Notes under the pieces: model-generated
What the model saw: only the letters and a program-made list of their open reading frames with translations
What the model was told of the DNA's origin: nothing
The model's database searches: none
Made by a program: the position numbers and the translations under genes
Source of the DNA: Gammaproteobacteria bacterium
GTDB taxonomy: Bacteria; Pseudomonadota; Gammaproteobacteria; Ga0077536
DNA length: 64,000 bases
Direction: 5' to 3'
NCBI GenBank assembly: GCA_963662545.2
Contig: CAXXLL010000003.1
Location: forward strand, 2,336,001 to 2,400,000
Shown here: in pieces, positions 1 through 64,000 of the stretch
Layout: the number at the start of each line of letters is the position of its first letter
Position numbering within the stretch: the first letter of the stretch is position 1

Positions 1-659
1 TCAACCTTCGACCCTTCAAGAAACTACCCGGTTCTCGCCAGAGCCAGTTCGAGGCCATCGACCGACCCGCGCTGAAACCGCTACCGAGTACCCCCTATGA
101 ATACGCCGAGTGGAAGCAGGCACGCGTGCATATCGACTATCACATCGAGGTCGAGCGCCATTACTACTCCGTGCCGCATCATCTCGTGAAACGACAACTC
201 GATGTTCGTGTGACGGCATCCACCATCGAGTGCTTCCATCAGGGCCAACGCGTGGCCTGTCATCGCCGTGTCAATCAACCCGGGCGGCATACCACCATCA
301 CCGCGCATATGCCCGAGCAGCATCGGCACTTGGCCCAGTTCTCACCCGAGCGATTACAGCGTTGGGCCGCGAAGATAGGCCCCGAGACCGCCGCCCTCAT
401 CACCCAAGTCTTAGCTGAACGACCCCACCCGGAGCAGGGTTACCGTGCCTGCCTCGGGATCTTGCGGCTGGCCAAAAGCTACGGCGATAAACGACTGAAT
501 GCGGCCTGTGCCCGCGCGCTCATCCTCGGCACCCATCGTTACAAAAGTATCGAGTCCATCCTCAAAAAAGGACTCGACCAGCAACCCCTGAATCCACCGA
601 CGGAATCCACGCTGCCCGCCGACCACGGCAATCTCCGTGGACCCGGCTACTATCATTAA
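1..659 (+). CDS. istA: IS21 family transposase IstA, 5'-truncated by the window edge
   Basis: Frame open from base 3 (NLRPFKKLPGSR...EYAEWKQARVHIDYHIEV..HYYSVP) to the typical C-terminus HGNLRGPGYYH; istB follows directly. Confidence 0.92.
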   Translation, partial: NLRPFKKLPGSRQSQFEAIDRPALKPLPSTPYEYAEWKQARVHIDYHIEVERHYYSVPHHLVKRQLDVRVTASTIECFHQGQRVACHRRVNQPGRHTTITAHMPEQHRHLAQFSPERLQRWAAKIGPETAALITQVLAERPHPEQGYRACLGILRLAKSYGDKRLNAACARALILGTHRYKSIESILKKGLDQQPLNPPTESTLPADHGNLRGPGYYH

Positions 660-671
660 GGAGAAACATCG

Positions 672-1430
672 ATGCTGAATCATCCGACCCTCGACCAACT
701 GCAAAGCATGAAGCTCACCGGCATGGCCCAGGCCTTCGAAGAGCAGCTGCAACGCACCGACCTCAACGACTTATCCTTCGACGACCGGCTCGCCTTCCTC
801 GTCGAACGTGAGCACGCTGTACGCTCGAACCGGCAACTCACCTATCGACTCCGCCGCGCCCAGCTCAAGCTCAACGCCACCGTGGAGGACATCGATCATC
901 GCGCACCCCGCGGCCTCGATAAATCCACCCTCAATGAACTTGCCCGCTGCCGCTTCATCAACGACCATCTCAACGTCCTCATCACCGGACCCACCGGCGT
1001 CGGCAAAACCTATCTCGCCTGCGCCATTGCTCATAGCGCTTGTCGTAACGGCTTCTCGGCACGCTATCTCCGTGTCCCGCGATTGCTCACCAACATCACC
1101 CTCGCACGCGGCGACGGCACCTAGCACAAGCTCCTCGCGCAGCTTGCCAAGACTGACCTCGTCATCCTCGATGACTGGGGACTCGCGATACTCAATGCTG
1201 AACAACGGCGGGACCTGCTCGACATCCTCGACGACCGGCACGCGTTGCACTCGACCATCGTGACATCGCAATTACCCGTCAAACAATGGCACGAGGTCAT
1301 CGGCGATCCCACGCTCGCCGATGCCATCCTCGACCGGCTCGTGCACAACGCCTACACGATCAATTTAAAAGGAGAATCCATGCGGAAAAAACAAGCGAAC
1401 TTGACTCAGCCCGATCACTCGGCACAATAA
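672..1430 (+). pseudogene. istB: IS21 helper ATPase IstB with in-frame amber stop at 1122-1124
   Basis: Walker A GPTGVGKT; the frame continues past TAG as [19 protein letters not shown] (Walker B) and on to [15 protein letters not shown]; ORFs 672..1124 and 1245..1430 share one frame. Confidence 0.9.
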
Positions 1431-1910
1431 ACTACACCTGCGTCGCTACGCTCCGATGAGCGATCGGCATGACCGGAACAGGTGATCGGCATCAAATGGA
1501 ATCAGTGATCGGCTTCGCCGGAATACGCAGCTAGGGCCCAGTACAGTTCATGTTTGATACCTGAGTTCAGGGCGTTAAAGGACGTTCAGTCCATGTACGA
1601 CCTCATCTCGGCATGGAAATTTGAACACGAATGCGCGTTTAAGCGGGCGCTCTTCCACCCGCCTGTGGGATCCGACGCACGCGCACCGCGACTTGATGGT
1701 GAAGGAAGCGTTGCGAGCAGAGACACCAGGTGACTCTTAATTCCCAGGCCCTTCGGAATGCGTTTTCAAAGCCGGGCCGTCGCTGGCCGGTTCAAGGAAG
1801 TTTGGTTGGCTGCAATGATTGGAAATACTTATCGACGCCTACCTGGCGGGGGTGTTGTCGTCACGCACGGCCGCCAGGAAGCGGACGGATAGGACCGCGG
1901 CAACGATCAG

Positions 1911-1987
1911 ATTGGGGGCTAATCGGGGGGCCGGATATTATTTAAATGAATGAACTATCTATTAATCAATATGTTAACTTTTAAGTT
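1911..1987. other. Putative integrative-element att junction (arm-type repeats and IHF site) next to the tRNA-Ser 3' end
   Basis: TGGGGGC/GGGGGGC direct repeat 1913-1931; AATCAATATGTTA at 1964-1976 matches IHF consensus WATCAANNNNTTR; AT-rich. Confidence 0.55.
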
Positions 1988-2078
1988 TGGCGGAGAGGGA
2001 GGGATTCGAACCCCCGGAACGCGCTAAGCGTTCAACTGATTTCGAGTCAGCCCCATTCGACCACTCTGGCACCTCTCC
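1988..2078 (-). tRNA. tRNA-Ser(CGA)
   Basis: GGAGAGG/CCTCTCC acceptor stem, GCTGA-CTCGAAA-TCAGT anticodon arm, long variable arm, GGTTCGAATCC, encoded CCA. Confidence 0.96.
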
Positions 2079-2606
2079 TGAAACTTTGTACCTTGTCATA
2101 ACAGCGTCGCTACGCAACGCCGTTCAACTGATTGGATTCGCAAACGAAGGATCGTTTGCTCACCCCTGCGGGGCGCCTGCGCTTCGCTGCGGCGTCCAAC
2201 TTCGCGTTTCGAAGTTGTCGAGTCAGCCCCATTCGACCACTCTGGCACCTCTCCTGAAATTTTAGGTGCTAATAAACCAGCGCTGCTCCGCAACGCCGTT
2301 CAACTGATTGGATTCGCAAACGAAGGATCGTTTGCTCACCCCTGCGGGGCGCCTGCGCTCCGCTGCGGCGTCCAACTTCGCGTTTCGAAGTTGTCGAGTC
2401 AGCCCCATTCGACCACTCTGGCACCTCTCCTGAAATTTTATGTGCTAATAAACCAGCGCCGCTACGCAACGCCGTTCAACTGATTCGATTCGCAAACGAA
2501 GGATCGTTTGCTCACCCCTGCGGGGCGCCTGCGCTCCGCTGCGGCGTCCAACTTCGCGTTTCGAAGTTGTCGAGTCAGCCCCATTCGACCACTCTGGCAC
2601 CTCTCC
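2079..2606 (-). repeat. Tandem array of three 176-bp units, each a 5' half of tRNA-Ser with an 84-bp insertion in the anticodon loop
   Basis: tRNA 5' ends recur at 2078, 2254, 2430, 2606 (period 176); units near-identical. Confidence 0.95.
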
Positions 2607-2699
2607 TGAAAACCTTGTGCATTTCTTAAGGTTCTCTTCCCCCGCATTCTGCGAAATGCATGTGGCGTCCCCTTATTGGGACGAGCTGTTGCGCTTTAA

Positions 2700-2713
2700 G
2701 GGCGCGCAGTATA
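2700..2713 (-). promoter_or_regulatory. Probable stable-RNA promoter (-10 and discriminator) for the tRNA-Ser locus
   Basis: TATACT followed by GC-rich GCGCGCCC on the minus strand; no good -35 seen. Confidence 0.45.
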
Positions 2714-2952
2714 TCGCATGACACCGTCGTGACTTGGCCACCGTCGCTGTAGCGCTCACGCCAGTTCCTTCAGCACCCATTTTAAGAACATAACCGCCAG
2801 TGATTTCGGCCAGCTGTCGACGAATTCGATCTCCCGAATCTTCTTATAGGGCGCGACTCATTCGGCTTAGGACGCTCCAGTATATTATGCGGCTGATCCG
2901 TTGGTGTGATTCGACCATAGCCTAATATCGCCTGGAGCCAACTTTCAACTGC

Positions 2953-4479
2953 ATGAAACCGGCGGCGCGCGGCCTTGTCACACTATCGTTTGGAACCATT
3001 CTTGTGAATTTTCATCCTTCTATGCCTATGAGCTATCACTCATTCTCTCTCCCGGGTCAATCACGCCTGATACGGGCCACCATTGCGTTGCTGGTATGTC
3101 AGATATTGGGATCCTGCACGGCTCCGCCATCGACGGTGGAAGCGGTTCGCGCGGTGGGTGAACTACGGATTGCCACGCTCAATACGGGAACGATTTATTT
3201 CGAAGGTCCCGACGGCTACAGCGGATTCGAACACGACTTGACACGGGCATTCGCCGAATACCTCGGCGTGGAGGCGCGCTATGTGGTCGCGAGCAGCCAC
3301 AGTGAGCTGTCCGAACTCGTCCGGCACAACAAGGCGCACCTGGCCGCCGCTTTGATGCCGATTGGCAATGACCAGGTGAAAGGCCTGTCGTTCGGGCCGT
3401 CCTACGCGACCTTGCGACAAACCGTGATCTACCGCCGCAGCGATCGCCGGCCCGAAAGTATCGAAGACCTGCGCGGGAAATCCATTGCGGCACCCGGCGG
3501 ACGTGGCGCGCGCGCAGTGCTCGAACAGGAGCTTCCTGCCAGCGCGGGCGTTCAATGGACGATACGCGACGACCTTTCGATCGACGACCTGCTGGACCTC
3601 GTCGATCGGAACGAGATCGACTTCGCCGTCGTACCGGCCGGTGAATTCGCAGCCGCGCGTCTCTATTACCCGGAAACGCGTGAGGCCTTCGCCATCGGCG
3701 CACCGCAGGCCGTGGGTTGGCTTTATCATCGCGGTCCCGAAAATAGCCTGTGGACGGCGCAACTCGAATTCCTGAACGCCGTGCGCGGCAATGGAGAGCT
3801 CAAGATCCTGCGCGATCGGTACTTCGGACACATTGAGAAATTTGACTATGCTGAAGCGCGGGCGTTTCTGCGGCACTACGACGAAAGGCTGCCCAAATAT
3901 CGCCGCGCTTTCATCGATACCGGGGCGGAATACGCTGTCGACTGGCTGCTGCTGGCCGCTATGAGCTATCAGGAATCGCACTGGCGCGCAGATGCGAAAT
4001 CGCCGACCGGCGTGCGCGGCCTGATGATGTTGACCAAGCGTACGGCGCGCGCCTTGTCCGTCGACCGCCTCGATCCGATTGAAAGCATCCGCGGCGGCAC
4101 CGAATACCTTGCCGATCTCCGCTCCCGTCTACCCGGACGCATCGCCGAGCCCGATAAATCCTGGTTTGCGCTGGCCGCCTACAACGTCGGGCTCGGACAT
4201 CTGGAAGACGCCCGCGTGTTCACTGAGCAGGCGGGTCTGAATCCGGATCGATGGGCCGAGGTCCGTCAGTACCTGCCGAAACTGTCGAACAAGTCCTGGG
4301 CAAACAAAGCGCGGCACGGTTACGCACGCGGATACCAAGCGGTGCATTTTGTGCAAAACATCCGCCGCTACCACGACGTGCTGCGTTGGCTGGAGAGCGC
4401 GCCCGACGATGAGCCCGAAGCGGCCAGGCCCCCGTCTACCCTGTTCGCACCGATGTTACCCCGCGGGCCGGGAGTCTGA
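2953..4479 (+). CDS. mltF: Membrane-bound lytic murein transglycosylase F
   Basis: N-terminal SBP_bac_3-like domain plus SLT motifs LAAMSYQESHW, GVRGLMML, ALAAYNVG; true start may be slightly downstream. Confidence 0.92.
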   Translation: MKPAARGLVTLSFGTILVNFHPSMPMSYHSFSLPGQSRLIRATIALLVCQILGSCTAPPSTVEAVRAVGELRIATLNTGTIYFEGPDGYSGFEHDLTRAFAEYLGVEARYVVASSHSELSELVRHNKAHLAAALMPIGNDQVKGLSFGPSYATLRQTVIYRRSDRRPESIEDLRGKSIAAPGGRGARAVLEQELPASAGVQWTIRDDLSIDDLLDLVDRNEIDFAVVPAGEFAAARLYYPETREAFAIGAPQAVGWLYHRGPENSLWTAQLEFLNAVRGNGELKILRDRYFGHIEKFDYAEARAFLRHYDERLPKYRRAFIDTGAEYAVDWLLLAAMSYQESHWRADAKSPTGVRGLMMLTKRTARALSVDRLDPIESIRGGTEYLADLRSRLPGRIAEPDKSWFALAAYNVGLGHLEDARVFTEQAGLNPDRWAEVRQYLPKLSNKSWANKARHGYARGYQAVHFVQNIRRYHDVLRWLESAPDDEPEAARPPSTLFAPMLPRGPGV

Positions 4480-5700
4480 ATCCCGCGCCCGCGCAAGCGT
4501 GGTGGGATCGAGTTTTCTTTCGAGTTTTTCGAGCGCCTTCTGAGCACTGTCGTATCCTTCCGCAGCCGCGCGCCGGAACCACCGATACGCCTGAACGGGG
4601 TCTTTGTTCGCGCCCTTCCCCTTGAGATGACACACACCGACGCTGTAGGCCGCAGGTAGATGACCGTCGTCGGCTGCGCGTTTGAACCAGCGATACGCGG
4701 TGCGTTGGGATTCGGGCTCGGCCATGACAATGAAGCGGCGGGCGAGCCGGTACTGTGCATCGGCATGCCCCGCGCTTGCTGCGGCCTCGAGCCAGCGCCG
4801 TGCCGCCGGTTCGTCCGCGGCAATCTCGTCGCCTTTCGACAAGAGCTTGCTCAATTGGTACTGCGCTTTGGTATAGCCGGCGTGGGCTGATTTCTCGAGC
4901 CAGGCGAGCGCTTGCGCCGTGTCTTTCTCGACGCCGAGTCCGCGCCGATAAAGCGATGCCAGCGTGAACTGGGCCTTGGCCAGACCCTGCTCCGCCGCCG
5001 CCTCGATCCATTGCGCTGCCTCGACGTCATCTTGCTCCGCGGCATCGCCCCCGGCGAGCAGCAGTCCAAGGTTGTACTGCGCCTTGGCATAACCGCGCTC
5101 GGCAGCGCACCGGTACCAGTGCAGCGCGGCCGTCGGATCCCGATCGACACCGCGTCCTTCCGCCAAAGCGCGTCCGAGGTTGAGCTGCGCCCGCGCATAG
5201 CCCTGCTCCGCGGCAAGTTCGAACAAAGCGACCGCCGCCGCCTCATCCGTTTCCACGCCCTTACCGTGCCGCAGGCACATCGCAAGGTTGTAACGGCCTG
5301 CAGCGCTGCCGCCCGCCGCGGCGCGGCGATACCATCCGAGCGCGCGAGCCATGTCGACGGTGACCTCCAAGCCCCGCTGGTAACACCAGCCGAGCAAGGC
5401 CTCGGAATCGGGATGTCCGATCTCGGCCACCCGGATCAGCGCTGCAAAAGCGGCGCTCGCGTCGCCGCCTTCCACACCGCCGGCAAGATAGACGGTGACA
5501 GCGCGAAAAGCCGCCTGCGGGTGCCCCGCCTCGGCCGCCTGCAAATACCAGCCGAAGGCGACGCCGGCATCGCGCGTGACCGACCAGCCCTTGGCGAAGC
5601 ATTCGCCCAGTTGATAGCTGGCCTGAACGTCTCCGCCCCCGGCCGCCTCCTGCAGTCGCGCGATCGCTTTGTCGTCTATGTGTTTGGGTGCCGGCATCAC
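4456..5700 (-). CDS. Sel1-like repeat protein
   Basis: About ten AAEQG.A.AQYNLG...G.GV..D repeats. Confidence 0.9.
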   Translation of the reverse strand: MMPAPKHIDDKAIARLQEAAGGGDVQASYQLGECFAKGWSVTRDAGVAFGWYLQAAEAGHPQAAFRAVTVYLAGGVEGGDASAAFAALIRVAEIGHPDSEALLGWCYQRGLEVTVDMARALGWYRRAAAGGSAAGRYNLAMCLRHGKGVETDEAAAVALFELAAEQGYARAQLNLGRALAEGRGVDRDPTAALHWYRCAAERGYAKAQYNLGLLLAGGDAAEQDDVEAAQWIEAAAEQGLAKAQFTLASLYRRGLGVEKDTAQALAWLEKSAHAGYTKAQYQLSKLLSKGDEIAADEPAARRWLEAAASAGHADAQYRLARRFIVMAEPESQRTAYRWFKRAADDGHLPAAYSVGVCHLKGKGANKDPVQAYRWFRRAAAEGYDSAQKALEKLERKLDPTTLARARDSDSRPAG

Positions 5701-5847
5701 ATCGGTCGAACGTTCACGAATCCCCTGAACGGGTCACCTGCCCGACCATCAATCGGGTCGAGTCTTTCATCGACCCAATTATGCGGCAATGAAAGACCTG
5801 ACCCCAACAATGCTCAAGGCGGTCGGCGGTGGGCCGATAGACCCCTT

Positions 5848-6735
5848 ATGACCACGAGCGCAAATGCCCGGGCACCGGAACGATCGCCCGCCGCGAGACT
5901 CGTCGACGGCATGGTCGACCTCGTACCGCTACCGCAAGCATACGTACGCCTCCGCGAACTCGTCGATGATCCCAATACCCGCCTCAGCGAATTCGGCGAG
6001 ATCGTCGCGAGCGATCCGGCATTGACGGGCCGCCTCCTGCGTCTCGCCAACAGCGCCTATATGGGGCTTGTTACGCCGGTCGAGTCGATCGAGCATGCTG
6101 TGCGCGTGATTGGCATGACCCAACTCCACGATATCGCGCTCGCGACCTCCGCCATCGGATCGCTGTCCAAGCTCCGGGCGGATCTGTTCGACATCTACGA
6201 TTTCTGGCGTCTGGGCATTTATTGTGCGGTGTGCTCGCGACTGCTCGCCGTGCACTGCGGGCTACCCTCGCCCCAGCGTTCGTTCGTCTCCGGGCTCATG
6301 CACAATATCGGCACGTTGATCTTTGCGCACGAAATGCCCGAAGCCTTCGCTGAATGTCGCGTCCGGGCGACGGCGATAGAGCGGCCCTATTATGAATTAC
6401 AGCTGGAGATGTTCGGCTTCGATTATGCGGAAGTCGGCGCGGAGCTCATGGGGCATTGGAATTTGCCGGGCGCCTTGATCGAGCCGGTAAAGCTCCATAC
6501 TTCGGCCATCGCGAACCTCGACCCCGACCTGCGGCCGGGCGCGGCCGTGCTGCAGATTGCAGCGACCACCGCCCGCGCAGCCCTGTGGGAGTCCAGGGAG
6601 AGCGAACCGGTACCGAATTACGACGCCGAAGCCATCGCGTTTACGCAGATGGACGCGGAGCATATCGAAAAAATGATGACCGAGGCCGATGAGGAGGTCA
6701 TCGAATCCGTCGCGATATTGATGCAGCAGCCGTGA
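5848..6735 (+). CDS. HDOD domain protein
   Basis: LPQAY, DPALTGRLLRLANSAY, GLMHNIG, EVGAELMGHWNLP; ATG 5848 preferred over the long ORF overlapping Sel1. Confidence 0.88.
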   Translation: MTTSANARAPERSPAARLVDGMVDLVPLPQAYVRLRELVDDPNTRLSEFGEIVASDPALTGRLLRLANSAYMGLVTPVESIEHAVRVIGMTQLHDIALATSAIGSLSKLRADLFDIYDFWRLGIYCAVCSRLLAVHCGLPSPQRSFVSGLMHNIGTLIFAHEMPEAFAECRVRATAIERPYYELQLEMFGFDYAEVGAELMGHWNLPGALIEPVKLHTSAIANLDPDLRPGAAVLQIAATTARAALWESRESEPVPNYDAEAIAFTQMDAEHIEKMMTEADEEVIESVAILMQQP

Positions 6736-6795
6736 AGGCGCGCCGTTAACCCGACTATGTCACCAGCGTTCGTCGCGAGGCGGCTCAAGGGCGCG

Positions 6796-8598
6796 TCAGT
6801 CCGGCTCGACCTTGAGGCTGGCGTAGCTGCCGGGCGCTGGCTCGATCACATCTAACCCGCCGTCCCCCGGCACCCGGGCGGGCACCTGATCACCGCCGTG
6901 CCCCGCGATCCACTCAGCCCATCGGCCCCACCATGTTTCTTCGTGGAATTCGGCTTGTTCCAGCCATTCTTCCGCGCTCAACCCCTTGATGTCGGGTCCG
7001 GTGTAATGGCCGTATTGACGTGCTCCCGGCGGATTGATGATGCCGGCGATGTGGCCGGCCTTGCTGAGGATGAATTCCATATCGCCGCTGAAGAGTCGCG
7101 CGCCCGCATAAGTCGATTTCCATGGGGCGATGTGATCCTCGGTCGCCGAGACAAAACAACTCGGCACGTCGACGTCGTGCAAATTGATCGGCGTACCGTC
7201 GATTTTCATTCCACCCGGTTTGCAGAAGACGTTTTCAAGATACATCTTGCGCAGGTAGGTGCTGTGCATACGCGCTGGCATGCGCGTTGAATCCGCGTTC
7301 CAATACAGCAGGTCGAATGCCATCGGCTGCTTGCCGAGCAGGTAATTATTGACGACGAACGACCAGATCAAGTCGTTCGCGCGTAGCATGTTGAAGGTCG
7401 ACGCCATCTCCGCGCCGTCGAGATAGCCTCGTTCGTTCATCATGCTCTCGACGTTCTCGAGTTGTTCCTCGTCAATGAACACGCCGAGGTCGCCGGGTTC
7501 AGTGAAATCCAGCATTGAGCAGAAATAGGTGGCTGCGTGAATGCGGTCATCGCCCTTTGCTTTCATATACGCGAGCATACCGCCAAGCAGGGTGCCGCCC
7601 AGGCAGTAACCTATGGCATTGACCGATTTCTCGCCGACCGCCTGCTCGATCGCGTCGAGCGCCGCCAACGGACCTTCACCTACGTAGTCGTCGAAATCCT
7701 TTTCGGCCAGGCGCTCGTCGGGGTTGACCCATGAAACGACGAACACCGTGAGCCCCTGTTCGAGCGCCCACTTAATAAAGGAATTCTTCTGGCCCAGGTC
7801 GAGCACGTAATACTTGTTGATCCAGGGCGGTACGATCAATAAAGGACGCCGATAGACGGTATCCGTCGTCGGTTCGTATTGGATGAGTTGTATTAATTCG
7901 TTTTGAAAGACGATTTTGCCCGGCGTGATCGCGAGGTTCTCGCCCAGTTTGAAAGCGTTCGAATCTACCATCTTGGTGCACAGACGGCCGGTTGCGGGGT
8001 CGATGTCGGCCAGGAAATTCTTGAGGCCGTCGACGAGGTTGCGCCCGCCCGATTCGACCGTTGCGTGCAGCACCTCCGGGTTGGTCAGCACGAAATTGGT
8101 CGGCGCCATCGCGTCGATGTACTGGTTGGTGTAGAACTCGATCTTTTTCTTCGTCTTGTCGTCGAGGCCCTCGGCTCCGGCCACGACCGACTGCATGACC
8201 CTGGCCGTCGCGAGGTAGGTTTGTTTGACGTAATCGAAGAAGGGATTCTTATCCCAGTCCTCGGCTTTGAACCGTCGGTCGTTGCGCCCGGCCTCGACCA
8301 CGGGTTCCGCCTCAGCGCCGAGCAGGCGTTGCGCGGTGGACTGCCAAATCTGCATGTAGGTATGCCAGGCATTGAACTGCGCTTCGAGCAGGGCTGCGGG
8401 ATCGCGCGCCAAATCTTTGGTAAACGAGGCGAATGCCTGCAGGATGCCGAGCGGATCCATCGCTTTCAGATCGTGGGAGGAATGCGAATCAAAAAATTTC
8501 TGCATCAAGACCTGCGATTGGGCGCTGACGTTGGCGAGGGCCTCGGTGACCTCCTGCGGACTGGGCAGCGGTCCGGGGTACGGCATCTTATCGGTCAT
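6796..8598 (-). CDS. phaC: Class I poly(3-hydroxyalkanoate) synthase
   Basis: PPWINKYYVLDL, lipase box GYCLGG, DLLYWNAD, DHIAPW, GHIAGIINPP. Confidence 0.96.
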   Translation of the reverse strand: MTDKMPYPGPLPSPQEVTEALANVSAQSQVLMQKFFDSHSSHDLKAMDPLGILQAFASFTKDLARDPAALLEAQFNAWHTYMQIWQSTAQRLLGAEAEPVVEAGRNDRRFKAEDWDKNPFFDYVKQTYLATARVMQSVVAGAEGLDDKTKKKIEFYTNQYIDAMAPTNFVLTNPEVLHATVESGGRNLVDGLKNFLADIDPATGRLCTKMVDSNAFKLGENLAITPGKIVFQNELIQLIQYEPTTDTVYRRPLLIVPPWINKYYVLDLGQKNSFIKWALEQGLTVFVVSWVNPDERLAEKDFDDYVGEGPLAALDAIEQAVGEKSVNAIGYCLGGTLLGGMLAYMKAKGDDRIHAATYFCSMLDFTEPGDLGVFIDEEQLENVESMMNERGYLDGAEMASTFNMLRANDLIWSFVVNNYLLGKQPMAFDLLYWNADSTRMPARMHSTYLRKMYLENVFCKPGGMKIDGTPINLHDVDVPSCFVSATEDHIAPWKSTYAGARLFSGDMEFILSKAGHIAGIINPPGARQYGHYTGPDIKGLSAEEWLEQAEFHEETWWGRWAEWIAGHGGDQVPARVPGDGGLDVIEPAPGSYASLKVEPD

Positions 8599-8631
8599 TT
8601 TTATTCAAGTAATTCACGGATATAGTTGAAA

Positions 8632-8674
8632 TGTTGCATTGCAGCAATCTAGCGCCGCAATGTCGGCTTGTCAA
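8632..8674 (-). promoter_or_regulatory. Sigma70 promoter of phaC with adjacent TGC-rich operator
   Basis: TTGACA (8674-8669), 17 bp, TAGATT (8651-8646); TGTTGCATTGCAGCA at 8632-8646. Confidence 0.65.
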
Positions 8675-8688
8675 GTTGCGGCGCCGCT

Positions 8689-10095
8689 TCATGATCGCCT
8701 TGGCAGGTAAAGATCGGTGATCGTGCCACTGTAGGCTTCGGCCGCCATCGCGACCGTCTCGGATAGGGTCGGATGGGGATGCACAGTCAGACCGATGTCT
8801 TCCGCGTCGCAGCCCATCTCGATCGCGAGCGCCACTTCGGCGATGAGATCGCCCGCATTGGGCCCGACGATGCCGGCGCCGACGACGCGGCCGTCGTCGG
8901 TATCGAAAAGGAGCTTGGTCAATCCGTCGTTACGACCGAGTGAGAGCGAGCGTCCGCTCGCGGCCCACGGGAAAACCCCCTTGCCGACTTCGATGCCCTG
9001 GGCTTGCGCCTCGGTTTCGGTGAGCCCGGCCCAGGCCACTTCCGGATCGGTATAGGCCACCGAGGGAATGACGCGTGCGTCGAATGCGACCTTGTGCCCG
9101 GCCGCCACTTCGGCCGCGACCTTACCTTCGTGCGTGGCCTTGTGCGCGAGCATGGGCTCACCGACGATATCGCCGATCGCAAAGATGTGCTGAACGTTCG
9201 TCCGCATGGTCTTGTCGACGAGAACAAAGCCGCGCTCGTCGAGCGCGATGCCTGCCTCTTCGGCGCCGATGCGATCGCCGTTCGGCCGACGGCCCACGGC
9301 GACGAGGATCTGGTCGTAAGACGTTTCCGCCGGCGCGCGCTCGCCCTCGAACGACGCCGTCAACGATGCACCGGTCACGGTCACGCCGGTGACGCGGGTA
9401 CCGGTGTGGACCGCTTCGAGCCGCTTGGCGAGCCGTCTTTCGAGTGGCTTGACGAGATCGCGGTCAGCGCCGAGCATGAGTTCATCCATCAATTCCACGA
9501 CGGTGACCTGCGATCCGAGCTCCATGAAAACCGTCGCCATTTCCAGGCCGATGATGCCGCCCCCGATAACGAGCAGACGCCCCGGTATGCCGGTGAGTTC
9601 GAGCGCGCCGGTTGAATCGATCACGCGTGGATCGTCGTAGGGGATCCCCGGCAGTCGCGCGGGCTCCGATCCCGCCGCGATGATCGCTTGCTTGAATTCG
9701 ATGGTGACCGTACCGCCACTGCTCTCGACTTCGACGCGATTGGGGGAGGTGAAACGGCCGGTGCCGCGTACCACTTCGACCGTGCGCTGCTTAGCGAGCC
9801 CTTCCAGCCCCTTGGTCAACTGGCCGACGATCTTGTCCTTCCAAGCACGCAGCAGATCGAGATCGATTTCGGGCTCGGCGAAGCGGATTCCCTTGGGTGC
9901 CATGTCGCGCGCGTCGCTGACCACCTTGGCCGCATGCAGCAGTGCTTTCGAGGGAATACAACCGACATTCAGGCACACACCGCCCAGCCTCGCAAAACGT
10001 TCGACCAGAATTACCTGTAATCCGAGGTCGGCTGCGCGAAACGCTGCGGTATAACCGCCCGGCCCGGATCCCAGGACCACCAGATCGGCGTTCAT
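8689..10095 (-). CDS. lpdA: Dihydrolipoamide dehydrogenase
   Basis: GSGPGGY, GGVCLNVGCIPSK, HPHPTLSE. Confidence 0.96.
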   Translation of the reverse strand: MNADLVVLGSGPGGYTAAFRAADLGLQVILVERFARLGGVCLNVGCIPSKALLHAAKVVSDARDMAPKGIRFAEPEIDLDLLRAWKDKIVGQLTKGLEGLAKQRTVEVVRGTGRFTSPNRVEVESSGGTVTIEFKQAIIAAGSEPARLPGIPYDDPRVIDSTGALELTGIPGRLLVIGGGIIGLEMATVFMELGSQVTVVELMDELMLGADRDLVKPLERRLAKRLEAVHTGTRVTGVTVTGASLTASFEGERAPAETSYDQILVAVGRRPNGDRIGAEEAGIALDERGFVLVDKTMRTNVQHIFAIGDIVGEPMLAHKATHEGKVAAEVAAGHKVAFDARVIPSVAYTDPEVAWAGLTETEAQAQGIEVGKGVFPWAASGRSLSLGRNDGLTKLLFDTDDGRVVGAGIVGPNAGDLIAEVALAIEMGCDAEDIGLTVHPHPTLSETVAMAAEAYSGTITDLYLPRRS

Positions 10096-10297
10096 CGTCC
10101 ACTCCTTTCGCGCTGCAGATAATGTGATCGTACCCGCAGGCTGCGCTTTTTATTGGCTTTGAGCATAAGGGATTCGTTGCACTTTCGTCCGGCGGCATCA
10201 TTTCACAAAATAACGGCTCGTGCCCATGTGAAATGGTCACCAGTTGTCGACCGCGAAAATCGTCGCGGTCTGTACCCATCCATAAACGTCAATATTT

Positions 10298-10390
10298 CTC
10301 TCGCCAAGGTGCAAAGACGCCAAGATAGCAGCGAGTATAATTTCAATAACAATTACTCGTCACTTTGCGACCTTTGCGTGTTAGCGAGAG
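10298..10390. repeat. Degenerate palindromic intergenic element with GCAAAG/CTTTGC motifs
   Basis: CTCTCGCCAAGGTGCAAAGACGCCAAG ... CTTTGCGACCTTTGCGTGTTAGCGAGAG around an AT-rich inner inverted repeat. Confidence 0.55.
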
Positions 10391-10433
10391 TTATGCTTTC
10401 TGGCTGGACAGTAGCCAGCGTCAACTGCTCGCC

Positions 10434-11837
10434 ATGAGTTATGCGCGCACAGAACAAACCTTAATGAACTGCGATAGCGCCGACATTCACCACAAGGCAC
10501 CGCCACCCGGTCGCGCGATCGGAGCCGTGCGGGACAACATCGTTGCCGGCTGTCGGCTGTCGCTCGCCCGCCGAGTCGCGCGCTCCGACTTTCGCGCCTC
10601 ATTCGGTCACCTGCTGTTCGCTCTGATTTTGAGCGGGTGCGCAACGGTGCTCGTACACCGCATCGAGGCCGGCGCTGGATCGCTCTTCTGGATATGGGGT
10701 TTCATCAGTACCTCGGCGAAACTCCAAGTATGGCTGGCGGTGCTGGCCGTAATCGCCTGGCGATCGGTCGGAACTGGCGCGTTCGTGACACTCGTAACGG
10801 TCATCGTCTACGCGAGCCTGCCACTGTGGCTCGTGACGTTCGCGCTCCAGGCCGTTGCTGATCTCCATGCGCCGTATGTCACGATATACGCCTATTGCGT
10901 GCTGCTCTGGCACCTCGCCATATTCTGGCGAGCGTTTCGCCTTTTGCCGTCCGTCGGAATATCGCAGACCATGGGTGCACTCGTGCTGTATTGCGCAGCG
11001 CTCTTCGTCATCACCGATCTTTTGCCGGACTCGCGGATGTTCTATCAGCAGACCGCGTCGGCGCCGGGTCTCGATATTGAATCCATTTATTACCGGCAAA
11101 CCGCGCTGCTCGATCGTGAACTCGATGCGCTCGCACCGGAAATACCCGCGCGCGCCGACGTCTATTTCGTGGGCGTCGGGGCCTTCGCGTCACAGGATGT
11201 GTTCATGCGTGAGGTAAAACAGGTTAGAAACCTCTTCGAGGGGCCTTTAGGCCTCGTAGGTCGCGCGGTTTCCCTGGTCAACAACCCGGCTACTGTGTGG
11301 AACACGCCGCTGGCCAACCTGCACAATCTCGAACGCGCGACCGCACACTTGAGCGGGATAATGAATGTTGATGAGGACATTCTGTTTTTGTTCGTCACCT
11401 CGCACGGTAACGAAGATACCTCGGTCGCGGTCGATTTCGAAGACCTCGGGCTGAACGACATATATGCCGGCGATATTCGCGCCGCGCTGGACACAGCCGG
11501 GATCCGCTGGCGAGTCGTCGTGGTCTCAGCCTGCTATTCAGGCGGCTTTATCGATGAATTAAAGACATCCGACACCCTCGTGATCACCGCCGCGGCGCGG
11601 GACCGGGCCTCGTTCGGCTGTAGCCACGAAAATAACTGGACGTATTTCGGGCGGGCTTATTTCGAACAAGCGCTCCTCCAGACGCGGGATTTCGTCGAAG
11701 CCTTCGAAGTGGCGCGCGCCATTATCTCCAAACGGGAGCGTGACGAAGGCAAACAAGCTTCGAAGCCGCAGATTTGGGCGGGCGACGCGATCGCGCAGCA
11801 TCTGAAAGATTGGCAGCCGCTGGCGGAGATGCGTTAA
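10434..11837 (+). CDS. Membrane-anchored peptidase C13 family protein
   Basis: Several TM helices, then LFLFVTSHG and VVSACYSGGF catalytic motifs, ASFGCS. Confidence 0.85.
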   Translation: MSYARTEQTLMNCDSADIHHKAPPPGRAIGAVRDNIVAGCRLSLARRVARSDFRASFGHLLFALILSGCATVLVHRIEAGAGSLFWIWGFISTSAKLQVWLAVLAVIAWRSVGTGAFVTLVTVIVYASLPLWLVTFALQAVADLHAPYVTIYAYCVLLWHLAIFWRAFRLLPSVGISQTMGALVLYCAALFVITDLLPDSRMFYQQTASAPGLDIESIYYRQTALLDRELDALAPEIPARADVYFVGVGAFASQDVFMREVKQVRNLFEGPLGLVGRAVSLVNNPATVWNTPLANLHNLERATAHLSGIMNVDEDILFLFVTSHGNEDTSVAVDFEDLGLNDIYAGDIRAALDTAGIRWRVVVVSACYSGGFIDELKTSDTLVITAAARDRASFGCSHENNWTYFGRAYFEQALLQTRDFVEAFEVARAIISKRERDEGKQASKPQIWAGDAIAQHLKDWQPLAEMR

Positions 11838-12250
11838 CCCCCGCCGAACATCTTCCTCAGGTTGTCCATCCCTGCCTGGTAGACCTCCTGGACCGCCGAC
11901 GATGCGTCAATTTCTGAAGCGCCGCTCGGATCGAACTCACTCGACCATTCGAGCACGGATTTTCCGGCGCCATCGTCTTTGACGCGCAGGGTCGCGGTGT
12001 AGTTTGCCACCGGTAGCGGGCTGCTGACGATGCTGTAGCGGTAGAGACGATCACCTTCCTCGATCTGTTCGAGGCGTTCGACGATCTCGCCGCCGCCGAA
12101 CAGGGCAAGCCGGCGAACTCGGCCATCGTCCTCGAGTTTGCTGCTGGTCACAGCCGGATGCCAGTCGGGCAACGCGTTGAACTGCCCGATGAGTTTCCAC
12201 AATTCATCCGGGTCCATGTTTATTTCAGATTTCATCGAGACTTTAGCCAT
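11834..12250 (-). CDS. SRPBCC (polyketide cyclase-like) protein
   Basis: LWKLIGQFNALPDWHP, IVERL, YRYSIVSSPLPVANY. Confidence 0.85.
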   Translation of the reverse strand: MAKVSMKSEINMDPDELWKLIGQFNALPDWHPAVTSSKLEDDGRVRRLALFGGGEIVERLEQIEEGDRLYRYSIVSSPLPVANYTATLRVKDDGAGKSVLEWSSEFDPSGASEIDASSAVQEVYQAGMDNLRKMFGGG

Positions 12251-12401
12251 GGGTGTTTCCCTTTGTCGTTCATCGTTTTCTGCGATTTAGACATTGCGCC
12301 GCCCGCGAGCGCGGTGCCGAGACGCTATGCGTGCCTTATGAATACTATAGAATATGTAAAGGAGAACAGCGTCAATTAGTGATGCCTTAGGATCACATCA
12401 G

Positions 12402-12599
12402 ATGAGTACTAAACCCCGGGAAATCAAGATCGTAGACGATGACATAGAGGACGTCGGCTGTGATGGGGGCGCGGCCGCCCTCGGCCATCCCTTGATCTAC
12501 CTGCCGTTCACAAGCCGCAACTACGTCGATTGCTATTACTGCGGTCAACGCTTTGCGAAATCGGGCTATGAAAAGCCCGATGACACGGCCGGCGTCTGA
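12402..12599 (+). CDS. zf-CHCC zinc-finger protein
   Basis: [12 protein letters not shown] ... CYYCG. Confidence 0.85.
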
Positions 12600-12613
12600 G
12601 ACCGGCACCTGCC

Positions 12614-12889
12614 ATGCGAGCATTGCACTACCCGGTCTGCTGGTTGATCAACGGTTACCAGTGGTTGATCTCACCCGTGCTCGGGCCCCACTGCCGGCAC
12701 CTCCCCACTTGCTCCGAATTCGCGCTCGAGGCGTTCGAACGACACGGCCTCTGGCGCGGCGCCGCCTTGAGCATCGGCCGCCTCCTGCGCTGTCATCCAT
12801 GGGGGACGAGCGGCTACGATCCGGTCCCCGAAGTTCGTGTTACGTGTGAAAAAAGCAAGGCGCGTGTGTCGTCGCGATTGACCGAATAA
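12614..12889 (+). CDS. yidD: Membrane protein insertion efficiency factor
   Basis: [29 protein letters not shown]. Confidence 0.9.
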
Positions 12890-12971
12890 AATATTCGCCC
12901 GCAAGCGGGCTCCTACCTCCGAATCATTCATTTCGTGCTCGCCATCCATGGCGCTCTGCCAGAAAAATCCC

Positions 12972-13490
12972 CTAGTTCGCCCGATCAAAGTCGACCATCT
13001 CGCGTTCAATACCGCGTTGCTTGAGCCAGTCCTGTAATGCTTTGCCCGTACCGGCCGTCCATGGCTTGACCTCTTCGACGTGCACCCACTTGTGGTCGGC
13101 GATCTCCTCGGTGCAAAGCGTAACTTCCTTCGATTCGACGGTTAAGTGGTAGGCAATGATGAGTTGATTGCGGCGATAGAACTCGTACATACCGATGTAC
13201 GACTGCATTTCCGCCTGCAAACCGATCTCTTCTTCGATCTCGCGGGCAATCCCTTCTTCCGGCATTTCCCCGGACTCGAGAAAACCCGTGACGAGCCCAT
13301 ACCAGTGCTGCGGCCATCCGACGTTTCTAACCAGCACCACATGATCGTCGTGTTCAACGATCGCTGCGACGACGGGGACCGGATTATCCCAATGCACGAA
13401 TCCACATTGCCCATCCGGACAAGCCAGGCGTTCGCGGCCCGACAGGGGCAGGCGCATGAGGGGTGATCCGCAATAGGGACAATATTTCAT
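12972..13490 (-). CDS. NUDIX hydrolase with N-terminal zinc ribbon
   Basis: YCPYCG, CGFVHWDNP, Nudix box GFLESGE..EEGIAREIEEEIGL. Confidence 0.9.
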   Translation of the reverse strand: MKYCPYCGSPLMRLPLSGRERLACPDGQCGFVHWDNPVPVVAAIVEHDDHVVLVRNVGWPQHWYGLVTGFLESGEMPEEGIAREIEEEIGLQAEMQSYIGMYEFYRRNQLIIAYHLTVESKEVTLCTEEIADHKWVHVEEVKPWTAGTGKALQDWLKQRGIEREMVDFDRAN

Positions 13491-13539
13491 CGGGGGCTAC
13501 CTTTTTTAATGGGTGTCCATTCGGGAAGAATATTAATGT

Positions 13540-15621
13540 TTATGGATGGACACTACTCAACGGTTGGAGATAAACGCCGCTCACACCAATCCGCTGCGGT
13601 CCATTCTCAGGCGATGATGCCGCGGATTCGAACTGAATGAAGCTGTCGAGGCCGATCGTCACCTCGCCGATTGGCGTCAACCGTGGGCTTACGGTGCCCG
13701 CCCGAACCGATCCGTTCTCGATCGAATGCCGCTTACCGCCGAGGATCACGGAAAAATCTCCATAAGAGTCTGCGCGCGTGCTGGCGACATCCACGCGGTA
13801 TCTGCCCGGTGCGACGCCGGTCAGCGGCGCCCGTAGCCACTGTGCCGGCGCGTTGAATTCGATTTCCAGATAACGGCTGCCCGGCCAAGACGCGGTCGCC
13901 GGCCGAGATGCGACGTGAACGCCGCCGCCCGTACTCAAGTGCCCGAACCCATCCAGGGCGTGAAAGTTTGTTTGATCGTGGGGCGCCGAGCGGTACGCCG
14001 CCGCAGCGCCGGCCATCACCACGAGCGCGAGGACGAGCGCGACGCCGTTCCAGCGAGCGGTCGCCAGGTTCTGGGTCTTTTTCAAAGCGCACCACGCCAG
14101 CACCACCACCGAACACGCCAGGATCGCGAGCATCACGCGGCTGGACTGGAACGAGACGCTGAAATAGCCGGGCTCGTAGCCTAGTTCGCGCTGGAAGGGA
14201 ATGGACACGACGCGGAGCGACGCCATCCCTAGCACGAGGACGGCCATGAGGGAGGCCCGGGTTTCGCGCTCAATGCGCCACGCCGCGAGCGGCAGCAGCG
14301 CGAGAAATACATAGTAGTAAATGAAAGGCGAGAACACGGTGAATACCGCGACCGAGCCGAGCAACACCGTCGCCGCCATGGGATCGCGTCCGCGTACGGC
14401 CATCACGGTCGACACCAGCAGTGCGAGCCCCAGGAACTCCCGGAACGGACCGAACGACGCCGCGTCGTGCTGGATGGCCCCGAGCCACGCGTTCATCGCG
14501 TTCAGAGCGTCGGCAGCGCCCTCGAACGATGGCCATACCAGTACATTCCAGAAACTCGCGACTTTGAGCAGACCGATCGAATTGCTGCCGTAGGGGTTGA
14601 TTCGCACCTGCAGCACCTCGACAAACTCATACCAGACCCCAGGCCCGAACATGATCAACGATAGCGCCCCGAAGGCTATGCCGCCCGCCACGCCGGCCGC
14701 ACACACTCGCAATAAGCCACCGCGCAGGTTGGGTTTCCCAAGCGCCAGCACCAGCACCGCGCTGAGTGCGAATACCACCGGGAACGCGCGGCACACCACC
14801 GCAATTGCGAGCAGGAAACCGGCCAACGCAAACCGCCTGACGGCCAGCGCGATCACGCCGCCGGTGAGCGCGGCGTACCAGTCGGCACGAAAGTAGCTGC
14901 CGCCGGTCCAACCGAGATTGGCGAGGGGACTGGCGAAGTAAAACAGGAGATAGGCAAGCGTGGGTACTAACCCAAAGGCGCGATACACCACTAAGGGCAA
15001 CACGACGAGGAGCAAGACCTGGTCGATCAAGGGCAGCCAAATGAGCGCCTCGGCGTTGAGCGGCACCCGGTTGGCGACAAACGACGCGGCGACGTTCCAT
15101 CCGGGCGGTGAATTATTGCCGAGATCGTTCAACATGGGGCGCCAGGTTTGGTCGCTCGCATCGTGTGCCAGTAGCACGGCGAGGTCGTCCTTGAACCGCG
15201 CCCAGCGTGCCGCGGCAAACGAATCGCGGCATTGCGCGGCTTTCGCATCGAGCGCTGCACCGACTACGATCTCTGACGGCCGGTCGAGCGACCGCGAGAA
15301 GGTGACCGACGGCACGTCGTGGCCCTCGCGTTCGAGTTCGTCCAACGCGGCATGGGTGCAGAGATAAAGCCGCATGTGTCCGACTTCCCGATAGTACTTA
15401 GCGCCGACGTAATAATGATAGAAATCGTGCAGATGCAGCCAGCGTTCGGGTTTCTGCGTGAGCCAAGAATTGAAGTAGACGACCGCCATGATCGCCACCG
15501 TGAGCATGGCGCCGGCCTTCAATCCGCGCAGCAGTGGTACGGAACGCACGGACGGCGCATACAGCGTCGCCAGGCAGGCGCCGCCCGCCAGGAATACTAG
15601 GGTTTCGCCGTAATAAGGCAT
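13540..15621 (-). CDS. Polytopic membrane protein, probable GT-C glycosyltransferase
   Basis: More than 10 TM segments, HDFYHYY acidic loop after first TMs, C-terminal soluble beta domain; same strand and downstream of ubiA. Confidence 0.6.
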   Translation of the reverse strand: MPYYGETLVFLAGGACLATLYAPSVRSVPLLRGLKAGAMLTVAIMAVVYFNSWLTQKPERWLHLHDFYHYYVGAKYYREVGHMRLYLCTHAALDELEREGHDVPSVTFSRSLDRPSEIVVGAALDAKAAQCRDSFAAARWARFKDDLAVLLAHDASDQTWRPMLNDLGNNSPPGWNVAASFVANRVPLNAEALIWLPLIDQVLLLVVLPLVVYRAFGLVPTLAYLLFYFASPLANLGWTGGSYFRADWYAALTGGVIALAVRRFALAGFLLAIAVVCRAFPVVFALSAVLVLALGKPNLRGGLLRVCAAGVAGGIAFGALSLIMFGPGVWYEFVEVLQVRINPYGSNSIGLLKVASFWNVLVWPSFEGAADALNAMNAWLGAIQHDAASFGPFREFLGLALLVSTVMAVRGRDPMAATVLLGSVAVFTVFSPFIYYYVFLALLPLAAWRIERETRASLMAVLVLGMASLRVVSIPFQRELGYEPGYFSVSFQSSRVMLAILACSVVVLAWCALKKTQNLATARWNGVALVLALVVMAGAAAAYRSAPHDQTNFHALDGFGHLSTGGGVHVASRPATASWPGSRYLEIEFNAPAQWLRAPLTGVAPGRYRVDVASTRADSYGDFSVILGGKRHSIENGSVRAGTVSPRLTPIGEVTIGLDSFIQFESAASSPENGPQRIGVSGVYLQPLSSVHP

Positions 15622-15751
15622 CGACAAAATAGAGAAACGCGAAATGGAGTCAGAACAAACTAAGGGCAACGCATTTCGACATGGGCCGGTGAGTTGCCAT
15701 TAGTTTTCTTTGGCCCATTTATCCTCCAAGGTCTCGTTGCGGCCGGTTGCG

Positions 15752-16618
15752 TCAACCGGCGCTGATCGCCCAGACGCAGGTTGCCAGCCACACTGCGATC
15801 GTCACCATTAACTGCCAATCACCGAGGAGCGCGTCGCTAGGCGATTCCCCGGCCTTGCGACATTCAACCAGCCAGCCGTAACGAAACAGGCCAAAGAGCA
15901 CGATAGGAATCGTGAAGACGAGTTCCGGGCGCGTCGACATGACGAACAGGCTGTAGAAAACCAGCGCCCCGGTCGCCGCTGTCTGCGCGTAGCGATCCAG
16001 CAGGGGCATGGTGTACTGCTTCAAGACATCCCGCCCCGTGGCCTCATTCAGATTCAGCTCCTGGCGCCGTTTGATCGTCGCGAGGTAAAGCGCGAGGCAC
16101 AAGCTTGTGACGAACATCCAGGCCGAAACGGGTACCGCGATTGCCTGCGCGCCCGCGTACACCCGCATGACGAATCCGATGGATATCGAAAAGATATCGA
16201 CGACGGGTTGCTTCTGCAGGAACCAGGTATGGGCGATGTTGAGCCCGATATAACAGAGCACCACCTGCATGAACGCCGGCTTCAATACGTAGGCGCCGAG
16301 GATAATGCCGTACAAAACGACGAGTACCAGTATTGCGTCGCGCGTTCCGATGATCCCGGCCGCCAGCGGACGCTTGCGCGCTTTGACCGGATGCATACGG
16401 TCTTCGTCGACGTCGTGAATATCGTTCAACACGTAGACGGACGAAGAGGCGATGCAGAACAATACGAACGCCGCAACAGCGCGCATGATCGAGGCGGGGT
16501 CGAAGAACGCTCCGGCGAAAACAAGCGGCGCGAGTACGAACGCATTCTTGACCCATTCGCGAGGCCGCAGCAACGCGACGAACCCTGCAGCGCGCGATGG
16601 AGTATTGAGTTCGGCCAC
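15752..16618 (-). CDS. UbiA-family polyprenyl-phosphate phosphoribosyltransferase (Rv3806c-like)
   Basis: LLRPREWVKN, YVLNDIHDVDEDRMHPVK..RPLAAG, KRRQEL; start uncertain because a palindrome overlaps the 5' region. Confidence 0.88.
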   Translation of the reverse strand: MAELNTPSRAAGFVALLRPREWVKNAFVLAPLVFAGAFFDPASIMRAVAAFVLFCIASSSVYVLNDIHDVDEDRMHPVKARKRPLAAGIIGTRDAILVLVVLYGIILGAYVLKPAFMQVVLCYIGLNIAHTWFLQKQPVVDIFSISIGFVMRVYAGAQAIAVPVSAWMFVTSLCLALYLATIKRRQELNLNEATGRDVLKQYTMPLLDRYAQTAATGALVFYSLFVMSTRPELVFTIPIVLFGLFRYGWLVECRKAGESPSDALLGDWQLMVTIAVWLATCVWAISAG

Positions 16619-16619
16619 T

Positions 16620-16707
16620 GGAAAAAAGGGGTCGGAGTCAATTAATGACAACGTGCAATTCGATATTCGATCGCATTGCTATTAATTGACTCCGACCCCT
16701 TTTTTCC
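16620..16707. repeat. REP-doublet-like element with perfect 27-bp inverted repeat
   Basis: GGAAAAAAGGGGTCGGAGTCAATTAAT (16620-16646) and its exact reverse complement (16681-16707), 34-bp spacer. Confidence 0.85.
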
Positions 16708-16783
16708 CGAAGGGACATATCCTACCGGCGGGCGCTATTATAGCTGGTGAAGAAATCAGTCGGGGCCGAGCGAAAAAAAAGCG

Positions 16784-18085
16784 ATGCGACTAGCCGGTTG
16801 GGGACGGTACCCGTCAAGCGAAGTGCGGGTTACCGCGATCAGGACACGGGACGATCTCGCGCGCACCTTGCGGCAGGCAAACGGTCCCTGCATCGCGCGC
16901 GGCATGGGGCGCAGCTACGGTGATTCAAGCCTGGCGCCGCACGTTATCGACTTGAGGCGGCACGATCATTTCCTGAACTTCGATTCGGATCGGGGCACCA
17001 TACGCTGCGGTGCCGGCGCGACCCTTGCCGCTCTTTTGGACATCGTTGTGCCGCGCGGCTGGTTCCTCCCCGTCACTCCGGGCACCGGTTTCGTCAGCGT
17101 CGGTGGCGCCATCGCCAGCGACGTGCACGGTAAGAATCATCACCGCGACGGCTCTTTCGCGGACTTCGTCGAAAGTCTTCTTCTGATGATGCCGAATGGT
17201 GAACTCGTCACCTGCTCAAGTGAAGAAAATGCCGAGCTGTTCCATGCGGCGGCAGGCGGCATGGGGCTCAGCGGCATCATCGTCGACGCCGTCCTGAAAC
17301 TCAGACGCATCCGGAGTAGCTTTGTTGACGAGCGTATCGTCAAGACCAGCGACCTCCACGACACCCTCGCCTGTCTCGACGAACATGGCGAAGCGACCTA
17401 CGTCGTCGCGTGGCTCGACGCGAACAAGCGCGGCGCGGCGCGCGGCCGCGCGCTCGTTATGATCGGCGAACACGCTCAAGACGATGACTTCGAGGTGCAC
17501 CGCAAGCCGCACGCGCGAATTCCCTTCGACCTGCCCTCGATGTGTTTGAACAGCCTCGTCATGCGGCTTTTCAACGCGCTCTACTACGAGCGCATTCGTA
17601 CTCGCATGACCACGCGTAGGACTCATTACGAACCGTATTTCTACCCGCTCGATCGTCTCCGCGACTGGAATCGGCTGTACGGTCGGGCGGGCCTTCTGCA
17701 GCACCAATCCGTGGTCCCGCGCACATCGGCTAGAGAAGCCATTGAGGAGCTGCTCTCTTGCGTTGCCACCAGCGGTCTTGGTTCGCCGCTGTCGGTATTA
17801 AAGGCCCTTGGTGAGGGCAATCAAAATTATCTTTCCTTTCCCCGTGCAGGCTATACCTTGACGATGGACTTCAAGCGCAGCGACACGGCCTTGGCGTTGA
17901 TGGGGCGGCTCGACGACATCGTGCTCGCACACGGCGGGCGGATGTATCTGGCCAAGGACGCCTGCATGAGCGAATCGACCTTCAAGCGCAGCTACCCGGC
18001 CTGGGAAGTTTTTCAAACCGTACGCGAACGACACGGCGCACTGGGTCGGTTCAGTTCACTGCAGGCACAGCGTCTGGGTCTATAG
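16784..18085 (+). CDS. DprE1-like FAD-binding oxidoreductase
   Basis: GWGRYP, ARGMGRSYGD, PVTPGT, GGAIASDVHGKNHH, GGRMYLAKD. Confidence 0.9.
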   Translation: MRLAGWGRYPSSEVRVTAIRTRDDLARTLRQANGPCIARGMGRSYGDSSLAPHVIDLRRHDHFLNFDSDRGTIRCGAGATLAALLDIVVPRGWFLPVTPGTGFVSVGGAIASDVHGKNHHRDGSFADFVESLLLMMPNGELVTCSSEENAELFHAAAGGMGLSGIIVDAVLKLRRIRSSFVDERIVKTSDLHDTLACLDEHGEATYVVAWLDANKRGAARGRALVMIGEHAQDDDFEVHRKPHARIPFDLPSMCLNSLVMRLFNALYYERIRTRMTTRRTHYEPYFYPLDRLRDWNRLYGRAGLLQHQSVVPRTSAREAIEELLSCVATSGLGSPLSVLKALGEGNQNYLSFPRAGYTLTMDFKRSDTALALMGRLDDIVLAHGGRMYLAKDACMSESTFKRSYPAWEVFQTVRERHGALGRFSSLQAQRLGL

Positions 18086-18315
18086 TGCGCTGTCCCGTAA
18101 TAAGCCTTCATAATTCGCTGGTCCTCGTGCCGCGCTACGGCGTTGCTCGTCGTTGCCGTATTGCGGATACCATCCATGGCATCCGCCCTTCGGGCCCGCC
18201 TGCGGCGGTCCAAATTCGTTCCGGACGAATTTGTCCCGATACGACGCCTCCTCGCGCCTTGTATCGCACCACGAGTCCTGCGCGATTTATTGAAGTTTAT
18301 TACGGGACAGCACAC
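18085..18315. mobile_element. MITE (231 bp) with terminal inverted repeats and TA duplication, carrying a nested hairpin element
   Basis: TA-GTGCGCTGTCCCGTAATAA ... TTATTACGGGACAGCACAC-TA; removal restores TAG-C-ATG between the flanking genes. Confidence 0.8.
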
Positions 18316-18319
18316 TAGC

Positions 18320-19057
18320 ATGCAGAAGATTCTCATCATCGGCGCGACCTCCGCCATCGCGGAAGCGACCGCCCGGCTCTACGCGCGCCGCGGCGATACC
18401 CTCTACCTCGTGGCGCGCAACGAAGAGCGGCTGGCGGGAATAGCGAACGACCTCGCAATACGCGGCGCGCATAAAGTAGAAACCGCCGCGTTCGATATTC
18501 TCGAACACGAACGCCACCGAGCGCTGCTGGAGCGCGCCGCCGAAACCATGGACGGGATCGATGTCATTCTCGTCGCGCATGGAATCCTGCCCGATCAAGC
18601 GGCCTGCGAAAAGGACCCCGAGCGGATGCGCGACGCGTTCGAGGTCAATGCGCTCGGCACGATGTCGCTGCTGACCTTGGTCGCGAACGTGCTAGAGGCG
18701 CAGGGATCTGGCACCCTGGCCGTGATCGGTTCGGTGGCGGGAGATCGCGGCCGCAAGAGCAACTATGTATACGGTGCCTCGAAGGCGGCCCTCCATACCT
18801 TCCTGCAAGGGCTGCGCAACCGGCTCGCGGGCCAGGGCATCAAGGTAATCACGATCAAACCCGGCTTTGTCGATACGCCCATGACCGCGGCATTCGAAAA
18901 AGGACCCCTGTGGGCTGCGCCCGAGACGATCGCGGCCGGCATTGTAAATGCGATAGAGAACGGCCGGGATGTAGTCTACCTGCCCTGGTTTTGGCGCCTC
19001 ATCATGCTGGTGGTCGGGACCATCCCCGAACCGCTGTTCAAACGTTTGTCGCTTTGA
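18320..19057 (+). CDS. DprE2-like short-chain dehydrogenase
   Basis: IIGATSAIA, SVAGDRGRKSNYVYGASKAA, KPGFVDTPMT. Confidence 0.9.
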   Translation: MQKILIIGATSAIAEATARLYARRGDTLYLVARNEERLAGIANDLAIRGAHKVETAAFDILEHERHRALLERAAETMDGIDVILVAHGILPDQAACEKDPERMRDAFEVNALGTMSLLTLVANVLEAQGSGTLAVIGSVAGDRGRKSNYVYGASKAALHTFLQGLRNRLAGQGIKVITIKPGFVDTPMTAAFEKGPLWAAPETIAAGIVNAIENGRDVVYLPWFWRLIMLVVGTIPEPLFKRLSL

Positions 19058-21680
19058 AGGCGGGGGTGGACTCTGATTCGCCCGCCAACTGGCGACATGC
19101 CCAGGACGCAAAGGCTTCCGGTGGCAGGGGCTTCGCGAACAGATAACCCTGCCCCTTGACGCAGCCTTCGCCGATCAGGAATGCGCGCTGTGCTTCCGTT
19201 TCGACGCCTTCTGCGATCACCTCGAGACGCAGGCTGTCACCTAGCGCGATCACGGCGCGCGTGATCGCCATGTCATCGGAATCGTCCGGAATATCGCGCA
19301 CAAAGGACCGATCGATCTTGATCTTGTTGATCGGCAGGCGCTTTAAATAAGCGAGCGAGGAGTAACCAGTGCCAAAATCATCGACGCTTAGCGACACGCC
19401 GAGATCACGCAGACCTTCCAGTGTTTCGATGGCGGCGTCGGCTTCGCGCATGATAAAGCCCTCGGTCACCTCGAGTTCCAGGTGCTCGGGCGGCAGTCCC
19501 GTCGCATCGAGGGCCTTCTCGCAGGTCTCGAGCAGGTCGCCCCGGCTGATCTGGGGGCCGGCGATGTTCACCGCAATCCGCTTGAGCGACAGCCCCACTT
19601 CGAGCCACGATTTCGCCTGACGGCAGGCCTCATTCAATACCCATTCGCCGATCGGCACGATCAGGCCTGATTCCTCCGCCATCGGAATGAAGCGGTACGG
19701 GGGGATCAGTCCTTTTCCCGGATGTTCCCACCGGATGAGTGCTTCTGCCCCGATCAGCTCACCCGTGAGCATGTCGATTTGCGGCTGATAATACAGGACG
19801 AATTGATCGCGTTGCAGGGCCTTGTGCAGGTTCTGTTCGAGCTGCATGCGTTCCAGGGCTTCACTCGTCATCGCCTCGGTATAAACAGCGAATGCATTGC
19901 GGCCCCGGCCCTTGGCTTTATACATCGCGGCGTCCGCATTGCGCAGCAACACGTCGATCGATTCGCCGTCGCGGGGATATATGCTGATCCCGATGCTGGG
20001 TGTGACATGCAGCTCCCGTCCTTCGATTTCGAACGGCTCGTCGAACGCGCTCAGGATCTTCTCTGCAACGCGCGTCGCGTGCAGGAGTGATGTAATGTCC
20101 TCCAGCAGCAGGGTGAACTCGTCCCCGCCGATACGCGCGACCGTGTCCTCCAGTCGGACGCATTGTCGCAAGCGCGCTGCCGCTTGTATCAGTAACTCGT
20201 CGCCCGCGTAATGCCCGAGGCTGTCGTTGATATTCTTAAAATGATCGAGATCGAGGAACAACAAAGCACCGCTGCTTGAGCGCCGCTTGGCACGTTCGAG
20301 CGCCAGTTCCAGACGCACGGCAAGGTATAGGCGATTCGGCAGTCCGGTGAGCGGGTCGTGGTGTGCGAGTTCCTCCAGTTCCGCCTGGGAGCGCTTGAGA
20401 TCGGTGATGTCCTGGCCGACACCGATGATCTCGAGCAGCTTGCCGTCATCGTCGTAACGGTTGACCGACGTCCACGATATGACTCGCGACTCGCCGGATT
20501 CGGTCTCGATGGTCATTTCGTAGTTCTTGACGCCGTCGGTCACGTCAAATATCCGAAACAGCCGCTCGACCTGCGCATACTTATCACCGGGGTAAACGAT
20601 GCGCCAGAAATTCTTGCCCAATATCTGCTCGCGCGTATATCCGCTGATCCGGCAGCCGCTATCGTTGATCGACACACAGATACCGTCGGGATCGAGGCCG
20701 ACGATATAAGACGGCGAATTCTGAACGATGTGCGCGGTATATTCCTTGAGCGCCCGAGTTTCCTCCAGCGTATGCCGCAATTTTTTCTGCTGCTCGATAT
20801 CGTCGGTAACGTCCTGAACCGTACCGATGGACCGTATGGCCGCGCCGGTTTTGTCATAGTGCGTGTCAAATTGAGCGCGGAGATGCTTGATCCGTCCGTC
20901 CGGGAAGGGGAAGCGGCAAATAACATCGTAGGGTCGCCTGGATTCGCGATGTTCGGTAAACGCCCGATCGACCTTGTCGCGGTCCTCGGGATGGATCAAC
21001 TCGAGTAACTCCTGAAAGGAATTCATCGTACGTTCCCAATCGAGCTCGAGAATCGCCTCGGTTTCCTTCGAAAACCAGAAGCTGTCGTTCTCCAGATCCA
21101 GTTCCCAACCGCCGATATGCGCGACCCGCTGGGCTTCTTCGAGGCGCGCCTCGCTTTTGATCAATTCTTCTTCGGCGCGTTTGCGCTCGGTCACGTCCAC
21201 GCCGATGCCGATGATTTCCACGAGTTCTCCCGACTCGCTGAACCGATTGACCGAGTTCCAGGAGATGATGCGCGACTCGCCCGATTTCGTCTCGATTTCG
21301 AGTTCGTAATCCCAAACGTTACCATCACGATCGAAATCGAAGACGAGCTGTTCAAGCTGCCGGTATTTATCGCCGGGATAGATGATGGACCACCAGTTCT
21401 TGCCGATCAGCTCTTCGCGGTCGTGACCTGTGATTCGGCACCCCGCATCGTTAATGGAAACCGTCGAACCGTCAGGCGCGATGCTCACGATCACGGAGGG
21501 TGAATGCTGGATGATGTGCTCGGTATAACTGCCGACCTCGGTCGAACGGCGGGACCCGAGCCCGAAAAGCGAAGGAAAAGAAAATTTGGGCGCAGACTCC
21601 TTACCGCCATCATCCGACCAGGCGTTCACGTGTGGCACGGTGATGAGCGTTGAGGCGAGTTTGCGATTGGGCGAGGACAT
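19038..21680 (-). CDS. PAS-PAS-PAS-GGDEF-EAL c-di-GMP signalling protein
   Basis: PAS/PAC repeats, HDPLTGLPNR, GGDEF, EAL, DDFGTGYSS. Confidence 0.95.
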   Translation of the reverse strand: MSSPNRKLASTLITVPHVNAWSDDGGKESAPKFSFPSLFGLGSRRSTEVGSYTEHIIQHSPSVIVSIAPDGSTVSINDAGCRITGHDREELIGKNWWSIIYPGDKYRQLEQLVFDFDRDGNVWDYELEIETKSGESRIISWNSVNRFSESGELVEIIGIGVDVTERKRAEEELIKSEARLEEAQRVAHIGGWELDLENDSFWFSKETEAILELDWERTMNSFQELLELIHPEDRDKVDRAFTEHRESRRPYDVICRFPFPDGRIKHLRAQFDTHYDKTGAAIRSIGTVQDVTDDIEQQKKLRHTLEETRALKEYTAHIVQNSPSYIVGLDPDGICVSINDSGCRISGYTREQILGKNFWRIVYPGDKYAQVERLFRIFDVTDGVKNYEMTIETESGESRVISWTSVNRYDDDGKLLEIIGVGQDITDLKRSQAELEELAHHDPLTGLPNRLYLAVRLELALERAKRRSSSGALLFLDLDHFKNINDSLGHYAGDELLIQAAARLRQCVRLEDTVARIGGDEFTLLLEDITSLLHATRVAEKILSAFDEPFEIEGRELHVTPSIGISIYPRDGESIDVLLRNADAAMYKAKGRGRNAFAVYTEAMTSEALERMQLEQNLHKALQRDQFVLYYQPQIDMLTGELIGAEALIRWEHPGKGLIPPYRFIPMAEESGLIVPIGEWVLNEACRQAKSWLEVGLSLKRIAVNIAGPQISRGDLLETCEKALDATGLPPEHLELEVTEGFIMREADAAIETLEGLRDLGVSLSVDDFGTGYSSLAYLKRLPINKIKIDRSFVRDIPDDSDDMAITRAVIALGDSLRLEVIAEGVETEAQRAFLIGEGCVKGQGYLFAKPLPPEAFASWACRQLAGESESTPAFKATNV

Positions 21681-21956
21681 CGGGCGGGGCGGCCCCTATT
21701 TTTTAATTACCTTTTAAGTATCGGCCAAATCCCGGATTTTTGTAGGCTGGGCGAGGCTTTAGCATAGTTTTACGATTCCAGGCCGGTTCGCTGGGAGTTG
21801 GGTGATCGCAGGTAATTGGGATTCGTTGCCCAAGGCGCAATAAAGGCCTAGGCGAATACTGGACTAGCGCCGATCGAATTTGCGAAATTCGCCAACTGCG
21901 GCCGTGGCCTAGCGGCCGATCGCCATCTCATTTCGCAGGAGTGAAAGCGCTTGGTG

Positions 21957-23408
21957 CTATTTCGCCGGCGCTGTCCGCCGCTTTTTCGACGGAGATTTTT
22001 CGCGCTTGCTTGCGGACACGGGCTTCTTACCGGCCTTCCATTCCGGCAACGTGCGGTAGGCGATGTGATTCGGCGGCAAGCGCTTGTGGCCGACGCCGAA
22101 GTAGTGTTCCCGCAGCGTCTCGGTCTCGTAATGGGTGCGTACGCGTCCGCGCCGTTGGAGTTCCGGTACGACCAGGTCGACGAAGTCGAAAAATCCGCTG
22201 GGCTGGTTGACCGGCACGAGGTTGATGCCGTCACAATCGGTTTCGTCGACCCAGCGCTCGATCTCGTCGGCAACCGTCGCGGGTGAGCCGATGATCTTTG
22301 GCATCACACTTCCGATCGAGAGGAACTCGCCTATTTCGCCAACCGTCCAATCGCGTTCCGGATCGACCACCGTGAAATAGTTCATCAGGCCCTGGATGGC
22401 ATCGGTCTTGACTTCGTCGAGGCGCTGTCCCGGTTCGAACTGCGCCAGGTCCACGCCTACCCAGCCGCTGAATAGCGCCAGCGCGCCCTCGGGACTGATG
22501 TAGCGTTTGCAGGTCTCGAGTTTCATCTGAGCTTCCGCATCGGTCGGGGCGACGATCACGGTTACTCCCGGAAATGCGCGCACCTGGTCGGGTTCGCGGT
22601 TTTCGGCGCAGGCCGCGTCCCGCACCTGCTTGATACCGTCGCGACAGGATTCGATCGTCGGCCAGATCCCGAAGATGCCTTCGGCGTGACGGGCTGCGAA
22701 TTTGACCCCTCGCCCGGACTGACCGGCCTGGAACAGCACCGGCGTGCGTTGCACCGAGGGTTCGCACATGTGGGGTCCCGGCACCTTGAACCACGGACCG
22801 ACGTGGTTGATCTCGTGCACCTTGTCCGGATCGTTGTGCACGTCGTTGACCACATCGCGCGCCGCCGCGTCTTCCTCCCAGGAGTGCTCCCACAGTTTGT
22901 AGACCACTTCCATGTATTCCTCGGCGCGCTCATAGCGCTGGTCGTGTTCCATCTGCTCGCCGATGCCGAAGTTCGCGTTGGCATCGGGCAGGTAGGAGGT
23001 GACGACATTCCAGGCAATGCGGCCCTTGGTCAGGTGATCGAGGGTGGAAAACACCTTTGCCGCCTGGTAGGGCGCGAAATAGGACGTGCTGTAGGTACAT
23101 GCAAACCCGATGTAGCGCGTGGCGTGGGCCAGTGCCGAAACGACCAGGGTTGGATCATTGCTCGGAAACTGTACCGCGTGCCGCACGGCCGCCGCGCGCG
23201 AACCCTTGTAGGTGTTGTAGGTGCCGTGGACGTCGGCCAAGAATAATGCGTCGAAACAGCCGCGCTCGAGATAACGCGCTAATTCCACCCAGTAATTGAG
23301 ATCCTTGTAGCCGTGCGATGATCGGTCGATGGGGTGTTTCCACTGCCCTTTCGAATGATGGCAGATAGAACACTGGGTAAAAGCATTGAGGTGAATCTGC
23401 TTGGCCAT
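21957..23408 (-). CDS. NtaA/SnaA/DszA-family FMN-dependent monooxygenase
   Basis: FDALFLAD, LDHLTKGRIAWNVVTS, PVLFQAGQS, VVPELQRRG. Confidence 0.9.
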   Translation of the reverse strand: MAKQIHLNAFTQCSICHHSKGQWKHPIDRSSHGYKDLNYWVELARYLERGCFDALFLADVHGTYNTYKGSRAAAVRHAVQFPSNDPTLVVSALAHATRYIGFACTYSTSYFAPYQAAKVFSTLDHLTKGRIAWNVVTSYLPDANANFGIGEQMEHDQRYERAEEYMEVVYKLWEHSWEEDAAARDVVNDVHNDPDKVHEINHVGPWFKVPGPHMCEPSVQRTPVLFQAGQSGRGVKFAARHAEGIFGIWPTIESCRDGIKQVRDAACAENREPDQVRAFPGVTVIVAPTDAEAQMKLETCKRYISPEGALALFSGWVGVDLAQFEPGQRLDEVKTDAIQGLMNYFTVVDPERDWTVGEIGEFLSIGSVMPKIIGSPATVADEIERWVDETDCDGINLVPVNQPSGFFDFVDLVVPELQRRGRVRTHYETETLREHYFGVGHKRLPPNHIAYRTLPEWKAGKKPVSASKREKSPSKKRRTAPAK

Positions 23409-23563
23409 GATCGGCTCCTCGCCGCGCCCAGTCTAACCGATTGAGGCAGCGGAGGTGGGGTGGCCCTAGCAGCCTGTCGGACTTAGGGAATCTACTCGAC
23501 AATTGCTCCTGCATTGCTCTACCTCCTGCATCCATGCAGTCTTGCGGCGTTGGGATAGCGGTC

Positions 23564-25096
23564 CTATTTGAAATCGTTGAACAGCTTCCTGGTATTCAAG
23601 CTCAGAGGCGCGGCGCAGGCGCCCATCGCGAAGGCCGGACCCGGCCTGTTGCAATCGTTGACGCCTTTGTTCGATTCATCTGCGCGGGGATCAACTAAGG
23701 TGTACCCGTATTCCGATTCGGCGTCATCCTCTTGTTGTTCGGCCGGCGGTTTCGGCGGCGTCCACCCGCGGTCTTCAATGGGTGCGCGGGTGCGGCGCCC
23801 AAGGCGTTCGTCCGTGTTTTCAATCTGCTCGTTGAGCTCGCGATCCAGGCGCTCCAGGCGATCTTCAGCCTCGGCGTCACGGCCTGTGGTCACGCGCTCG
23901 TGGCGCACGATATGCGGGGTGATGAGCACCACGGTCTCGGTCTTGATGAGGAGTTGCTCGGACCGCCCAAACAGCCTTTCGATCAGCGGCAGGTCGCCGA
24001 TGATCGGGACATTTTCCCGCCGCTGGCTGGCTGTGTTGCGGATCAATCCGCCGATGAATATCGTCTGGCCGTCTTCGGCCAGGAGACGCGTGGTCACTTC
24101 GGTCGATTTCTTGCTCGGCACGCCATCGAGTGTCACCGTTCCCGAACTGACTTCCGGATGAATGTCCATCATGATCCGGCCCGCACGGTCGACGTAGGAT
24201 CTCACGCGCATGATGATGCCTGTCTCGAGAAACTCGACGCTTTCGGTGGTGACCTGGTTGATGGTCGTGGTCACGCGGTATCCAATCTCGTCACCGATGA
24301 TGACTTCTGCTTCCTCATGCTCCAGCGCCAGCAGCTTCGGCGTCGACAAGGTGCGTACCCGGCCCTTGACGCTCAAGGCGTTCAATACCGCTTCGACGTT
24401 CGAGTTGAACAGACTGAAAAAGAGTCCGGGTGCGGTGAGGGAGGCAAAGCCCTGCGCAGCGACGCGGCCGACGCCGCCATCCGAGCTAAAGAGCCGGGTC
24501 CAGTCAATGCCGTAGGTATCGCTCGCGTCCAGGGTTATTTCGAGGATGCGGGCTTCGATCAGGATTTGCGCCGGCTGCTTGTCGAGCTCGGTCAACAGGT
24601 TTTCGAGCCGGCGTATGAAGTCGGGCAGGTCCTCGACGACTAGCAGGTTGCGTTCAGGCAAGGCCGTTATCTTGCCGTAGCGCGAGAGGTGGTTCTCGAG
24701 AATCTCCGCTACGAGTTCCGGATCGCTGTATTGAATCTTGAACGAACGAACTTCCGTCAGGCCGCCCGCGATGTCCTTGCCGGCTTCCTCGCGGCTGACG
24801 ATGTAATAAGTCCCATCGTCATATTCGACGGCATAGCCGGCGGCTGCCGCCACGGTACGCACGGCCTGTTGCAAGCTTACATCGTAAAGATTGACGGAAA
24901 TTTCACCCGTTACGTCGCTGCTCAGGAGAATGTTCGTCTTGCCTTCACGGGACAGCATTTCGAACACTTCGGCGATATCCGCGTAGCGCACGGACAACGA
25001 GATGTTGCCAGCCGCCGCGAGCGGGACCGTGAACGCGACCGTCAATCCGAACAAAAGTATTTGTATCGCGCGCTTACTCACGGCCCTGGTTCTCAT
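23564..25096 (-). CDS. Secretin (PilQ/MshL/GspD family)
   Basis: STN-like N-domain, QILIEARILE, LSTPKLL, IFIGGLI, VPIIGDLPLI, LITPHIV. Confidence 0.9.
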   Translation of the reverse strand: MRTRAVSKRAIQILLFGLTVAFTVPLAAAGNISLSVRYADIAEVFEMLSREGKTNILLSSDVTGEISVNLYDVSLQQAVRTVAAAAGYAVEYDDGTYYIVSREEAGKDIAGGLTEVRSFKIQYSDPELVAEILENHLSRYGKITALPERNLLVVEDLPDFIRRLENLLTELDKQPAQILIEARILEITLDASDTYGIDWTRLFSSDGGVGRVAAQGFASLTAPGLFFSLFNSNVEAVLNALSVKGRVRTLSTPKLLALEHEEAEVIIGDEIGYRVTTTINQVTTESVEFLETGIIMRVRSYVDRAGRIMMDIHPEVSSGTVTLDGVPSKKSTEVTTRLLAEDGQTIFIGGLIRNTASQRRENVPIIGDLPLIERLFGRSEQLLIKTETVVLITPHIVRHERVTTGRDAEAEDRLERLDRELNEQIENTDERLGRRTRAPIEDRGWTPPKPPAEQQEDDAESEYGYTLVDPRADESNKGVNDCNRPGPAFAMGACAAPLSLNTRKLFNDFK

Positions 25097-25445
25097 GGCG
25101 TTCATCGTCGAGCGATACCACGAAACTTTCATCCCCCTGTAGTAACACGACGTCACGCTCACCGGCGGCGACCACCTGGAAATTTTCGAACCGGCCGCCG
25201 ACCGCGATCAATTCCCCGTCGAGGTTAACAACCGTTGTTAGCGGTGAGCGCATGATGGCGCGCAGTCGCGGCACGGCGACGACAGCGTGCTCCTCTCCAA
25301 GCACCAATGGTTCAGGGGGCGCCAGTTCCTTCAGTGCAGGTTTGCGAAAGGGATCCGTCGTCAAGATGAACTTTTCGTCACCGGCATGCACCGTCCATAC
25401 AGCGGCGGCAAGCAAGGCGAAAAATTGGGGGACGCCCGTCTTCAT
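25074..25445 (-). CDS. PilP/MshK-like protein
   Basis: Signal peptide, DPFRKP, LRAIM..VVNLDG; lies between pilO-like gene and secretin. Confidence 0.6.
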   Translation of the reverse strand: MKTGVPQFFALLAAAVWTVHAGDEKFILTTDPFRKPALKELAPPEPLVLGEEHAVVAVPRLRAIMRSPLTTVVNLDGELIAVGGRFENFQVVAAGERDVVLLQGDESFVVSLDDERHENQGRE

Positions 25446-26005
25446 GCGCCGCCGCTCCGCGAGCGATAAGAAACCATGGTCAATCGCATGCGCCTGGTAT
25501 CGCCTGGCGCGACGGGTTCGATGTCGAACGATTTGACCACCATGGGACCGAGTTCCCGCTCGGCGTCGTGCAACCAGGCCACGAGCCGGAAGTACCCCCC
25601 CACGACTTCGACGTGAAAGGGGATCTCGTCGAATTCGAAGACCTCCGCGATATCGCCGGGCTCGACGCTGATCAGTTGCACCCGGCGGCTCTGTGCGAGC
25701 CGATCGAGGCGACCGATAACGAAGGCCACCATTTCGTTTGCCGCGAGCGACGGGCCCGCGCCCTGGAGTTGTTCCCGCAGCGCCGCAGTACTCGCCTCGA
25801 CCGAACGAATGCGGGCCTCGATGGGTTGATCGCTCGGGTGTGCGCGGCGCAGATCGAAAAACGTATCTCGCGCTTCGGCCAGGTACCCCATCGGTTTCTT
25901 CAACACGTAGAGGTGGCCGGCCAGACCGGTCAGAGCGAACGCGACCGCCAGCAGCATCGCCAGACTGCGGGGCGGGACGTGCTGGGTGATCATCGGCCGA
26001 GGCAT
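25442..26005 (-). CDS. PilO/MshJ-like alignment protein
   Basis: Single TM, coiled coil, EIPFHVEVVGGYFRLVAWL. Confidence 0.75.
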   Translation of the reverse strand: MPRPMITQHVPPRSLAMLLAVAFALTGLAGHLYVLKKPMGYLAEARDTFFDLRRAHPSDQPIEARIRSVEASTAALREQLQGAGPSLAANEMVAFVIGRLDRLAQSRRVQLISVEPGDIAEVFEFDEIPFHVEVVGGYFRLVAWLHDAERELGPMVVKSFDIEPVAPGDTRRMRLTMVSYRSRSGGA

Positions 26006-26661
26006 CAGGCTTCCTGTGCGGTGTAAACCGTGATCGCGAGATCGAAATCGATCACTTCGCGCGTAGATGCGCGGCGGCTACGGGTTCTCAGGATCTTGAC
26101 GTCGGCGATTTCCGCACGTCCGAGCAGGCGTTTGACGAAGTCCGCGAGCGCGGTGTGGTCGATGGCACTGCCGGCAATCTCCATATGGGTCGCGAGTCGC
26201 CAGGTCTTTTCGGCAACGCCCTTGCGCGGCTCGGCCACGATGATGAAGTAGCCGGTGTGTACTGACTCGGGCGCATCATCGGTTACTTCGCCGCGCCGGC
26301 GAAAAGTCCATTTACGGAACCAGGTATCACCGTCCACCGCCGCGTCGATGAGCGCAAACATTCTTTCCGCCGGCAAGCCTCCGCGCAGGCTTTCCAGGAT
26401 TCGAACCCGTCGCGCGAGCACCTTCTGCTCCGCGTTCAATCGATCGAAATGTTGCCGCTGTTCAGCGTCGTAGCTGATATCAGCTCTCAGGGCATCGATA
26501 TTTTGCTCGATGCGCTTCTGCTCCAGACCAAGCACGGCACGGCTGCCGCCAATGGCTCCCAACAGTAGAACGAACACGGGTATGAACCAAACGAGCATGC
26601 GCCGCGCACGGCGTTCGCTCCGATAGTCCTGCGGGATCAAGTCGAGCTTGGCGGACGACAC
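26005..26661 (-). CDS. PilN-like alignment protein
   Basis: LDLIPQDY (INLLP-like), TM, coiled coil, IAGSA..ALADFVKRL. Confidence 0.75.
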   Translation of the reverse strand: MSSAKLDLIPQDYRSERRARRMLVWFIPVFVLLLGAIGGSRAVLGLEQKRIEQNIDALRADISYDAEQRQHFDRLNAEQKVLARRVRILESLRGGLPAERMFALIDAAVDGDTWFRKWTFRRRGEVTDDAPESVHTGYFIIVAEPRKGVAEKTWRLATHMEIAGSAIDHTALADFVKRLLGRAEIADVKILRTRSRRASTREVIDFDLAITVYTAQEA

Positions 26662-26662
26662 C

Positions 26663-27793
26663 TCAGGTCGTCTCCCGCAAAGCGAGGCCCGTGGCCACGG
26701 CAACCCCGGAGATCGGCCCGATGTCGCTCATATCGGTCGCCCCCTCGGAGACGTCGAGGCCGTAGAAGGGATTGATACTCGAGATCTCGACGCCGCACAG
26801 CGACGACAGCAAGCGGTCCGCATTGGGCCAGCGCGCGAGGCTCCCGAACGCGTAAATCTTGCCGGCAGAGCCGCGCGTTTCCGCCGCCACGTAATCACGT
26901 ATGCGAAGGACATCCTTGGCCAGAGCGATGAACTGAGGTTTGAGGATCTCCGACAGCGCGCTCTTGATGCCCGCCGCGGGGTCCGCGGCGTCATGGGTAG
27001 CGTCGACCGATCTGCCGAGCGCGAGTCCGTGGCGCTGCAAGAGGTCCAGGGCTTTCGCCGGCGTGCAGTCGAGGGCGTCACCGAGCCGGGACACGACGGC
27101 CCGAGTGCCGAAATCGATATCGCGATCGAGCAGCAATTCGCCGTTCGACAACACCGTGACGAAGCTCTTGACCGTGCCGAACGTAATGGCGACGACGGTA
27201 GAAGCCGCGTCCTTGTCGATCTCGGCGATCAAGCGCTGGATTGCGATCGGCCCGACTTCGAGCGCGACGACGTCGAGCGAGCATTTGCGCAGGGCTTCGA
27301 GATATCCGACCACGGCGTCGTGATCGGCTACCGCCACGAGCGCAGCTCGGCCGTTGCCGTCGTTGCCGCGCGCGATCGGCAGATAGTCGACTACCCGTGC
27401 TGCGATCGAACCGCCGAGCCGCTCCTCGGTTGCCCGAACGATCGCAGCGACCTCGTCGGTCGGGCTCTCGCAACGATAGTTGATCACGAGCATTTCAACG
27501 ATGGACGGCGGTACCGAAGCGACTACCTTGCGACCGCGAAATGGCCGCTCCGCGAACGCGTGGCGCATCAGGCGTTTCAATTCAAGCGGCGAATCGAGCA
27601 AAGCTTCGCGTTCGCGATCGTAAGGCAGCGATGCTGCGGCATGAATCCGGCACTCGCCGCCTAGGCGCGCGACCTGGACCAGGTTGACGCGTTCGGTGCC
27701 GAAATCGATACCGATGGCACCGGTCGATGCGACGCCCAGAAAGTGTGCGGGTACGAACGGACGCGCGTGCTTCAGGACCCCAGCAATAACCAT
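26663..27793 (-). CDS. PilM-like actin-fold protein
   Basis: AIGIDFG, VVDY, ALEVGPIA, RDIDFG, VATGLALR. Confidence 0.8.
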   Translation of the reverse strand: MVIAGVLKHARPFVPAHFLGVASTGAIGIDFGTERVNLVQVARLGGECRIHAAASLPYDREREALLDSPLELKRLMRHAFAERPFRGRKVVASVPPSIVEMLVINYRCESPTDEVAAIVRATEERLGGSIAARVVDYLPIARGNDGNGRAALVAVADHDAVVGYLEALRKCSLDVVALEVGPIAIQRLIAEIDKDAASTVVAITFGTVKSFVTVLSNGELLLDRDIDFGTRAVVSRLGDALDCTPAKALDLLQRHGLALGRSVDATHDAADPAAGIKSALSEILKPQFIALAKDVLRIRDYVAAETRGSAGKIYAFGSLARWPNADRLLSSLCGVEISSINPFYGLDVSEGATDMSDIGPISGVAVATGLALRETT

Positions 27794-28953
27794 GATCCAC
27801 TGTCCTCGAAATTCGTATTCTCGCCCGGCAACACGTGCCCGCGACCGCTGCATAAATCCTTCGCGGCATACAGATTCTGATCGGCGCGGCGATAGAGCAC
27901 CGACATCGGTATCGTCGAATCGAGCGAAGCCGCGACGCGCCCATAGCTCAGTGAAATCTTCGCCTGCTCGAGGCCCTTGATCGCCTGTACGCGCTCGCGA
28001 ATATCCTGCAGGGCCGCCTGCAGAAGCGGCTCCGGATCATGAGCTACGAGCAATACGCAGAATTCGTCGCCGCCGAGACGGATTACATACCCTTGCTCGC
28101 CAACATGTTCGCTGAGTGCCGTGCTCACGCATCGCAGAACCTTATCGCCCGCCGCGTGGCCGTAGGTATCGTTGACGATCTTGAAATCGTCGATGTCGAA
28201 CAAGGCGAAATGAAAGTCGTCGTTGCCGTCGCCGAAACGCGCGCACAGGTCCGCCAGCGCGTGCTTGAGGTAGCGCCGGTTCCACGCGCCGGTCAGGGGA
28301 TCGACGTTCGACAGGCGAAAGAGGTGTTCGCGGGCTTCTTCGAGGTCGTGGCGCGCAGTGAGCTCATTCTTGCGCACGGCCACCGCCCGCCCCACAACAG
28401 CAAGGCTCGCGACCGCCGTCGTGAACATAAAGACCTGGAGCAACATCAAGCTATCAGCGCCAAAGCGCGCGGCCACGCCCATGGTCGAACTGGTCAGCAG
28501 CAGCCAGATCACGACAGTCACGATCGTCGCCTCGCGTAAACCCCACGGCACCATCGGGATCACGACGAACAGCAGCAGCACGTTCGCCAGGAGCAGCGGG
28601 CTGATATGGCCCGTGCGGTGTGCGACGAAGACCAGCGCGGTTGCCGAGATGACGAGCAGGGCCATGCCGAGCAGATAGAGGCCGCGGACCTCTTTGATCT
28701 TGCTCGCCGACAGGAAAATGTGAATACACAGGGCGCCGACCAGCGCGTAGGCTTGGAGGTAATAGTCGTCGAGCTGGAGCTGGGCGTGGGCCAAGGTCGC
28801 GACCAGCACCAGGCCGGCGAGCACGGCGCTCATCGCGCGCACCCCCGTTCGAACCTCGCCAACGAGATTCGATTCGGCATAGTCGCAAAGTTCGTTTCGC
28901 GAGAAATTCGTCGCCGACCAGGTGTGCCTGATATCGTCTAGGAACTTACCCAC
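27772..28953 (-). CDS. Membrane diguanylate cyclase
   Basis: About six TMs, DPLTGAWNRR, DIDDFK.VNDTYGH, RLGGDEF. Confidence 0.92.
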   Translation of the reverse strand: MGKFLDDIRHTWSATNFSRNELCDYAESNLVGEVRTGVRAMSAVLAGLVLVATLAHAQLQLDDYYLQAYALVGALCIHIFLSASKIKEVRGLYLLGMALLVISATALVFVAHRTGHISPLLLANVLLLFVVIPMVPWGLREATIVTVVIWLLLTSSTMGVAARFGADSLMLLQVFMFTTAVASLAVVGRAVAVRKNELTARHDLEEAREHLFRLSNVDPLTGAWNRRYLKHALADLCARFGDGNDDFHFALFDIDDFKIVNDTYGHAAGDKVLRCVSTALSEHVGEQGYVIRLGGDEFCVLLVAHDPEPLLQAALQDIRERVQAIKGLEQAKISLSYGRVAASLDSTIPMSVLYRRADQNLYAAKDLCSGRGHVLPGENTNFEDSGSWLLLGS

Positions 28954-29058
28954 GGACCACTCCTCTTTTTTTATGCGTTTTCATACCGGGTTATCGGATC
29001 CCCGGGACGATTCTTGAGGATCCGGCCGCCGCGCGAGAAAGCCTCGCCCGCTCGGTAT

Positions 29059-29898
29059 TCAGGCGGATTTGCGGACCGGGAACAGCAGGGCGATGACCTC
29101 GGCGACCTGCGCATCGAGATGCGCCCGCACATCGCTGACGGCCTCCTCGGTCAGCGTGGACAGGGCGTATGCGGCCGGGTGGATTGGCGGCGCCTCGCAT
29201 TCGTCGGCGACCTGGGGAATGCGGGCCGCGATGTGCACGATCGCCGTTTCCGTCGCGAAATCCTTGGCGGATGAGGGGTCGTTTTGATGGCGGATGGTCT
29301 GCTCGAGCGCCGCCGGCAGGCTCCAGGCCTTGAGCAGTTCGGCACCGACTTCAGCGTAATCGAGCCCGAACATCTCGCGCTGGACAACATGTAGCTCGCG
29401 GCCGTGTTTGCGCGCTGCCTCAGCAGCCTCTTGCAGAAAGCCGGGAGCCAGGATGGCGATGACCATCTTGCCGATGTGGCTCAACAAGCCGGACAGGAAA
29501 ATGCGCTCGCCGTCGAGGACGTTGCAGTGCGTCGCCAGGAGCTTAGATGCCACCCCGCGCCGGACGCTGTCTGCCCAGAAATCCGCGACGTTCAGCACGT
29601 CGTTGCGAACGCCTGAGAACATGGTCGCGACCGAGGTCGCGAGCAGCAGATCGTGGATCTGAATAGTACCCAGCAGGCTGACCGCGCGTGCCGTGGTGTC
29701 GACATTGGCGGCAAAGCCGAAAAAGGGACTGTTGGCCATGCGCAACAGGCGCGCCGTCATCCCCGGATCGGTCTCGATGGCACGCGCCATGTCGGCGGCG
29801 CTGGAATCCGAGTCGTCCAAGACGCCTTTGACTCTGAGATAGACGTCGGGAAGGGTGACGAGTTGCAGGCTGTCGCTGACGAGATCTTTCGCTTTCAC
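29059..29898 (-). CDS. HDOD domain protein
   Basis: LPDVY, DPGMTARLLRMANSPFFG, GLLSHIG, EVGAELLKAWSLP. Confidence 0.9.
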   Translation of the reverse strand: MKAKDLVSDSLQLVTLPDVYLRVKGVLDDSDSSAADMARAIETDPGMTARLLRMANSPFFGFAANVDTTARAVSLLGTIQIHDLLLATSVATMFSGVRNDVLNVADFWADSVRRGVASKLLATHCNVLDGERIFLSGLLSHIGKMVIAILAPGFLQEAAEAARKHGRELHVVQREMFGLDYAEVGAELLKAWSLPAALEQTIRHQNDPSSAKDFATETAIVHIAARIPQVADECEAPPIHPAAYALSTLTEEAVSDVRAHLDAQVAEVIALLFPVRKSA

Positions 29899-29995
29899 CG
29901 ACGCTATATTCTCTTTACTTAACGGTCCGTCTCCGGCTATCGGCTGAGCGTGATATTTCTTGAACGGAACCGATGGTTCGGCATGAGGCAGTATT

Positions 29996-30811
29996 TAGGG
30001 GACATTCATGTTTTTCCCATTTTTTTGCTCGACTTACGACTTACGGGGTCGCCCCCGCGGCCGAATACTGGCTTCCAAACCAAGTTCTTCTGCGACTTTG
30101 AGCCGCCATGCTTGGTGGCCGAATGGTCGGCCACGCACCACACATTCGCGAATCGCCTCAACCTCTTCGGTGGTCTGAGGCGCGTTTACAAATTCAATCC
30201 AATCTGCGGCGCAAGCTTCGGGAGCCATCTCGCTCAACAAACTCCGTCGCACTGTCATTCCTGCGCTCAGGCTGGACCACGGCCAAGATTCTGCCGTGTT
30301 GCTCAAACGTGCTCGAAGAGGATTACGCTCAACGTATCGCAAAACTGTCAGTAGATGTCGATCCTGTTCAATGGGAAACGCTTTGAATCGCCCCTGCCAT
30401 ATTCGGCCATCTGTCCCATACTTTTTGTGATATCTCCTTACATGAGCCGTCATAAGCCGTTGCATCCATCGACTGAGATCCCCGTCGCCGAATGGGTACA
30501 AGATGAAATGAAAATGGTTCGGCATGAGACAGTAGCCAAGCACGCGCATCGGTACCTTGGCGCTCGACCGTGCCATGAGGTCTACAAAAGCCTGATAATC
30601 ACTTGGATGATGAAATACGCGCGCGCGGCGGTTACCACGGTTTATAACGTGGTAGCAGGTCCCTCCGACCGAAGCGCGTGCCGTCCGTGGCATCTCGCAA
30701 GCTTACCAAAAACCTGCTCAGATTTTAGGGGACAATCATCATTTTCATGCGCCTAACCTTCGAAAAGATGAATGTCCCCATTAATACGGCTTCGAAAAGA
30801 TGAATGTCCCC
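29996..30811. mobile_element. RAYT locus bounded by GGGGACATTCAT-type REP-like repeats
   Basis: TAGGGGACATTCATG at 29996, TAGGGGACAATCATC at 30726, inverted GAAAAGATGAATGTCCCC ending at 30779 and 30811. Confidence 0.75.
30034..30693 (-). CDS. REP-associated (Y1/HUH) tyrosine transposase
   Basis: MPR..R, YHVINRGN, YCLMPNHFH (HUH), WQGRFK, RYVERNPLRA, WPWSS, RPRGRPRK tail. Confidence 0.9.
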   Translation of the reverse strand: MPRTARASVGGTCYHVINRGNRRARVFHHPSDYQAFVDLMARSSAKVPMRVLGYCLMPNHFHFILYPFGDGDLSRWMQRLMTAHVRRYHKKYGTDGRIWQGRFKAFPIEQDRHLLTVLRYVERNPLRARLSNTAESWPWSSLSAGMTVRRSLLSEMAPEACAADWIEFVNAPQTTEEVEAIRECVVRGRPFGHQAWRLKVAEELGLEASIRPRGRPRKS

Positions 30812-30831
30812 TTTTATTCTTCTCTCTTCGC

Positions 30832-33800
30832 TCAATTCGCGCAGATCTCGACTTCGTCGAAAAGGACGGCGTCACTCGAGCCCATGGTCGGGGAGGTCAG
30901 GAACCGGATGCGGGCGTTGGGTGCGATGGCACCGGTGATATCGAGAATCATGTGCTGCGGGTTGGCGGCGCTGTCGTTGCCCGGGCCTTCGATACGGGCG
31001 ACCTCCGTCCAGATCGCCCCACCGTCGTTGGAATAGTCGACAGTCGCGTAATCGTTGGCGTCGTCCAGATTGCCGCGCCAGTAGTCGAATTCCAGTACGG
31101 CGCTCGAATAGGGGGACAGATTGAGTTGGCGACCCACCCCCTCCCCGCCGCCGTCGTTGTCGCGTACCCGCACCGCGCGATTGCCGCCGTCGAACAACGC
31201 GACGATTTCGTCGCCCGTGGCCGAGTTACCGTTCTCGTTGATCTCGACCCAGTTCGTGGCCCATGCGCTGGTGCCCGTGCTGCCGCTGTAATCGTTCGTT
31301 TCGAAATCGTCCGCGAAACGGGCCGCGCAGGTCGCGATCCCGTCCTTGCCGGCGCCCGCGGCCCACTTGATGGCCCGCAGCATGAGATGCCGGCCGTCGT
31401 CAGTGAGACTCCCAATGTCGAAAGCATTTCCACCCCAGGGCAGACTCACCCGACGGCCCGCCGCCGTGCCGCCGTCATGCAGGAGGTCGCCGGTGGACAG
31501 CGTGACCAACGTGCCGGCGCCACCGCCCTCGGCGAGCACGTTCAGGATCGGCGAGAGCGTGCCGGCGACGCTGTGGAGAGCCTCGCTCACGGCCGTGATC
31601 ACCAGCGGGCCGGTGCCGAAAGGCGCCGTGATGTAATGCTGGTCGTCGATGATCGAAATGGTAGTTTCCGTATATCCCGCACCGCCCGACGCGATGCCGA
31701 ATTCGTCGTGCAGCGCCACTTCTTCGTCGACGATACCGATGGCCGCGTCTCGCAGTTTCGTGTTGAGGTCGCCGGAAGTCGTCTCTTCGGAGATATAAAC
31801 GACATCAGACGTGGCGACCGCAGCATCGAATGCCGCCTGTGGATCGCTCGCGGTAATGAGGTTCACCGTGTAACCCCAGGATTGAAGCAATGCCTGTTTC
31901 GCGGCATCCTGCGCGCTGAGACTGGCCGCATCAGGCACGACCAGCAAGACCCTCGACGCGCCGCCGACGGCCAGCGCTGCGATCTCCGCCGCACTGAGCG
32001 CGCTGGCGTCGATGCGCAGGTCGTCGAGCGCGCCGTCCCAGTACTCGCCGTACTGGCTGCGACCGATATAGAGTACCCCGTCGTTTACCAAGGGTTCGCG
32101 TGTCGTCGTACCGGCATAGACTTCGGTACCGTCGAGATAGAGCCGCACTTCATCGCTGCCGTTGTCGAAAGTCGCCGCAATGTGGTGCCAAGTATCCGTC
32201 ATCAGGTTGGCGCCTGCCGTCGTGAACTCCCGCATGCCACCATCGTAGAAGCCGAAGCTGATCTCGTCGCCGTTGGTACCGAACCAGAAATTCTGATCGT
32301 TACCCGAGTCGCCCTTGTTGAAGACGAGATCGTAGCCGCCGAGGCTCCCGTTGTTGACCCAGCCGAGGAGAGTGAACGTCTCGGTGAGATCGAGTGTGTC
32401 GTCGTCGGGGGCACTCAGATATTCCGAACTGCCGTCGAGCACGACGCCGCCGTCGAGTTCGCCGGCGGTCCAGCCACCGCCCGTTAGCGTCGCGTCGTGG
32501 CCACCTTCACTGTCGAGCGCAAGGCTGCCCGAGGTCTCGTCGAGCTTCCAGTGAGCGACGGGACCAAAGGCCGTGGCGCAGAACTGGATGTTCAAGCGCG
32601 GCGCATTGGCGGCGTCGCCCTCGTAAGCTTCGGCCGTGCGTGTGCCGCTCCCGGTGACGATGATCGCGAGCGCGTTGCCGAGCGCCCAGCCCGGCCGATC
32701 CACCACTTCCTGCACGAGTGTCCAGAGATCCGGCGTCGACTGCACCTCGCCGACGGTGGTCCAAGCCGCGACATTGTCCCAGGCCACCGCGGCCGACGAC
32801 GTAGGACGGCTCGAAATATCGCTCGGCCCGGCGCCGAAAGCCGCGGCGTCGTCCACCGCCTCGGCGCGCAGCGTGAGTGAGGTAGCGGTGCTGTCCACTT
32901 CGTCCACCGTGAAATCGATGGAGACCGCATTGATGTTCGCACCGGACGGTACCCCGATGTCGTCGAAGCGCATGCCGATCGTTTGCACGCTGGACTCGGT
33001 TACCAATTCGAGATCGGTGCTGTCGAGGTACATGCTGGTATCCGCCCGTTCCTCGGCGTCGTCGACCCCCGCCGCGATCCGCGTGTCGAACGTATAGTCG
33101 GTACACACCCCCGTTTCGACCGTCCCCCATTCGATGGCCCGCTGTACGATGAGTCGGCCATTGTTATTCAGAAACCAGTCGTAATCGGCCTCGCCAACCG
33201 GCACCAAGACGCGCCGGCCGGCTGCGGATCCGCCGCTTTCCAACTCAGCGCCCGCCTCAATGGCGATGAGACCCCCTGCGGCGCCGATCTGCGCCAGCTC
33301 CTGCGCGCCCGGCGCCAGGGTGCCGCTGACCGTGGTCGATTCCGCAACGGCCGTCTTGAACCGCAGCACTCCGGTCGGGAACACCCGGGTTATCTCGTGC
33401 GAATTGTCGATCATCGTGATCGCATCGCCCACCGGAGATCCGTAGCCCGATGCGATGCCGAGGGCTTCATTGAGCGCCCCTTTCGCGCTGACGACGCCGA
33501 TCGTCGCACCGGTAAGCTTGGTATCGACGGTGCCTGCGTCCACGGATTCAGAGACGTAGGCGACGTCGTTCGCCGCCACCGCGGCATCGAAATTGCCTTG
33601 GCTGTCGTCATCGTGGATCAAGGTGACGGTATAACCCCAGCCCTCGAAGCTAGTCTGCGCGGCCACGTCACCGAGGGTGAGATTGGAAGGATTGCCTACC
33701 ACCATCAGTACCTTGCCCGAGCCCTGCGGTGCAAGACAGGGAGTAGCGCACGCGCAAGCGTAGGTGATGGTGAGTTTGGGGTGCAGTGTGGGGTCGGCGT

Positions 33801-35211
33801 CATCGCTGCTGGCGAACTTGACCTCTGTTGCGGCGGCCACGGGCTCCAGGACGAGACCAAGGATGTCGACATCGCCCGATACCCATTTTTCGACCAGGGC
33901 GGCAATATCCCACTGGAAATAGCCAAGCGTGGCAGCCGGTAGCGCCGCCGTTGCAACCACCGGCAAGTTCACGTCACCGCCCGCGGTAGCCCAGGCTATG
34001 CCGGGCTCTCGCTCATTCCAGGTCGCGCCGGTTCCGGTGCCGCCGGAGTTTGTACCCTCTATCCAGTCCGCCTTGAGATGGCGAATACCGACCGTGCCGC
34101 CGAGGGCGCTGGCCGATGTCTGGTAGAGTTCGAGGATGGCGCTGACGATTCGTGCGCCGTGAGGAATGCCGGAAAGGTCGTAGTCGAGAAGGCTGCGCGC
34201 GTAGGAATTGGCGAATCGATTGCTGACGAAAAGCTCGGTGTCGGCACCGTAGTTCCAGCTCGCTTTCCATTCGTAGAGATAGGTGTCCTTGGCATCGGCC
34301 GCGCCCGGTTGCAGGATCAGCGTGCTCGACGGTTGGTAGGCCGCAGTGCCTGGTCGATCCAAGGTTCGCGTGTTGCCGCCGGCGAGCGTGCCGCTTACCT
34401 GGATGTTCGCCGGCGACGCCGGACCGGTGCCGACCACGACATCGAGGCGCGGCTGCTGGCCGGCAGCGCCTTCGCGGCTCACGTATTCGCCGTGGACACC
34501 CTCGGCCGTGGAACCCAATAGGACGCCGAAGTTCGGCTGGCCATTCACCCAGGCCTGCACCTGGGCGGTGAGGTTGACTCGCAGCCAAACAGCACTCTGA
34601 TCTTGCGGTGGGATCATGGCCAATACCGAGGCCTCGAAATTGCCGTTCATGGTTTCCCAGGTGGCCCCTGTCTCGGTCCAGTCCGCGGTAACGCGGTGCA
34701 CAGTGATGGGCCCTTCCGGGTGTTCTTCCCCTACTTCGATATAGAACCAGGCCGATGCGGAATTGATCTGCGCGCTCGCCGGGAGTGAGGAGAGGTCGAA
34801 CCGGTAGAGCGCCTGAACTATGTCGCCGGTGTCGAAGCTAATGTGTTGGTCGATACTCGCGCCATTGTTGCTCGTTACGTCGCCGCTCTCAATCCAGGCA
34901 TCTTGATCGACGGCGAGGTTATAGCTCGTGGTCGCGCCGATCCCGGTTGTCGTAGCGGTATAAGTACCGGCAGCAAGCGCCGTGGTCGGGACGACAAAGT
35001 CGCCGGTGCATTCACTGCCCTGTAACTGCCATTCGGCGTGGGCCAGACCGGCGTGGGTCAGGAATTCGACCTTCGTGGCCTCGGCCTCGGCGGCTACGTG
35101 TTCGACCGTCATGGGTCCTTCTAGGTTGAGCAACAGGGCGAGAGTTGCGACCACGACGAGCGCCAGCACGACCGGCATCAGCACGAAGCCGCGTGGAGAA
35201 AGCTCGTTCAC
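30832..35211 (-). CDS. Giant PilX/MshP-like pilin fused to DNRLRE-like, LamG and repeated extracellular domains (putative tip adhesin)
   Basis: RGFVLMPVVLALVVV prepilin-like start; two DAWI/DTYL..RFDLS..W.E..ATW domains; LamG (HWKLDE, WHHIAATFD, WDGALDDLRI); a duplicated ~200-aa domain. Confidence 0.8.
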   Translation of the reverse strand: MNELSPRGFVLMPVVLALVVVATLALLLNLEGPMTVEHVAAEAEATKVEFLTHAGLAHAEWQLQGSECTGDFVVPTTALAAGTYTATTTGIGATTSYNLAVDQDAWIESGDVTSNNGASIDQHISFDTGDIVQALYRFDLSSLPASAQINSASAWFYIEVGEEHPEGPITVHRVTADWTETGATWETMNGNFEASVLAMIPPQDQSAVWLRVNLTAQVQAWVNGQPNFGVLLGSTAEGVHGEYVSREGAAGQQPRLDVVVGTGPASPANIQVSGTLAGGNTRTLDRPGTAAYQPSSTLILQPGAADAKDTYLYEWKASWNYGADTELFVSNRFANSYARSLLDYDLSGIPHGARIVSAILELYQTSASALGGTVGIRHLKADWIEGTNSGGTGTGATWNEREPGIAWATAGGDVNLPVVATAALPAATLGYFQWDIAALVEKWVSGDVDILGLVLEPVAAATEVKFASSDDADPTLHPKLTITYACACATPCLAPQGSGKVLMVVGNPSNLTLGDVAAQTSFEGWGYTVTLIHDDDSQGNFDAAVAANDVAYVSESVDAGTVDTKLTGATIGVVSAKGALNEALGIASGYGSPVGDAITMIDNSHEITRVFPTGVLRFKTAVAESTTVSGTLAPGAQELAQIGAAGGLIAIEAGAELESGGSAAGRRVLVPVGEADYDWFLNNNGRLIVQRAIEWGTVETGVCTDYTFDTRIAAGVDDAEERADTSMYLDSTDLELVTESSVQTIGMRFDDIGVPSGANINAVSIDFTVDEVDSTATSLTLRAEAVDDAAAFGAGPSDISSRPTSSAAVAWDNVAAWTTVGEVQSTPDLWTLVQEVVDRPGWALGNALAIIVTGSGTRTAEAYEGDAANAPRLNIQFCATAFGPVAHWKLDETSGSLALDSEGGHDATLTGGGWTAGELDGGVVLDGSSEYLSAPDDDTLDLTETFTLLGWVNNGSLGGYDLVFNKGDSGNDQNFWFGTNGDEISFGFYDGGMREFTTAGANLMTDTWHHIAATFDNGSDEVRLYLDGTEVYAGTTTREPLVNDGVLYIGRSQYGEYWDGALDDLRIDASALSAAEIAALAVGGASRVLLVVPDAASLSAQDAAKQALLQSWGYTVNLITASDPQAAFDAAVATSDVVYISEETTSGDLNTKLRDAAIGIVDEEVALHDEFGIASGGAGYTETTISIIDDQHYITAPFGTGPLVITAVSEALHSVAGTLSPILNVLAEGGGAGTLVTLSTGDLLHDGGTAAGRRVSLPWGGNAFDIGSLTDDGRHLMLRAIKWAAGAGKDGIATCAARFADDFETNDYSGSTGTSAWATNWVEINENGNSATGDEIVALFDGGNRAVRVRDNDGGGEGVGRQLNLSPYSSAVLEFDYWRGNLDDANDYATVDYSNDGGAIWTEVARIEGPGNDSAANPQHMILDITGAIAPNARIRFLTSPTMGSSDAVLFDEVEICAN

Positions 35212-36161
35212 AGCGCGCGTCCGACGCGGACCTGGGTGTGGACGCTCGCGGTCTCGCGGGTCGCCGGATCGGTCAGCTCGAGAATGAGGTCGACGCGCAA
35301 CGCCCGGTCGCTGCCCTGCTCGATACGTTCGACGCGCAAACGGGTGACGTTGTCGGCGATGGGCGAGACCACAAAATCAGCACCCGTGATACCGCCGATC
35401 CCAGACTCATCCCACGGCACCGCCGTGCGTTCCATGAGCGTATCGCCGACGAGGTAGAACACCAGCGGGTTGTACCAGTCGTCTAATTCGCTGCCGTCCT
35501 CGTCGTCATCGCCTGCGCCGCCCTCGTCTATAACGCCGTCGCCGTCATCATCCACGCCGCAAACGCCCGGACAACCGTCACCATTCATATCCGTGGCGTT
35601 GTCTTCGTCGATATTGTTGTCATCGTCATCGTCGACGCCGTTGATGGGGTCGTCGTTGGCAATGGTAGATTCATCATCGGAATCGCCGTTGCCTTCATCG
35701 ATGATGCCGGCGGCTAAATCGTAATTGCGGTCATTCGGCAGGTCCTCATCGATACGGCCGTCTTCGTCGTCGTCCGCGTCGGGGACGCCGTCGGCATCCA
35801 GGTCGACGTAGAGCGGCAAGGTCACTGCCAGCACGGCGGTGGCCTGGGTACTCGACCCCTCGGGCGGCGAGGCGGGGACTGTTTCTTCGCGCACGTTTTC
35901 CCGCCAGTTGGTCGCCGGCTTGTCGGCCAGCGGCAGCATCAACAGGCGCGTATGACTCACCGCGCGCACCATGCGCTCCATCGCGAAGCGGGCATCGCGG
36001 TGGATGTCGTGGACGGCGCTGGTGTTGCGCCTGGCCGAGAGCGCGCCGGACACGACCCCGCCCAAGGCGAGCAGCAGTATGCCGCCGACCGCCATGGTCG
36101 CGACCAATTCGACGAGGGTGTAGCCATTGGACCGTGGATGAGCACGGTATGCGATGTACAC
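35208..36161 (-). CDS. Minor pilin (PilW/MshO-like) with Asp-rich insertion
   Basis: GYTLVELVATM prepilin motif, ARFAMERM, DxDxDG repeats. Confidence 0.8.
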   Translation of the reverse strand: MYIAYRAHPRSNGYTLVELVATMAVGGILLLALGGVVSGALSARRNTSAVHDIHRDARFAMERMVRAVSHTRLLMLPLADKPATNWRENVREETVPASPPEGSSTQATAVLAVTLPLYVDLDADGVPDADDDEDGRIDEDLPNDRNYDLAAGIIDEGNGDSDDESTIANDDPINGVDDDDDNNIDEDNATDMNGDGCPGVCGVDDDGDGVIDEGGAGDDDEDGSELDDWYNPLVFYLVGDTLMERTAVPWDESGIGGITGADFVVSPIADNVTRLRVERIEQGSDRALRVDLILELTDPATRETASVHTQVRVGRAL

Positions 36162-36162
36162 C

Positions 36163-36597
36163 CTACATCTGCGTGGTGAGGGTCTCGACATCATCGACCG
36201 TACCCTCCACGGCAACGCGTACCCACATCAGGCCGGTCTCGCCGCCGGTTAAAGCATTACCGTCGCTGTCCGCGTCGTCGACGTCGAAGAGCGCGAGATA
36301 GACCAGCCGCCGATCACTGCTGCCCGCTGAGTCCGAGTAACTGGTGGGAGTGAGGTAGGAACCGGCCGCGAGCGCCTCGGCGTCGAGGACGTCGAACGGC
36401 AGGGCCAGCACTTTCTCGAGTTTGGCCTGCATGGCCTGTTGGCGCGTCACCGCTCGAGCATGCACGCCGCCGGCCATGATGCCGCTGCTCAAAGCGTCGA
36501 TGGCTGGTACCAGGCTCACCGCCACCAGCACGGTGGCGACGAGGACCTCGACATAAGAGAATCCAGCGGTGTGCGCGACTCGCTTTCTGATTCTCAT
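36163..36597 (-). CDS. Minor pilin (PilV/MshD-like)
   Basis: AGFSYVEVLVATVLV prepilin motif. Confidence 0.8.
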   Translation of the reverse strand: MRIRKRVAHTAGFSYVEVLVATVLVAVSLVPAIDALSSGIMAGGVHARAVTRQQAMQAKLEKVLALPFDVLDAEALAAGSYLTPTSYSDSAGSSDRRLVYLALFDVDDADSDGNALTGGETGLMWVRVAVEGTVDDVETLTTQM

Positions 36598-37130
36598 TGA
36601 ATGGTCACGCGGCCGGTGAAGCCATGCAGGGTCACAACGCGGGCCAGGGGCCCCAGGGTCAAGGTCACATCGAACTGCTCGAGGAGCACGGTGCGCGGGT
36701 CGACACACCAGGGCGTGCCGTTGGCATCGAAATAAATGTCGCCGGGTTGGTTGCAGGTGCCGCGAAACGTCGTGGACTGGTTCACGGTGTCTACAGCCAC
36801 AAACGGTTCGGTGTTCAGATCGATGTCGTAGAGCTTTTTGCTCGCCGGTTGATAAACGTCAAAGATCAAGGTCGCGGGTGTCACCGACATGTCGGGACGC
36901 ATCACACGAATCCGCTCCTGGCCGAACTGGTGTCGAAAACCGCGTGGAATACCGAAGCGGATAGCCTCGCTGCGCGCGAAGCGCATGGCATCGGCGATCT
37001 CGAGCGCCGCTAGATCGAGACGCGAAGGGTCAGTCGAAGAGAAGTTCGGGATTACCGATAATGCGATGATCCCGATGATTGCCGTGACCAGGGTGATCTC
37101 GAGCAGCGTGAAACCGCGTTGTCTGACCAT
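36594..37130 (-). CDS. Minor pilin (FimT/GspH/MshC-like)
   Basis: RGFTLLEI, AMRFARSEAI, IYFDANGTP, TGRVTI. Confidence 0.85.
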   Translation of the reverse strand: MVRQRGFTLLEITLVTAIIGIIALSVIPNFSSTDPSRLDLAALEIADAMRFARSEAIRFGIPRGFRHQFGQERIRVMRPDMSVTPATLIFDVYQPASKKLYDIDLNTEPFVAVDTVNQSTTFRGTCNQPGDIYFDANGTPWCVDPRTVLLEQFDVTLTLGPLARVVTLHGFTGRVTIQ

Positions 37131-37175
37131 CGTGCATGCGCCGGAGCCCGCAGGTCGTCGCCGCGCGGACGGGGC

Positions 37176-37727
37176 CTAGCGGTCGTCGTAGCCCGAGTGA
37201 TCGGCGATGAACTGGCCGGTGAGCGTGTCGTACTTCCAGCCGCCGTTGGTCACCGATGAGGTCATGCCGAGCGCGCCCGCGGTGGAAATCAACACGGTGC
37301 TCACCGTCGTCATCGGATCGTCGGGCAAGGTGGCTTTTTTCAAATAAGGGCCGTATTTGAAAGCCGCGTCCGACTTCGTGCAGCTTTCACCGTTGACGTC
37401 GGTGTACTTCGACATCTGGTCGAGGAAGGCCTGCTCGGTCTGCAATGCACCGGTACCGGTCGCACCGCTCGGTCCGGCGGCACAGGCCGCGCCGATCGAG
37501 GTCACGTTGCCCGGATATTCACTGTGCTGCTGATAGTACAGATCAACGGACGAGCGGACGTTGGCGAGCGAAGTATCCAGGGACGAAAGCTTCGCGTCGT
37601 CGGTCGCGGCGCTGAACTGCGGCACCACGATGGCGGCGAGAATCGCGAGGATAATCACGACGATCAGGAGCTCCACCAAGGTAAAGCCCCGTTGAATACG
37701 GGATTTGACGTGTTGGAGATCGTTCAT
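37176..37727 (-). CDS. Major pilin/pseudopilin
   Basis: QRGFTLVELLIVVIILAILAAIVVPQF, VDLYYQQH, YGPYLK. Confidence 0.9.
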   Translation of the reverse strand: MNDLQHVKSRIQRGFTLVELLIVVIILAILAAIVVPQFSAATDDAKLSSLDTSLANVRSSVDLYYQQHSEYPGNVTSIGAACAAGPSGATGTGALQTEQAFLDQMSKYTDVNGESCTKSDAAFKYGPYLKKATLPDDPMTTVSTVLISTAGALGMTSSVTNGGWKYDTLTGQFIADHSGYDDR

Positions 37728-37846
37728 TTTGCTGCTCCGTTTTCGGATCTTTCCGCTGAATGGCTGAAGGTGTTAGCGGCAGCTCCCGTGGGCTCCTTTA
37801 GCGCTATTTCGTGGTGCGCGGGGCGCGATTCGCCGGCGAAGCCCTC

Positions 37847-37891
37847 CTAACGGTCGTCGTAGTCCTGGTGGTCGGCTATGAACTGACCCGT
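37847..37891 (-). pseudogene. 3' remnant of a second pilin paralog
   Basis: Encodes TGQFIADHQDYDDR-stop versus TGQFIADHSGYDDR-stop of the neighbouring pilin. Confidence 0.8.
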
Positions 37892-38828
37892 TGGGATACT
37901 TCGGTTCATAGGTCTTGAGGAACAGCTCGAACGCCTTCTCGGCGTCGGCCTTTGTCGCGGCCTGCCAGATCGCGTGCAGGGCTTGCTTGGCTTTGGCCTG
38001 TGCTGACTTCGGTAGGCAGTTCAGCACGTTCATCGTCTTGTGCATCCAGCAGCGTTGCTGGCGGGTCTCACCGTAGACTTCCTCCAGTGCGGCCCAGAAG
38101 CCCATGGCACCGTCCCCGATCGCCAGCTTGGGAATATTCATCCCGCGTGACTTCAATTTCAGCAACACCTCGCGCCAGCTCTGCGTGGACTCCCGCACAC
38201 CATCCTCCATCGCCAAAAAACGCTTCTCGCCTCGCTCATTGACGCCGATCACCACCAACGCACACAGCTTCGTGTGCTCCGCCCGCAGGCCACTGTAGAC
38301 ACCGTCCGCCCACACCTACACCCAGCGGTCTTGGTCCAATCGCCCCTCGCACCAGTCGCGGTATTCTTGCGCCCACACCTGCTTCAAGCGCGACACTGTG
38401 CTCGCCGACAGGCCCTTCGCCTGCGGCCCCAACAAAACTTCCAGCGCAGCGCCCATTTCGCCACTGGAAACGCCCTTCAAATACAGCCACGGCACGGCCG
38501 CCTCCAAGGTTCTTGTCTTGCGCACATACGGCGGCACCAGCGCTGAACGGAAGGTCACCGGCTCGCCGAGCTTCGAACGAACCTTCGGGATCCTCACCGT
38601 CACCGGCCCCAAGCCCGTCTGCAACTGGCGTTCCGGCAAATAGCCGTTGCGAACCACACCTGCTTTGTCGTCCACCGTGCGATGTCCTGAATACTGCGCC
38701 ATATATTCTGCCAGCTCGATTTCAACCGCTCGTTCAATCAGAGCCCGAGCACCGTTTCTCAAGACCTCCGTCAACGGATCTGGTATTCCTTCTCGACCTG
38801 ATAATTCAACAACGTTACTCTCTCTCAT
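37892..38828 (-). pseudogene. IS256 family transposase, amber stop at 38316-38318 and 3' truncation
   Basis: RNGY..R...T.LG....IPK.R, WLYLKGVSS, WV*VWADGV, IGDGAMGFW, QQRCWMHK; similarity stops at YEPKYP. Confidence 0.9.
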
Positions 38829-38931
38829 GGTGGCGTATCCTCTTTGGTTGGCTTGCTGCTTGGTAACAACATTTCAACCAGATACGCCGCCTTTATTCAA
38901 CTCGCTCAAACACCAGATTCAGTTATAACTC
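37892..38931 (-). mobile_element. Truncated IS256 family element
   Basis: Probable left end GAGTTATAACTGAATCTGGTG at 38931; no right end seen. Confidence 0.75.
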
Positions 38932-39305
38932 GTTGAAAACACGCATGGATACCTTTGCCTGAAAAACGACTTCTCAGCAAAAATTACTGCGGTAACGTCC
39001 TTGCCACTCGGGAATGAGTAGACCAGCCCCTGCAATCGCCGATGACAATCGATTGAACGGCCAACTTGCCAACAAAACCGCCTAAATTTATTCACTCATG
39101 CAATATGCAGGCTAGTGGAGTTAGGCGCAGGAAAAGACATCAATTCGATAAACGTCGACGATCCAATCGTTGGATTTATAATTGGTAACAAGGGGCTGAT
39201 GTATAACTTGACACTAGAGGGATCTAAGATGTCCAAGATCGATCCTTAGCGGCATTAAATTCTTTCCCGAATAGTTATTGTGCACTGTTCGATAGGGTAT
39301 CGAAA

Positions 39306-39890
39306 TCAGTCCTTCCAGAATTCCCACCATGAACGTTCACTCGCTCTTTCTACCGCTCGTCCGCTTCTTTGCTCTGCTTTTTGAACCTTATCCTTACGCC
39401 GGTTGCTCGGTTCACTTTCGGTGACTAAGGTTCGGCTTACGTTCTTTATAGTCCGATCAAGGACATCGGTAATTTCCTGGGTCGCAATATCGAGCAAGAC
39501 GATCTCGCCGTCAATTTCTGCGCGCTCATAGCCTTCTCTGACCGGTGGTAAACGAGATTCCAGATAAGGCGAAAGCCCTTTTTTCGCTATGCCCGGAGGT
39601 AGGGTGCCACCACGGCTCAATTTCTTGGCAATACCGGGTGGGAGGCCCTTGGGGTTCCCCTTGCCTTTATGCTTTTTTCCTTTCTTGCCCGGGCGCATCG
39701 ATTCTTGATCATGGTCATCACCGTCAATCGAACCATATTTGCTTTGATAGTAGTCGCGAATGACTTGCCGTTCGACTTCAGAAAAAACGGCCTTGCCGAA
39801 TTCCTTGAGACTCTCGCTTACCCCATCTGCGCTTGCTGCCGTCCCAATTAAAATGCAGGAAACCAGCAGGGAACCTAATAGTGTTTTCAT
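39306..39890 (-). CDS. Secreted protein with LPPGIAKK repeats (RcnB-like)
   Basis: Signal peptide, basic linker, LPPGIAKKLSRGGTLPPGIAKK. Confidence 0.75.
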   Translation of the reverse strand: MKTLLGSLLVSCILIGTAASADGVSESLKEFGKAVFSEVERQVIRDYYQSKYGSIDGDDHDQESMRPGKKGKKHKGKGNPKGLPPGIAKKLSRGGTLPPGIAKKGLSPYLESRLPPVREGYERAEIDGEIVLLDIATQEITDVLDRTIKNVSRTLVTESEPSNRRKDKVQKAEQRSGRAVERASERSWWEFWKD

Positions 39891-40187
39891 AATTGTTGCA
39901 CCGAACAGTTTCAAGCTTTCTTCTCCTAACGACTACCCGTCAGGGACGCGAGTAACAAAGTCACTGTGGCGGTAATTGTAGACCGTCGCTGTCAGTTTCG
40001 TCTTCACCTGGCTGATAGGAAGCTGTGGCCCCAGGCTGTTCGATAGCCTGTGAGAGCTGACCGCACCGTGTGCTCGGAAAACCCGGGGTAGAGCACACCA
40101 CCGCTTGATCAGTCGGTTATGTCCTGTCCCGGGCTAAAGTTTTTCGCGATTCGGACGCATTCAAGGAAATGTACCTAATGGCACCCT

Positions 40188-40499
40188 ATGGCTGCCGGGG
40201 AGTCGCATAAAGTGAAATCAGACGTGACGGAGCCACGCTATCGCGGTTACGACAGCGAGACGGAATTATCCTTGAACGGCTGCATTTTTCGGGCTGCAGA
40301 TCACCTTTGTTTTGTGTCGCCTGGTGAGACCGGATTTGGCTGGAATAAGGCGGAAATCTGCGATTTGAGCGACAGGATCAGGGCCAGCATCGAATTCGAC
40401 CCCTCCATGCTGGATGCTTTGCCGAATGCCGTCCGAGCCAAACTATTCGAAGGTCTGAATCTTTCCCCGGCCCCTCGACCAACAACTTCAGACTCGTAA
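40188..40499 (+). CDS. Hypothetical protein
   Basis: 103-aa ORF filling an otherwise empty gap; no motif recognised. Confidence 0.4.
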   Translation: MAAGESHKVKSDVTEPRYRGYDSETELSLNGCIFRAADHLCFVSPGETGFGWNKAEICDLSDRIRASIEFDPSMLDALPNAVRAKLFEGLNLSPAPRPTTSDS

Positions 40500-40501
40500 C
40501 G

Positions 40502-41266
40502 CTAAGCCATTTCGTCTAATTGGCGTGGACTGGTCTCCTGATCGGTGGTGACAGGCAGCGACGATAGCGATTCGTATTCACGAAGGAACTTCTCGAACGC
40601 GACACCGTTTCCGCGTGGAGCTGACAGGGCCGGGAGTATCTCGCTTGCGCCCGTCAGCGCTTCTGCGAATTCGTCCAGCAGGGACATGACGGTGTCTTGA
40701 AGGTCGCTTAGTAGTGACATGGAGAGTGTGGTAGCGCTGCTTTGGTCCAAGGTGGCTTCGAGACCTTCGTAGAACGTAGCGAAGCCTGTTTGCAGGTTGT
40801 CGAGGTATTCTCCGGTGTCACCGCCAGTGCCAGCCGTATAGGCAGCAAGCGCATCCTCTACGTTGCTGTCGAACGCTGCTTCTAATTCTCTAATGGCAGT
40901 GACTGTTGAATCTTCAAGGCCCTCAGTAGCGGCTAGCGTATCAACCCGTTCCGTGACCGCGTTGCGTAACTGCTCGGTACCTGCACTTATCTGCTCCTCG
41001 ACGGCGGCCGTTGAGAGCGATGTCAGTTCATCGTTGAACACCACGCGTAGCCTCACGTCCGCAACGCCTCTGAAATGGCCTTCTTGCAGAAGTTTGAGAA
41101 CGCCCTTTCCCGCAGGGTTGGGCTCGATCGAAGCGGCTTGTTCGTCCGCCGGCTCGACAACGGCTTTTCCACCGCTCATGCCATCAGCTGGGACCGGCGC
41201 TGATGGTGGGCGGTGGTGTGGACCAACTACCGAGATGACGTTTTGTCCGATGCCTCCAACTAGCAC
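40502..41266 (-). CDS. Hypothetical acidic helical protein
   Basis: 254-aa ORF with protein-like composition; family not recognised. Confidence 0.6.
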   Translation of the reverse strand: MLVGGIGQNVISVVGPHHRPPSAPVPADGMSGGKAVVEPADEQAASIEPNPAGKGVLKLLQEGHFRGVADVRLRVVFNDELTSLSTAAVEEQISAGTEQLRNAVTERVDTLAATEGLEDSTVTAIRELEAAFDSNVEDALAAYTAGTGGDTGEYLDNLQTGFATFYEGLEATLDQSSATTLSMSLLSDLQDTVMSLLDEFAEALTGASEILPALSAPRGNGVAFEKFLREYESLSSLPVTTDQETSPRQLDEMA

Positions 41267-41656
41267 TGTACATCTACCTTATAGCGTAACGATGCATGAT
41301 CGGTATATCGACTATGCGTCGGAGATCTTGAGGTCGCAAGTTGTCAACAATTGCGCCGATGAGTGCGCGTTGCAGGCGCGAAGCGGTACCCGCACAGCCG
41401 GAGACCCCAACCTCTGCATTATCAGAATACACCTTACCGTTACCGTCTATGCCCGATGAGGTCAGGAAGCGAACGCGCGCGTTACTAGAAATATGTCCGC
41501 TGATGTCGTACCTGATCGGTAGATAGCAAACGCGTCGGTGCTCGTCAGCAGTGCGCTGGTGATCGGCGGCTATTGCCCGGCACCTCGGTTCGAATGGTCG
41601 AGGGTTCGCTTGCCTGATATCTTTGGGCCTAAGTCCGGCTTAAAGACCAAGGTACC

Positions 41657-41779
41657 ATGGCGAAAGTCCATCGCAACTCACTCCAGCCAGGCCATCGCGT
41701 CCACTGGTACGAGATCATCGAAATCCTGGGCCAGGGCGGATTTGGCATTACCTACCTCGCGCTGGATACCAATCTGTGA
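41657..41779 (+). pseudogene. N-terminal stub of a Ser/Thr protein kinase
   Basis: MAKVHRNSLQPGHRVHWYEIIEILGQGGFGITYLALDTNL-stop (Gly-rich loop); not in the ORF track. Confidence 0.8.
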
Positions 41780-41832
41780 GAACGAGTCCAAATTATTACA
41801 GTTTAGGGTACCGAACGGGGGCCTAATTTAGT

Positions 41833-42010
41833 TGGCGCGCCCGGAGGGATTGATTCGCAAACAAAGTATTGTTTGCTCACCCCCTGCGGGGGCGCCTGCG
41901 CTTCGCTGCGGCGTCCAATCTCGCTTCGCGAGATTGTCGAACCGAGGACTTCAAACCAAAGCCTCCCACCACGCCAACTAAATTGGGCCCCTAACGGAGC
42001 CCAATTTAGT
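41833..42010 (-). repeat. 178-bp unit downstream of tRNA-Arg with duplicated tRNA 3' end interrupted by an 86-bp hairpin element
   Basis: TGGCGCGCCCGGAGGGATT at 41833 and 42011; element 41852-41937 splits GATT/CGAACC. Confidence 0.88.
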
Positions 42011-42015
42011 TGGCG
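41972..42015 (-). terminator. Hairpin overlapping the tRNA-Arg 3' end (terminator or processing structure)
   Basis: Perfect 17-bp inverted repeat CGCCAACTAAATTGGGC / GCCCAATTTAGTTGGCG. Confidence 0.55.
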
Positions 42016-42087
42016 CGCCCGGAGGGATTCGAACCCCCGACCCCCTAGTTCGTAGCCAGGTACTCTATCCAACTGAGCTACGGGCGC
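42011..42087 (-). tRNA. tRNA-Arg(ACG)
   Basis: GCGCCCGTAGCTCAGTTGGATAGAG, CCTGG-CTACGAA-CTAGG, GGTTCGAATCC, CCA; 77 nt. Confidence 0.96.
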
Positions 42088-42121
42088 GGTTTTGCTCGCG
42101 CAGATCGACGCGAGGGCGGGG

Positions 42122-42150
42122 ATTATCGGAGCACCGATCGAGGCTGTCAA
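42122..42150 (-). promoter_or_regulatory. Sigma70 promoter of tRNA-Arg
   Basis: TTGACA, 17 bp, GATAAT, then GC-rich CCCCGCCC discriminator. Confidence 0.8.
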
Positions 42151-42159
42151 ATCATCCGA

Positions 42160-42471
42160 CGGAGGGATTATTCCGCACATCCATGTGCTCCACCCTCGCT
42201 AAGGCTCAGGCCAGCCTTCGGCTGTTCAAATTTGTTCCCGACAAATTTGTGATTCGCATACAAAGGATTGTTTGCTCACCCCTACGGGGCGCCTACACGT
42301 CGCCGCGGCGTCCACAAAATCGTCTGGAACGATTTTGAACATCACGTGCCAGCGTAATGGCCCGTAGGGCGAGCCACATGGACGTGGCGAGTAATCTCGC
42401 TTCGCGAGATTGTCGAACCCCCGACCCCCTAGTTCGTAGCCAGGTGCTTTATCCAGTGGCGTTACGGGCGC
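42160..42471 (-). pseudogene. Degenerate tRNA-Arg copy split in the T-loop by three tandem/nested hairpin elements
   Basis: CGGAGGGATT at 42160-42169 and CGAACCCCCGACCCCCTAGTTCGTAGCCAGG...TACGGGCGC at 42414-42471, separated by 244 bp. Confidence 0.85.
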
Positions 42472-42605
42472 GGAAAGTTGGGGGGCTAAAAGTAAATTTC
42501 CTCGAGTTACAGAATCGCTTCATGCGAATCCCGGCTTCTTGGATGTTACGCGCAGGCGTGATGAAACTACTCGGACGGCGAGGCGAAATTCCTGAGCGCA
42601 GGTGC

Positions 42606-43172
42606 TCAGCCATTAATTACATAAACCCATTCCCGCGGTGTCGTGGGTAGCGCAATTGGCGATACTCGAGCAATGTCACGAAGCGCTTTGCGTGAACATT
42701 GCGCGTGCCAACTGTTTTGAGCTTTGAGGGTTTCCGCTGCAGCCACTCCTTCCCGTTCCCGTGTAGTGATCAATGCCACGGACAACTCGACGCAGCGCTC
42801 GTAGTGTGTGTCGGAAAGCCCGGGATAGGGCGACTGAGCGTGCATATTCTGGCGCAGCCAGGCAGCAGCGACTATCACCGCGAATCCGCAAGCTATCGTC
42901 GCCGCAATCACCCAGGGTGGTGTCGTGAGGCGCTGATCGCACAATGGACAATTGTTGGCGTACACGGGTACGGGCTCTCGGCACTGGGTACAGGGTCGCG
43001 TGCGGACACTTCGGTGAGCGCGAAAAGATCGTCTGCGCCGTTCTTTCTCTTTTACGAACTCAGCCTTCCGGTAAACAGCGCCGCATTTCGGACAGGTGTC
43101 CGGCCGGTACCGGCCGTTGTCGTTCGAATGCCTTATGTAACGGCAATTGGCGCAGCGTATCCAGTCCCCCAT
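42606..43172 (-). CDS. Zinc-ribbon membrane protein
   Basis: Four CxxC motifs, one TM segment. Confidence 0.7.
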   Translation of the reverse strand: MGDWIRCANCRYIRHSNDNGRYRPDTCPKCGAVYRKAEFVKEKERRRRSFRAHRSVRTRPCTQCREPVPVYANNCPLCDQRLTTPPWVIAATIACGFAVIVAAAWLRQNMHAQSPYPGLSDTHYERCVELSVALITTREREGVAAAETLKAQNSWHAQCSRKALRDIARVSPIALPTTPREWVYVING

Positions 43173-43182
43173 GGCCTGCCCT

Positions 43183-43653
43183 CTACCAGCAGCTCGTAGG
43201 ATCGCTGCCGGTCGCGCTCTTGGCGCCGCTCGAATTGATGGTCAACACAGCGCAATCCGCGTCGTCCGTCTGCGAGCCCAGCGGTGTGGCACGCATGGCA
43301 TAACAACTCGATATAGCGCAGCCCGCCGTCGGCGTATCGATAGATAGCGTGTAATATCCGTTCTCCGAGGTACTCGAAAAATCAAGTTCGGACAGAACGT
43401 CCGCGTATTCCTTGTTATTAAGGAAGAATTGCTCCTGCCGAGATAAGGCGTCCATGAGTTCTACGCGCGCATCAGAGCGCGCAGAACGTATCGCCTGGTT
43501 ACGATAGCTTGGGTATCCGATCGCCGCGAGAACTCCCACGATAACGACGACGATCATGAGTTCCATTAGCGTTACGCCGCGCTGGCTCGATCTGGCGCGT
43601 ACGATTTGATTTGAATACCCGCTGATTGAAGGTGCGACAGATCTATTTTTCAT
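43183..43653 (-). CDS. pilE: Type IV minor pilin PilE
   Basis: RGVTLMELMIVVVIVGVLAAIGYPSY, QEQFF, Q..D..C..LTINSSG.K, terminal CW. Confidence 0.88.
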   Translation of the reverse strand: MKNRSVAPSISGYSNQIVRARSSQRGVTLMELMIVVVIVGVLAAIGYPSYRNQAIRSARSDARVELMDALSRQEQFFLNNKEYADVLSELDFSSTSENGYYTLSIDTPTAGCAISSCYAMRATPLGSQTDDADCAVLTINSSGAKSATGSDPTSCW

Positions 43654-46600
43654 ACCAGTACGTTCTCCATGCAGTCGTAACGTCCACTTTCTGGATGTTT
43701 TGACCGGCTTCCTGGCCCTGAACTAAAACGTAATCGTCGCCGACTGGAACCACTTCCACCGGTATGCCCCCGCTGCCGAGCGAGTCTGAGCGGTCGAGTG
43801 TCACGTATCCTTCGTCGTTCGACAGGTCATAGTTGTACACGGGTTCTGCCTTTTGCAGGGAGATCGCGTACTGCAGGCCGCTGCCCTCGCTGAGCCCGCA
43901 GGATCCGGCACCCGAGCTTGGGTAAAACGACGTGAAGAAAATAGTGCCGCCCAGGGTGATCGCGTTGGCGAGATTTTTCTCGCCGGTTGCGCCCAGGCCC
44001 AGACGCCAGCCGTATTGCGTGAGATTGTTCTGCGTCGTCGCATCACAATTGCCTGCCGTGACGCAATCAACCGTCAGATCGGCAAGCTCGTTGGGTGTCA
44101 GCGTAGTCCCCGATGGCGCTCCGGTCTGCGTAGCACGATCCTTGATCATGAAAAACCAGTTTTCGACGTCCGTGTCGAGCGGATCTTCGCGATCGCCCGA
44201 TCCGATGACCACGGCATCGAAATTTCCGCTACCGTCGCGGGTCTGAACGATATCGGGACGGTTGAAGAATCGCAGATCGTTGCTGGCCGAAGAATCGAAG
44301 TGGCGCCCGGCGTTGAGTAAAATGGTAAGCGTCCACGCGCTGCGATCGTCGCCGGGGAAGTCGCCGCGCCATACGCGCCCGCCCGTATCCCCGAAGTAAA
44401 TCCGGTCCACGATACCGTCGCCATCCGTATCGCCGGCGGCGATCTGCGCTGGGATGCTGTCGTCGAGTTCCGGATGCATGTAGGTCTTGTTCGCACTGAC
44501 ATAGGTTTCGGTCGCACCCTTCTTTGCTTTCCAAATCAGGCTCCCCGTAAGCGCGTCGACGATGAAGACCGCGTTGCCCTCGTCGTCGTCGGTACCGCTC
44601 GAGCCGTTGCGGTTAGCCGCGTCCTTGCCAAGATCACCGGTATTATCGCCTTCGTCGTCGCCGTTATAGCCGCCGCCGAAGATCAATACCGGCTGGGCGC
44701 CCGCCCCGACGTCGATCCGAGCCGTTATCGGCGTCGACCAGGTCTGACCAAGCTCCGTGAAGTTCGAGTCGGATTTGTTGACGGACCACATGAATTGCGG
44801 TGCATCGGGATCAGTAATATCGAGCGCGTAATAGGATTTACCGCCGCGGCGCAGGCCGACAAACGTATAAACCTTATCGCCGTCCGCCGGTTCGATGTTG
44901 CCATCGAGGTCGTTATCTATGGTGTAAACGACGGGCGAGCCGTCAAAACTGATCGGGTGTACCGGCGTGCCCACCTGAGCCAGGCGCAGTCGGTCCTGGT
45001 ATGCCAGTGCTTCTTCAGGAATGAACGCCCAGACCTCGGCTCCATCTTGATCGCCCGCGGTGTCCGTATTAAGGAACATATGCAGTACGCCGTCGGTGGT
45101 TGCCATCAGAACACGGATATCCGGGTTAGCGGCCGTGTACCCGCCTCTGATGCCGTAGTTGATCGGGCGCGGGCGGGAATGCAGGGGATCGCCGAGGTAC
45201 CAGCTCCGCACGGTGGTCGTATCATTGATGTCGATCGCGGTGAAGCCACGGACGAATCGCAGGTCATTGATCGCACGGTCTTGCTCCGCACTCGTCGCCG
45301 AGGCATACGGTGACGCCGACGGCGCCGGGTCCCATTTCGACGTCAGTTCGGACCACAGTGCGGTGGCGGTCGCGGAATCGCCGTTGACTTCTCTCAAACC
45401 ATCAACGACGTCGGAGGAATCTTCGGTATAGATCTGACGGGCACCGCTTTGCGCATTCAGCAGTCCCGGCGCCTGCGCGATGAATCCTGGCACGTTTTGC
45501 CCGGCGCCGCCTCGTTGAATTGACCTGCCATCGGCGCCGTCGACCTCGTCGCCCGTGGCCGCCGGCAAGGTGGCAGGATCCGTCCAGAAAGTAACCGATT
45601 CACGTTTCAAGCGCCCGTCGATATCGATGGCATTGATACCGTTGACGTCTTGCAACTCAGGATCACCTGTCGATGCGTTAGTTCCGATGACGACCTTTTT
45701 CAGATTGCCCGGCCAGAACGGCAGACCGTTCTCGTCCGCTTCAAACAGAGCCAGAAACACTTCATTGATAATCTGCGAACGATTGAAGACATTGACCGGC
45801 ACCGAGGGGGCGACGAAAGTCGTGCTGACGCTCAGAATACTGTCAAAAATCGAGTTCAATGCGTCGACTAGAGTTTCGGGATCGTCACTCAAGGACAGAG
45901 GTACGCCGGTGCCACCCGCCGTGGCGTAACCCGTGGTCGTCGTATTGATCTTGGTGGGGTCGACAACGAAATAGGACACGACATTCTGCTGCCCGTCGAT
46001 GTCCGCCACCGTGCCGAAGCTACCGTCACCGAGGTCGACGTCGTTCATGTACTGGATGACGGTATCGAAGCTGTTGGTGTTGCCCGAGAGGTTGATGCCG
46101 GCCATTCCACCGTTCGCCTTGGTGTCGGTGATGGCATTGTCGGAATCGTCTTCCTGCTGAGAGACCTGAAACATCAGGTTGATGACGTATATGCGCGTGC
46201 ATTGATTCGCCGTAGACAGCGGGCTGAGATATCTGACATTGTTGCCGCCGCCTGTTTCTATGCTCGTATCCCAGGCTAAGGCCGGGCGATCGACATCGAG
46301 GTTATTTGTATCGTTCGGACCGTCCCCGAAATCGACAAAGCCGTTGTGCCCGTTATAGACATCCTGGCCGGTAAGATAGCGGAACAGCTCGAAATACAGT
46401 TCCTTGCCCTGATATGGATGGGAATCGTTTCCCTGGGGATCGGGGATGGCGTCGAGCAGGGCAGCCAGCGTTACCTTGTCAGCATCTTCCCCCGCCGTTT
46501 GCCAGGTGCCGGGGTCGTCGCTACCGGCCTGCATCGATTCGAATCCGAACGGGATGTAGGCGCCGTTGCTGCATTTGTTACCGGGAGGAAATCCTTCGCA

Positions 46601-46969
46601 GTTGTTTTTATTGGAATGGTTCAGCATAAAACCGATTTGCACGCCACCGAGCGGATCGAAGACTTTCTTGAGAACCGCGCGCAGTATGTCGAAAAACGTA
46701 CTGGACGATCCGCTTCCCGCTGCGGACCCGTCCGTGAGATACCCGTCCGCCCTCATATCGTCGCAATAACTGCCGACGTCGCATCCTACGGTTGATCCCA
46801 AGCTTGGGCGCCAGTCGAGCACGAACATGACCAGCGGTTCGCTGCCGACAGGGACCGACGGATTGAGGTAAATGTCGGTATCGTCCGCCAAGTTCGTCGC
46901 CGGAAACCCGGCCAATAAGCACGCTGCAAATAAAAGCGAACGTAGCCGAATTATTCTTTCGTTTTTCAT
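43643..46969 (-). CDS. pilY1: Type IV pilus tip adhesin PilY1
   Basis: DDTDIY start, WPGNLKK, LGDPLHSRP, EVWAFIP, GLRRGG, LGQTWS, DTDGDGIVDRIYFGD, WRTYWYE. Confidence 0.9.
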   Translation of the reverse strand: MKNERIIRLRSLLFAACLLAGFPATNLADDTDIYLNPSVPVGSEPLVMFVLDWRPSLGSTVGCDVGSYCDDMRADGYLTDGSAAGSGSSSTFFDILRAVLKKVFDPLGGVQIGFMLNHSNKNNCEGFPPGNKCSNGAYIPFGFESMQAGSDDPGTWQTAGEDADKVTLAALLDAIPDPQGNDSHPYQGKELYFELFRYLTGQDVYNGHNGFVDFGDGPNDTNNLDVDRPALAWDTSIETGGGNNVRYLSPLSTANQCTRIYVINLMFQVSQQEDDSDNAITDTKANGGMAGINLSGNTNSFDTVIQYMNDVDLGDGSFGTVADIDGQQNVVSYFVVDPTKINTTTTGYATAGGTGVPLSLSDDPETLVDALNSIFDSILSVSTTFVAPSVPVNVFNRSQIINEVFLALFEADENGLPFWPGNLKKVVIGTNASTGDPELQDVNGINAIDIDGRLKRESVTFWTDPATLPAATGDEVDGADGRSIQRGGAGQNVPGFIAQAPGLLNAQSGARQIYTEDSSDVVDGLREVNGDSATATALWSELTSKWDPAPSASPYASATSAEQDRAINDLRFVRGFTAIDINDTTTVRSWYLGDPLHSRPRPINYGIRGGYTAANPDIRVLMATTDGVLHMFLNTDTAGDQDGAEVWAFIPEEALAYQDRLRLAQVGTPVHPISFDGSPVVYTIDNDLDGNIEPADGDKVYTFVGLRRGGKSYYALDITDPDAPQFMWSVNKSDSNFTELGQTWSTPITARIDVGAGAQPVLIFGGGYNGDDEGDNTGDLGKDAANRNGSSGTDDDEGNAVFIVDALTGSLIWKAKKGATETYVSANKTYMHPELDDSIPAQIAAGDTDGDGIVDRIYFGDTGGRVWRGDFPGDDRSAWTLTILLNAGRHFDSSASNDLRFFNRPDIVQTRDGSGNFDAVVIGSGDREDPLDTDVENWFFMIKDRATQTGAPSGTTLTPNELADLTVDCVTAGNCDATTQNNLTQYGWRLGLGATGEKNLANAITLGGTIFFTSFYPSSGAGSCGLSEGSGLQYAISLQKAEPVYNYDLSNDEGYVTLDRSDSLGSGGIPVEVVPVGDDYVLVQGQEAGQNIQKVDVTTAWRTYWYEK

Positions 46970-47439
46970 CAACATTTCGGCCCCAGTAATAAATAACCTT
47001 GTCTAACCGACGATGCGCCCCGCCCGGTCGGAAGACGATCGATATCGGCGCCCACCCGAAAGGAAAATGCCGAGTAGGCCAGCATGCTGGTGCCCGATGC
47101 GATTCGCGGTGGCAAGCCGCAATCGATCGTGCGTTCCGCGTCGGCCGTGATCGATTCGCCGGCACTGATATCGACGGTGAAGGGTGTTCCCGTCAGCGTG
47201 ACCGATGTCACCTGGTTGAGAGGACCGGTCATCGGAAGGTTGTTGGTGTCCGAAATGGCCACGTCGACGGCGGCCTGGGCGGTTTGAAATGCATTCATTT
47301 GCTCCTCGACGTTGCGCGATATCCGCAGGCCCATCGAGGCCGAATCGACACCGGCGACGGCGATCAGAGTCAGCGAAGCCAGCATCACCAGCGCGATCAC
47401 CAGCACGGTTCCGGATTCGCGGTACACCCGTTTATTCAT
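46969..47439 (-). CDS. pilX: Minor pilin PilX
   Basis: SGTVLVIALVML, AFQTAQAA; operon position. Confidence 0.85.
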   Translation of the reverse strand: MNKRVYRESGTVLVIALVMLASLTLIAVAGVDSASMGLRISRNVEEQMNAFQTAQAAVDVAISDTNNLPMTGPLNQVTSVTLTGTPFTVDISAGESITADAERTIDCGLPPRIASGTSMLAYSAFSFRVGADIDRLPTGRGASSVRQGYLLLGPKC

Positions 47440-47446
47440 CTTGGCC

Positions 47447-48412
47447 TCAGTTGAGCGCGGCCAGGTTGACGGGATTGCGTAATTTCACCGTCGTGCTGAA
47501 TACGCGACGATAAAAGTTGTCGTTCGCCGCGGCAACGCTCAGATCACCCAAGGTATAGGTTTTAGCGTTAACGTATTGGGGATCGCCCGTCGCGGCACGC
47601 ACCAGGACGTAAATGCGCGCGGTGACGACCTGACCCATCTCAGCGGCCACAGGATTTGCCTTGTATTGGTTTGCGACGCCGTCCGCGTCGGTATCGAGTC
47701 CGAATTGAACGTACATCTGCTCAACGCCCTCCGCGAGGCATTCGTCGCTCGTCACTGCGCCGAATGCGAGCGCGGAGAGAAACAGGCGGCAGAGATAGGG
47801 TGTGCTGCCGTCATCCCCGATGTAATACACGAACGGCGTGTATTCCCAATCCTGATACCCCGCGGGTAACGCCGGTGTCGTTCCCGATACATATTGGATG
47901 AAACTGCCGACCGAGCCATTCGTGCGAATATAAACAACGTTGTTCTCTTGCCCTGACACCAAACCGGTTCCAACCGTATGTTTGATCGCCAATTGGTTCG
48001 TGCCCGTGCTAACGGTGCCCGTGAGCGTTCCGCAGGTCCCGCTGGTAATATCGAATTGCGTCACCGCGGGTGATCCGGTTGGGTTGTTGAATTGAACGGC
48101 TTCGGCGCCGTCGAAGAGGTCGAGGCCGCAATCTTCTCCCGCGGTCAACGCCGATGAAATCGCCGCGGGATCGAGCAGCTCGCCCCAGAACGAAATCATC
48201 CGCAGATCCCGTGAGATCATATCGACCGCGAAACGTCCGTTTTCGACCATTCGCAGGTAGCGGTCATCCTCTGCGTAACTCTTGCTCCCCTGTACGTAAA
48301 GCGCCCCGATACCACTGGTTATGAGCAGACCGAGTGTCGCCGCGACCATCAATTCGATGATCGTGACACCCGCCTGTCGGTTCCTCCTCATCTCGGTTGT
48401 CACGCGTTTCAT
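47447..48412 (-). CDS. pilW: Minor pilin PilW
   Basis: AGVTIIELMVA, ENGRFA, LAEGVEQM..QFGLDTDADG, TTVKLRN. Confidence 0.9.
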   Translation of the reverse strand: MKRVTTEMRRNRQAGVTIIELMVAATLGLLITSGIGALYVQGSKSYAEDDRYLRMVENGRFAVDMISRDLRMISFWGELLDPAAISSALTAGEDCGLDLFDGAEAVQFNNPTGSPAVTQFDITSGTCGTLTGTVSTGTNQLAIKHTVGTGLVSGQENNVVYIRTNGSVGSFIQYVSGTTPALPAGYQDWEYTPFVYYIGDDGSTPYLCRLFLSALAFGAVTSDECLAEGVEQMYVQFGLDTDADGVANQYKANPVAAEMGQVVTARIYVLVRAATGDPQYVNAKTYTLGDLSVAAANDNFYRRVFSTTVKLRNPVNLAALN

Positions 48413-49017
48413 TCGATGAACGTCTCTACCAGCAGCACACGGCGAAGCACGTCTGCGTCGCCGTCACTGTCATAGCGGCCACTACCCGCGCCGCAGTTGC
48501 TGCTCGTCGGGTTGGACAAACGGGTCATGCCCCGCCACGCGAGCGTAACCGTCATGAAGCCGGGCGTCACAAGCGGACCGGTGATACAGACTGTCGGCGC
48601 GACCAGACCGCCCGTCGCCGTCGATCCGCTCGTTTCAGCGACACCCGCCAGTGCTTGCGAGAATTCGTACAAGTCATACATCGCCAGGTTTGCCGTGTCA
48701 CAAGCGGCCCCCGCACAATCGGTAGCCGTGATGCCGTCGCTGGCAGACAGCGTGATAGTGCGGCCGAGTCCGCCGTTGGTGTACACCGTCAGCTGGTCGT
48801 CATTGGCCCGGACCCGCTCGAGCAGTTCTTGTGTCATGAGGCTGGCCGTCGTGCGCTGCACGGCCTCGAAGTTCGTGCGTTTACTGATGATCTGCAGCCC
48901 CGCGATCCCCATCATCGACACCGCGAGGACGAACAGCGCGACCATGACTTCAATCAATGAGAATCCGCTGCAGCCGTTTGCACGCCGTGAACGCTGCCGG
49001 GTATCGAAACCAACCAT
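48409..49017 (-). CDS. pilV: Minor pilin PilV
   Basis: GFSLIEVMVALFVLAVSMMGIAGLQ, LERVRAN, LAMYDL. Confidence 0.9.
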   Translation of the reverse strand: MVGFDTRQRSRRANGCSGFSLIEVMVALFVLAVSMMGIAGLQIISKRTNFEAVQRTTASLMTQELLERVRANDDQLTVYTNGGLGRTITLSASDGITATDCAGAACDTANLAMYDLYEFSQALAGVAETSGSTATGGLVAPTVCITGPLVTPGFMTVTLAWRGMTRLSNPTSSNCGAGSGRYDSDGDADVLRRVLLVETFIE

Positions 49018-49024
49018 GGACGAT

Positions 49025-49612
49025 TTAGCCCGTCGGGGCGCAGTTTGCCAGCGGAGACGCGAGCGTGCCCTGGTCGAGCTTCGGCCGGCCGACGAGGGCG
49101 ACGCTGATTTCACGCCCGTAGGCCTCTCCGCGGTCGTCGCACAGGGCATAGCGCGCCGCGCCGGTTTCATTCAGCGTGCCGTCGGCACGGTATACCAGGT
49201 AGTTATTGCCGGAACTGTTACTCGTGACTCCGATTTGCGACGGTGTGGCCTGGCCGACGTCGATGAGAATATCAGTGCCGAGATCAAAGTCGTCGTCGGA
49301 GTCTTCGGCAACATAGACCAGCCAACCGGTGGACCAGTCCTTGTTCGACCCGCCGCAGGTCGGTGTAGCCGCATTCGGGTTCGCGGTACGGCACAGAATG
49401 ACCCGGCTGCCGCGCTTGATCGCCTCGCTGCGAGCGAGCGCCATCGAGCCCATCATCTCCAGTGCCTGCCCGCGCATGGCGGAGTTCTTGGAAAAGGTTC
49501 CGAGGGAGGGGACCGCAACGGCGCCCAGCGCGGCCGGGATCGCCACAGTAATCATGATCTCGAGTATCGTGAAGCCTGCCTCACACGGCTTCGGTGTTCG
49601 AAAATTGCGCAT
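49025..49612 (-). CDS. fimT: Minor pilin FimT/FimU
   Basis: AGFTILEIMI, ALARSEAIKRG, WSTGWLVY, VGRPK. Confidence 0.85.
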   Translation of the reverse strand: MRNFRTPKPCEAGFTILEIMITVAIPAALGAVAVPSLGTFSKNSAMRGQALEMMGSMALARSEAIKRGSRVILCRTANPNAATPTCGGSNKDWSTGWLVYVAEDSDDDFDLGTDILIDVGQATPSQIGVTSNSSGNNYLVYRADGTLNETGAARYALCDDRGEAYGREISVALVGRPKLDQGTLASPLANCAPTG

Positions 49613-49914
49613 TCTCCTGCACCCCGCTAGATGGCCTTGGGGATCTAATTCGGCAGATCTGCACGGACCCTTTAGGACTATATCGCCTGAAATCGGGATG
49701 CCGTTCACAATTTGCGGCCCCCGGGAAGAAAGGATTCCGGGCGGATACGCCTGCGAAGGCCATTCGGGAAGCGTCAAAGTTTCGCTTGGAAGCGTTCTTT
49801 ATGCCGCCTTGTTACCTCGCGTTTCTTTCACTGAGCTACGCGCAATGTCTTACTCGCGCAGATGCTATCTTGGCCTGTGCGCCCGCATGGTCTGGAGTTC
49901 GTACTCTGCGCCAA

Positions 49915-51510
49915 ATGAACGCTAAACCAAATTTCCTCAGAGGCACCGTCGTCGCGGTGAGTTTTGTCGCGCTTGCCGTCTTTTATCTTTTCTGGAGTTG
50001 GAGCACCGTGCTGGCGGACTTTGGCGGCGACAACGCGGTTTACTGGCTGACGGCGAATTACTGGTCGCCCTGGGGTAGCGCTATCGCACCGGCGGCGTAT
50101 TTCGCCTCGACCAGCATCTATCCCCCGCTTTATCCGATCATGCTCGCGGCACTCGGCGGCGGCGAATCGCTGATCGTCGCCCACCTCGTGTCCGCCGGAT
50201 TCATCGTGCTGGCCTTTATCGCCATCTATCGCTTCGCCATTGTTCTCGGCGTGCATTGGAGCTTGGCGCTGATCCTCGTCGTCTTGTTTGCCGGAACCCG
50301 TATCACCTTGATCGAGGCCTTGCAGATCCACAGCGAGCACCTATATCTGCTCCTTACTTATACAGCGCTGTATCTCGCGCACCATAAAGCCGATCGCCCG
50401 GCGCTCTACCTCGCGGCGGCCTGCGTGGCTGGCGCTTTTCTCACGCGCAGCTTCGGTCTGACCCTGGCCGCAAGTTTTCTCGCGTGGATTGCGATTGCTC
50501 ATTCGCGCGCCCTGCCTGCATGCGCGGCTATCGTCGGCCTGCCGGTCGTCTTGTGGAGTTCACTCCACGGCAGCAGCTCGCAGTATCTGAACTCGATGGC
50601 GGAAATCTATGGCCAGAGCGGCATCGCGATACAACTATCCGATAATTTGAATTATCTGTGGATCAAGTGGCTTTACTGTTTTGGCGAAACCGAACAGGCT
50701 GGTTTTACGACTTACGGCCCGGTCGCGATCGCCTTGATCAGTGGTTGCGGCACGCTGGTTCGGCTGCGCGCCGGCGCGCTCGACGGCTTGTACGCGCTCG
50801 CGTACCTCCTGCTGGTTGTCCTTTGGCCCTATCCCGCGGAATACGAACGGCTGCTCTACCCCATCCTGCCCTTACTGTTCGTGCACGGTCTACTCGCAGT
50901 TACGTTACTGATGCGGCGCTGGATGCCTGCCTACAGCCCCACCCACGCGGCGGTCGTTTATACGGTCTTGTTGCTCGCGACCGAGCTGCCATTCGCGCTG
51001 CTGGCGGGGAGCCGCCTCGCCGATGTACCGGACGACCCCGGTTTCGCACCTTACACCCGCACTCTCGCCTGGTTTTATGCAGACCCGGGAACGGCCATCG
51101 TGAACATCGGCTACCAGCGCGGCATCACCGAGGCCCTCACCGATATCCACGATCGCAATCGTGTCCCGACCGATGAATGCATGCTGTCGATCAAACCGTC
51201 GATCATCGCGCTATACTCGGGCCGCCGTTCCCACAGTCCGCCGTCGTCCAGCTTGTCACCGCAAGCTTTGCTGGAACAGGTGCGGGAGGGGCCCTGCAAC
51301 TATCTCTTCATGATGCAAAGCGCGAGCCCGTCCTTTCCGGAGCCATATTACCCCTACCGGCGCCTCGAACCGCACCTTGAAATCGTCGCCGCCTACGCAA
51401 ATCCAGTGGTGCACGGCAGACCGGCGGCAATGCTTGGCCGCATCGCCGAGCGACCGGCGGCGCCAGCACTGCGGTCGTCTGGCGACGGCCATGCCCGGGC
51501 GCTACACTGA
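49915..51510 (+). CDS. Polytopic membrane protein, probable GT-C (PMT/ArnT-like) glycosyltransferase
   Basis: GGDNAVYW, YPPLYP, HSEHLY, FLTRSFG, RLLYPILP. Confidence 0.65.
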   Translation: MNAKPNFLRGTVVAVSFVALAVFYLFWSWSTVLADFGGDNAVYWLTANYWSPWGSAIAPAAYFASTSIYPPLYPIMLAALGGGESLIVAHLVSAGFIVLAFIAIYRFAIVLGVHWSLALILVVLFAGTRITLIEALQIHSEHLYLLLTYTALYLAHHKADRPALYLAAACVAGAFLTRSFGLTLAASFLAWIAIAHSRALPACAAIVGLPVVLWSSLHGSSSQYLNSMAEIYGQSGIAIQLSDNLNYLWIKWLYCFGETEQAGFTTYGPVAIALISGCGTLVRLRAGALDGLYALAYLLLVVLWPYPAEYERLLYPILPLLFVHGLLAVTLLMRRWMPAYSPTHAAVVYTVLLLATELPFALLAGSRLADVPDDPGFAPYTRTLAWFYADPGTAIVNIGYQRGITEALTDIHDRNRVPTDECMLSIKPSIIALYSGRRSHSPPSSSLSPQALLEQVREGPCNYLFMMQSASPSFPEPYYPYRRLEPHLEIVAAYANPVVHGRPAAMLGRIAERPAAPALRSSGDGHARALH

Positions 51511-51539
51511 TCGGCAGTCAGCTCAGCGAGAAGAAGACA

Positions 51540-52304
51540 ATGAAAAGTTCGATGGATATCAATTGCGATATGGGTGAGAGCTTCGGCAACTGGAATATGG
51601 GCAATGACGAAGGAATGATGCCGCGGATCACGACCGCCAACGTCGCCTGCGGATTTCATGCGAGCGATCCCCTGACCATGCTGGAAACAGTCAAACTCGC
51701 CAAGAAACATAAGGTCGAGGTCGGCTCTCATCCGGGACTTCCCGATCTCCTCGGCTTCGGCCGGCGCGCCATGAACATCACGCCAGAAGATGCGCATGCC
51801 TATGTCGTTTATCAAACGGGCGCGTTGCAGGCCGCGCTCAGGGTTCACGGCATGCGCCTGCACCACATCAAGCCGCACGGCGCCTTTTATTCCATCCTGC
51901 GCGCGGACGAGGCGCTGGCGGACGCGGTCGCGGACGCGATCGCGGAGATCTCCGATTCGCCCATACTGTATTGGCCGGCACCGACTGATGCCGCCATGCC
52001 GTCGGCGGCGAAGAAAAAGGGCATACGCGTCGTCGGCGAGATCTATCCGGACCTCATTTACGCGCCCGACGGCTCGCTCATCCTGCAACGCTCCAAGCAC
52101 GAAACCGACACCGAATTCGCCGCCGCACAGGTTAAGCGCTTTGTCGAAACGGGCAAGGTCGAAGCCAACGATGGTTCGCTCATTGCACTCGATGCCGAGA
52201 GCATCTGCATCCACGGCGACGGTCCGAACGCCACGGCGGTCGGCGATTCGGTGCGCGACATGCTCGAGCAAATCGGCTGCGACATCAGCCCGGTCATGGC
52301 CTGA
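51540..52304 (+). CDS. pxpA: 5-oxoprolinase subunit A (LamB/YcsF family)
   Basis: DINCDMGESFG, ANVACGFHASDP, HIKPHGA, ICIHGD. Confidence 0.9.
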   Translation: MKSSMDINCDMGESFGNWNMGNDEGMMPRITTANVACGFHASDPLTMLETVKLAKKHKVEVGSHPGLPDLLGFGRRAMNITPEDAHAYVVYQTGALQAALRVHGMRLHHIKPHGAFYSILRADEALADAVADAIAEISDSPILYWPAPTDAAMPSAAKKKGIRVVGEIYPDLIYAPDGSLILQRSKHETDTEFAAAQVKRFVETGKVEANDGSLIALDAESICIHGDGPNATAVGDSVRDMLEQIGCDISPVMA

Positions 52305-52333
52305 GCCGCGTGAAATGATCAACGGGTAACAAC

Positions 52334-53365
52334 ATGAAATTCGGATTGCTGTTCTCTCAACAAGTCCCACCGGCGAGCGAACTGTCATGGCGCGAGCCCT
52401 ACGATGACATGCTCACTTGTCTGCCGCGCGCCGAGGACCTGGGATACGAATCCTGCTTCCAGGTGTCGCATCACGCGCAGAAAGACGGATTGTGCCCGGG
52501 ACCTTTGATCGCCTGCGCAGGCGCGGCGGCAGTGACCAAGCACATGCGGATCGGCACGGGCGTTCTGCTCGTGCCGATGTATGCGCCGCTCAAACTCGCC
52601 GAAGACGTCGCCGTGCTCGACAATCTGTCGGGCGGTCGCTTCATCTTCGGCGTGGCGCCCGGCTACGTCGCCAAGGAGTTCGAGGCGCATGGGGTACCGC
52701 GTGAGGAGCGCGTCGGACGCTTCGAGGAAGCCCTCGACCTCATGACCCTGGCCTGGACCGAAGAAACCTTCTCCTTCGACGGCCGTTATTACAAGGTACC
52801 CGAGACGCAGCTGACGCCGAAACCGGCGCAATCGCCGCATCCACCGATCTGGTACGGCGTTTCCGCCAAGTCTTCGCTCAGGCGCGCGGCCAAACGGCAC
52901 GCGGTTCAAATCATGTCGCCGCGGCACGGTCCCGAGGAATTGATCGACCATTTCAAACCCTACGAGGAAGCGGCGGCGGCTGAGGGGTGGACGATTCCGG
53001 AGCGCCCCATCATCCGCTCGGTATTCATCGCAGAATCGCACGCCAAGGCTGAAGAGATCGCGGCGCCCGCGCTGAATTATCTCTTCACTGAACTCTATGG
53101 CGCAGCTTCAGCCGCAGGCGACCGAGTGCTGCGGGCGGCCGACGGCTCGGTCATCACCGACAAGAACCAGGTCGGATTCGACAATTTCAAGAACCGCTAT
53201 ATCATCGGCGACCCCGCGTTCGCCATCGAGCAACTGGAGCTCTATCGCGACGCCGTCCAGCCGACCGAGGTCGTGTGCTGGATGCATATGCCCGGCATCA
53301 GCGGCAGCGATGCGATGCGCTCGGTCGAACTCTTTGCGCGCGAAGTCATACCTCACTTCAAGTGA
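52334..53365 (+). CDS. Luciferase-like (LLM) flavin-dependent oxidoreductase
   Basis: MKFGL, LAEDVAVLDNLSGGRF, PKPAQSPHPPIW, ELFAREVIPHF. Confidence 0.9.
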   Translation: MKFGLLFSQQVPPASELSWREPYDDMLTCLPRAEDLGYESCFQVSHHAQKDGLCPGPLIACAGAAAVTKHMRIGTGVLLVPMYAPLKLAEDVAVLDNLSGGRFIFGVAPGYVAKEFEAHGVPREERVGRFEEALDLMTLAWTEETFSFDGRYYKVPETQLTPKPAQSPHPPIWYGVSAKSSLRRAAKRHAVQIMSPRHGPEELIDHFKPYEEAAAAEGWTIPERPIIRSVFIAESHAKAEEIAAPALNYLFTELYGAASAAGDRVLRAADGSVITDKNQVGFDNFKNRYIIGDPAFAIEQLELYRDAVQPTEVVCWMHMPGISGSDAMRSVELFAREVIPHFK

Positions 53366-53400
53366 GCCTCGGCAAGGGCGAGCCGCCCGGTGCTGTGGCA

Positions 53401-54237
53401 ATGTCGGCGTGCCCCGTCTGCGGGTCGGTGCCGGATTCCTATCTGATGCCCTGGCTCCGGCGCTGCGGTGGCTGCGGTCTGCGTTCGGCCAGCCTCGAGG
53501 GGGACGTGGCGCATGGCTGGGACGATGCAGCCGAAATCGCGATGGCGCCGCTGAGGCGGGATGCCGCACGACGTCTGCTGGCAGAGCTCGCCCGGGTAAC
53601 CGTGCCCGGATCGAAGCGCCTGCTCGATGTCGGGTGCGGCCCCGGCTGGTTTCTCAAGGCCGCGCTAGAGGCGGGTTTTGCAGTCTCCGGTATCGAGCCC
53701 GACGCCCGCCTTGCCGCGCGTGGTCGCGAGGCCGGGCTCGACGTCATCACCGGCCGGTTTCCCGTTGCTGCGGGAAACACGCCCCGCGACATCATCACCT
53801 TCAACGACGTTTTCGAACACCTGCCGTCGCCGCTTGAAGCGCTGGCAGCGGTACGCGCGCAGTTGGTGACGGGTGGATTGCTGATGTTAAACCTGCCGTC
53901 GCACGCGGGACCCGTTTACCGCGCGAGCGAAATCCTCGCGCGCACCGGCATTACGCGGCCGCTGGAACGAATGTGGCAGAAAGACTTCGAAAGCCCGCAT
54001 CTTTTCTATTACGCGCCCACCGATCTCGATCGACTGATTGAGGGACGCGGTTTCGAACGCATCCGCACCTTTACCTTGCCAAGCATTTCCGTGCGGCGCT
54101 TGTGGACGCGGATCCGCGCCGATGCAAACCGCAAGCTTGCTGGTGATGTGCTGACTTACGTAGCGGCGCTCAGCGCGGTGCCAATCCTAAAGCTGCTGCC
54201 ATCGGATATCATGGTACGCATCTACCGGCGTCTTTGA
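53401..54237 (+). CDS. Class I SAM-dependent methyltransferase
   Basis: CPVC/CGGC, LLDVGCGPG, DVFEHLPSP, PHLFY; may start at GTG 53362. Confidence 0.85.
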   Translation: MSACPVCGSVPDSYLMPWLRRCGGCGLRSASLEGDVAHGWDDAAEIAMAPLRRDAARRLLAELARVTVPGSKRLLDVGCGPGWFLKAALEAGFAVSGIEPDARLAARGREAGLDVITGRFPVAAGNTPRDIITFNDVFEHLPSPLEALAAVRAQLVTGGLLMLNLPSHAGPVYRASEILARTGITRPLERMWQKDFESPHLFYYAPTDLDRLIEGRGFERIRTFTLPSISVRRLWTRIRADANRKLAGDVLTYVAALSAVPILKLLPSDIMVRIYRRL

Positions 54238-54240
54238 TCG

Positions 54241-55386
54241 ATGGACAAATCCTCGCGCGTGCTCATTTCCGGTGCCGGCGTCGCCGGGCTCACTGCCGCC
54301 ATCTGGCTTGGGCGTAATGGGTTCAAACCGGTCGTCGTCGAGCAGGCCGCGGACGTGCGCGCGGACGGTTACATCGTTTCCCTTTCGCACCGTTCCTACC
54401 GCTACGCCGATGCACTCGACCTACTGCCGGAACTCGAACAACGCACCTGCGGCGTCGTGGCTTCGAGCTACCATCGCGCCGGCGGCGCCGCTTTACTCGA
54501 ACTCGACTACGCACGCCTTTTCGATGGGGTCGACGTCATCCAGATCATGCGGGATGACCTGCAGGATATCCTCTATGAGAAGGCAAAGGACCTCGCGGAG
54601 TTTCGTTTCGGCGCGAGCGTGGGTGGGATCGATCACGGCGAGCACTGCTCTCAGGTCCGCTTTACCGACGGTCGCGAGGAGGCATACGAGGTTGTGATCG
54701 GCGCGGACGGGCTACACTCGGCGATACGCCGCCTCGCGTTCGGCGATCGCGAGGTGAGCATGCGCTTCCTCCGGCTATGCTCGGCTGCCTACCCGCTGCC
54801 GAATATTTTCCATCTCGAACGCAAGTTCGAGACGCACATGGAACGCGACCGCTACATGGCAATGTTCACGACTCCCGCCGGGGGCCTCGCTTCCGTGTTC
54901 GTGTGGCGCACCGCACTCAGCGAAGCGCCGCCGCCGGCCGAGCGCCGGCAGGTGCTCCTCAACGCCTACGCCGACACGCGGGCTGCTACGCGACAGGTAC
55001 TCGAACATTGTCCCGACGATGGCGCGTTCTACATGGATCCGCTCATCCAGGTACGCATGAGTCAGTGGTATCAGAACCAGTCCGTACTGGTCGGCGATGC
55101 CGCACACTGCATGACGCTCATATCGGGACAGGGCGCGACGATGGCCTTCACCGGCGCTTGCGTGCTAAGCGAACGGCTCGTCGCGCTTCCGGCGGCAGAA
55201 GCTTTCCAAGCCTACCAGCAGGATCTTCAGACGACGGTTTTTGACGTTCAGGATCGGACCCGCAGCATGGCCCGTTGGTACGTGCCGTGCACCATCTGGC
55301 GGCAGACCCTACGCGACGCCGCCATGTGGTTGTTGCCGACGGCGTATTTCGAAAATCATTTCAAAGCCAAGTATTCGCGCGCCTGA
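54241..55386 (+). CDS. FAD-dependent monooxygenase
   Basis: ISGAGVAG, IGADGLHS, LVGDAAH, GQGA. Confidence 0.9.
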   Translation: MDKSSRVLISGAGVAGLTAAIWLGRNGFKPVVVEQAADVRADGYIVSLSHRSYRYADALDLLPELEQRTCGVVASSYHRAGGAALLELDYARLFDGVDVIQIMRDDLQDILYEKAKDLAEFRFGASVGGIDHGEHCSQVRFTDGREEAYEVVIGADGLHSAIRRLAFGDREVSMRFLRLCSAAYPLPNIFHLERKFETHMERDRYMAMFTTPAGGLASVFVWRTALSEAPPPAERRQVLLNAYADTRAATRQVLEHCPDDGAFYMDPLIQVRMSQWYQNQSVLVGDAAHCMTLISGQGATMAFTGACVLSERLVALPAAEAFQAYQQDLQTTVFDVQDRTRSMARWYVPCTIWRQTLRDAAMWLLPTAYFENHFKAKYSRA

Positions 55387-55398
55387 GGTCACCGCCGA

Positions 55399-56220
55399 AT
55401 GGAGCTGACCTTCACACTGGATCTGGAGAATCATCGCGGCGGCGACGTGCGCTACCGCAACAATGCGCGGCGGATCCTCGATTTCTTCGAAGAACAGGCG
55501 ATCCACGCGACGATATTCATCGTCGGCGAACTGGTGAATGCCGAGCGGGAATTGATCACACGGGCCAACGCCGCCGGCCATGAGCTGGCGCTGCATTCCT
55601 TCCGGCATACACCGCTCACTGCCGAAAATCGGGACCGGTACGCAGTGCGGCTCACCGCGGCCAAAAAGGCGCTCGAAGATGTGAGCGGCCGACGGGTCAC
55701 GGGTTATCGGGCGCCGGTTTTCTCTCTGACGCCGGCCACGACCTGGGTGCTGCCGCTGCTCCAAGAAGCCGGCATTGAATACTCCTCGAGCGTGCTGCCG
55801 GCGCGTCACCCGCTGTACGGTTATGAGCAGGCGCCGCGCCGCGTGTTCCGCTGGCCACAGGGTCTTCTCGAGATCCCGGTTCCCCTAGCCCGTTTCGCCG
55901 GCACGGAAATTCCGTTTCTCGGCGGAATTTACCTACGCTACCTGCCGAGCGTCGTAGTGCGCGCCTACGGCGCTACCAATGGTCAGACCCTGTGGAGCTA
56001 CATCCATCCGTATGATGTCGACGCCACCGAGCCTTACTTTCGCTTCCCGGGAACGAGCTTGCTGATGAGCCTTTTGTTGTGGCGCAACCGCAAATGCACC
56101 TTGACCAAGCTCGGCCGACTTGCGGCCGGAGCTGAGATCCTGGCGCCGTTCGCCGACAGGATCGCCGCCGGAGAATTCCGCGATGCGCCGCTGTATCAAT
56201 CCGAACACCGGCTCGCGTGA
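55399..56220 (+). CDS. Polysaccharide deacetylase (PEP-CTERM-locus type)
   Basis: FTLDLE, GHELALHS..H, GYRAPVFS, YSSSVLP, YIHPYD. Confidence 0.85.
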   Translation: MELTFTLDLENHRGGDVRYRNNARRILDFFEEQAIHATIFIVGELVNAERELITRANAAGHELALHSFRHTPLTAENRDRYAVRLTAAKKALEDVSGRRVTGYRAPVFSLTPATTWVLPLLQEAGIEYSSSVLPARHPLYGYEQAPRRVFRWPQGLLEIPVPLARFAGTEIPFLGGIYLRYLPSVVVRAYGATNGQTLWSYIHPYDVDATEPYFRFPGTSLLMSLLLWRNRKCTLTKLGRLAAGAEILAPFADRIAAGEFRDAPLYQSEHRLA

Positions 56221-56224
56221 CGGA

Positions 56225-56941
56225 TCACGTTGCGCAGATCGGTTTCCGCGCGATCACGATGCAAGAGGCACCTATGATGCCAGCAGCGAGGCCCATAATA
56301 TCTTTCGAGCGCCACCGCAGAACCGGGAAGCTGACTTCCTCGTGCTCGATTTCGAGCCCGGCCGCGGTCAGGTAGGTGCGCAGGTCCTCAATGCTGTGCA
56401 CGAATTGAGGAAACTCCGGCAGGCCGCGAAGTCGGTCCACGACACTCAGACAGGCGTGCGCGAGACGGTGTACCAGTGCTGCGCCATTGCGCCATACCAG
56501 CACGGCGCGGCCGCCCGGTCTGAGCACGCGCGCCGCCTCAAGCGCGAAGATCTTCAAACCCTCTGCGCGCTGTTGATTGAAGAACTGACAGCTCGTGAGT
56601 TCGTCGATGCTTTCATCTCTGAGCGGCAGCGCGAATGCGTCGGCGCGGACGACGGGAAAACCGTTGGTAAGCGCCGCTTGGCACGCATCGGCGTTAAAAT
56701 CGATCCCGAATACAACGCGACGGCCGTCGACCAGGGGACGCAACATGAGGCCCGAGCCGCACGCGATGTCCACCACGATGGATGCTTCCGGGTCCAGCAA
56801 TCCGTGCAGGACGGACTGCTCGCGCAAGAAATAGGCGCGCGTACGATAGCCGTTGGCCAAAGGGTTACGCTCGCCGAAACGCTCGCGTATATCGGCGTAG
56901 AGACGGTCAGTCCTCTTGTCAACTCGCATGCTTCTCACCAT
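56225..56941 (-). CDS. Class I SAM-dependent methyltransferase
   Basis: VDIACGSG, RADAFALP, ARVLRPGG. Confidence 0.85.
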   Translation of the reverse strand: MVRSMRVDKRTDRLYADIRERFGERNPLANGYRTRAYFLREQSVLHGLLDPEASIVVDIACGSGLMLRPLVDGRRVVFGIDFNADACQAALTNGFPVVRADAFALPLRDESIDELTSCQFFNQQRAEGLKIFALEAARVLRPGGRAVLVWRNGAALVHRLAHACLSVVDRLRGLPEFPQFVHSIEDLRTYLTAAGLEIEHEEVSFPVLRWRSKDIMGLAAGIIGASCIVIARKPICAT

Positions 56942-57164
56942 GGGCGCGGCGCCCCGCCGCTGCCTGGGGCCGCCCAGAATAGCAATCGCCCGTGTACGCG
57001 GCCAGAATGATATCGGCGCTCAATTCCGCAGCGAAAGTTGTTCTCAGGCAGGACGGTTATTCTTCCGTCGATCGGTCTCGGTCTGATCATATTTCCCGGG
57101 CATCCGAAGGCCATCATGCGAACGGCGCTCAGCGGTTCGTTTTCGGCCCCGTGCTGAACAAATC

Positions 57165-58187
57165 ATGAAAATTCGGCGATTGGAGGACGTCGGTACTGCT
57201 GCCTGGAACGCTGCCGTCGCCGCGGCGCCGGATGGCAGTTTTTTTCATCTGGCGGAATGGGAGCCCGTCATCCGGCAGAACTTCGGATTCGAAAGTCAAT
57301 ATCTCGCTGCCGAAGATGCGACCGGGATCATCGGTGTCCTGCCACTGTTCGTCGTCAAACGCGGGCCACTCGGGATCGCTTTGATGTCCACTCCTTTATG
57401 CGTCATCGGCGGAGCCGCCGCGCTCTACCCGGAGGCAGCCGCGTTTCTCGAAGAGGCCGCGTTAGTGCGCGCGGAAACACTCGAGGTCGATTACCTGGAG
57501 CTACGCAATGCGCAGCGATGCCTGGATGGTTGGCGCAGGCATGAGCATTTCTTCTCGTTTTCGCGGCCGATACTCGGCACCGAGGAAGCAAACTTCAAAG
57601 CCATTCCGAAAAGACAGCGAACCTATATACGAAAAGCCTTGACCTTAGGGTTAACCGCGAGCATGAATCGCGACATCGAGCCGTTCTATTCATTGTACGC
57701 AGACAGTATGCACCGCCTGGGCACGCCCGCCTATCCGAAAAAATATATTCAATCCTTGCTCACGGAATTCGGTGACCGCGTGGAAATCGTTATCGTAAAA
57801 AATCAAGCACGGCCCATCGCTGCCGCGTTGTGCTTTCATTTCAATAACCAGACCTTACCTTTTTATGGAGGTGCGAGTACTGAAGCCTATTCGACCCATG
57901 CTCATACTTTTATGCTGTGGTCAGTAGTGAAACGTGCATATGAATTAGGGTTCACCATGGCCGATTTCGGCCGCAGCATTCGCGGCACAGGGTCGTTCAA
58001 CTTCAAGAAAATCTGGGGCATGAAATCACAGCCCTTGCATTATCAAACCTATCTCGTAAGAGGGCGCGCGCATCCGATCATGGACCCCACGAGCCTTCGT
58101 TTTCGCGTATTCAGCGACACCTGGAAGCGACTGCCGCGCTTCGTCGTCGACCGATTGTCGCCGTTGGCATCGAAGCTCGTCGTCTGA
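57165..58187 (+). CDS. FemAB-like GNAT protein (XrtA/PEP-CTERM-associated type)
   Basis: FFHLAEW, GVLPL, YLELR, MHRLGTP, DFGRS..GTG, FKKIWG. Confidence 0.85.
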   Translation: MKIRRLEDVGTAAWNAAVAAAPDGSFFHLAEWEPVIRQNFGFESQYLAAEDATGIIGVLPLFVVKRGPLGIALMSTPLCVIGGAAALYPEAAAFLEEAALVRAETLEVDYLELRNAQRCLDGWRRHEHFFSFSRPILGTEEANFKAIPKRQRTYIRKALTLGLTASMNRDIEPFYSLYADSMHRLGTPAYPKKYIQSLLTEFGDRVEIVIVKNQARPIAAALCFHFNNQTLPFYGGASTEAYSTHAHTFMLWSVVKRAYELGFTMADFGRSIRGTGSFNFKKIWGMKSQPLHYQTYLVRGRAHPIMDPTSLRFRVFSDTWKRLPRFVVDRLSPLASKLVV

Positions 58188-58250
58188 ACGGCTCGGCCCG
58201 ACAGCAGAAACAATCGGTTTTGTCGCATTGGTTAAGCGTTTCGTTATTAC

Positions 58251-59225
58251 TCATTTGGCCGTCGATGCTCCGGCAGGGCGCCGGCCACTGCCGGCGAGTA
58301 GATCGGTGGCAACAACGATGAGCCAGAACAGGACGGGTGCCCCGATCAAAACGAGTCGCAGCAGGATCGCCGCCGAGGCCGCGGTGGCCGCGCCGTGGCC
58401 GTACCAAGCGAGTCCGCCGGCCAGCGAGACTTCACCGATCCCGATCCCACCCACCGTCTGCAGCGGAATGACCGCCGACAGATTGTAGATAACGGCGACG
58501 GAGACACCCTGTAAAGCGGCGAGCGCCGGTACGAACGCGAGTATCACGAGCGCGAGACCGCCGAGATTAAAACCCCACTTGGCAACCGATACCCCTGCCA
58601 GCGCAGCAAGACGCCTGCGCGTGAGCAGCGAGCGCGCAGCGCGCCGGGCCTGCAACAGGGTTCGCAGAACCTGACGGAATCCGCCACGGCGGCGTAAGGG
58701 AAGCAAGACACGTGCGATTGCGGCGAAGGCTGCCGCCAGATTCACAAGGGCGAAAAGCACGACGCAGGCTAGGACTCCGCTCAGGACGACGACGACCGAG
58801 CGATCGATAAATGGGGCTTGCGCCGCGACCGCCACCGCACCAACCGCGAATAGAATCGCGACGTCGAACAAGCGCTGCACCGAAAGGTTATTCAGCGCTT
58901 CGCCGAACGAATGCCCGAGACGCCGCTGCAACATGTGCATACCCGCGAGTTCACCCAAGCGCGCCGGCAGTGTCGCGAGACCGAAAACCCACCATGCGGT
59001 AACGATGAAGGCGTCGCGTAAGGACACCGGTCCGCGGATCATGAGTTTAATGCGCAGTGCCGAGCAAACACCCTCCAACAGCAATACGCCGACGCCCAGT
59101 AGGAGCAGCCACCACGGTATCTGCCGAGCGAGCATGAACACCGTATCGAAATCGGCGAAAAACAACACCAGGCCCAGCAGGGCGGCGCTCGCGGCGGTCG
59201 AAACCACCCATGCATACAGCCGCAT
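58251..59225 (-). CDS. Flippase-like membrane protein (LPG synthase TM domain)
   Basis: LPARLGE, QRLFD, IPLQTVGGIGIGE, LLRL. Confidence 0.8.
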   Translation of the reverse strand: MRLYAWVVSTAASAALLGLVLFFADFDTVFMLARQIPWWLLLLGVGVLLLEGVCSALRIKLMIRGPVSLRDAFIVTAWWVFGLATLPARLGELAGMHMLQRRLGHSFGEALNNLSVQRLFDVAILFAVGAVAVAAQAPFIDRSVVVVLSGVLACVVLFALVNLAAAFAAIARVLLPLRRRGGFRQVLRTLLQARRAARSLLTRRRLAALAGVSVAKWGFNLGGLALVILAFVPALAALQGVSVAVIYNLSAVIPLQTVGGIGIGEVSLAGGLAWYGHGAATAASAAILLRLVLIGAPVLFWLIVVATDLLAGSGRRPAGASTAK

Positions 59226-59242
59226 TTTGACGCGCGGGCCCT

Positions 59243-60622
59243 TCACCTCGCGGTCGATTGTCGCGCGCGGATGGCGTCTACCGCGCGCACGCCGAGCGTA
59301 CCCAGGGCCAACGAAAAGACCGGTATGAAACAGATCGAGTAACGCGGGATGCTGACCGACACGCCCGCGTAGAGCGCCAGCATGAACCAGGCCGGCGCGC
59401 TCACGAGCGCGAGCAGCCGCCATTCGCCGCGGCGGTGGAGCATTACGACCATGAATGCGGTGAGTCCGGCGACGCCCCACAGCTTCGCGACAAAAACCCC
59501 ACGCCACGCGAGCGCGACCGTCACTAACGCGTGCTTGACCGGATGCCCGAAGACTTCCTCCACGAGCAGCGTCGTCGTGACGTCGCCGTCCGGTCCGACC
59601 CGGTCGGCGACCTCCCCGTACAAGTCGACGCCGCTGCTCGAATAGCTTTCGGGTCCGAAATCGAGCCTGGCAATTGACTCGGCCGGGAACAGGCGCCTGG
59701 CGACGGTATCGCCGAAATCCGGAAACCAGTAGACGAAAGCTGCGCCGAATTCGAGCGCGCTCATGCGATTGTAGGCAACCCGCTGCGCCAGCGTATAACC
59801 GGCATAAGAATCGGTCAGGGCCGCGTCACCGAACGTAGCGCGATTGCGCACGAGCCACGGACCGACCACGATCGTGCCGGCGAGGATCGCAATGACGCCC
59901 AGGCGCCACGACACCGTAGACCTTAACGCGAGCACGAGCGCGACTACGACCAGTGCATAAGCAAGGTAAACGAATTCTGGACGCGTCATGGTCAAGAGCC
60001 CCACCGACAAGCCGAGCATGATGTACCAGCGTAAGGCGCCGCGGGCCGCCATGCAGAGAGAGACAGTCAGCAGCGCGCACAGCAGGATCGAAAGGTTTTC
60101 GGTCAACAACGCATTGGCGTAATAACTGAACTGTCCGGAAAGAGCGGCGCACAGCGCCGAAGCCCACGCCCCGGCGGCTCCACCCGCCACGATCCCGCCC
60201 GCGAACCAGATCAACGCGAGAGCGGCGACCGCTATCGCCGCCTGCACGGCCCTCACCCCGTCGAACGAATACAAGCAATCGGAATCACCGGGGAGCAGGA
60301 AACACCTCAATTGCTCCGGGGGCGGTTCACCGAGATGGAATACCCCGGCGAGAAAAGCCGGATAGAGTGGCGTATTGGCGCGCGCAGGCAGCGGTGCTGC
60401 CGCATTCCCCGGCCGGGATAAGCCGAAGACGCCGTGCTGGTACAGGTTGAGAGCGTAGTCCAGGTAACGCACCGCGTCGAAACGCGGTTCCTGCCAGCGC
60501 TCGAAGACGTACTGACTCGTCACCTGGACGGTGAAGGCAACGATTAGAAACACGGCCCACTGGACGCCGCCGGGTCGAAAGCCGCGCGACGCCGAGTCTG
60601 TCCCGTTGCCCCCTACGGCCAC
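59243..60622 (-). CDS. ArnT/PMT-like GT-C glycosyltransferase
   Basis: DAVRY, PLYPAFLA, LLTENL, TRPE, PWLVRN, PRY; start codon uncertain. Confidence 0.75.
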   Translation of the reverse strand: MAVGGNGTDSASRGFRPGGVQWAVFLIVAFTVQVTSQYVFERWQEPRFDAVRYLDYALNLYQHGVFGLSRPGNAAAPLPARANTPLYPAFLAGVFHLGEPPPEQLRCFLLPGDSDCLYSFDGVRAVQAAIAVAALALIWFAGGIVAGGAAGAWASALCAALSGQFSYYANALLTENLSILLCALLTVSLCMAARGALRWYIMLGLSVGLLTMTRPEFVYLAYALVVVALVLALRSTVSWRLGVIAILAGTIVVGPWLVRNRATFGDAALTDSYAGYTLAQRVAYNRMSALEFGAAFVYWFPDFGDTVARRLFPAESIARLDFGPESYSSSGVDLYGEVADRVGPDGDVTTTLLVEEVFGHPVKHALVTVALAWRGVFVAKLWGVAGLTAFMVVMLHRRGEWRLLALVSAPAWFMLALYAGVSVSIPRYSICFIPVFSLALGTLGVRAVDAIRARQSTAR

Positions 60623-60650
60623 GCTCCGATGATGCCCGCTACTCAGCGGC

Positions 60651-61682
60651 TCAATCCCAATGCGCGTGCTTGCCCAGCAGCCGCCGCAACGGCACCGTCG
60701 GTTCGTTGTTGATATCGAAGTGAATCGCCGACAACAGCATCTGCACGCCGACGATGACGGGCAGCGCCGCGAGCATGACCGTGCCGGCGGTGGCAGCCAC
60801 GCTGGTGCGGATGCTCTCCAACCACTCCGTCGCGCCGAAGTAGATACCGAACGCCAGCATGGCCGGCCCGAGCAGCCATTCAACCGAGGCAACACTGAAT
60901 CCGCGCAGGAAATAATTGTAGAAAAGGCGCTTGAGGAAGTTGATCCCGTGCCGAAACGCGAATGTGACCATCGCGCGACGCAATCGAATGCCGCTGTGCT
61001 CATCGCCGTAGCGCGCGTGCATCGGGATGTCGAGAACCACGGCGCGCAGCGTGTTCAGGCGGAACAGCATGTCCGATTCGAAAAAATAGCCGTCGTCGAC
61101 GTCGTCGAGCGGCATGAGTTCGAGCACCTGCGCGTCGATCGCGGTGAATCCATTGTTTGGATCGAACAACTGCCAGTATCCCGTGGAGAGTTTACTGACG
61201 AAGGACAGTGCGGTGTTGCCGATGAGTCTCGCCAGCGGCATCGAGCCGATCCCGCTGAGGCGATAGAAACGGTTGCCCTTGGTGTAATCGGCAACATCGG
61301 AGAGGATGGGATTGAGCAGGTGGGGGATCTCGGCCGGGTCCATCTGCCCGTCGCCGTCGAGCTTGACGATGATCTCCATGCCGTCGGCGAGCGCCGCACG
61401 GTAACCCGATTTCATGGCCGCGCCGACGCCGCGGTTGTGCTCGTGGTAGAGGACGCGGACGCGCTGGTCTTCGACCTTATCCTCGATGTATCGACCGGTG
61501 CCATCGGGGCAGCCGTCGTCCACGCAATAAATCCGGGTAACCTCTTCTGGCATGGCGCTCAACACCTCGAGTATGGAGGCGCGTTCGCGATGACAGGGGA
61601 TGACGACGCCGACGGCGGCCTGGCGCGGGCTGGCGTCGGCCTGGCGGCTTGGAAACCTGACAGCTTTTGCCTGCGATATCAT
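60651..61682 (-). CDS. GT2 glycosyltransferase (polyprenol-phosphate sugar synthase-like)
   Basis: VVIPC, VDDGCPD, NRGVG, LDGDGQMDP, KGNRF, C-terminal TMs. Confidence 0.9.
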   Translation of the reverse strand: MISQAKAVRFPSRQADASPRQAAVGVVIPCHRERASILEVLSAMPEEVTRIYCVDDGCPDGTGRYIEDKVEDQRVRVLYHEHNRGVGAAMKSGYRAALADGMEIIVKLDGDGQMDPAEIPHLLNPILSDVADYTKGNRFYRLSGIGSMPLARLIGNTALSFVSKLSTGYWQLFDPNNGFTAIDAQVLELMPLDDVDDGYFFESDMLFRLNTLRAVVLDIPMHARYGDEHSGIRLRRAMVTFAFRHGINFLKRLFYNYFLRGFSVASVEWLLGPAMLAFGIYFGATEWLESIRTSVAATAGTVMLAALPVIVGVQMLLSAIHFDINNEPTVPLRRLLGKHAHWD

Positions 61683-61951
61683 GGCTCGGACTAGCGTGGT
61701 TCAGCACAGGTGCGGCGCTGACACGCGCTCTTGGTTGCGGTGCGGCGGGCGCATGCAACGATAGCATGAATCGCCGCACAGCAAGTAGATTGCCGCGACC
61801 ATTCCCCAACCAGTGATCGCCGAGGAACGACTATTTTTTTACAGCATCACACAGAGGGTACTCCAAAATATTAGTACGATTACTTTGTGTTTGCGTAATC
61901 ATTTTTTGTGTTTCTGGACGTGCATGAGCTAGCTGGTATTTCTCGCCGCGG

Positions 61952-63037
61952 TCAATAGACGATGACGCCGCGCGCGTTGACGCCTTTCTCGAGATCCTCG
62001 AAGGCCTGCGGTGCCTCGTCGAGCGAGTAGGTGCGCGTGATCAATCGGTCCAGGTCCAGCTTCTTCTGACGGTACAGATCCAGGTACAGGGGGAAATCGA
62101 CCTTGAAATTGGCACTGCCGTACATGCAGCCCTTGATCGTCTTAGCGGTGAAGGGAACGATCATCGCGTTGAACGAAAAACGATCGTCTGTGCGGCCGAC
62201 GCCGACCAGCACCGTCATGCCGTTCATGCGTGTCGATTTGAAGCACTGTTCGACCAGTTTGCCGCTGCCGACCACTTCAAATGCGTAATCGACGCCGATG
62301 CCGCCGGTCAGGCCCAGGATCTCTTTGAAGGCATCGCCTTCCCCGGGTGCGACCGTATCCGTGGCCCCGAAGAGCCTGGCCAGTTCCAGCTTCTCGGTCG
62401 AGAGATCGACGGCGATGATCTGCGCCGCGCCCGCGATCCGTGCGCCCTGGATCACATTGAGGCCGACTCCGCCGCAGCCGAACACCGCGACGGTCGAGCC
62501 CGTCTTGACTTCCGCGGTCTTGATCGCAGCGCCGACGCCGGTGGTCACGCCGCAGCCGACCAGCGCGGCCGCCTTGAAATCATAGGACTTGTCGATCGCG
62601 ACGACGCAGACCGACGGCACCACGCAGTATTCCGCCATGTTGCCGAGAAAGGACATGACCGCGATTTCCTCACCATTCAAGCGCACCCGGCTCGTGCCGT
62701 CCATCAAACCACCGTGCGGCTTATTCTTCTGGCACAGATGCGGTTCGCTTCGATTACAAAAAAAGCAATCGCCGCAGTTCGGCACGAATGAGAGCACGAC
62801 GTGATCGCCCGGCGCGACGTTCGTGACGCCTTCGCCCACCTCCTCAACGATGCCGGCGCCCTCGTGGCCCAGCACCGAAGGCAGCTTCCAGCGGATCGTG
62901 CCGTTGATGATCGAGAGATCGGAACGACAGATACCGGTCGCCTGCATCTTCACCAAGACCTCGCCCGCCTTGGGCGCATCCAAGTCTACGTCCACCACTG
63001 AAAAATCATCGATTGCGTGTGCCACTACTGCCTTCAT
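61952..63037 (-). CDS. Zn-dependent alcohol dehydrogenase
   Basis: GICRSD, GHEGAG, C..C..C.....C, GCGVTTG, GCGGVG. Confidence 0.92.
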   Translation of the reverse strand: MKAVVAHAIDDFSVVDVDLDAPKAGEVLVKMQATGICRSDLSIINGTIRWKLPSVLGHEGAGIVEEVGEGVTNVAPGDHVVLSFVPNCGDCFFCNRSEPHLCQKNKPHGGLMDGTSRVRLNGEEIAVMSFLGNMAEYCVVPSVCVVAIDKSYDFKAAALVGCGVTTGVGAAIKTAEVKTGSTVAVFGCGGVGLNVIQGARIAGAAQIIAVDLSTEKLELARLFGATDTVAPGEGDAFKEILGLTGGIGVDYAFEVVGSGKLVEQCFKSTRMNGMTVLVGVGRTDDRFSFNAMIVPFTAKTIKGCMYGSANFKVDFPLYLDLYRQKKLDLDRLITRTYSLDEAPQAFEDLEKGVNARGVIVY

Positions 63038-63214
63038 GAGGGCCGATCTCCCGAAATTCATGCCAAAATTTTGTAAGGGCGCGAGGTTACCATTTCTGGC
63101 CTCGATTTGGGTCCCCAGGAGGCCACTGCCTGCGCGCGTCTCATGATGCATTCAACCGCCCGGATCTGATAGGCTTCGGGGCTGTCACCTGCCAATTAAG
63201 GGCGAGCTAGGCCA

Positions 63215-64000
63215 ATGGAATACCGGATCAAGCAACTCCTTGCTGCACTCTTCTCAATCGTCATATTCGCAAGCGCCTCCGCGGAACTGAAACCTGAGGT
63301 CACGAAGGCCGCAACCCTGCCGGACAAGCCGGGCGCCCACTGGTTCTGGGTCAACGATATAGTCTTCAATCACATGGAAGCCGGCAAAGCGTTTCTAATC
63401 GACGGCGACAGCGGGCAGATGCTCGGCATGCTGAGCGTCGGCTACTTCTTCGCATCGCTGATCCTGCCGTCGGATTACGGCACGATTTATTCGCCCGAGA
63501 TCTATTACACGCGGGGAACCCGCGGTAAGCGCGAAGACATCGTCGCCTACTATGATCCGAAAAACCTGTCACTGCTCCACGAGATCGACATTCCGCCAAA
63601 GAAATCGAGTTCGGTCTCACTCGTCGGCCACGCCAACCTGACCAGCGACGACCGCTTTTTTGCGGTCTACAACTTCACGCCCGCGCAATCCATCTCTCTG
63701 GTCGACATCGAGGCCCGGAAATTCCTCGCCGAAGTTGAAACACCGGGTTGCGCCCAGGTTTATTCGGCGGGGCCGCGTGCTTTCAACATGGTCTGCGGCG
63801 ACGGCACCATGTTGACACTCAAGCTCGATGACGACGGCAAGGTGACGGCGACTGAACAAAGCAAAAAGTTCTACGAGCCCCAGGGCGACACCATCGACGA
63901 CAAGGTCGCCCGGGTCGGCGACACCTGGTATTTCTTCACCATGGAGGGCATCGTCAAGCCCATTGACATGGCCGGTGGCAATCCGAAATTCGAAGAGGAA
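63215..64000 (+). CDS. Amine dehydrogenase heavy chain (MauB/AauB family), 3'-truncated by the window edge
   Basis: Manual translation: signal peptide, HWFWVND, IDGDSGQMLGMLS.G, YYTRGTRGKRED, EIDIPPK, VYNFTPAQSI, TPGC, CGDG; absent from ORF track. Confidence 0.85.
   Translation, partial: MEYRIKQLLAALFSIVIFASASAELKPEVTKAATLPDKPGAHWFWVNDIVFNHMEAGKAFLIDGDSGQMLGMLSVGYFFASLILPSDYGTIYSPEIYYTRGTRGKREDIVAYYDPKNLSLLHEIDIPPKKSSSVSLVGHANLTSDDRFFAVYNFTPAQSISLVDIEARKFLAEVETPGCAQVYSAGPRAFNMVCGDGTMLTLKLDDDGKVTATEQSKKFYEPQGDTIDDKVARVGDTWYFFTMEGIVKPIDMAGGNPKFEEE

Follow-up and report, generated by a model that had tools for sequence, protein, structure and literature searches.

The E. coli tRNA-linked repeats (TLRs), among them RtT (Rfam RF00391) and the rrA, rrB and rrF repeats of the rrnA, rrnB and rrnD spacers, adjoin a tRNA or 5S gene and end with its last 18-19 nt. 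In the sections of PMC8144298 from which this definition is taken, TLRs are recognized by position and a shared 3' end, not as insertion elements, and are said to have no known function. REP and REPIN sequences depend for their movement on a Y1 enzyme (RAYT) that is single-copy and acts in trans, while PATEs are non-autonomous derivatives of IS200/IS605 mobilized by the Y1 HUH transposase TnpA. ERIC sequences are said to carry an insertion of about 70 bp at specific internal sites, which has reportedly been described as an ERIC length variant rather than an independent element with tRNA sequences among its targets. Here we describe a small element found in the window, the whole 64,000-nucleotide stretch of gammaproteobacterial DNA analyzed. 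The element is real, mobile and non-autonomous. It looks like the core of the TLRs, and it belongs to this known family, which lacks a mechanistic explanation.

Copies in the window and their structure

The sequence-only reading had listed eight elements of 72-86 nt, and all eight were found by reading the sequence. They represent only six insertion events, since E1-E3 lie in a single 176-bp array. E1 (2135..2218, plus strand, subfamily A) is located on the antisense strand of the anticodon loop in a partial copy of tRNA-Ser. E2 (2311..2394, plus strand; 98% identity to E1 over 64 nt) and E3 (2487..2570, plus strand; identified by repeat comparison) are tandem duplicates of E1. The array spans 2042..2611 with 3.2 units (Tandem Repeats Finder: period 176, 95% matches), each carrying, besides the element, 13 nt of tRNA-Ser from the 3' side of the anticodon loop, the 5' half of the tRNA and roughly 40 nt of sequence from upstream. 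It adjoins an intact tRNA-Ser(CGA) (1988..2078, minus strand; ARAGORN; Rfam tRNA 54.8 bits). E1-E3 are a single insertion that was amplified afterwards. E4 (18163..18234, plus strand, subfamily B) occupies the center of a MITE-like repeat (18083..18317) that is imperfectly palindromic, its 36-nt arms being 83% complementary.

The remaining copies lie around tRNA-Arg. E5 (41852..41937, plus strand, subfamily A) is found in a T-loop (antisense). To its left is an orphan tRNA-Arg fragment (41818..41851, plus strand; 94% identity to 41996-42029 by alignment), made up of 15 nt of tRNA-Arg downstream flank and, in antisense, the final 19 nt of the tRNA, which stop within the T-loop at GGGATT. To its right (41938..41995, plus strand; inverted-repeat search) CGAACC is followed by a decayed inverted tRNA-Arg 3' end with flank. 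Here 41818-41855 and 41954-41991 are 79% complementary, 41972-41991 and 41996-42015 are 95% complementary, and the decayed copy forms a hairpin with the real 3' flank of the intact tRNA-Arg(ACG) (42011..42087, minus strand; ARAGORN; Rfam tRNA 64 bits). A second, decayed tRNA-Arg copy was identified by alignment from its left remnant CGGAGGGATT (42160..42169, plus strand) and its right part (antisense), running from the T-loop to the 5' end (42414..42473, plus strand; 89% identity to the intact gene). Its T-loop holds E6 (42170..42250, plus strand, subfamily B) head to tail with E7 (plus strand, subfamily A). The left part of E7 (42251..42313) aligns with E5 and has 88% identity to E1 over 64 nt, and its right part (42393..42413), the remainder of the terminal hairpin, has 91% identity to the end of E5. 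Within this terminal hairpin lies E8 (42314..42392, minus strand, subfamily B).

The element measures about 67-86 nt and consists of a short leader followed by three or four hairpins, the 3' hairpin ending ..TTTG-T. Five copies were folded as single-stranded DNA on both strands and gave 3-4 hairpins each, with z from -3.3 to -5.7 (E1, with four hairpins, -3.98; E4 -4.80; E5 -5.68; E6 -4.59; E8 -3.97); in each of the ten folds, all 200 shuffles folded less well. The loop motif TCC is present in hairpins 1 and 4. Hairpin 1 carried it in 93 of 107 copies among the matches listed; the TCC of hairpin 4 was imposed by the search pattern for most copies, and 12 of 21 matches outside the pattern have CCN there. 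Subfamily A has no TCC loop in hairpin 4, and its hairpin 1 has GGA on the other strand. The terminal hairpin (CAA..TTG followed by T) was matched nine times in the 64 kb; seven matches are element ends and two look like chance.

Stems that differ while pairing is kept had been proposed earlier, and this was borne out. E1 and E5 show compensated differences in hairpins 1, 2 and 4, and a MAFFT alignment of 45 copies showed covariation: 96.0% of the pairing cells paired compared to 81.6% in shuffles. Cells changed on both sides numbered 133 against 39.1 in shuffles, a value reached by none of 500 shuffles, and fell to 16-29 when the partners were slid.

A covariance model (R1) was built from 45 seed copies of one subfamily, three of them from the window, and the window was searched with filters off. 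E8, E4 and E6 scored 80.5, 78.5 and 76.0 bits. The non-seed copies E5, E1, E2 and E3 scored 27.4, 25.5, 25.5 and 26.3 bits (E ~1e-4) and the left part of E7 19 bits. The rest of the window gave no other independent match below E=0.19.

Insertion sites and distribution

The copies in the window are all oriented alike relative to their flanks, each following GATT or TATT and preceding C or an abutting element, and no target duplication was seen at their junctions. Removal had been noted to restore the host tRNA or element sequence, and pairs of filled and empty sites confirmed this. E8 is one clean 79-nt block within the E5-like E7, and E6 and E7 together form one block between GGAGGGATT and CGAACCCCC of the tRNA-Arg copy, exactly at GGGATT/CGAACC. 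A 67-nt copy in an IS110-family transposase gene of Pseudoalteromonas (L016) is absent from a 93.5%-identical gene (L054). ERIC sequences with and without a 70-nt copy differ precisely between GGGGAT and TCACTC, with no duplication, the empty ERIC being a paralogue. The composite of ERIC and element in E. coli is polymorphic as a whole, K-12 having neither at that site, which counts against the explanation favored below. Insertion is thus supported as precise, orientation-specific and duplication-free.

The motif ATT proposed for the left flank was too narrow: in the wider family it reduces to TT. In 109 distinct contexts among the matches listed, T was found at position -2 in 83 and at -1 in 73, and C at +1 in 88. 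The 1-nt junction ambiguity noted before for the tRNA-Ser copies is present there, but a T ambiguity was found in all copies. Subfamily A alone occupies non-homologous sites, namely the anticodon loop of E1 and the T-loops of E5 and E7. Among 107 matches listed, 30 hosts were T-loop-like, 16 ERIC-like, three 5S 3' ends, two D-loop-like and 56 other; the host range comprises tRNA fragments (T-, anticodon- and D-loops, antisense), the 3' ends of 5S sequences, palindromic repeats including ERIC, further copies of the element and one IS110 transposase gene. The suggested targeting of hairpin loops, tRNA foremost, therefore holds as a strong preference, but the tRNA targets are mostly dispensable fragments beside an intact gene.

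The family is widespread in Gammaproteobacteria and not limited to the source genome. A pattern scan found at least 117 loci, nearly all of the named ones among the matches listed being gammaproteobacterial, and R1 found at least 110 copies from at least 84 sources among the matches listed. Abutting arrays occur, one locus (L030) having three copies. No gene was present between the element ends in the 117 loci listed, in agreement with the proposal of a non-autonomous family.

Mobilization

We lean towards a small non-autonomous hairpin element moved as a folded single strand by a trans-acting enzyme of the HUH/Y1 type. The element always inserts the same way round, between TT (usually GATT) on its 5' side and C on its 3' side, without target duplication, and new copies can enter the same site, giving head-to-tail arrays, or land within older copies. 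Exposed loops of hairpin-forming DNA are favored, such as the T-, anticodon- and D-loops on the antisense strand of tRNA sequences, along with 5S rDNA at its 3' end and ERIC-like palindromes at their centers. Insertion into a functional tRNA would do harm, which would explain why the copies that persist sit in dispensable partial or duplicate tRNA copies beside the intact gene. The putative enzyme, IS200/IS605- or RAYT-like, would cut and join folded strands in trans and may bind the first and last hairpins, which are similar to each other. Several traits are HUH-like: target duplication and terminal inverted repeats are both absent, the orientation is fixed next to a short motif, the hairpins are subterminal, copies abut in arrays, the hairpin-1 TCC loop resembles that of hairpin 4, and the window has a Y1 gene.

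This gene (30034..30693, minus strand) encodes a RAYT-like Y1 (HUH) transposase (Pfam Y1_Tnp, 6.2e-13; NCBIfam REP_Tyr_transpos, 79.8 bits with a cut-off of 80; PDB 4er8 TnpArep, 1.9e-6). It is flanked by four copies of GGGGACATTCAT, a different repeat from the element, and R1 found no element copy around it, which argues against its involvement. The sequence-only reading had recommended looking for copies bordering an HUH transposase; none was found in the window or the listed loci, and the window Y1 protein resembled none of 928 ORFs from loci of at least 1500 bases (best E 0.29). A trans-acting single-strand HUH/Y1 enzyme is our best guess for the mover because no copy carries or adjoins a transposase and the RAYT gene in the window is flanked by other repeats; the RAYT-like enzyme is only a candidate. 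Two further observations speak against the HUH/Y1 explanation. The implied cuts lie at the foot of the terminal hairpin on the 3' side and 0-5 nt from hairpin 1 on the 5' side, a spacing that differs from that of IS608. Helices 1-3 contain 16 G.T and 18 A.C pairs, that is, no strand asymmetry, so neither strand is marked as active.

Spread without a dedicated transposase, by replication template switching or gene conversion, we consider unlikely. A polymerase stalled in a hairpin target would jump to a donor copy via microhomology (..GGATT on the left and CGAACC on the right, common to nearly all T-loops), copy the element and return, and further switches would leave partial direct or inverted duplications beside the insert. 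This agrees with T-loop flanks being near-identical between tRNAs and T-loops being the commonest host. It also agrees with the order terminator, 3' fragment, element, CGAACC with decayed inverted copy, terminator and intact tRNA, which was found in 12 of 12 loci printed and in the window and is the residue expected from two strand switches, and with tandem arrays of element plus flank in the window and three other loci (L005, L020 and L100). Simple cut-and-paste gives no explanation for the decayed inverted tRNA 3' end recurring beside T-loop insertions, a point against the HUH/Y1 explanation. However, one subfamily occupies sites sharing only TT/C (anticodon loop, T-loop, another copy, ERIC and an IS110 coding sequence), junctions are everywhere exact within 1 nt, and the terminal hairpin sequence is kept across orders, which suggests protein recognition.

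It is equally improbable that the element is mainly a functional RNA module rather than a parasite, transcribed with tRNA and rRNA operons, binding Hfq/CsrA like the E. coli small RNAs RrA/RrB/RrF or RtT and conserved for its function. Its transcript would be antisense to the orientation used here, with loops reading GGA. The hairpin-1 TCC indeed reads GGA, a CsrA-type motif, on the tRNA-sense strand, R1 finds a full copy in the rrnB spacer, and Rfam holds RtT and an Aggregatibacter sRNA (RF02902) of matching four-hairpin order. According to the parts of PMC8144298 used here, rrA, rrB and rrF give rise to processed transcripts, to which Hfq and CsrA bind in vitro, whereas the remaining 19 TLRs scored below 0.01 as CsrA binders. 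Against this reading, copies in ERIC, other copies, an IS110 gene and a MITE occupy places and orientations unlinked to stable-RNA operons, wobble pairs are rare, and subfamily A departs from the pattern in both hairpins 1 and 4. Since the element could have been co-opted as an RNA at a later stage, this alternative and the HUH/Y1 explanation are not exclusive.

It is very improbable that a tyrosine integrase with tRNA genes as its targets moves the element as a miniature integrative element. In favor of this, anticodon and T-loops are classic crossover sites matching the sublocations that integrases reportedly use in tRNA genes (Williams 2002, cited in PMC9897764), att sites usually leave partial tRNA copies as scars, a phage-integrase gene adjoins an element-bearing tRNA-Ser fragment (L021) and the regions of the window's two sites contain IS21 and Mutator-family remnants. 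However, no more than 1-3 nt are common to element and target at the junctions, while tyrosine integrases reportedly require an identical 6-8 bp overlap, insertions in ERIC, an IS gene and another copy do not fit, and no recurrent integrase was found near copies in the loci inspected.

Comparison with described repeats

The element resembles REP/REPIN in being a small structured extragenic repeat in a window with a RAYT-like gene. Unlike these, it is 70-86 nt long with 3-4 different hairpins, forms head-to-tail arrays and not inverted pairs, and does not flank the RAYT gene. Like PATEs, it inserts without duplicating its target and always the same way round on the 3' side of a short motif, has subterminal hairpins but no terminal inverted repeats, and gains new copies at the left flank of old ones. 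It differs in having internal hairpins 2 and 3, cut sites abutting hairpins, a target of only TT/C and no autonomous relative found. AaHKsRNA22 of Aggregatibacter (RF02902) has the same four-hairpin order on the complementary strand in a consensus alignment, but scored only 17-22 bits, where the gathering score is 39.8; the opposite strand of E5 gave a weak match. The source paper makes no mention of repeats (PMC5909427).

The family coincides in part with catalogued repeats, since it takes in TLR/Rfam RtT, the spacer between T1 and T2 of rrnB and the insert of ERIC. ERIC sequences of Salmonella and E. coli contain a 69-70 nt block after GGGGATT with the same terminal hairpin (R1 66-75 bits). 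Although it has three hairpins and not four, the ERIC insert of about 70 bp is also a member of the element family.

In E. coli K-12, R1 matched rrB in the rrnB T1-T2 spacer (66.5 bits, E 9e-15), four units in tyrT/tyrV (19-24 bits), which are the 178-bp tyrT repeats (RtT), and two truncated copies in the argQZYV spacers. There was no R1 match at metT-glnX, which we take to be a TLR locus, and Rfam RtT was below threshold in the window. The TLR definition does not cover the window's copies in a MITE, within another copy or in an anticodon loop on the upstream side of the gene. The 19 nt to the left of E5 are nevertheless a tRNA-Arg 3' end, and both groups form tandem units of about 176-178 bp. 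A dispensable copy beside an intact gene is the layout which E. coli workers catalogued as "tRNA-linked repeats".

Copies in the window and their insertion sites

All eight elements named by the sequence-only reading were found when the window was read at those positions. They fall into two groups, subfamily A (E1, E2, E3, E5, and E7) and subfamily B (E4, E6, and E8). E1 (2135-2218), E2 (2311-2394), and E3 (2487-2570) each interrupt a partial tRNA-Ser copy at its antisense anticodon loop, and the intact tRNA-Ser(CGA) gene was identified by ARAGORN at 1988-2078 on the minus strand. Since E1-E3 belong to one tandem array with a unit of 176 bp (3.2 units, 95% matches), the window records six insertions and not eight. 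E4 (18163-18234) is located in the centre of a palindromic MITE-like repeat (18083-18317) with 36-nt arms that are 83% complementary, much as the palindromic repeat ERIC hosts copies in enterobacteria. The host repeat of E4 lies between genes for a FAD-binding oxidase and a short-chain dehydrogenase.

The remaining copies surround the intact tRNA-Arg(ACG) gene, identified by ARAGORN at 42011-42087 on the minus strand. E5 (41852-41937) has GGGATT on its left and CGAACC on its right, both belonging to a 19-nt copy of the tRNA-Arg 3' end; this position is the antisense T-loop of a tRNA-Arg 3' fragment. Alignment placed E6 (42170-42250) and E7 (42251-42313 and 42393-42413), arranged head to tail, at the equivalent position of a second, decayed tRNA-Arg copy. 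E8 (42314-42392, minus strand) was found by alignment to be one clean 79-nt block nested within the terminal hairpin of E7. The element can re-use a site and hit its own kind. No target duplication was seen at any junction in the window, as had been claimed. The ambiguity of one nucleotide described for the Ser copies is present, but it is general, with every junction containing one T that can be assigned either way. If the element end is read as ..TTTG the Ser copies, too, are exact insertions.

Remnants of mobile elements were observed near the sites: an IS21-type pair at 3-1124 (Mu-transposase C domain and truncated IstB) and, at 37773-38828, two ORFs that are the parts of a split Mutator-family transposase. 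A short reading frame at 41657-41779, noted by eye just before the tRNA-Arg cluster, ends with a kinase-like glycine loop (GQGGFG) and may be a truncated gene. At 49830-49863, 34 nt are 82% identical to the tRNA-Arg 5' end and its upstream flank (42072-42105), with no element adjoining. The tRNA-Arg gene itself shares 93.6% identity with its counterpart at a Rhodanobacteraceae MAG locus.

Structure, spread, and target preference

Five representative copies were folded as single-stranded DNA, each strand separately, with 200 shuffles per fold. Local hairpins formed in every copy, three or four at a time; the z-scores of the ten folds lay between -3.3 and -5.7, and in none of these folds did any of the 200 shuffles fold as well. 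A scan of the window for CAA..TTG+T hairpins gave nine matches, seven of which were element ends. Stems were said to differ between copies with pairing kept, and E1 and E5 do carry paired changes in hairpins 1, 2, and 4. For subfamily B we aligned 45 copies with MAFFT, of which three were window copies and 42 came from other genomes. The 21 pairs predicted by RNAalifold form four helices, and compensatory changes were seen at 11 of these pairs. A standard pair was found in 96.0% of cells, compared to 81.6% after shuffling and 30.6-48.5% when partners were slid. Both sides had changed in 133 cells, compared to 39.1 after shuffling (133 was reached in 0 of 500 shuffles) and 16-29 with slid partners. 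The structure of the element is under selection.

The covariance model built from these 45 copies (R1) picked up the subfamily A copies, absent from its seed, at 25-27 bits. R1 gave no other independent match in the window below E = 0.19, save that part of E7 was weakly matched a second time. Rfam found only the two tRNAs in the window at gathering score, and at E ≤ 5 added only weak RF02902 matches. In an alignment of 110 listed copies, TTCG was frequent in the loops of hairpins 1-3 on the element strand, with CGAA on the opposite strand; the hairpin 3 loop is TTCG in 20 of 107 copies among the matches listed. TTCG forms a very stable loop in RNA and CGAA in DNA mini-hairpins, and the loops therefore give no indication of the active strand or molecule.

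A search with the 3' half of E6 led to enterobacterial records. A copy of 69-70 nt was found after GGGGATT inside ERIC in Salmonella and E. coli O157:H7, and such an ERIC-borne copy is present in 614 of 5426 complete E. coli genomes. Species-representative genomes were scanned with the terminal-hairpin pattern of subfamily B, which gave at least 117 loci. Named hosts among the matches listed were Enterobacterales, Alteromonadales, Xanthomonadales, Steroidobacteraceae, Methylococcales, Thiotrichales, Legionellales, Vibrio, and others; two listed loci carry the alphaproteobacterial name Martelella alba, yet have ERIC-like flanks. R1 found at least 110 copies, spread over 84 sources, among them additional copies grouped around tRNA genes. 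A search of plasmids with E5 gave no match.

Flanks were compared in 109 distinct contexts, made up of the 105 of 110 R1 matches with complete ends and five window copies, less one duplicate. Among these listed matches, T stood at position -2 in 83 and at -1 in 73, and the first position after the junction (+1) was C in 88. Hosts were T-loop-like in 30 of the 107 matches listed, ERIC-like in 16, the 3' end of 5S in three, and D-loop-like in two; the other 56 included a second site in ERIC and further repeat families. The proposed preference for loops of hairpin-forming DNA was borne out. Two pairs of empty and filled sites were found (a slash marks the junction). In Pseudoalteromonas sp. 3D05 a 67-nt copy splits an IS110-family transposase gene, and a 93.5% identical IS110-family gene in another Pseudoalteromonas is without it; the empty site reads GGTTAC/TGGA and the filled site GGTTAT[..]TGGA. 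For ERIC the empty site, a paralogue, reads GGGGAC/TCACTC and the filled site GGGGAT[70 nt]TCACTC. At the O157 ERIC site, K-12 is without both ERIC and the element.

Several further arrangements were noted among the loci of the genome scan (L-numbers). An IS110-family element directly adjoins a copy in two Pseudoalteromonas genomes (L016 798-874 and 1997-2071; L054 657-1823), and in one of them a second copy splits the transposase. The last 13 nt of 5S rDNA (..GCCTGGCAGTT) precede copies in Klebsiella, Scandinavium, and E. coli (L081 1946-2028 and 2113-2189; L071 431-513; L122 335-418), with two units of 5S fragment and element in tandem in L081. Four loci from Thiotrichales-type MAGs (L009, L012, L070, and L076) carry copies at a fixed position of another repeat, between ..TGTACACTnnGGTnGTT and CGCCGCnnnGCGCCTTGCTCTG; this is a further host repeat family.

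Relation to the tRNA-linked repeats of E. coli

An intact tRNA or tmRNA gene was found inside 21 of 32 loci picked by eye for tRNA-like flanks or copy clusters; the genes were those for Ser, Arg, Gln, Val, Pro, Lys, Phe, and Asp tRNAs and tmRNA. The layout was constant in all 12 loci inspected and in the tRNA-Arg cluster of the window. In the orientation of the element, a terminator is followed by the last ~19 nt of the tRNA in antisense, ending ..GGATT, and then by the element; to its right come CGAACC, then the T-arm and acceptor end as a decayed copy in inverted orientation, a terminator, and the intact tRNA. Units are sometimes tandemly repeated (L005, L020, and L100). Immediately beyond the element-bearing tRNA-Ser 3' fragment of another locus, L021, we observed an ORF with a phage-integrase domain (1719-3281), as at the border of a genomic island.

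This layout recalls the tRNA-linked repeats (TLRs) of E. coli. The passage on them in PMC8144298 describes 22 TLRs at ten loci, downstream of tRNA or rRNA genes, that carry 18-19 bp of the gene's 3' end; they were first seen in 1978, and their function is there given as not known. Read in the tRNA sense, E5 is 73 nt downstream of tRNA-Arg, a position not shared by E1-E3 (upstream of tRNA-Ser), E4, and E6-E8 (upstream pseudo-copy). The stretch 41833-41851 equals 42011-42029 in 19 of 19 nt, with 94% identity over 34 nt, and a unit ending with the 3' end of the neighbouring gene was also found in 12 of 12 loci inspected.

R1 matched three of the four E. coli K-12 loci tried, while RtT, the Rfam family for the tyrT repeats, found nothing in the window. 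R1 scored the rrnB spacer after 5S at 66.5 bits (E 9e-15) and the tyrT/tyrV units, four repeats that bear the Rfam name RtT, at 19-24 bits, and two truncated copies were found between arg tRNA genes (E 0.0014 and 0.0025); the metT-glnX locus gave no match. The rrnB stretch is presumably the spacer of the T1T2 terminator cassette in common cloning vectors.

Identity with a catalogued repeat family had been held to count against the sequence-only reading. The family is in fact catalogued under other names (TLR, ERIC insert) and is not new as a sequence class, but to regard TLRs and the ERIC insert as a single mobile element may be new. No text treating the family as an insertion element was found in the literature searched, outside the coverage of which lay Rudd (1999) and Wilson and Sharp (2006), and one published passage likens rtT-like elements to BIMEs. 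Terminal-hairpin 12-mers did not occur in the 20 best-ranked of 177 sequence-matching papers, which matched via 10-mers alone. In the same literature there was no relevant passage on ERIC with a 70-bp insertion and nothing on MITEs with T-loops and tRNA genes, and a search on IS605, RAYT, and tRNA returned background papers alone.

Mode of movement and comparison with known systems

Taken together, the family is very probably a mobile, non-autonomous, site-preferring element equal to the TLR core. The sequence-only reading was right in outline, the feature being real and more than chance, but the enzyme is unproven. That the element is non-autonomous agrees with our finding no gene between the element ends, as an autonomous IS origin would have it, among the at least 117 loci of the subfamily B scan, and insertion is precise and in one orientation at TT/C. 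Hits in working stable-RNA genes would be lost, and surviving copies would for that reason be found in partial or redundant gene copies.

Movement would be brought about by a trans-acting enzyme of the HUH/Y1 kind acting on folded single strands. This kind is suggested by the lack of duplication, the one-sided short motif, the subterminal hairpins, the abutting arrays, and a TCC loop common to hairpins 1 and 4. TCC is found in the hairpin 1 loop of 93 of 107 copies among the matches listed; in hairpin 4 it is largely fixed by the search pattern. Against it, no Y1 gene lies near any copy: copies bordering an HUH transposase had been proposed as a check, and none of 928 neighbouring ORFs among the loci listed was Y1-like. 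Clustering of neighbouring ORFs gave no recurrent gene near copies save unrelated ABC, LysR, and orthologous loci. The window does contain a RAYT-like Y1 transposase gene (30034-30693, minus strand; 219 aa, HUH and Tyr motifs visible), but it is flanked by another repeat, GGGGACATTCAT, at four sites with 0-1 mismatch, two per orientation (29998-30009, 30728-30739, 30768-30779, and 30800-30811), and R1 gave no match beside it. Gene and repeat look like a separate REP-like system. Compared to plasmids, the Y1 protein had only relatives of at most 36% identity, with no link to the element. We also observed a loose resemblance between GGGGACATTCAT and hairpin 1 in copies of the ERIC type (GGGACATCCATG). 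Further points against an HUH/Y1 enzyme are that the cut sites abut hairpins and that the stems showed no strand bias in a comparison of G.T with A.C, which is uninformative. The putative HUH/Y1 single-strand mechanism is the leading candidate, at somewhat below even odds.

One rival is template switching during replication. The inverted gene remnant beside T-loop copies would arise from two strand switches, which is the basis of this explanation, and simple cut-and-paste does not account for it. Alternatively the element may have a role as RNA, perhaps through later co-option. Its conserved loops read GGA on the tRNA-sense strand, and rrB is stated in the passage seen of PMC8144298 to bind CsrA and Hfq in vitro; an RNA role leaves the copies found within ERIC, an IS gene, and other copies unaccounted for. 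A tyrosine-integrase reading was rejected from the anatomy of the junctions.

A reading that joins these strands is unlikely to hold as a whole. A single ancient single-strand transposon would have left TLRs, the rrnB terminator spacer, and the ERIC insert behind as its footprints. In some Gammaproteobacteria it would still be active, driven in trans by a conserved, host-resident putative HUH/Y1 enzyme, and it would specifically attack stable-RNA genes in their loops. Template switches during replication that rescue the hit gene would have left the partial direct and inverted gene copies beside the element as scars, and some copies of the element would have been co-opted as CsrA-binding GGA-loop RNAs. 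To regard TLRs as a mobile element would give a mechanism and an origin for a repeat class long unexplained in the E. coli catalogue, and a mobile element with tRNA and 5S gene loops as preferred targets. It would account for many "partial tRNA genes" other than island att sites and offer a simple substrate (two short hairpins, TT/C) for an enzyme search. For annotation, the covariance model tells copies from tRNA pseudogenes and supposed small RNAs.

Among known systems, a classical MITE does not fit, as the element ends are not mutual inverted repeats and the junctions carry no duplication. An integron attC site or cassette (G/TT, paired R''/R' cores) was likewise rejected; the junctions leave one T on the right and not TT, and the hairpins are local, with no single element-wide stem. 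REPs and REPINs are single imperfect palindromes of 20-40 nt, often in inverted pairs, whereas the element is 72-86 nt long with three or four distinct hairpins and forms head-to-tail arrays. REPs flank their cognate RAYT gene, and the element does not flank the RAYT-like gene of the window. Known IS200/IS605 members have a target motif of 4-5 nt, and that of the element is shorter and looser; unlike IS200/IS605 derivatives, it had no autonomous relative encoding TnpA among the loci listed in the subfamily B scan. The element resembles the non-autonomous members of IS200/IS605 in being without target-site duplication and in its oriented insertion 3' of a short motif (T at -2, T at -1, and C at +1).

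Follow-up and report, generated by a model that had tools for sequence, protein, structure and literature searches.

The tRNA-linked repeats (TLRs) of Escherichia coli have been on record since 1978 and, in the account used here, are described as lacking an accepted origin or function; that account lists 22 copies at 10 loci of strain K-12 and defines a TLR as having last 18–19 bp that exactly repeat the 3′ end of the stable-RNA gene directly preceding it (PMC8144298). In the same account RrA, RrB and RrF, TLRs linked to 5S rRNA, are reported to bind Hfq and CsrA in vitro (PMC8144298). In Actinobacillus pleuropneumoniae, RNAs of the RtT family have been reported upstream of tRNA-Asn and tRNA-Lys (PMC4986893). 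Literature searches yielded no description of a TLR located in an anticodon loop or combined with repeated tRNA 5′ halves, which is the arrangement considered below.

The window analyzed, that is, the whole stretch of 64,000 nucleotides (64 kb) of gammaproteobacterial DNA, contains a single intact tRNA-Ser(CGA) gene of 91 nt (1988..2078, minus strand), recognized both by ARAGORN and by the Rfam tRNA model (54.8 bits). Upstream of this gene and abutting it, three half-tRNA units of 176 bp each occupy positions 2079–2606 of the minus strand. Tandem Repeats Finder reported at 2042–2611 a period of 176, with 3.2 copies, 95% matches and a score of 1031. Every unit is composed, in this order, of tRNA nt 1–37 (through the anticodon CGA), an insert of exactly 84 nt, the 13 bases AATCAGTTGAACG corresponding to tRNA nt 38–50, a GC hairpin and a spacer. 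In all three units, the first 37 nt are identical to the intact tRNA. The exact 176-bp array of tRNA-Ser 5′ halves, with its 84-nt insert after CGA, had been recognized in a preliminary description of this DNA, and it was recovered here by repeat finding and by alignment.

Unit 1 (2431..2606, minus strand) contains tRNA nt 1–37 at 2570–2606, the insert at 2486–2569 and tRNA nt 38–50 at 2473–2485, followed by a hairpin at about 2452–2472 and by GTTTATT plus spacer. In unit 2 (2255..2430, minus strand) the corresponding parts are at 2394–2430, 2310–2393 and 2297–2309, followed by a hairpin at 2278–2298 and spacer, and in unit 3 (2079..2254, minus strand) they are at 2218–2254, 2134–2217 and 2121–2133. 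The GC hairpin is terminator-like, with a 9-pair stem and GTTTATT, in units 1 and 2 but not in unit 3, where it is not followed by a T run and the spacer is divergent, resembling the leader that precedes unit 1. Units 1 and 2 differ at 4 of 176 positions, while unit 3 differs from them at 14 and 16 positions, respectively, 12 and 13 of which fall in the terminal 29 nt. The leader preceding unit 1 (GGGGGAAGAGAACCTT..AAGGTTTTCA, 2607..2651, minus strand) gave no Rfam match; on visual comparison with the RtT consensus, it may resemble the left arm of canonical TLRs. In the unit tail, 17 of 22 positions agree with the terminal part of hairpin 1 and with hairpin 2 of the insert itself, a score reached in 14 of 2000 shuffles; the tail has the appearance of part of a second insert. 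There is no coding capacity between the repeats. A 45-nt piece of the insert, searched with up to 3 mismatches, matched the window only at the three places of the array (0 of 100 shuffles), and no blastn match to the array was obtained in plasmid and phage collections. Remnants of IS21 are present 3′ of tRNA-Ser.

Concerning the insert, its predicted fold consists of hairpins (−38.4 kcal/mol, z −3.25), as expected from the preliminary description, and the four hairpins proposed there were borne out by comparison of 38 copies of the element, henceforth the core, collected as described below. In the MAFFT alignment of these 38 cores (A2), 97.4% of 910 cells were paired, versus 27–44% when the partners were slid, and the covariation score was 0.415 versus 0.053 at most. 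Changes on both sides of the pair occurred in all 8 hairpin 1 pairs, in 2 of 4 hairpin 2 pairs and in 3 of 8 hairpin 4 pairs; the pattern with which copies were searched already prescribes hairpin 3 and the larger part of hairpin 4, and the pairs so prescribed are for this reason uninformative on structure. The sequence of hairpin 1 is highly variable among copies, and the linker GGACG is conserved. Selection on the structure of the four-hairpin core is clear. A closing stem conserved across whole units was also considered, and it was discarded as the 6-bp pairing predicted in unit 2 is absent from units 1 and 3 and from a related locus of another organism (L023).

The relationship of this core to known families was studied with a covariance model (R1) built from copies of the core, which scored 88.7 bits with unit 1 and 89.3 bits with each of units 2 and 3. 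When R1 was run with filters off on the 2.5-kb tyrT locus of E. coli, its four best matches were the four repeats of Rfam RtT, full length and in register, with low scores of 10.1–13.7 bits (E 6e-4 to 1e-2, the E-values of R1 being rough as the calibration was short by design). R1 also matched the 5S-linked rrB repeat (24 bits, E 1e-7). The homology of the core to the E. coli repeats is thus apparent at tyrT (four out of four) and at rrB, with modest scores. The Rfam search suggested in the preliminary description gave a best match of the insert to AaHKsRNA22 (RF02902), a family of Pasteurellaceae small RNAs with the same hairpin order, each Ser unit scoring 25.8 bits, short of the 39.8 bits set as curated cut-off, and the tRNA-Arg locus to be described scoring 17.3–21.8 bits. 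A Rodentibacter locus (L017) matches the search pattern, passes AaHKsRNA22 at 51 bits and gives 29.6 bits with R1; it differs from the Ser array in having no tRNA within 8 kb around. The Rfam RtT model (RF00391), which scored 133–138 bits in an E. coli positive control, gave no match at E ≤ 10 in 1700–3000 or 41750–42500, and none at the gathering threshold (45 bits) in 18 loci, the Ser units being too diverged for it. No family other than tRNA reached threshold at the Ser and tRNA-Arg loci, where the matches to sX4 and plastid models just overlap tRNA. A match to an already described family had been named in the preliminary description as counting against its reading, and this came out in part: the core is of the TLR type, but it stays below threshold with the curated Rfam models. 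That the insert is an rtT/TLR-type element had been overlooked there.

The Ser array and the TLRs behind tyrT, where this type of element was originally described in E. coli, have in common a tRNA operon, a tandem arrangement whose periods are close (176 bp in the array, 178 bp at tyrT) and the same order of four hairpins. They differ in that the Ser units repeat the 5′ half of the tRNA rather than its last 18–19 bases (only 2 of 18 bases agree with the 3′ end of the gene), lie upstream rather than downstream of the gene, as correctly pointed out in the preliminary description, and carry the core in the anticodon loop instead of the T-loop. The position upstream of tRNA genes is shared with the RtT-family RNAs reported from Actinobacillus (PMC4986893). 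With RrA, RrB and RrF the Ser insert shares the core architecture, and the rrB core too is bordered on its left and right by short pieces of the stable-RNA gene beside it; on the other hand, those elements are linked to 5S rRNA, have a different left junction (TAGGA/C, the slash marking here and below the core boundary) and carry GGA motifs in hairpin loops, while in the family of the window only the GGACG linker is conserved.

Copies with the ordinary arrangement occur in the same window, a fact also overlooked in the preliminary description. Three further cores were found, two of them flanking a tRNA-Arg(ACG) gene and one solitary; nhmmer detected the two at tRNA-Arg, and R1 detected these two plus the solitary sixth. 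The intact tRNA-Arg(ACG) is at 42011..42087 of the minus strand (ARAGORN; Rfam tRNA, 64 bits). A canonical TLR core lies 69 nt downstream of it (41849..41941, minus strand, R1 86.6 bits), preceded by GGTTCGA and followed by 18 of 18 bases identical to tRNA-Arg from T-loop nt 59 to CCA, that is, with the 3′-end identity that defines TLRs; its junctions are those of the tyrT elements, with TTCGA/C as the left junction and AATCC followed by the tRNA 3′ end as the right one. Upstream of tRNA-Arg, another core (42248..42339, minus strand, R1 53.8 bits) is directly followed by a further, divergent core-like stretch, and the sequence at 42393..42445 (minus strand) can be read as a partial tRNA-Arg copy, from the anticodon arm to the T-loop TTCGA (42413–42445), with an orphan hairpin 1 (42393–42412) identical to hairpin 1 of the downstream copy. 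The solitary TLR-like core (18157..18238, minus strand, R1 34.7 bits, E 2e-9) is divergent, has no tRNA nearby and is enclosed by a perfect 14-nt inverted repeat (18297–18310 and 18090–18103).

A scan with a degenerate pattern for the insert gave 34 loci in 23 assemblies, mostly of uncultured Gammaproteobacteria, with a Hydrogenophaga also among the carriers; as a single pattern was used, relatives outside it escape detection. R1 gave 51 matches at E ≤ 0.01 in the 34 loci. Among 56 copies, many of which are tandem or orthologous duplicates and not independent events, the bases before the core were TTCGA in 38 and CTCGA in 4 (the three of the window and that of L023). The core follows the fifth base of a 7-base loop YTCGA/A, which is the T-loop in most copies and the anticodon loop only in the window array and in L023, that is, in two genomes. 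A tRNA on the same strand lies at no more than 700 nt from 41 of the 56 copies, 22 of them downstream and 19 upstream of the tRNA, and the neighbors include at least tRNAs for Ser, Arg, Gln, Glu and Asp. So, the core is a conserved structured element found beside many different tRNAs, after base 5 of a 7-base loop.

The fragments of tRNA around the core depend on its position. In 10 of the 22 downstream copies, the 3′ flank matches tRNA nt 59 to the end in at least 14 of 18 positions. In 7 of the 19 upstream copies, 13 or more consecutive nt from the 5′ part of the tRNA run up to TTCGA, with only 7–13 tRNA bases after the core, so that their layout matches that of the Ser units. Canonical copies have a left arm like that of tyrT (GAGAAC..GGTTCGA), the GAGAAC-like arm being seen in 14 of the 24 listed, and they also contain the tRNA 3′ end in inverted orientation; their locus-specific arms are copied from the neighboring tRNA. 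In some left arms CTGATGAG..GGTTCGAC has a hammerhead-like appearance; this was discarded, as the second core strand is absent and no Rfam ribozyme matched. Tandem arrays occur at L024, L021 and L011 (three copies each) and at L008 and L033 (two each), as they do at E. coli tyrT. The array at tRNA-Ser, which the preliminary description had suggested looking for in related genomes, recurs at L023, where a contig of 594 kb from another organism carries a complete unit and one with an internal deletion upstream of tRNA-Ser(CGA), with the same layout and with a unit tail homologous to that of the window (25 of 33). The Ser-linked core of L023 is 93% identical to the Arg-linked core of the window. 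Outside hairpin 1, core identity was 0.87 between different loci of the same genome (19 pairs) and 0.77 between loci of the same tRNA type in different genomes (145 pairs), a difference that could partly reflect base composition.

From these data, our preferred explanation, to which taken as a whole we assign a probability of about 0.7, is that the insert is the four-hairpin core of a TLR/RtT-like element placed in truncated and multiplied copies of tRNA-Ser(CGA). Each 176-bp unit would be a dead, truncated tRNA copy with the core inserted precisely at the 3′ edge of the anticodon, followed by 13 tRNA bases, by the apparent piece of a second core and then by the tRNA leader. As to its origin, the core could have entered a duplicated tRNA-Ser copy by loop-guided insertion or by short-homology recombination; the disrupted copy may then have been truncated through recombination between the near-identical AGTTGAACG of the tRNA and AGTTGGACG of the core; the unit may have been multiplied by unequal crossing-over between the repeated segments of leader plus 5′ half; and cores would be exchanged or homogenized between tRNA loci within a genome. 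These four steps are, as a set, inferred. A plain deletion between the TCGA of the anticodon loop and that of the T-loop was also considered and dropped, since it accounts for the left junction and leaves the right one unexplained. By standard tRNA numbering, tRNA-Ser(CGA), with U33, C34 G35 A36 and A37, would be alone among tRNAs in having an anticodon loop with the T-loop string UCGA/A in the same register. This suggests that the anticodon-loop position arose by loop-specific insertion or recombination, although one insertion and two recombination events are indistinguishable on the present sequence. The suggestion of the preliminary description that the inserted element drove the duplication comes close to this preferred reading. 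No mobility gene that could account for insertion recurs near the copies of the 34 loci.

A sharper form of the first of those steps is that TLR cores are non-autonomous, site-specific insertion elements which go 3′ of YTCGA in hairpin loops of stable RNAs and are moved in trans. REP/REPIN sequences with their RAYT, and derivatives of IS200/IS605, are short hairpin elements that lie 3′ of a fixed short target, do not duplicate it, and are present in many copies per genome that are alike within the genome. The cores behave similarly in several respects: the core is preceded by a fixed pentamer, which is TTCGA or CTCGA in 42 of 56 copies, the 84 nt are inserted with precision and without target duplication, there are hairpins at both ends, the copies stand beside tRNAs of different specificities and are more alike within than between genomes, some elements are joined in tandem to one another at GAATCA/C (L022, L028 and L015), and the only anticodon loop occupied is one that carries the T-loop pentamer. 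Nevertheless, we consider this possibility rather unlikely. The cores have four hairpins and conserved linkers instead of one or two end hairpins, the variability of hairpin 1 fits poorly the recognition of an end by a protein, arms that are specific to each locus and copy the adjacent tRNA are not accounted for by simple transposition, and the 5S-linked copy of E. coli comes after TAGGA rather than TCGA. In addition, neither a transposase nor an integrase recurs near the copies in the 34 loci with 8-kb flanks, and no cognate Y1 transposase flanked by the same repeats was found in them or in the window. The only Y1 transposase of the window, the IS200/RAYT-like Y1_Tnp gene at 30037–30693, was rejected as a partner, as the GGGGACATTCATC repeats that flank it are unrelated to the core. 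Clustering of 1037 ORFs from the 34 loci, in search of a recurrent neighbor gene, gave only response regulators, GGDEF-EAL proteins, groups of local synteny and spurious ORFs over the repeats.

The preliminary description had also proposed that the units give rise to tRNA-mimic small RNAs, acting as decoys of anticodon nucleases or synthetases, to which modification enzymes could be added. The exact conservation of the tRNA-Ser 5′ half in each unit (37 of 37 nt), the 3′ strand of the anticodon stem after the insert, with which the stem could still close around it, and the recurrence of the arrangement in the L023 genome are consistent with this idea. It appears, however, very improbable: the 7-nt anticodon loop is split by 84 nt after A36, and the variable arm, the T-arm and the 3′ acceptor strand are absent from the units, which neither ARAGORN nor the Rfam model takes for tRNAs and whose predicted fold displays no D-arm or anticodon-arm shapes. 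Furthermore, the same core occurs in the T-loops of many other tRNA fragments, which offer no anticodon, and no nuclease or defense gene stands beside the array, nor was any link to a nuclease or synthetase found.

Even less credit is deserved by the view of the array as an assembly artifact or as scars of integrase-mediated insertions of islands at the tRNA. It is true that near-identical tandem repeats are hard to assemble, and the IS21 remnants might be taken in favor of insertions; but ordered substitutions distinguish the units, the layout recurs on the contig of another organism, TLR arrays are tandem in the finished genome of E. coli K-12, integrase scars are repeats of the tRNA 3′ part that bound an island while the array repeats the 5′ part every 176 bp, and there is no island or integrase between the repeats. 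Finally, that the units are intron-bearing or split genes spliced or joined into a working tRNA-Ser is close to refuted since, despite the exact exon-like flanks and a location in the anticodon loop, as for bacterial group I and archaeal introns, the match to the tRNA ends at nt 50 of 91 without T-arm or 3′ acceptor strand, the insert is much shorter than group I introns, lacks a catalytic core and matches no Rfam intron family at E ≤ 10, the same core is found in T-loops and beside 5S rRNA, an intact uninterrupted gene adjoins the array, and ARAGORN found no other Ser tRNA fragments in the 64-kb window.

Concerning expression, the preliminary description had placed a likely promoter upstream of the array, and this was not confirmed: a scan of 1700–3100 gave no sigma-70-like site on the minus strand, either upstream of the array or inside it. 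Nor did the co-transcription with the intact tRNA that was expected there gain support, and two of the units end in terminator-like signals. The Ser units, truncated after tRNA nt 50, cannot give tRNA. If transcribed, they would yield hairpin-rich RNAs of about 176 nt carrying the tRNA-Ser 5′ half, and they are most likely passenger RNA modules of a stable-RNA operon.

The TLR family itself was already known and, as for all TLRs, no role has been demonstrated for the Ser units; what is new here is the core after CTCGA in an anticodon loop, with tRNA 5′ halves repeated upstream of the gene. The family extends well beyond enterics and Pasteurellaceae, to many uncultured Gammaproteobacteria and a Hydrogenophaga, and its core is nearly always within a fragment of the neighboring stable-RNA gene, at a defined loop position, being able to occupy the one anticodon loop that mimics a T-loop. 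For annotation, half-tRNA arrays of this sort are better taken as TLR clusters than as novel split or intron-bearing tRNA genes. The guide RNAs encoded at transposon ends, known from work on TnpB, have a layout of fixed pentamer, structured scaffold and then guide bases. By analogy with them, TLRs, with their fixed pentamer, scaffold and 13–18 bases equal to the neighboring tRNA, might encode scaffold-plus-guide RNAs for a partner. Tentatively, and with long odds on both ideas holding together, TLR cores could be widespread loop-targeting elements of proteobacterial stable-RNA genes, entering or recombining into the fifth/sixth position of 7-base UCGA/A loops, and their RNAs could be of that guide kind. 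The anticodon-loop copies turn the vague question of the origin of TLRs into a testable one, namely whether insertion is loop-specific. If loop targeting is true, the tRNA-Ser(CGA) copies would be a natural experiment indicating that what is recognized is the sequence and shape of a loop, and not the "T-loop" as such.

The three-unit array with a 176-bp period reported in the preliminary description proved real as sequence: Tandem Repeats Finder returned a period of 176, 3.2 copies and 95% matches at 2042–2611, and the units were compared one by one (unit 1, 2431–2606; unit 2, 2255–2430; unit 3, 2079–2254; 176 nt each, minus strand). They stand 5′ of the intact tRNA-Ser(CGA) located by ARAGORN at 1988–2078 (minus). 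The unit anatomy proposed earlier was also borne out, each unit containing, in this order, tRNA nucleotides 1–37 through the anticodon CGA (identical in all three units), an insert or core of exactly 84 nt, 13 bases from the rest of the anticodon arm (tRNA nucleotides 38–50), a GC hairpin and a spacer. Of the 176 positions, 4 vary between units 1 and 2, 14 between units 1 and 3 and 16 between units 2 and 3; in the two comparisons involving unit 3, 12 and 13 of the differences, respectively, fall within its last 29 nt. The hairpin following the insert had a terminator-like score in units 1 and 2 only. None of the units was scored as a tRNA by ARAGORN or by the Rfam tRNA model. The likely promoter that had been placed 5′ of the array was not recovered: the scan of the array strand gave no sigma-70-like site either 5′ of the array or within it.

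The leader of unit 1 (2607–2651, minus; GGGGGAAGAGAACCTT..AAGGTTTTCA) is similar to the left arm of canonical tRNA-linked repeats (TLRs) and of E. coli RtT, a likeness not significant by Rfam, and the leader of the intact tRNA-Ser is a variant of it. On the 3′ side of this tRNA there are IS21-type fragments (3–1124, plus), namely a Mu-transposase C-terminal domain and a truncated IstB, and elsewhere in the window a Mutator-family transposase gene is broken into two ORFs (37776–38828, minus). All of them resemble insertion sequences in decay.

When the insert was used as an nhmmer query against the window, two further copies emerged, at 41849–41943 and 42249–42340, flanking tRNA-Arg(ACG) (42011–42087, minus; ARAGORN), the only other tRNA in the window. 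The downstream copy is preceded by GGTTCGA, and its 3′ flank corresponds to the tRNA from T-loop nucleotide 59 to CCA (18 of 18 bases). Upstream of tRNA-Arg there is a mosaic, read from the sequence at 42160–42445 (minus). It opens with a partial tRNA-Arg copy, which stops at its own T-loop TTCGA and continues into an orphan hairpin 1 with the same sequence as hairpin 1 in the downstream copy. Next come an unassigned stretch of about 55 nt, one full core and a second, divergent core-like stretch, the last ending GGAATA|ATCCCTCCG, with ATCCCTCCG being nine bases of the tRNA 3′ part. For Ser as for Arg, the first base of the element directly follows the TCGA of a 7-base loop, namely the anticodon loop (CTCGA|AA) in the Ser case and the T-loop (TTCGA|AT) in the Arg case, and hairpin 1 differs in sequence between Ser and Arg copies with its pairing kept in both. 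A strong promoter-like site (42122–42150, minus; TTGACA, 17 nt, GATAAT; 11/12 matches) falls between the upstream cores and tRNA-Arg, so these cores are probably not transcribed from the tRNA promoter. Type IV pilus clusters near this locus (43186–48412 and 23567–27853, both minus), with a ComP-like minor pilin, PilY1, PilX and PilW, and a secretin with PilM, appear to be ordinary gene content.

Concerning relatives in other genomes, a degenerate search pattern representing the conserved hairpin 3–4 part of the core, which recovers 5/5 local copies, matched 34 loci in 23 assemblies in one pattern-limited scan of the genome collection. The hosts were mostly uncultured Gammaproteobacteria, together with two Lysobacterales and one Rodentibacter, and three contigs came from a Hydrogenophaga intermedia assembly. 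The four hairpins initially seen in the insert are backed by a MAFFT alignment of 38 cores (A2), in which 97.4% of 910 cells were paired, versus 27–44% with slid partners, and the covariation score was 0.415, versus at most 0.053 in the control. Two-sided changes occurred in 8/8 pairs of hairpin 1, 2/4 of hairpin 2 and 3/8 of hairpin 4; hairpin 3 and most of hairpin 4 are fixed by the search pattern and are therefore uninformative on structure. At E ≤ 0.01 the covariance model built on A2 (R1), whose E-values are rough, recovered 51 matches from the loci, plus a sixth copy in the window. This divergent, TLR-like copy (18157–18238, minus; 34.7 bits) is solitary, with no tRNA nearby and with genes for a FAD-binding oxidase and a short-chain dehydrogenase as neighbours. 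A perfect 14-nt inverted repeat, CTGTCCCGTAATAA (arms 18297–18310 and 18090–18103), surrounds it, showing that the closing stem of a core need not be related to any tRNA.

Junctions and tRNA linkage were tabulated for the 6 window copies and for 50 from the loci (56 in total, many of them not independent). The core is preceded by TTCGA in 38/56 copies, by CTCGA in four (the three Ser units and L023, a 594-kb contig from another gammaproteobacterium), by AATCA in three, where it directly abuts a preceding core, and by other pentamers in the remaining 11. A same-strand tRNA lies at most 700 nt away from 41 of the 56, the linked tRNAs being Ser (four different anticodons), Arg (three), Gln, Glu and Asp. 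The 22 downstream copies are usually 64–74 nt past the tRNA 3′ end; in ten, the 3′ flank matches tRNA nucleotide 59 to the end in at least 14 of 18 bases, and the left arm comprises the tRNA terminator, the tRNA 3′ end in imperfect inverted form and a GAGAAC..GGTTCGA hairpin. Among the 19 upstream copies, seven show a contiguous tRNA 5′ run of 13–72 nt that stops at TTCGA, with just 7–13 tRNA bases past the core before the match is lost. The Ser units have this same upstream layout (5′ part, core, 13 bases), but the loop is the anticodon loop.

Some pattern-matched loci had peculiarities. At L009 a TLR core lies 58 nt past tRNA-Asp with the left junction GGTTCA, not GGTTCGA, and a GOLLD RNA match (152 bits; cut-off 150) at 7077–7560 of the locus is inside a seven-tRNA array (6271–7785). 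L007 (around 3640–3690) and the matching region of L025 contain tRNA-Gln-like 5′ parts with a TLR and an anticodon loop one base longer (..CTTAAGA..). Because the loop is altered where another locus, L016, retains CTCTGA, the comparison suggests that these interrupted copies are decaying.

For E. coli K-12, 22 TLRs are reported, spread over ten loci within tRNA or rRNA operons, the terminal 18–19 bp of each being identical to the 3′ end of the gene immediately upstream; first seen in 1978 as the tyrT repeats, they are described as of no known function (PMC8144298). Their layout is the same as that of the downstream copies of the core family. On the K-12 tyrT locus Rfam RtT found four repeats (133–138 bits), and the four best matches of R1, run with filters off on 2.5 kb of this locus, were the same repeats, with alignments that kept register over the full length, TTCGAC through AATCC (10.1–13.7 bits; rough E-values of 6e-4 to 1e-2). 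R1 also matched the 5S-linked TLR rrB (24 bits, rough E 1e-7), where the core has ..GAGTAGGA on its left and AACTGCCAGGCAT on its right, both of them short pieces of the 3′ region of 5S. The Rodentibacter locus L017, outside the R1 seed, gave 29.6 bits with R1 and passed Rfam AaHKsRNA22 at 51 bits. Because RtT had no match at E ≤ 10 on either window tRNA locus, and AaHKsRNA22 reached 17–26 bits there, below its cut-off of 39.8, the insert was assigned to the TLR superfamily as a divergent member outside both Rfam families. RtT-family RNAs with Northern signals are reported upstream of tRNA-Asn and tRNA-Lys genes in Actinobacillus pleuropneumoniae (PMC4986893), an RtT sRNA is reported as annotated and expressed in Thioalkalivibrio (PMC8092127), and parts of the RtT structure are reported to have covariation support (PMC8250186). 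No description of an anticodon-loop or 5′-half TLR arrangement was found in the open-access literature searched. With the Ser array, a repeat family already known but still unexplained gains a new positional variant.

The anticodon loop reads, in standard tRNA numbering, N32 U33 N34 N35 N36 R37 N38. From textbook tRNA anatomy we infer that a T-loop-like UCGA|A at loop positions 2–6 would be limited to tRNA-Ser(CGA), because only the anticodon CGA with A37 gives that reading. The anticodon-loop copies seen, those of the window and of L023, are all in this tRNA, and in both genomes the insertion is precise on both sides; these two facts argue against a chance rearrangement. They fit a junction set by the sequence and shape of the loop. 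A simple deletion between two TCGA strings of a T-loop-type copy was rejected, as it accounts for the left junction and not for the right one.

The arrangement recurred at tRNA-Ser in a second genome: L023 carries two units upstream of tRNA-Ser(CGA), one full and the other with an internal deletion, cut off by an insertion sequence. Since its unit is about 80–84% identical to the window unit, with homologous tails (25/33), the arrangement would be older than the split of the two organisms. In both, the tRNA-derived bases past the core match the tRNA of their own genome. The Ser-unit tail is identical at 17 of 22 positions to the core stretch running from the end of hairpin 1 through hairpin 2, a score reached by 14 of 2000 shuffles, and the join coincides with AGTTGAACG in the tRNA and AGTTGGACG in the core. 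The alignment and the position of the join suggest that the broken tRNA-Ser copy was truncated through recombination with a second core. Unequal crossing-over could then have operated on the homology offered by the near-identical units 1 and 2 and by the common 5′ half and leader. Tandem TLR arrays are also present at L024, L021 and L011 (three copies each), at L008 and L033 (two each) and at E. coli tyrT.

Outside hairpin 1, mean core identity was 0.87 between different loci of the same genome (19 pairs), 0.77 between different genomes at the same tRNA type (145 pairs) and 0.71 in the remaining 529 pairs. As cores are most alike within genomes, and the L023 Ser-linked core is 93% identical to a window Arg-linked core, closer than to the window Ser-linked cores, the pattern points to spread or gene conversion of cores within genomes, although base composition could contribute. 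No recurrent mobility gene was found near the copies among 1037 clustered ORFs from the 34 loci; the recurrent clusters were response regulators, GGDEF-EAL proteins, local synteny groups and spurious ORFs over repeats. An IS200-like Y1 transposase of RAYT-like size in the window (219 aa; 30037–30693, minus; PF01797, E 6e-13) is flanked by direct and inverted copies of the repeat GGGGACATTCATC (29990–30030, 30728–30830). It was discarded as the cognate enzyme, since these repeats have no sequence relationship to the TLR hairpins.

To our knowledge, TLRs have no known function, save for in-vitro binding by the 5S-linked ones. The Ser units cannot yield a tRNA and, in contrast with canonical TLRs, whose closing stem is formed by the tRNA 3′ end and its own inverted copy, they have no such stem. 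They are best read as passenger RNA modules belonging to a stable-RNA operon. The view of their products as tRNA-mimic decoys, advanced in the preliminary description, found no positive support, and neither did their interpretation as intron-bearing or split genes, nor that of the array as integrase scars or an artefact. Binding of Hfq and CsrA in vitro is reported for 5S-linked TLRs, and low predicted CsrA-binding scores for the 19 tRNA-linked ones (PMC8144298). If transcribed, the Ser units would give hairpin-rich RNAs carrying the tRNA-Ser 5′ half. With terminator-like ends on two of its three units, the array could attenuate read-through into the tRNA. The main value of the Ser array is as a clue to how such repeats choose their place.
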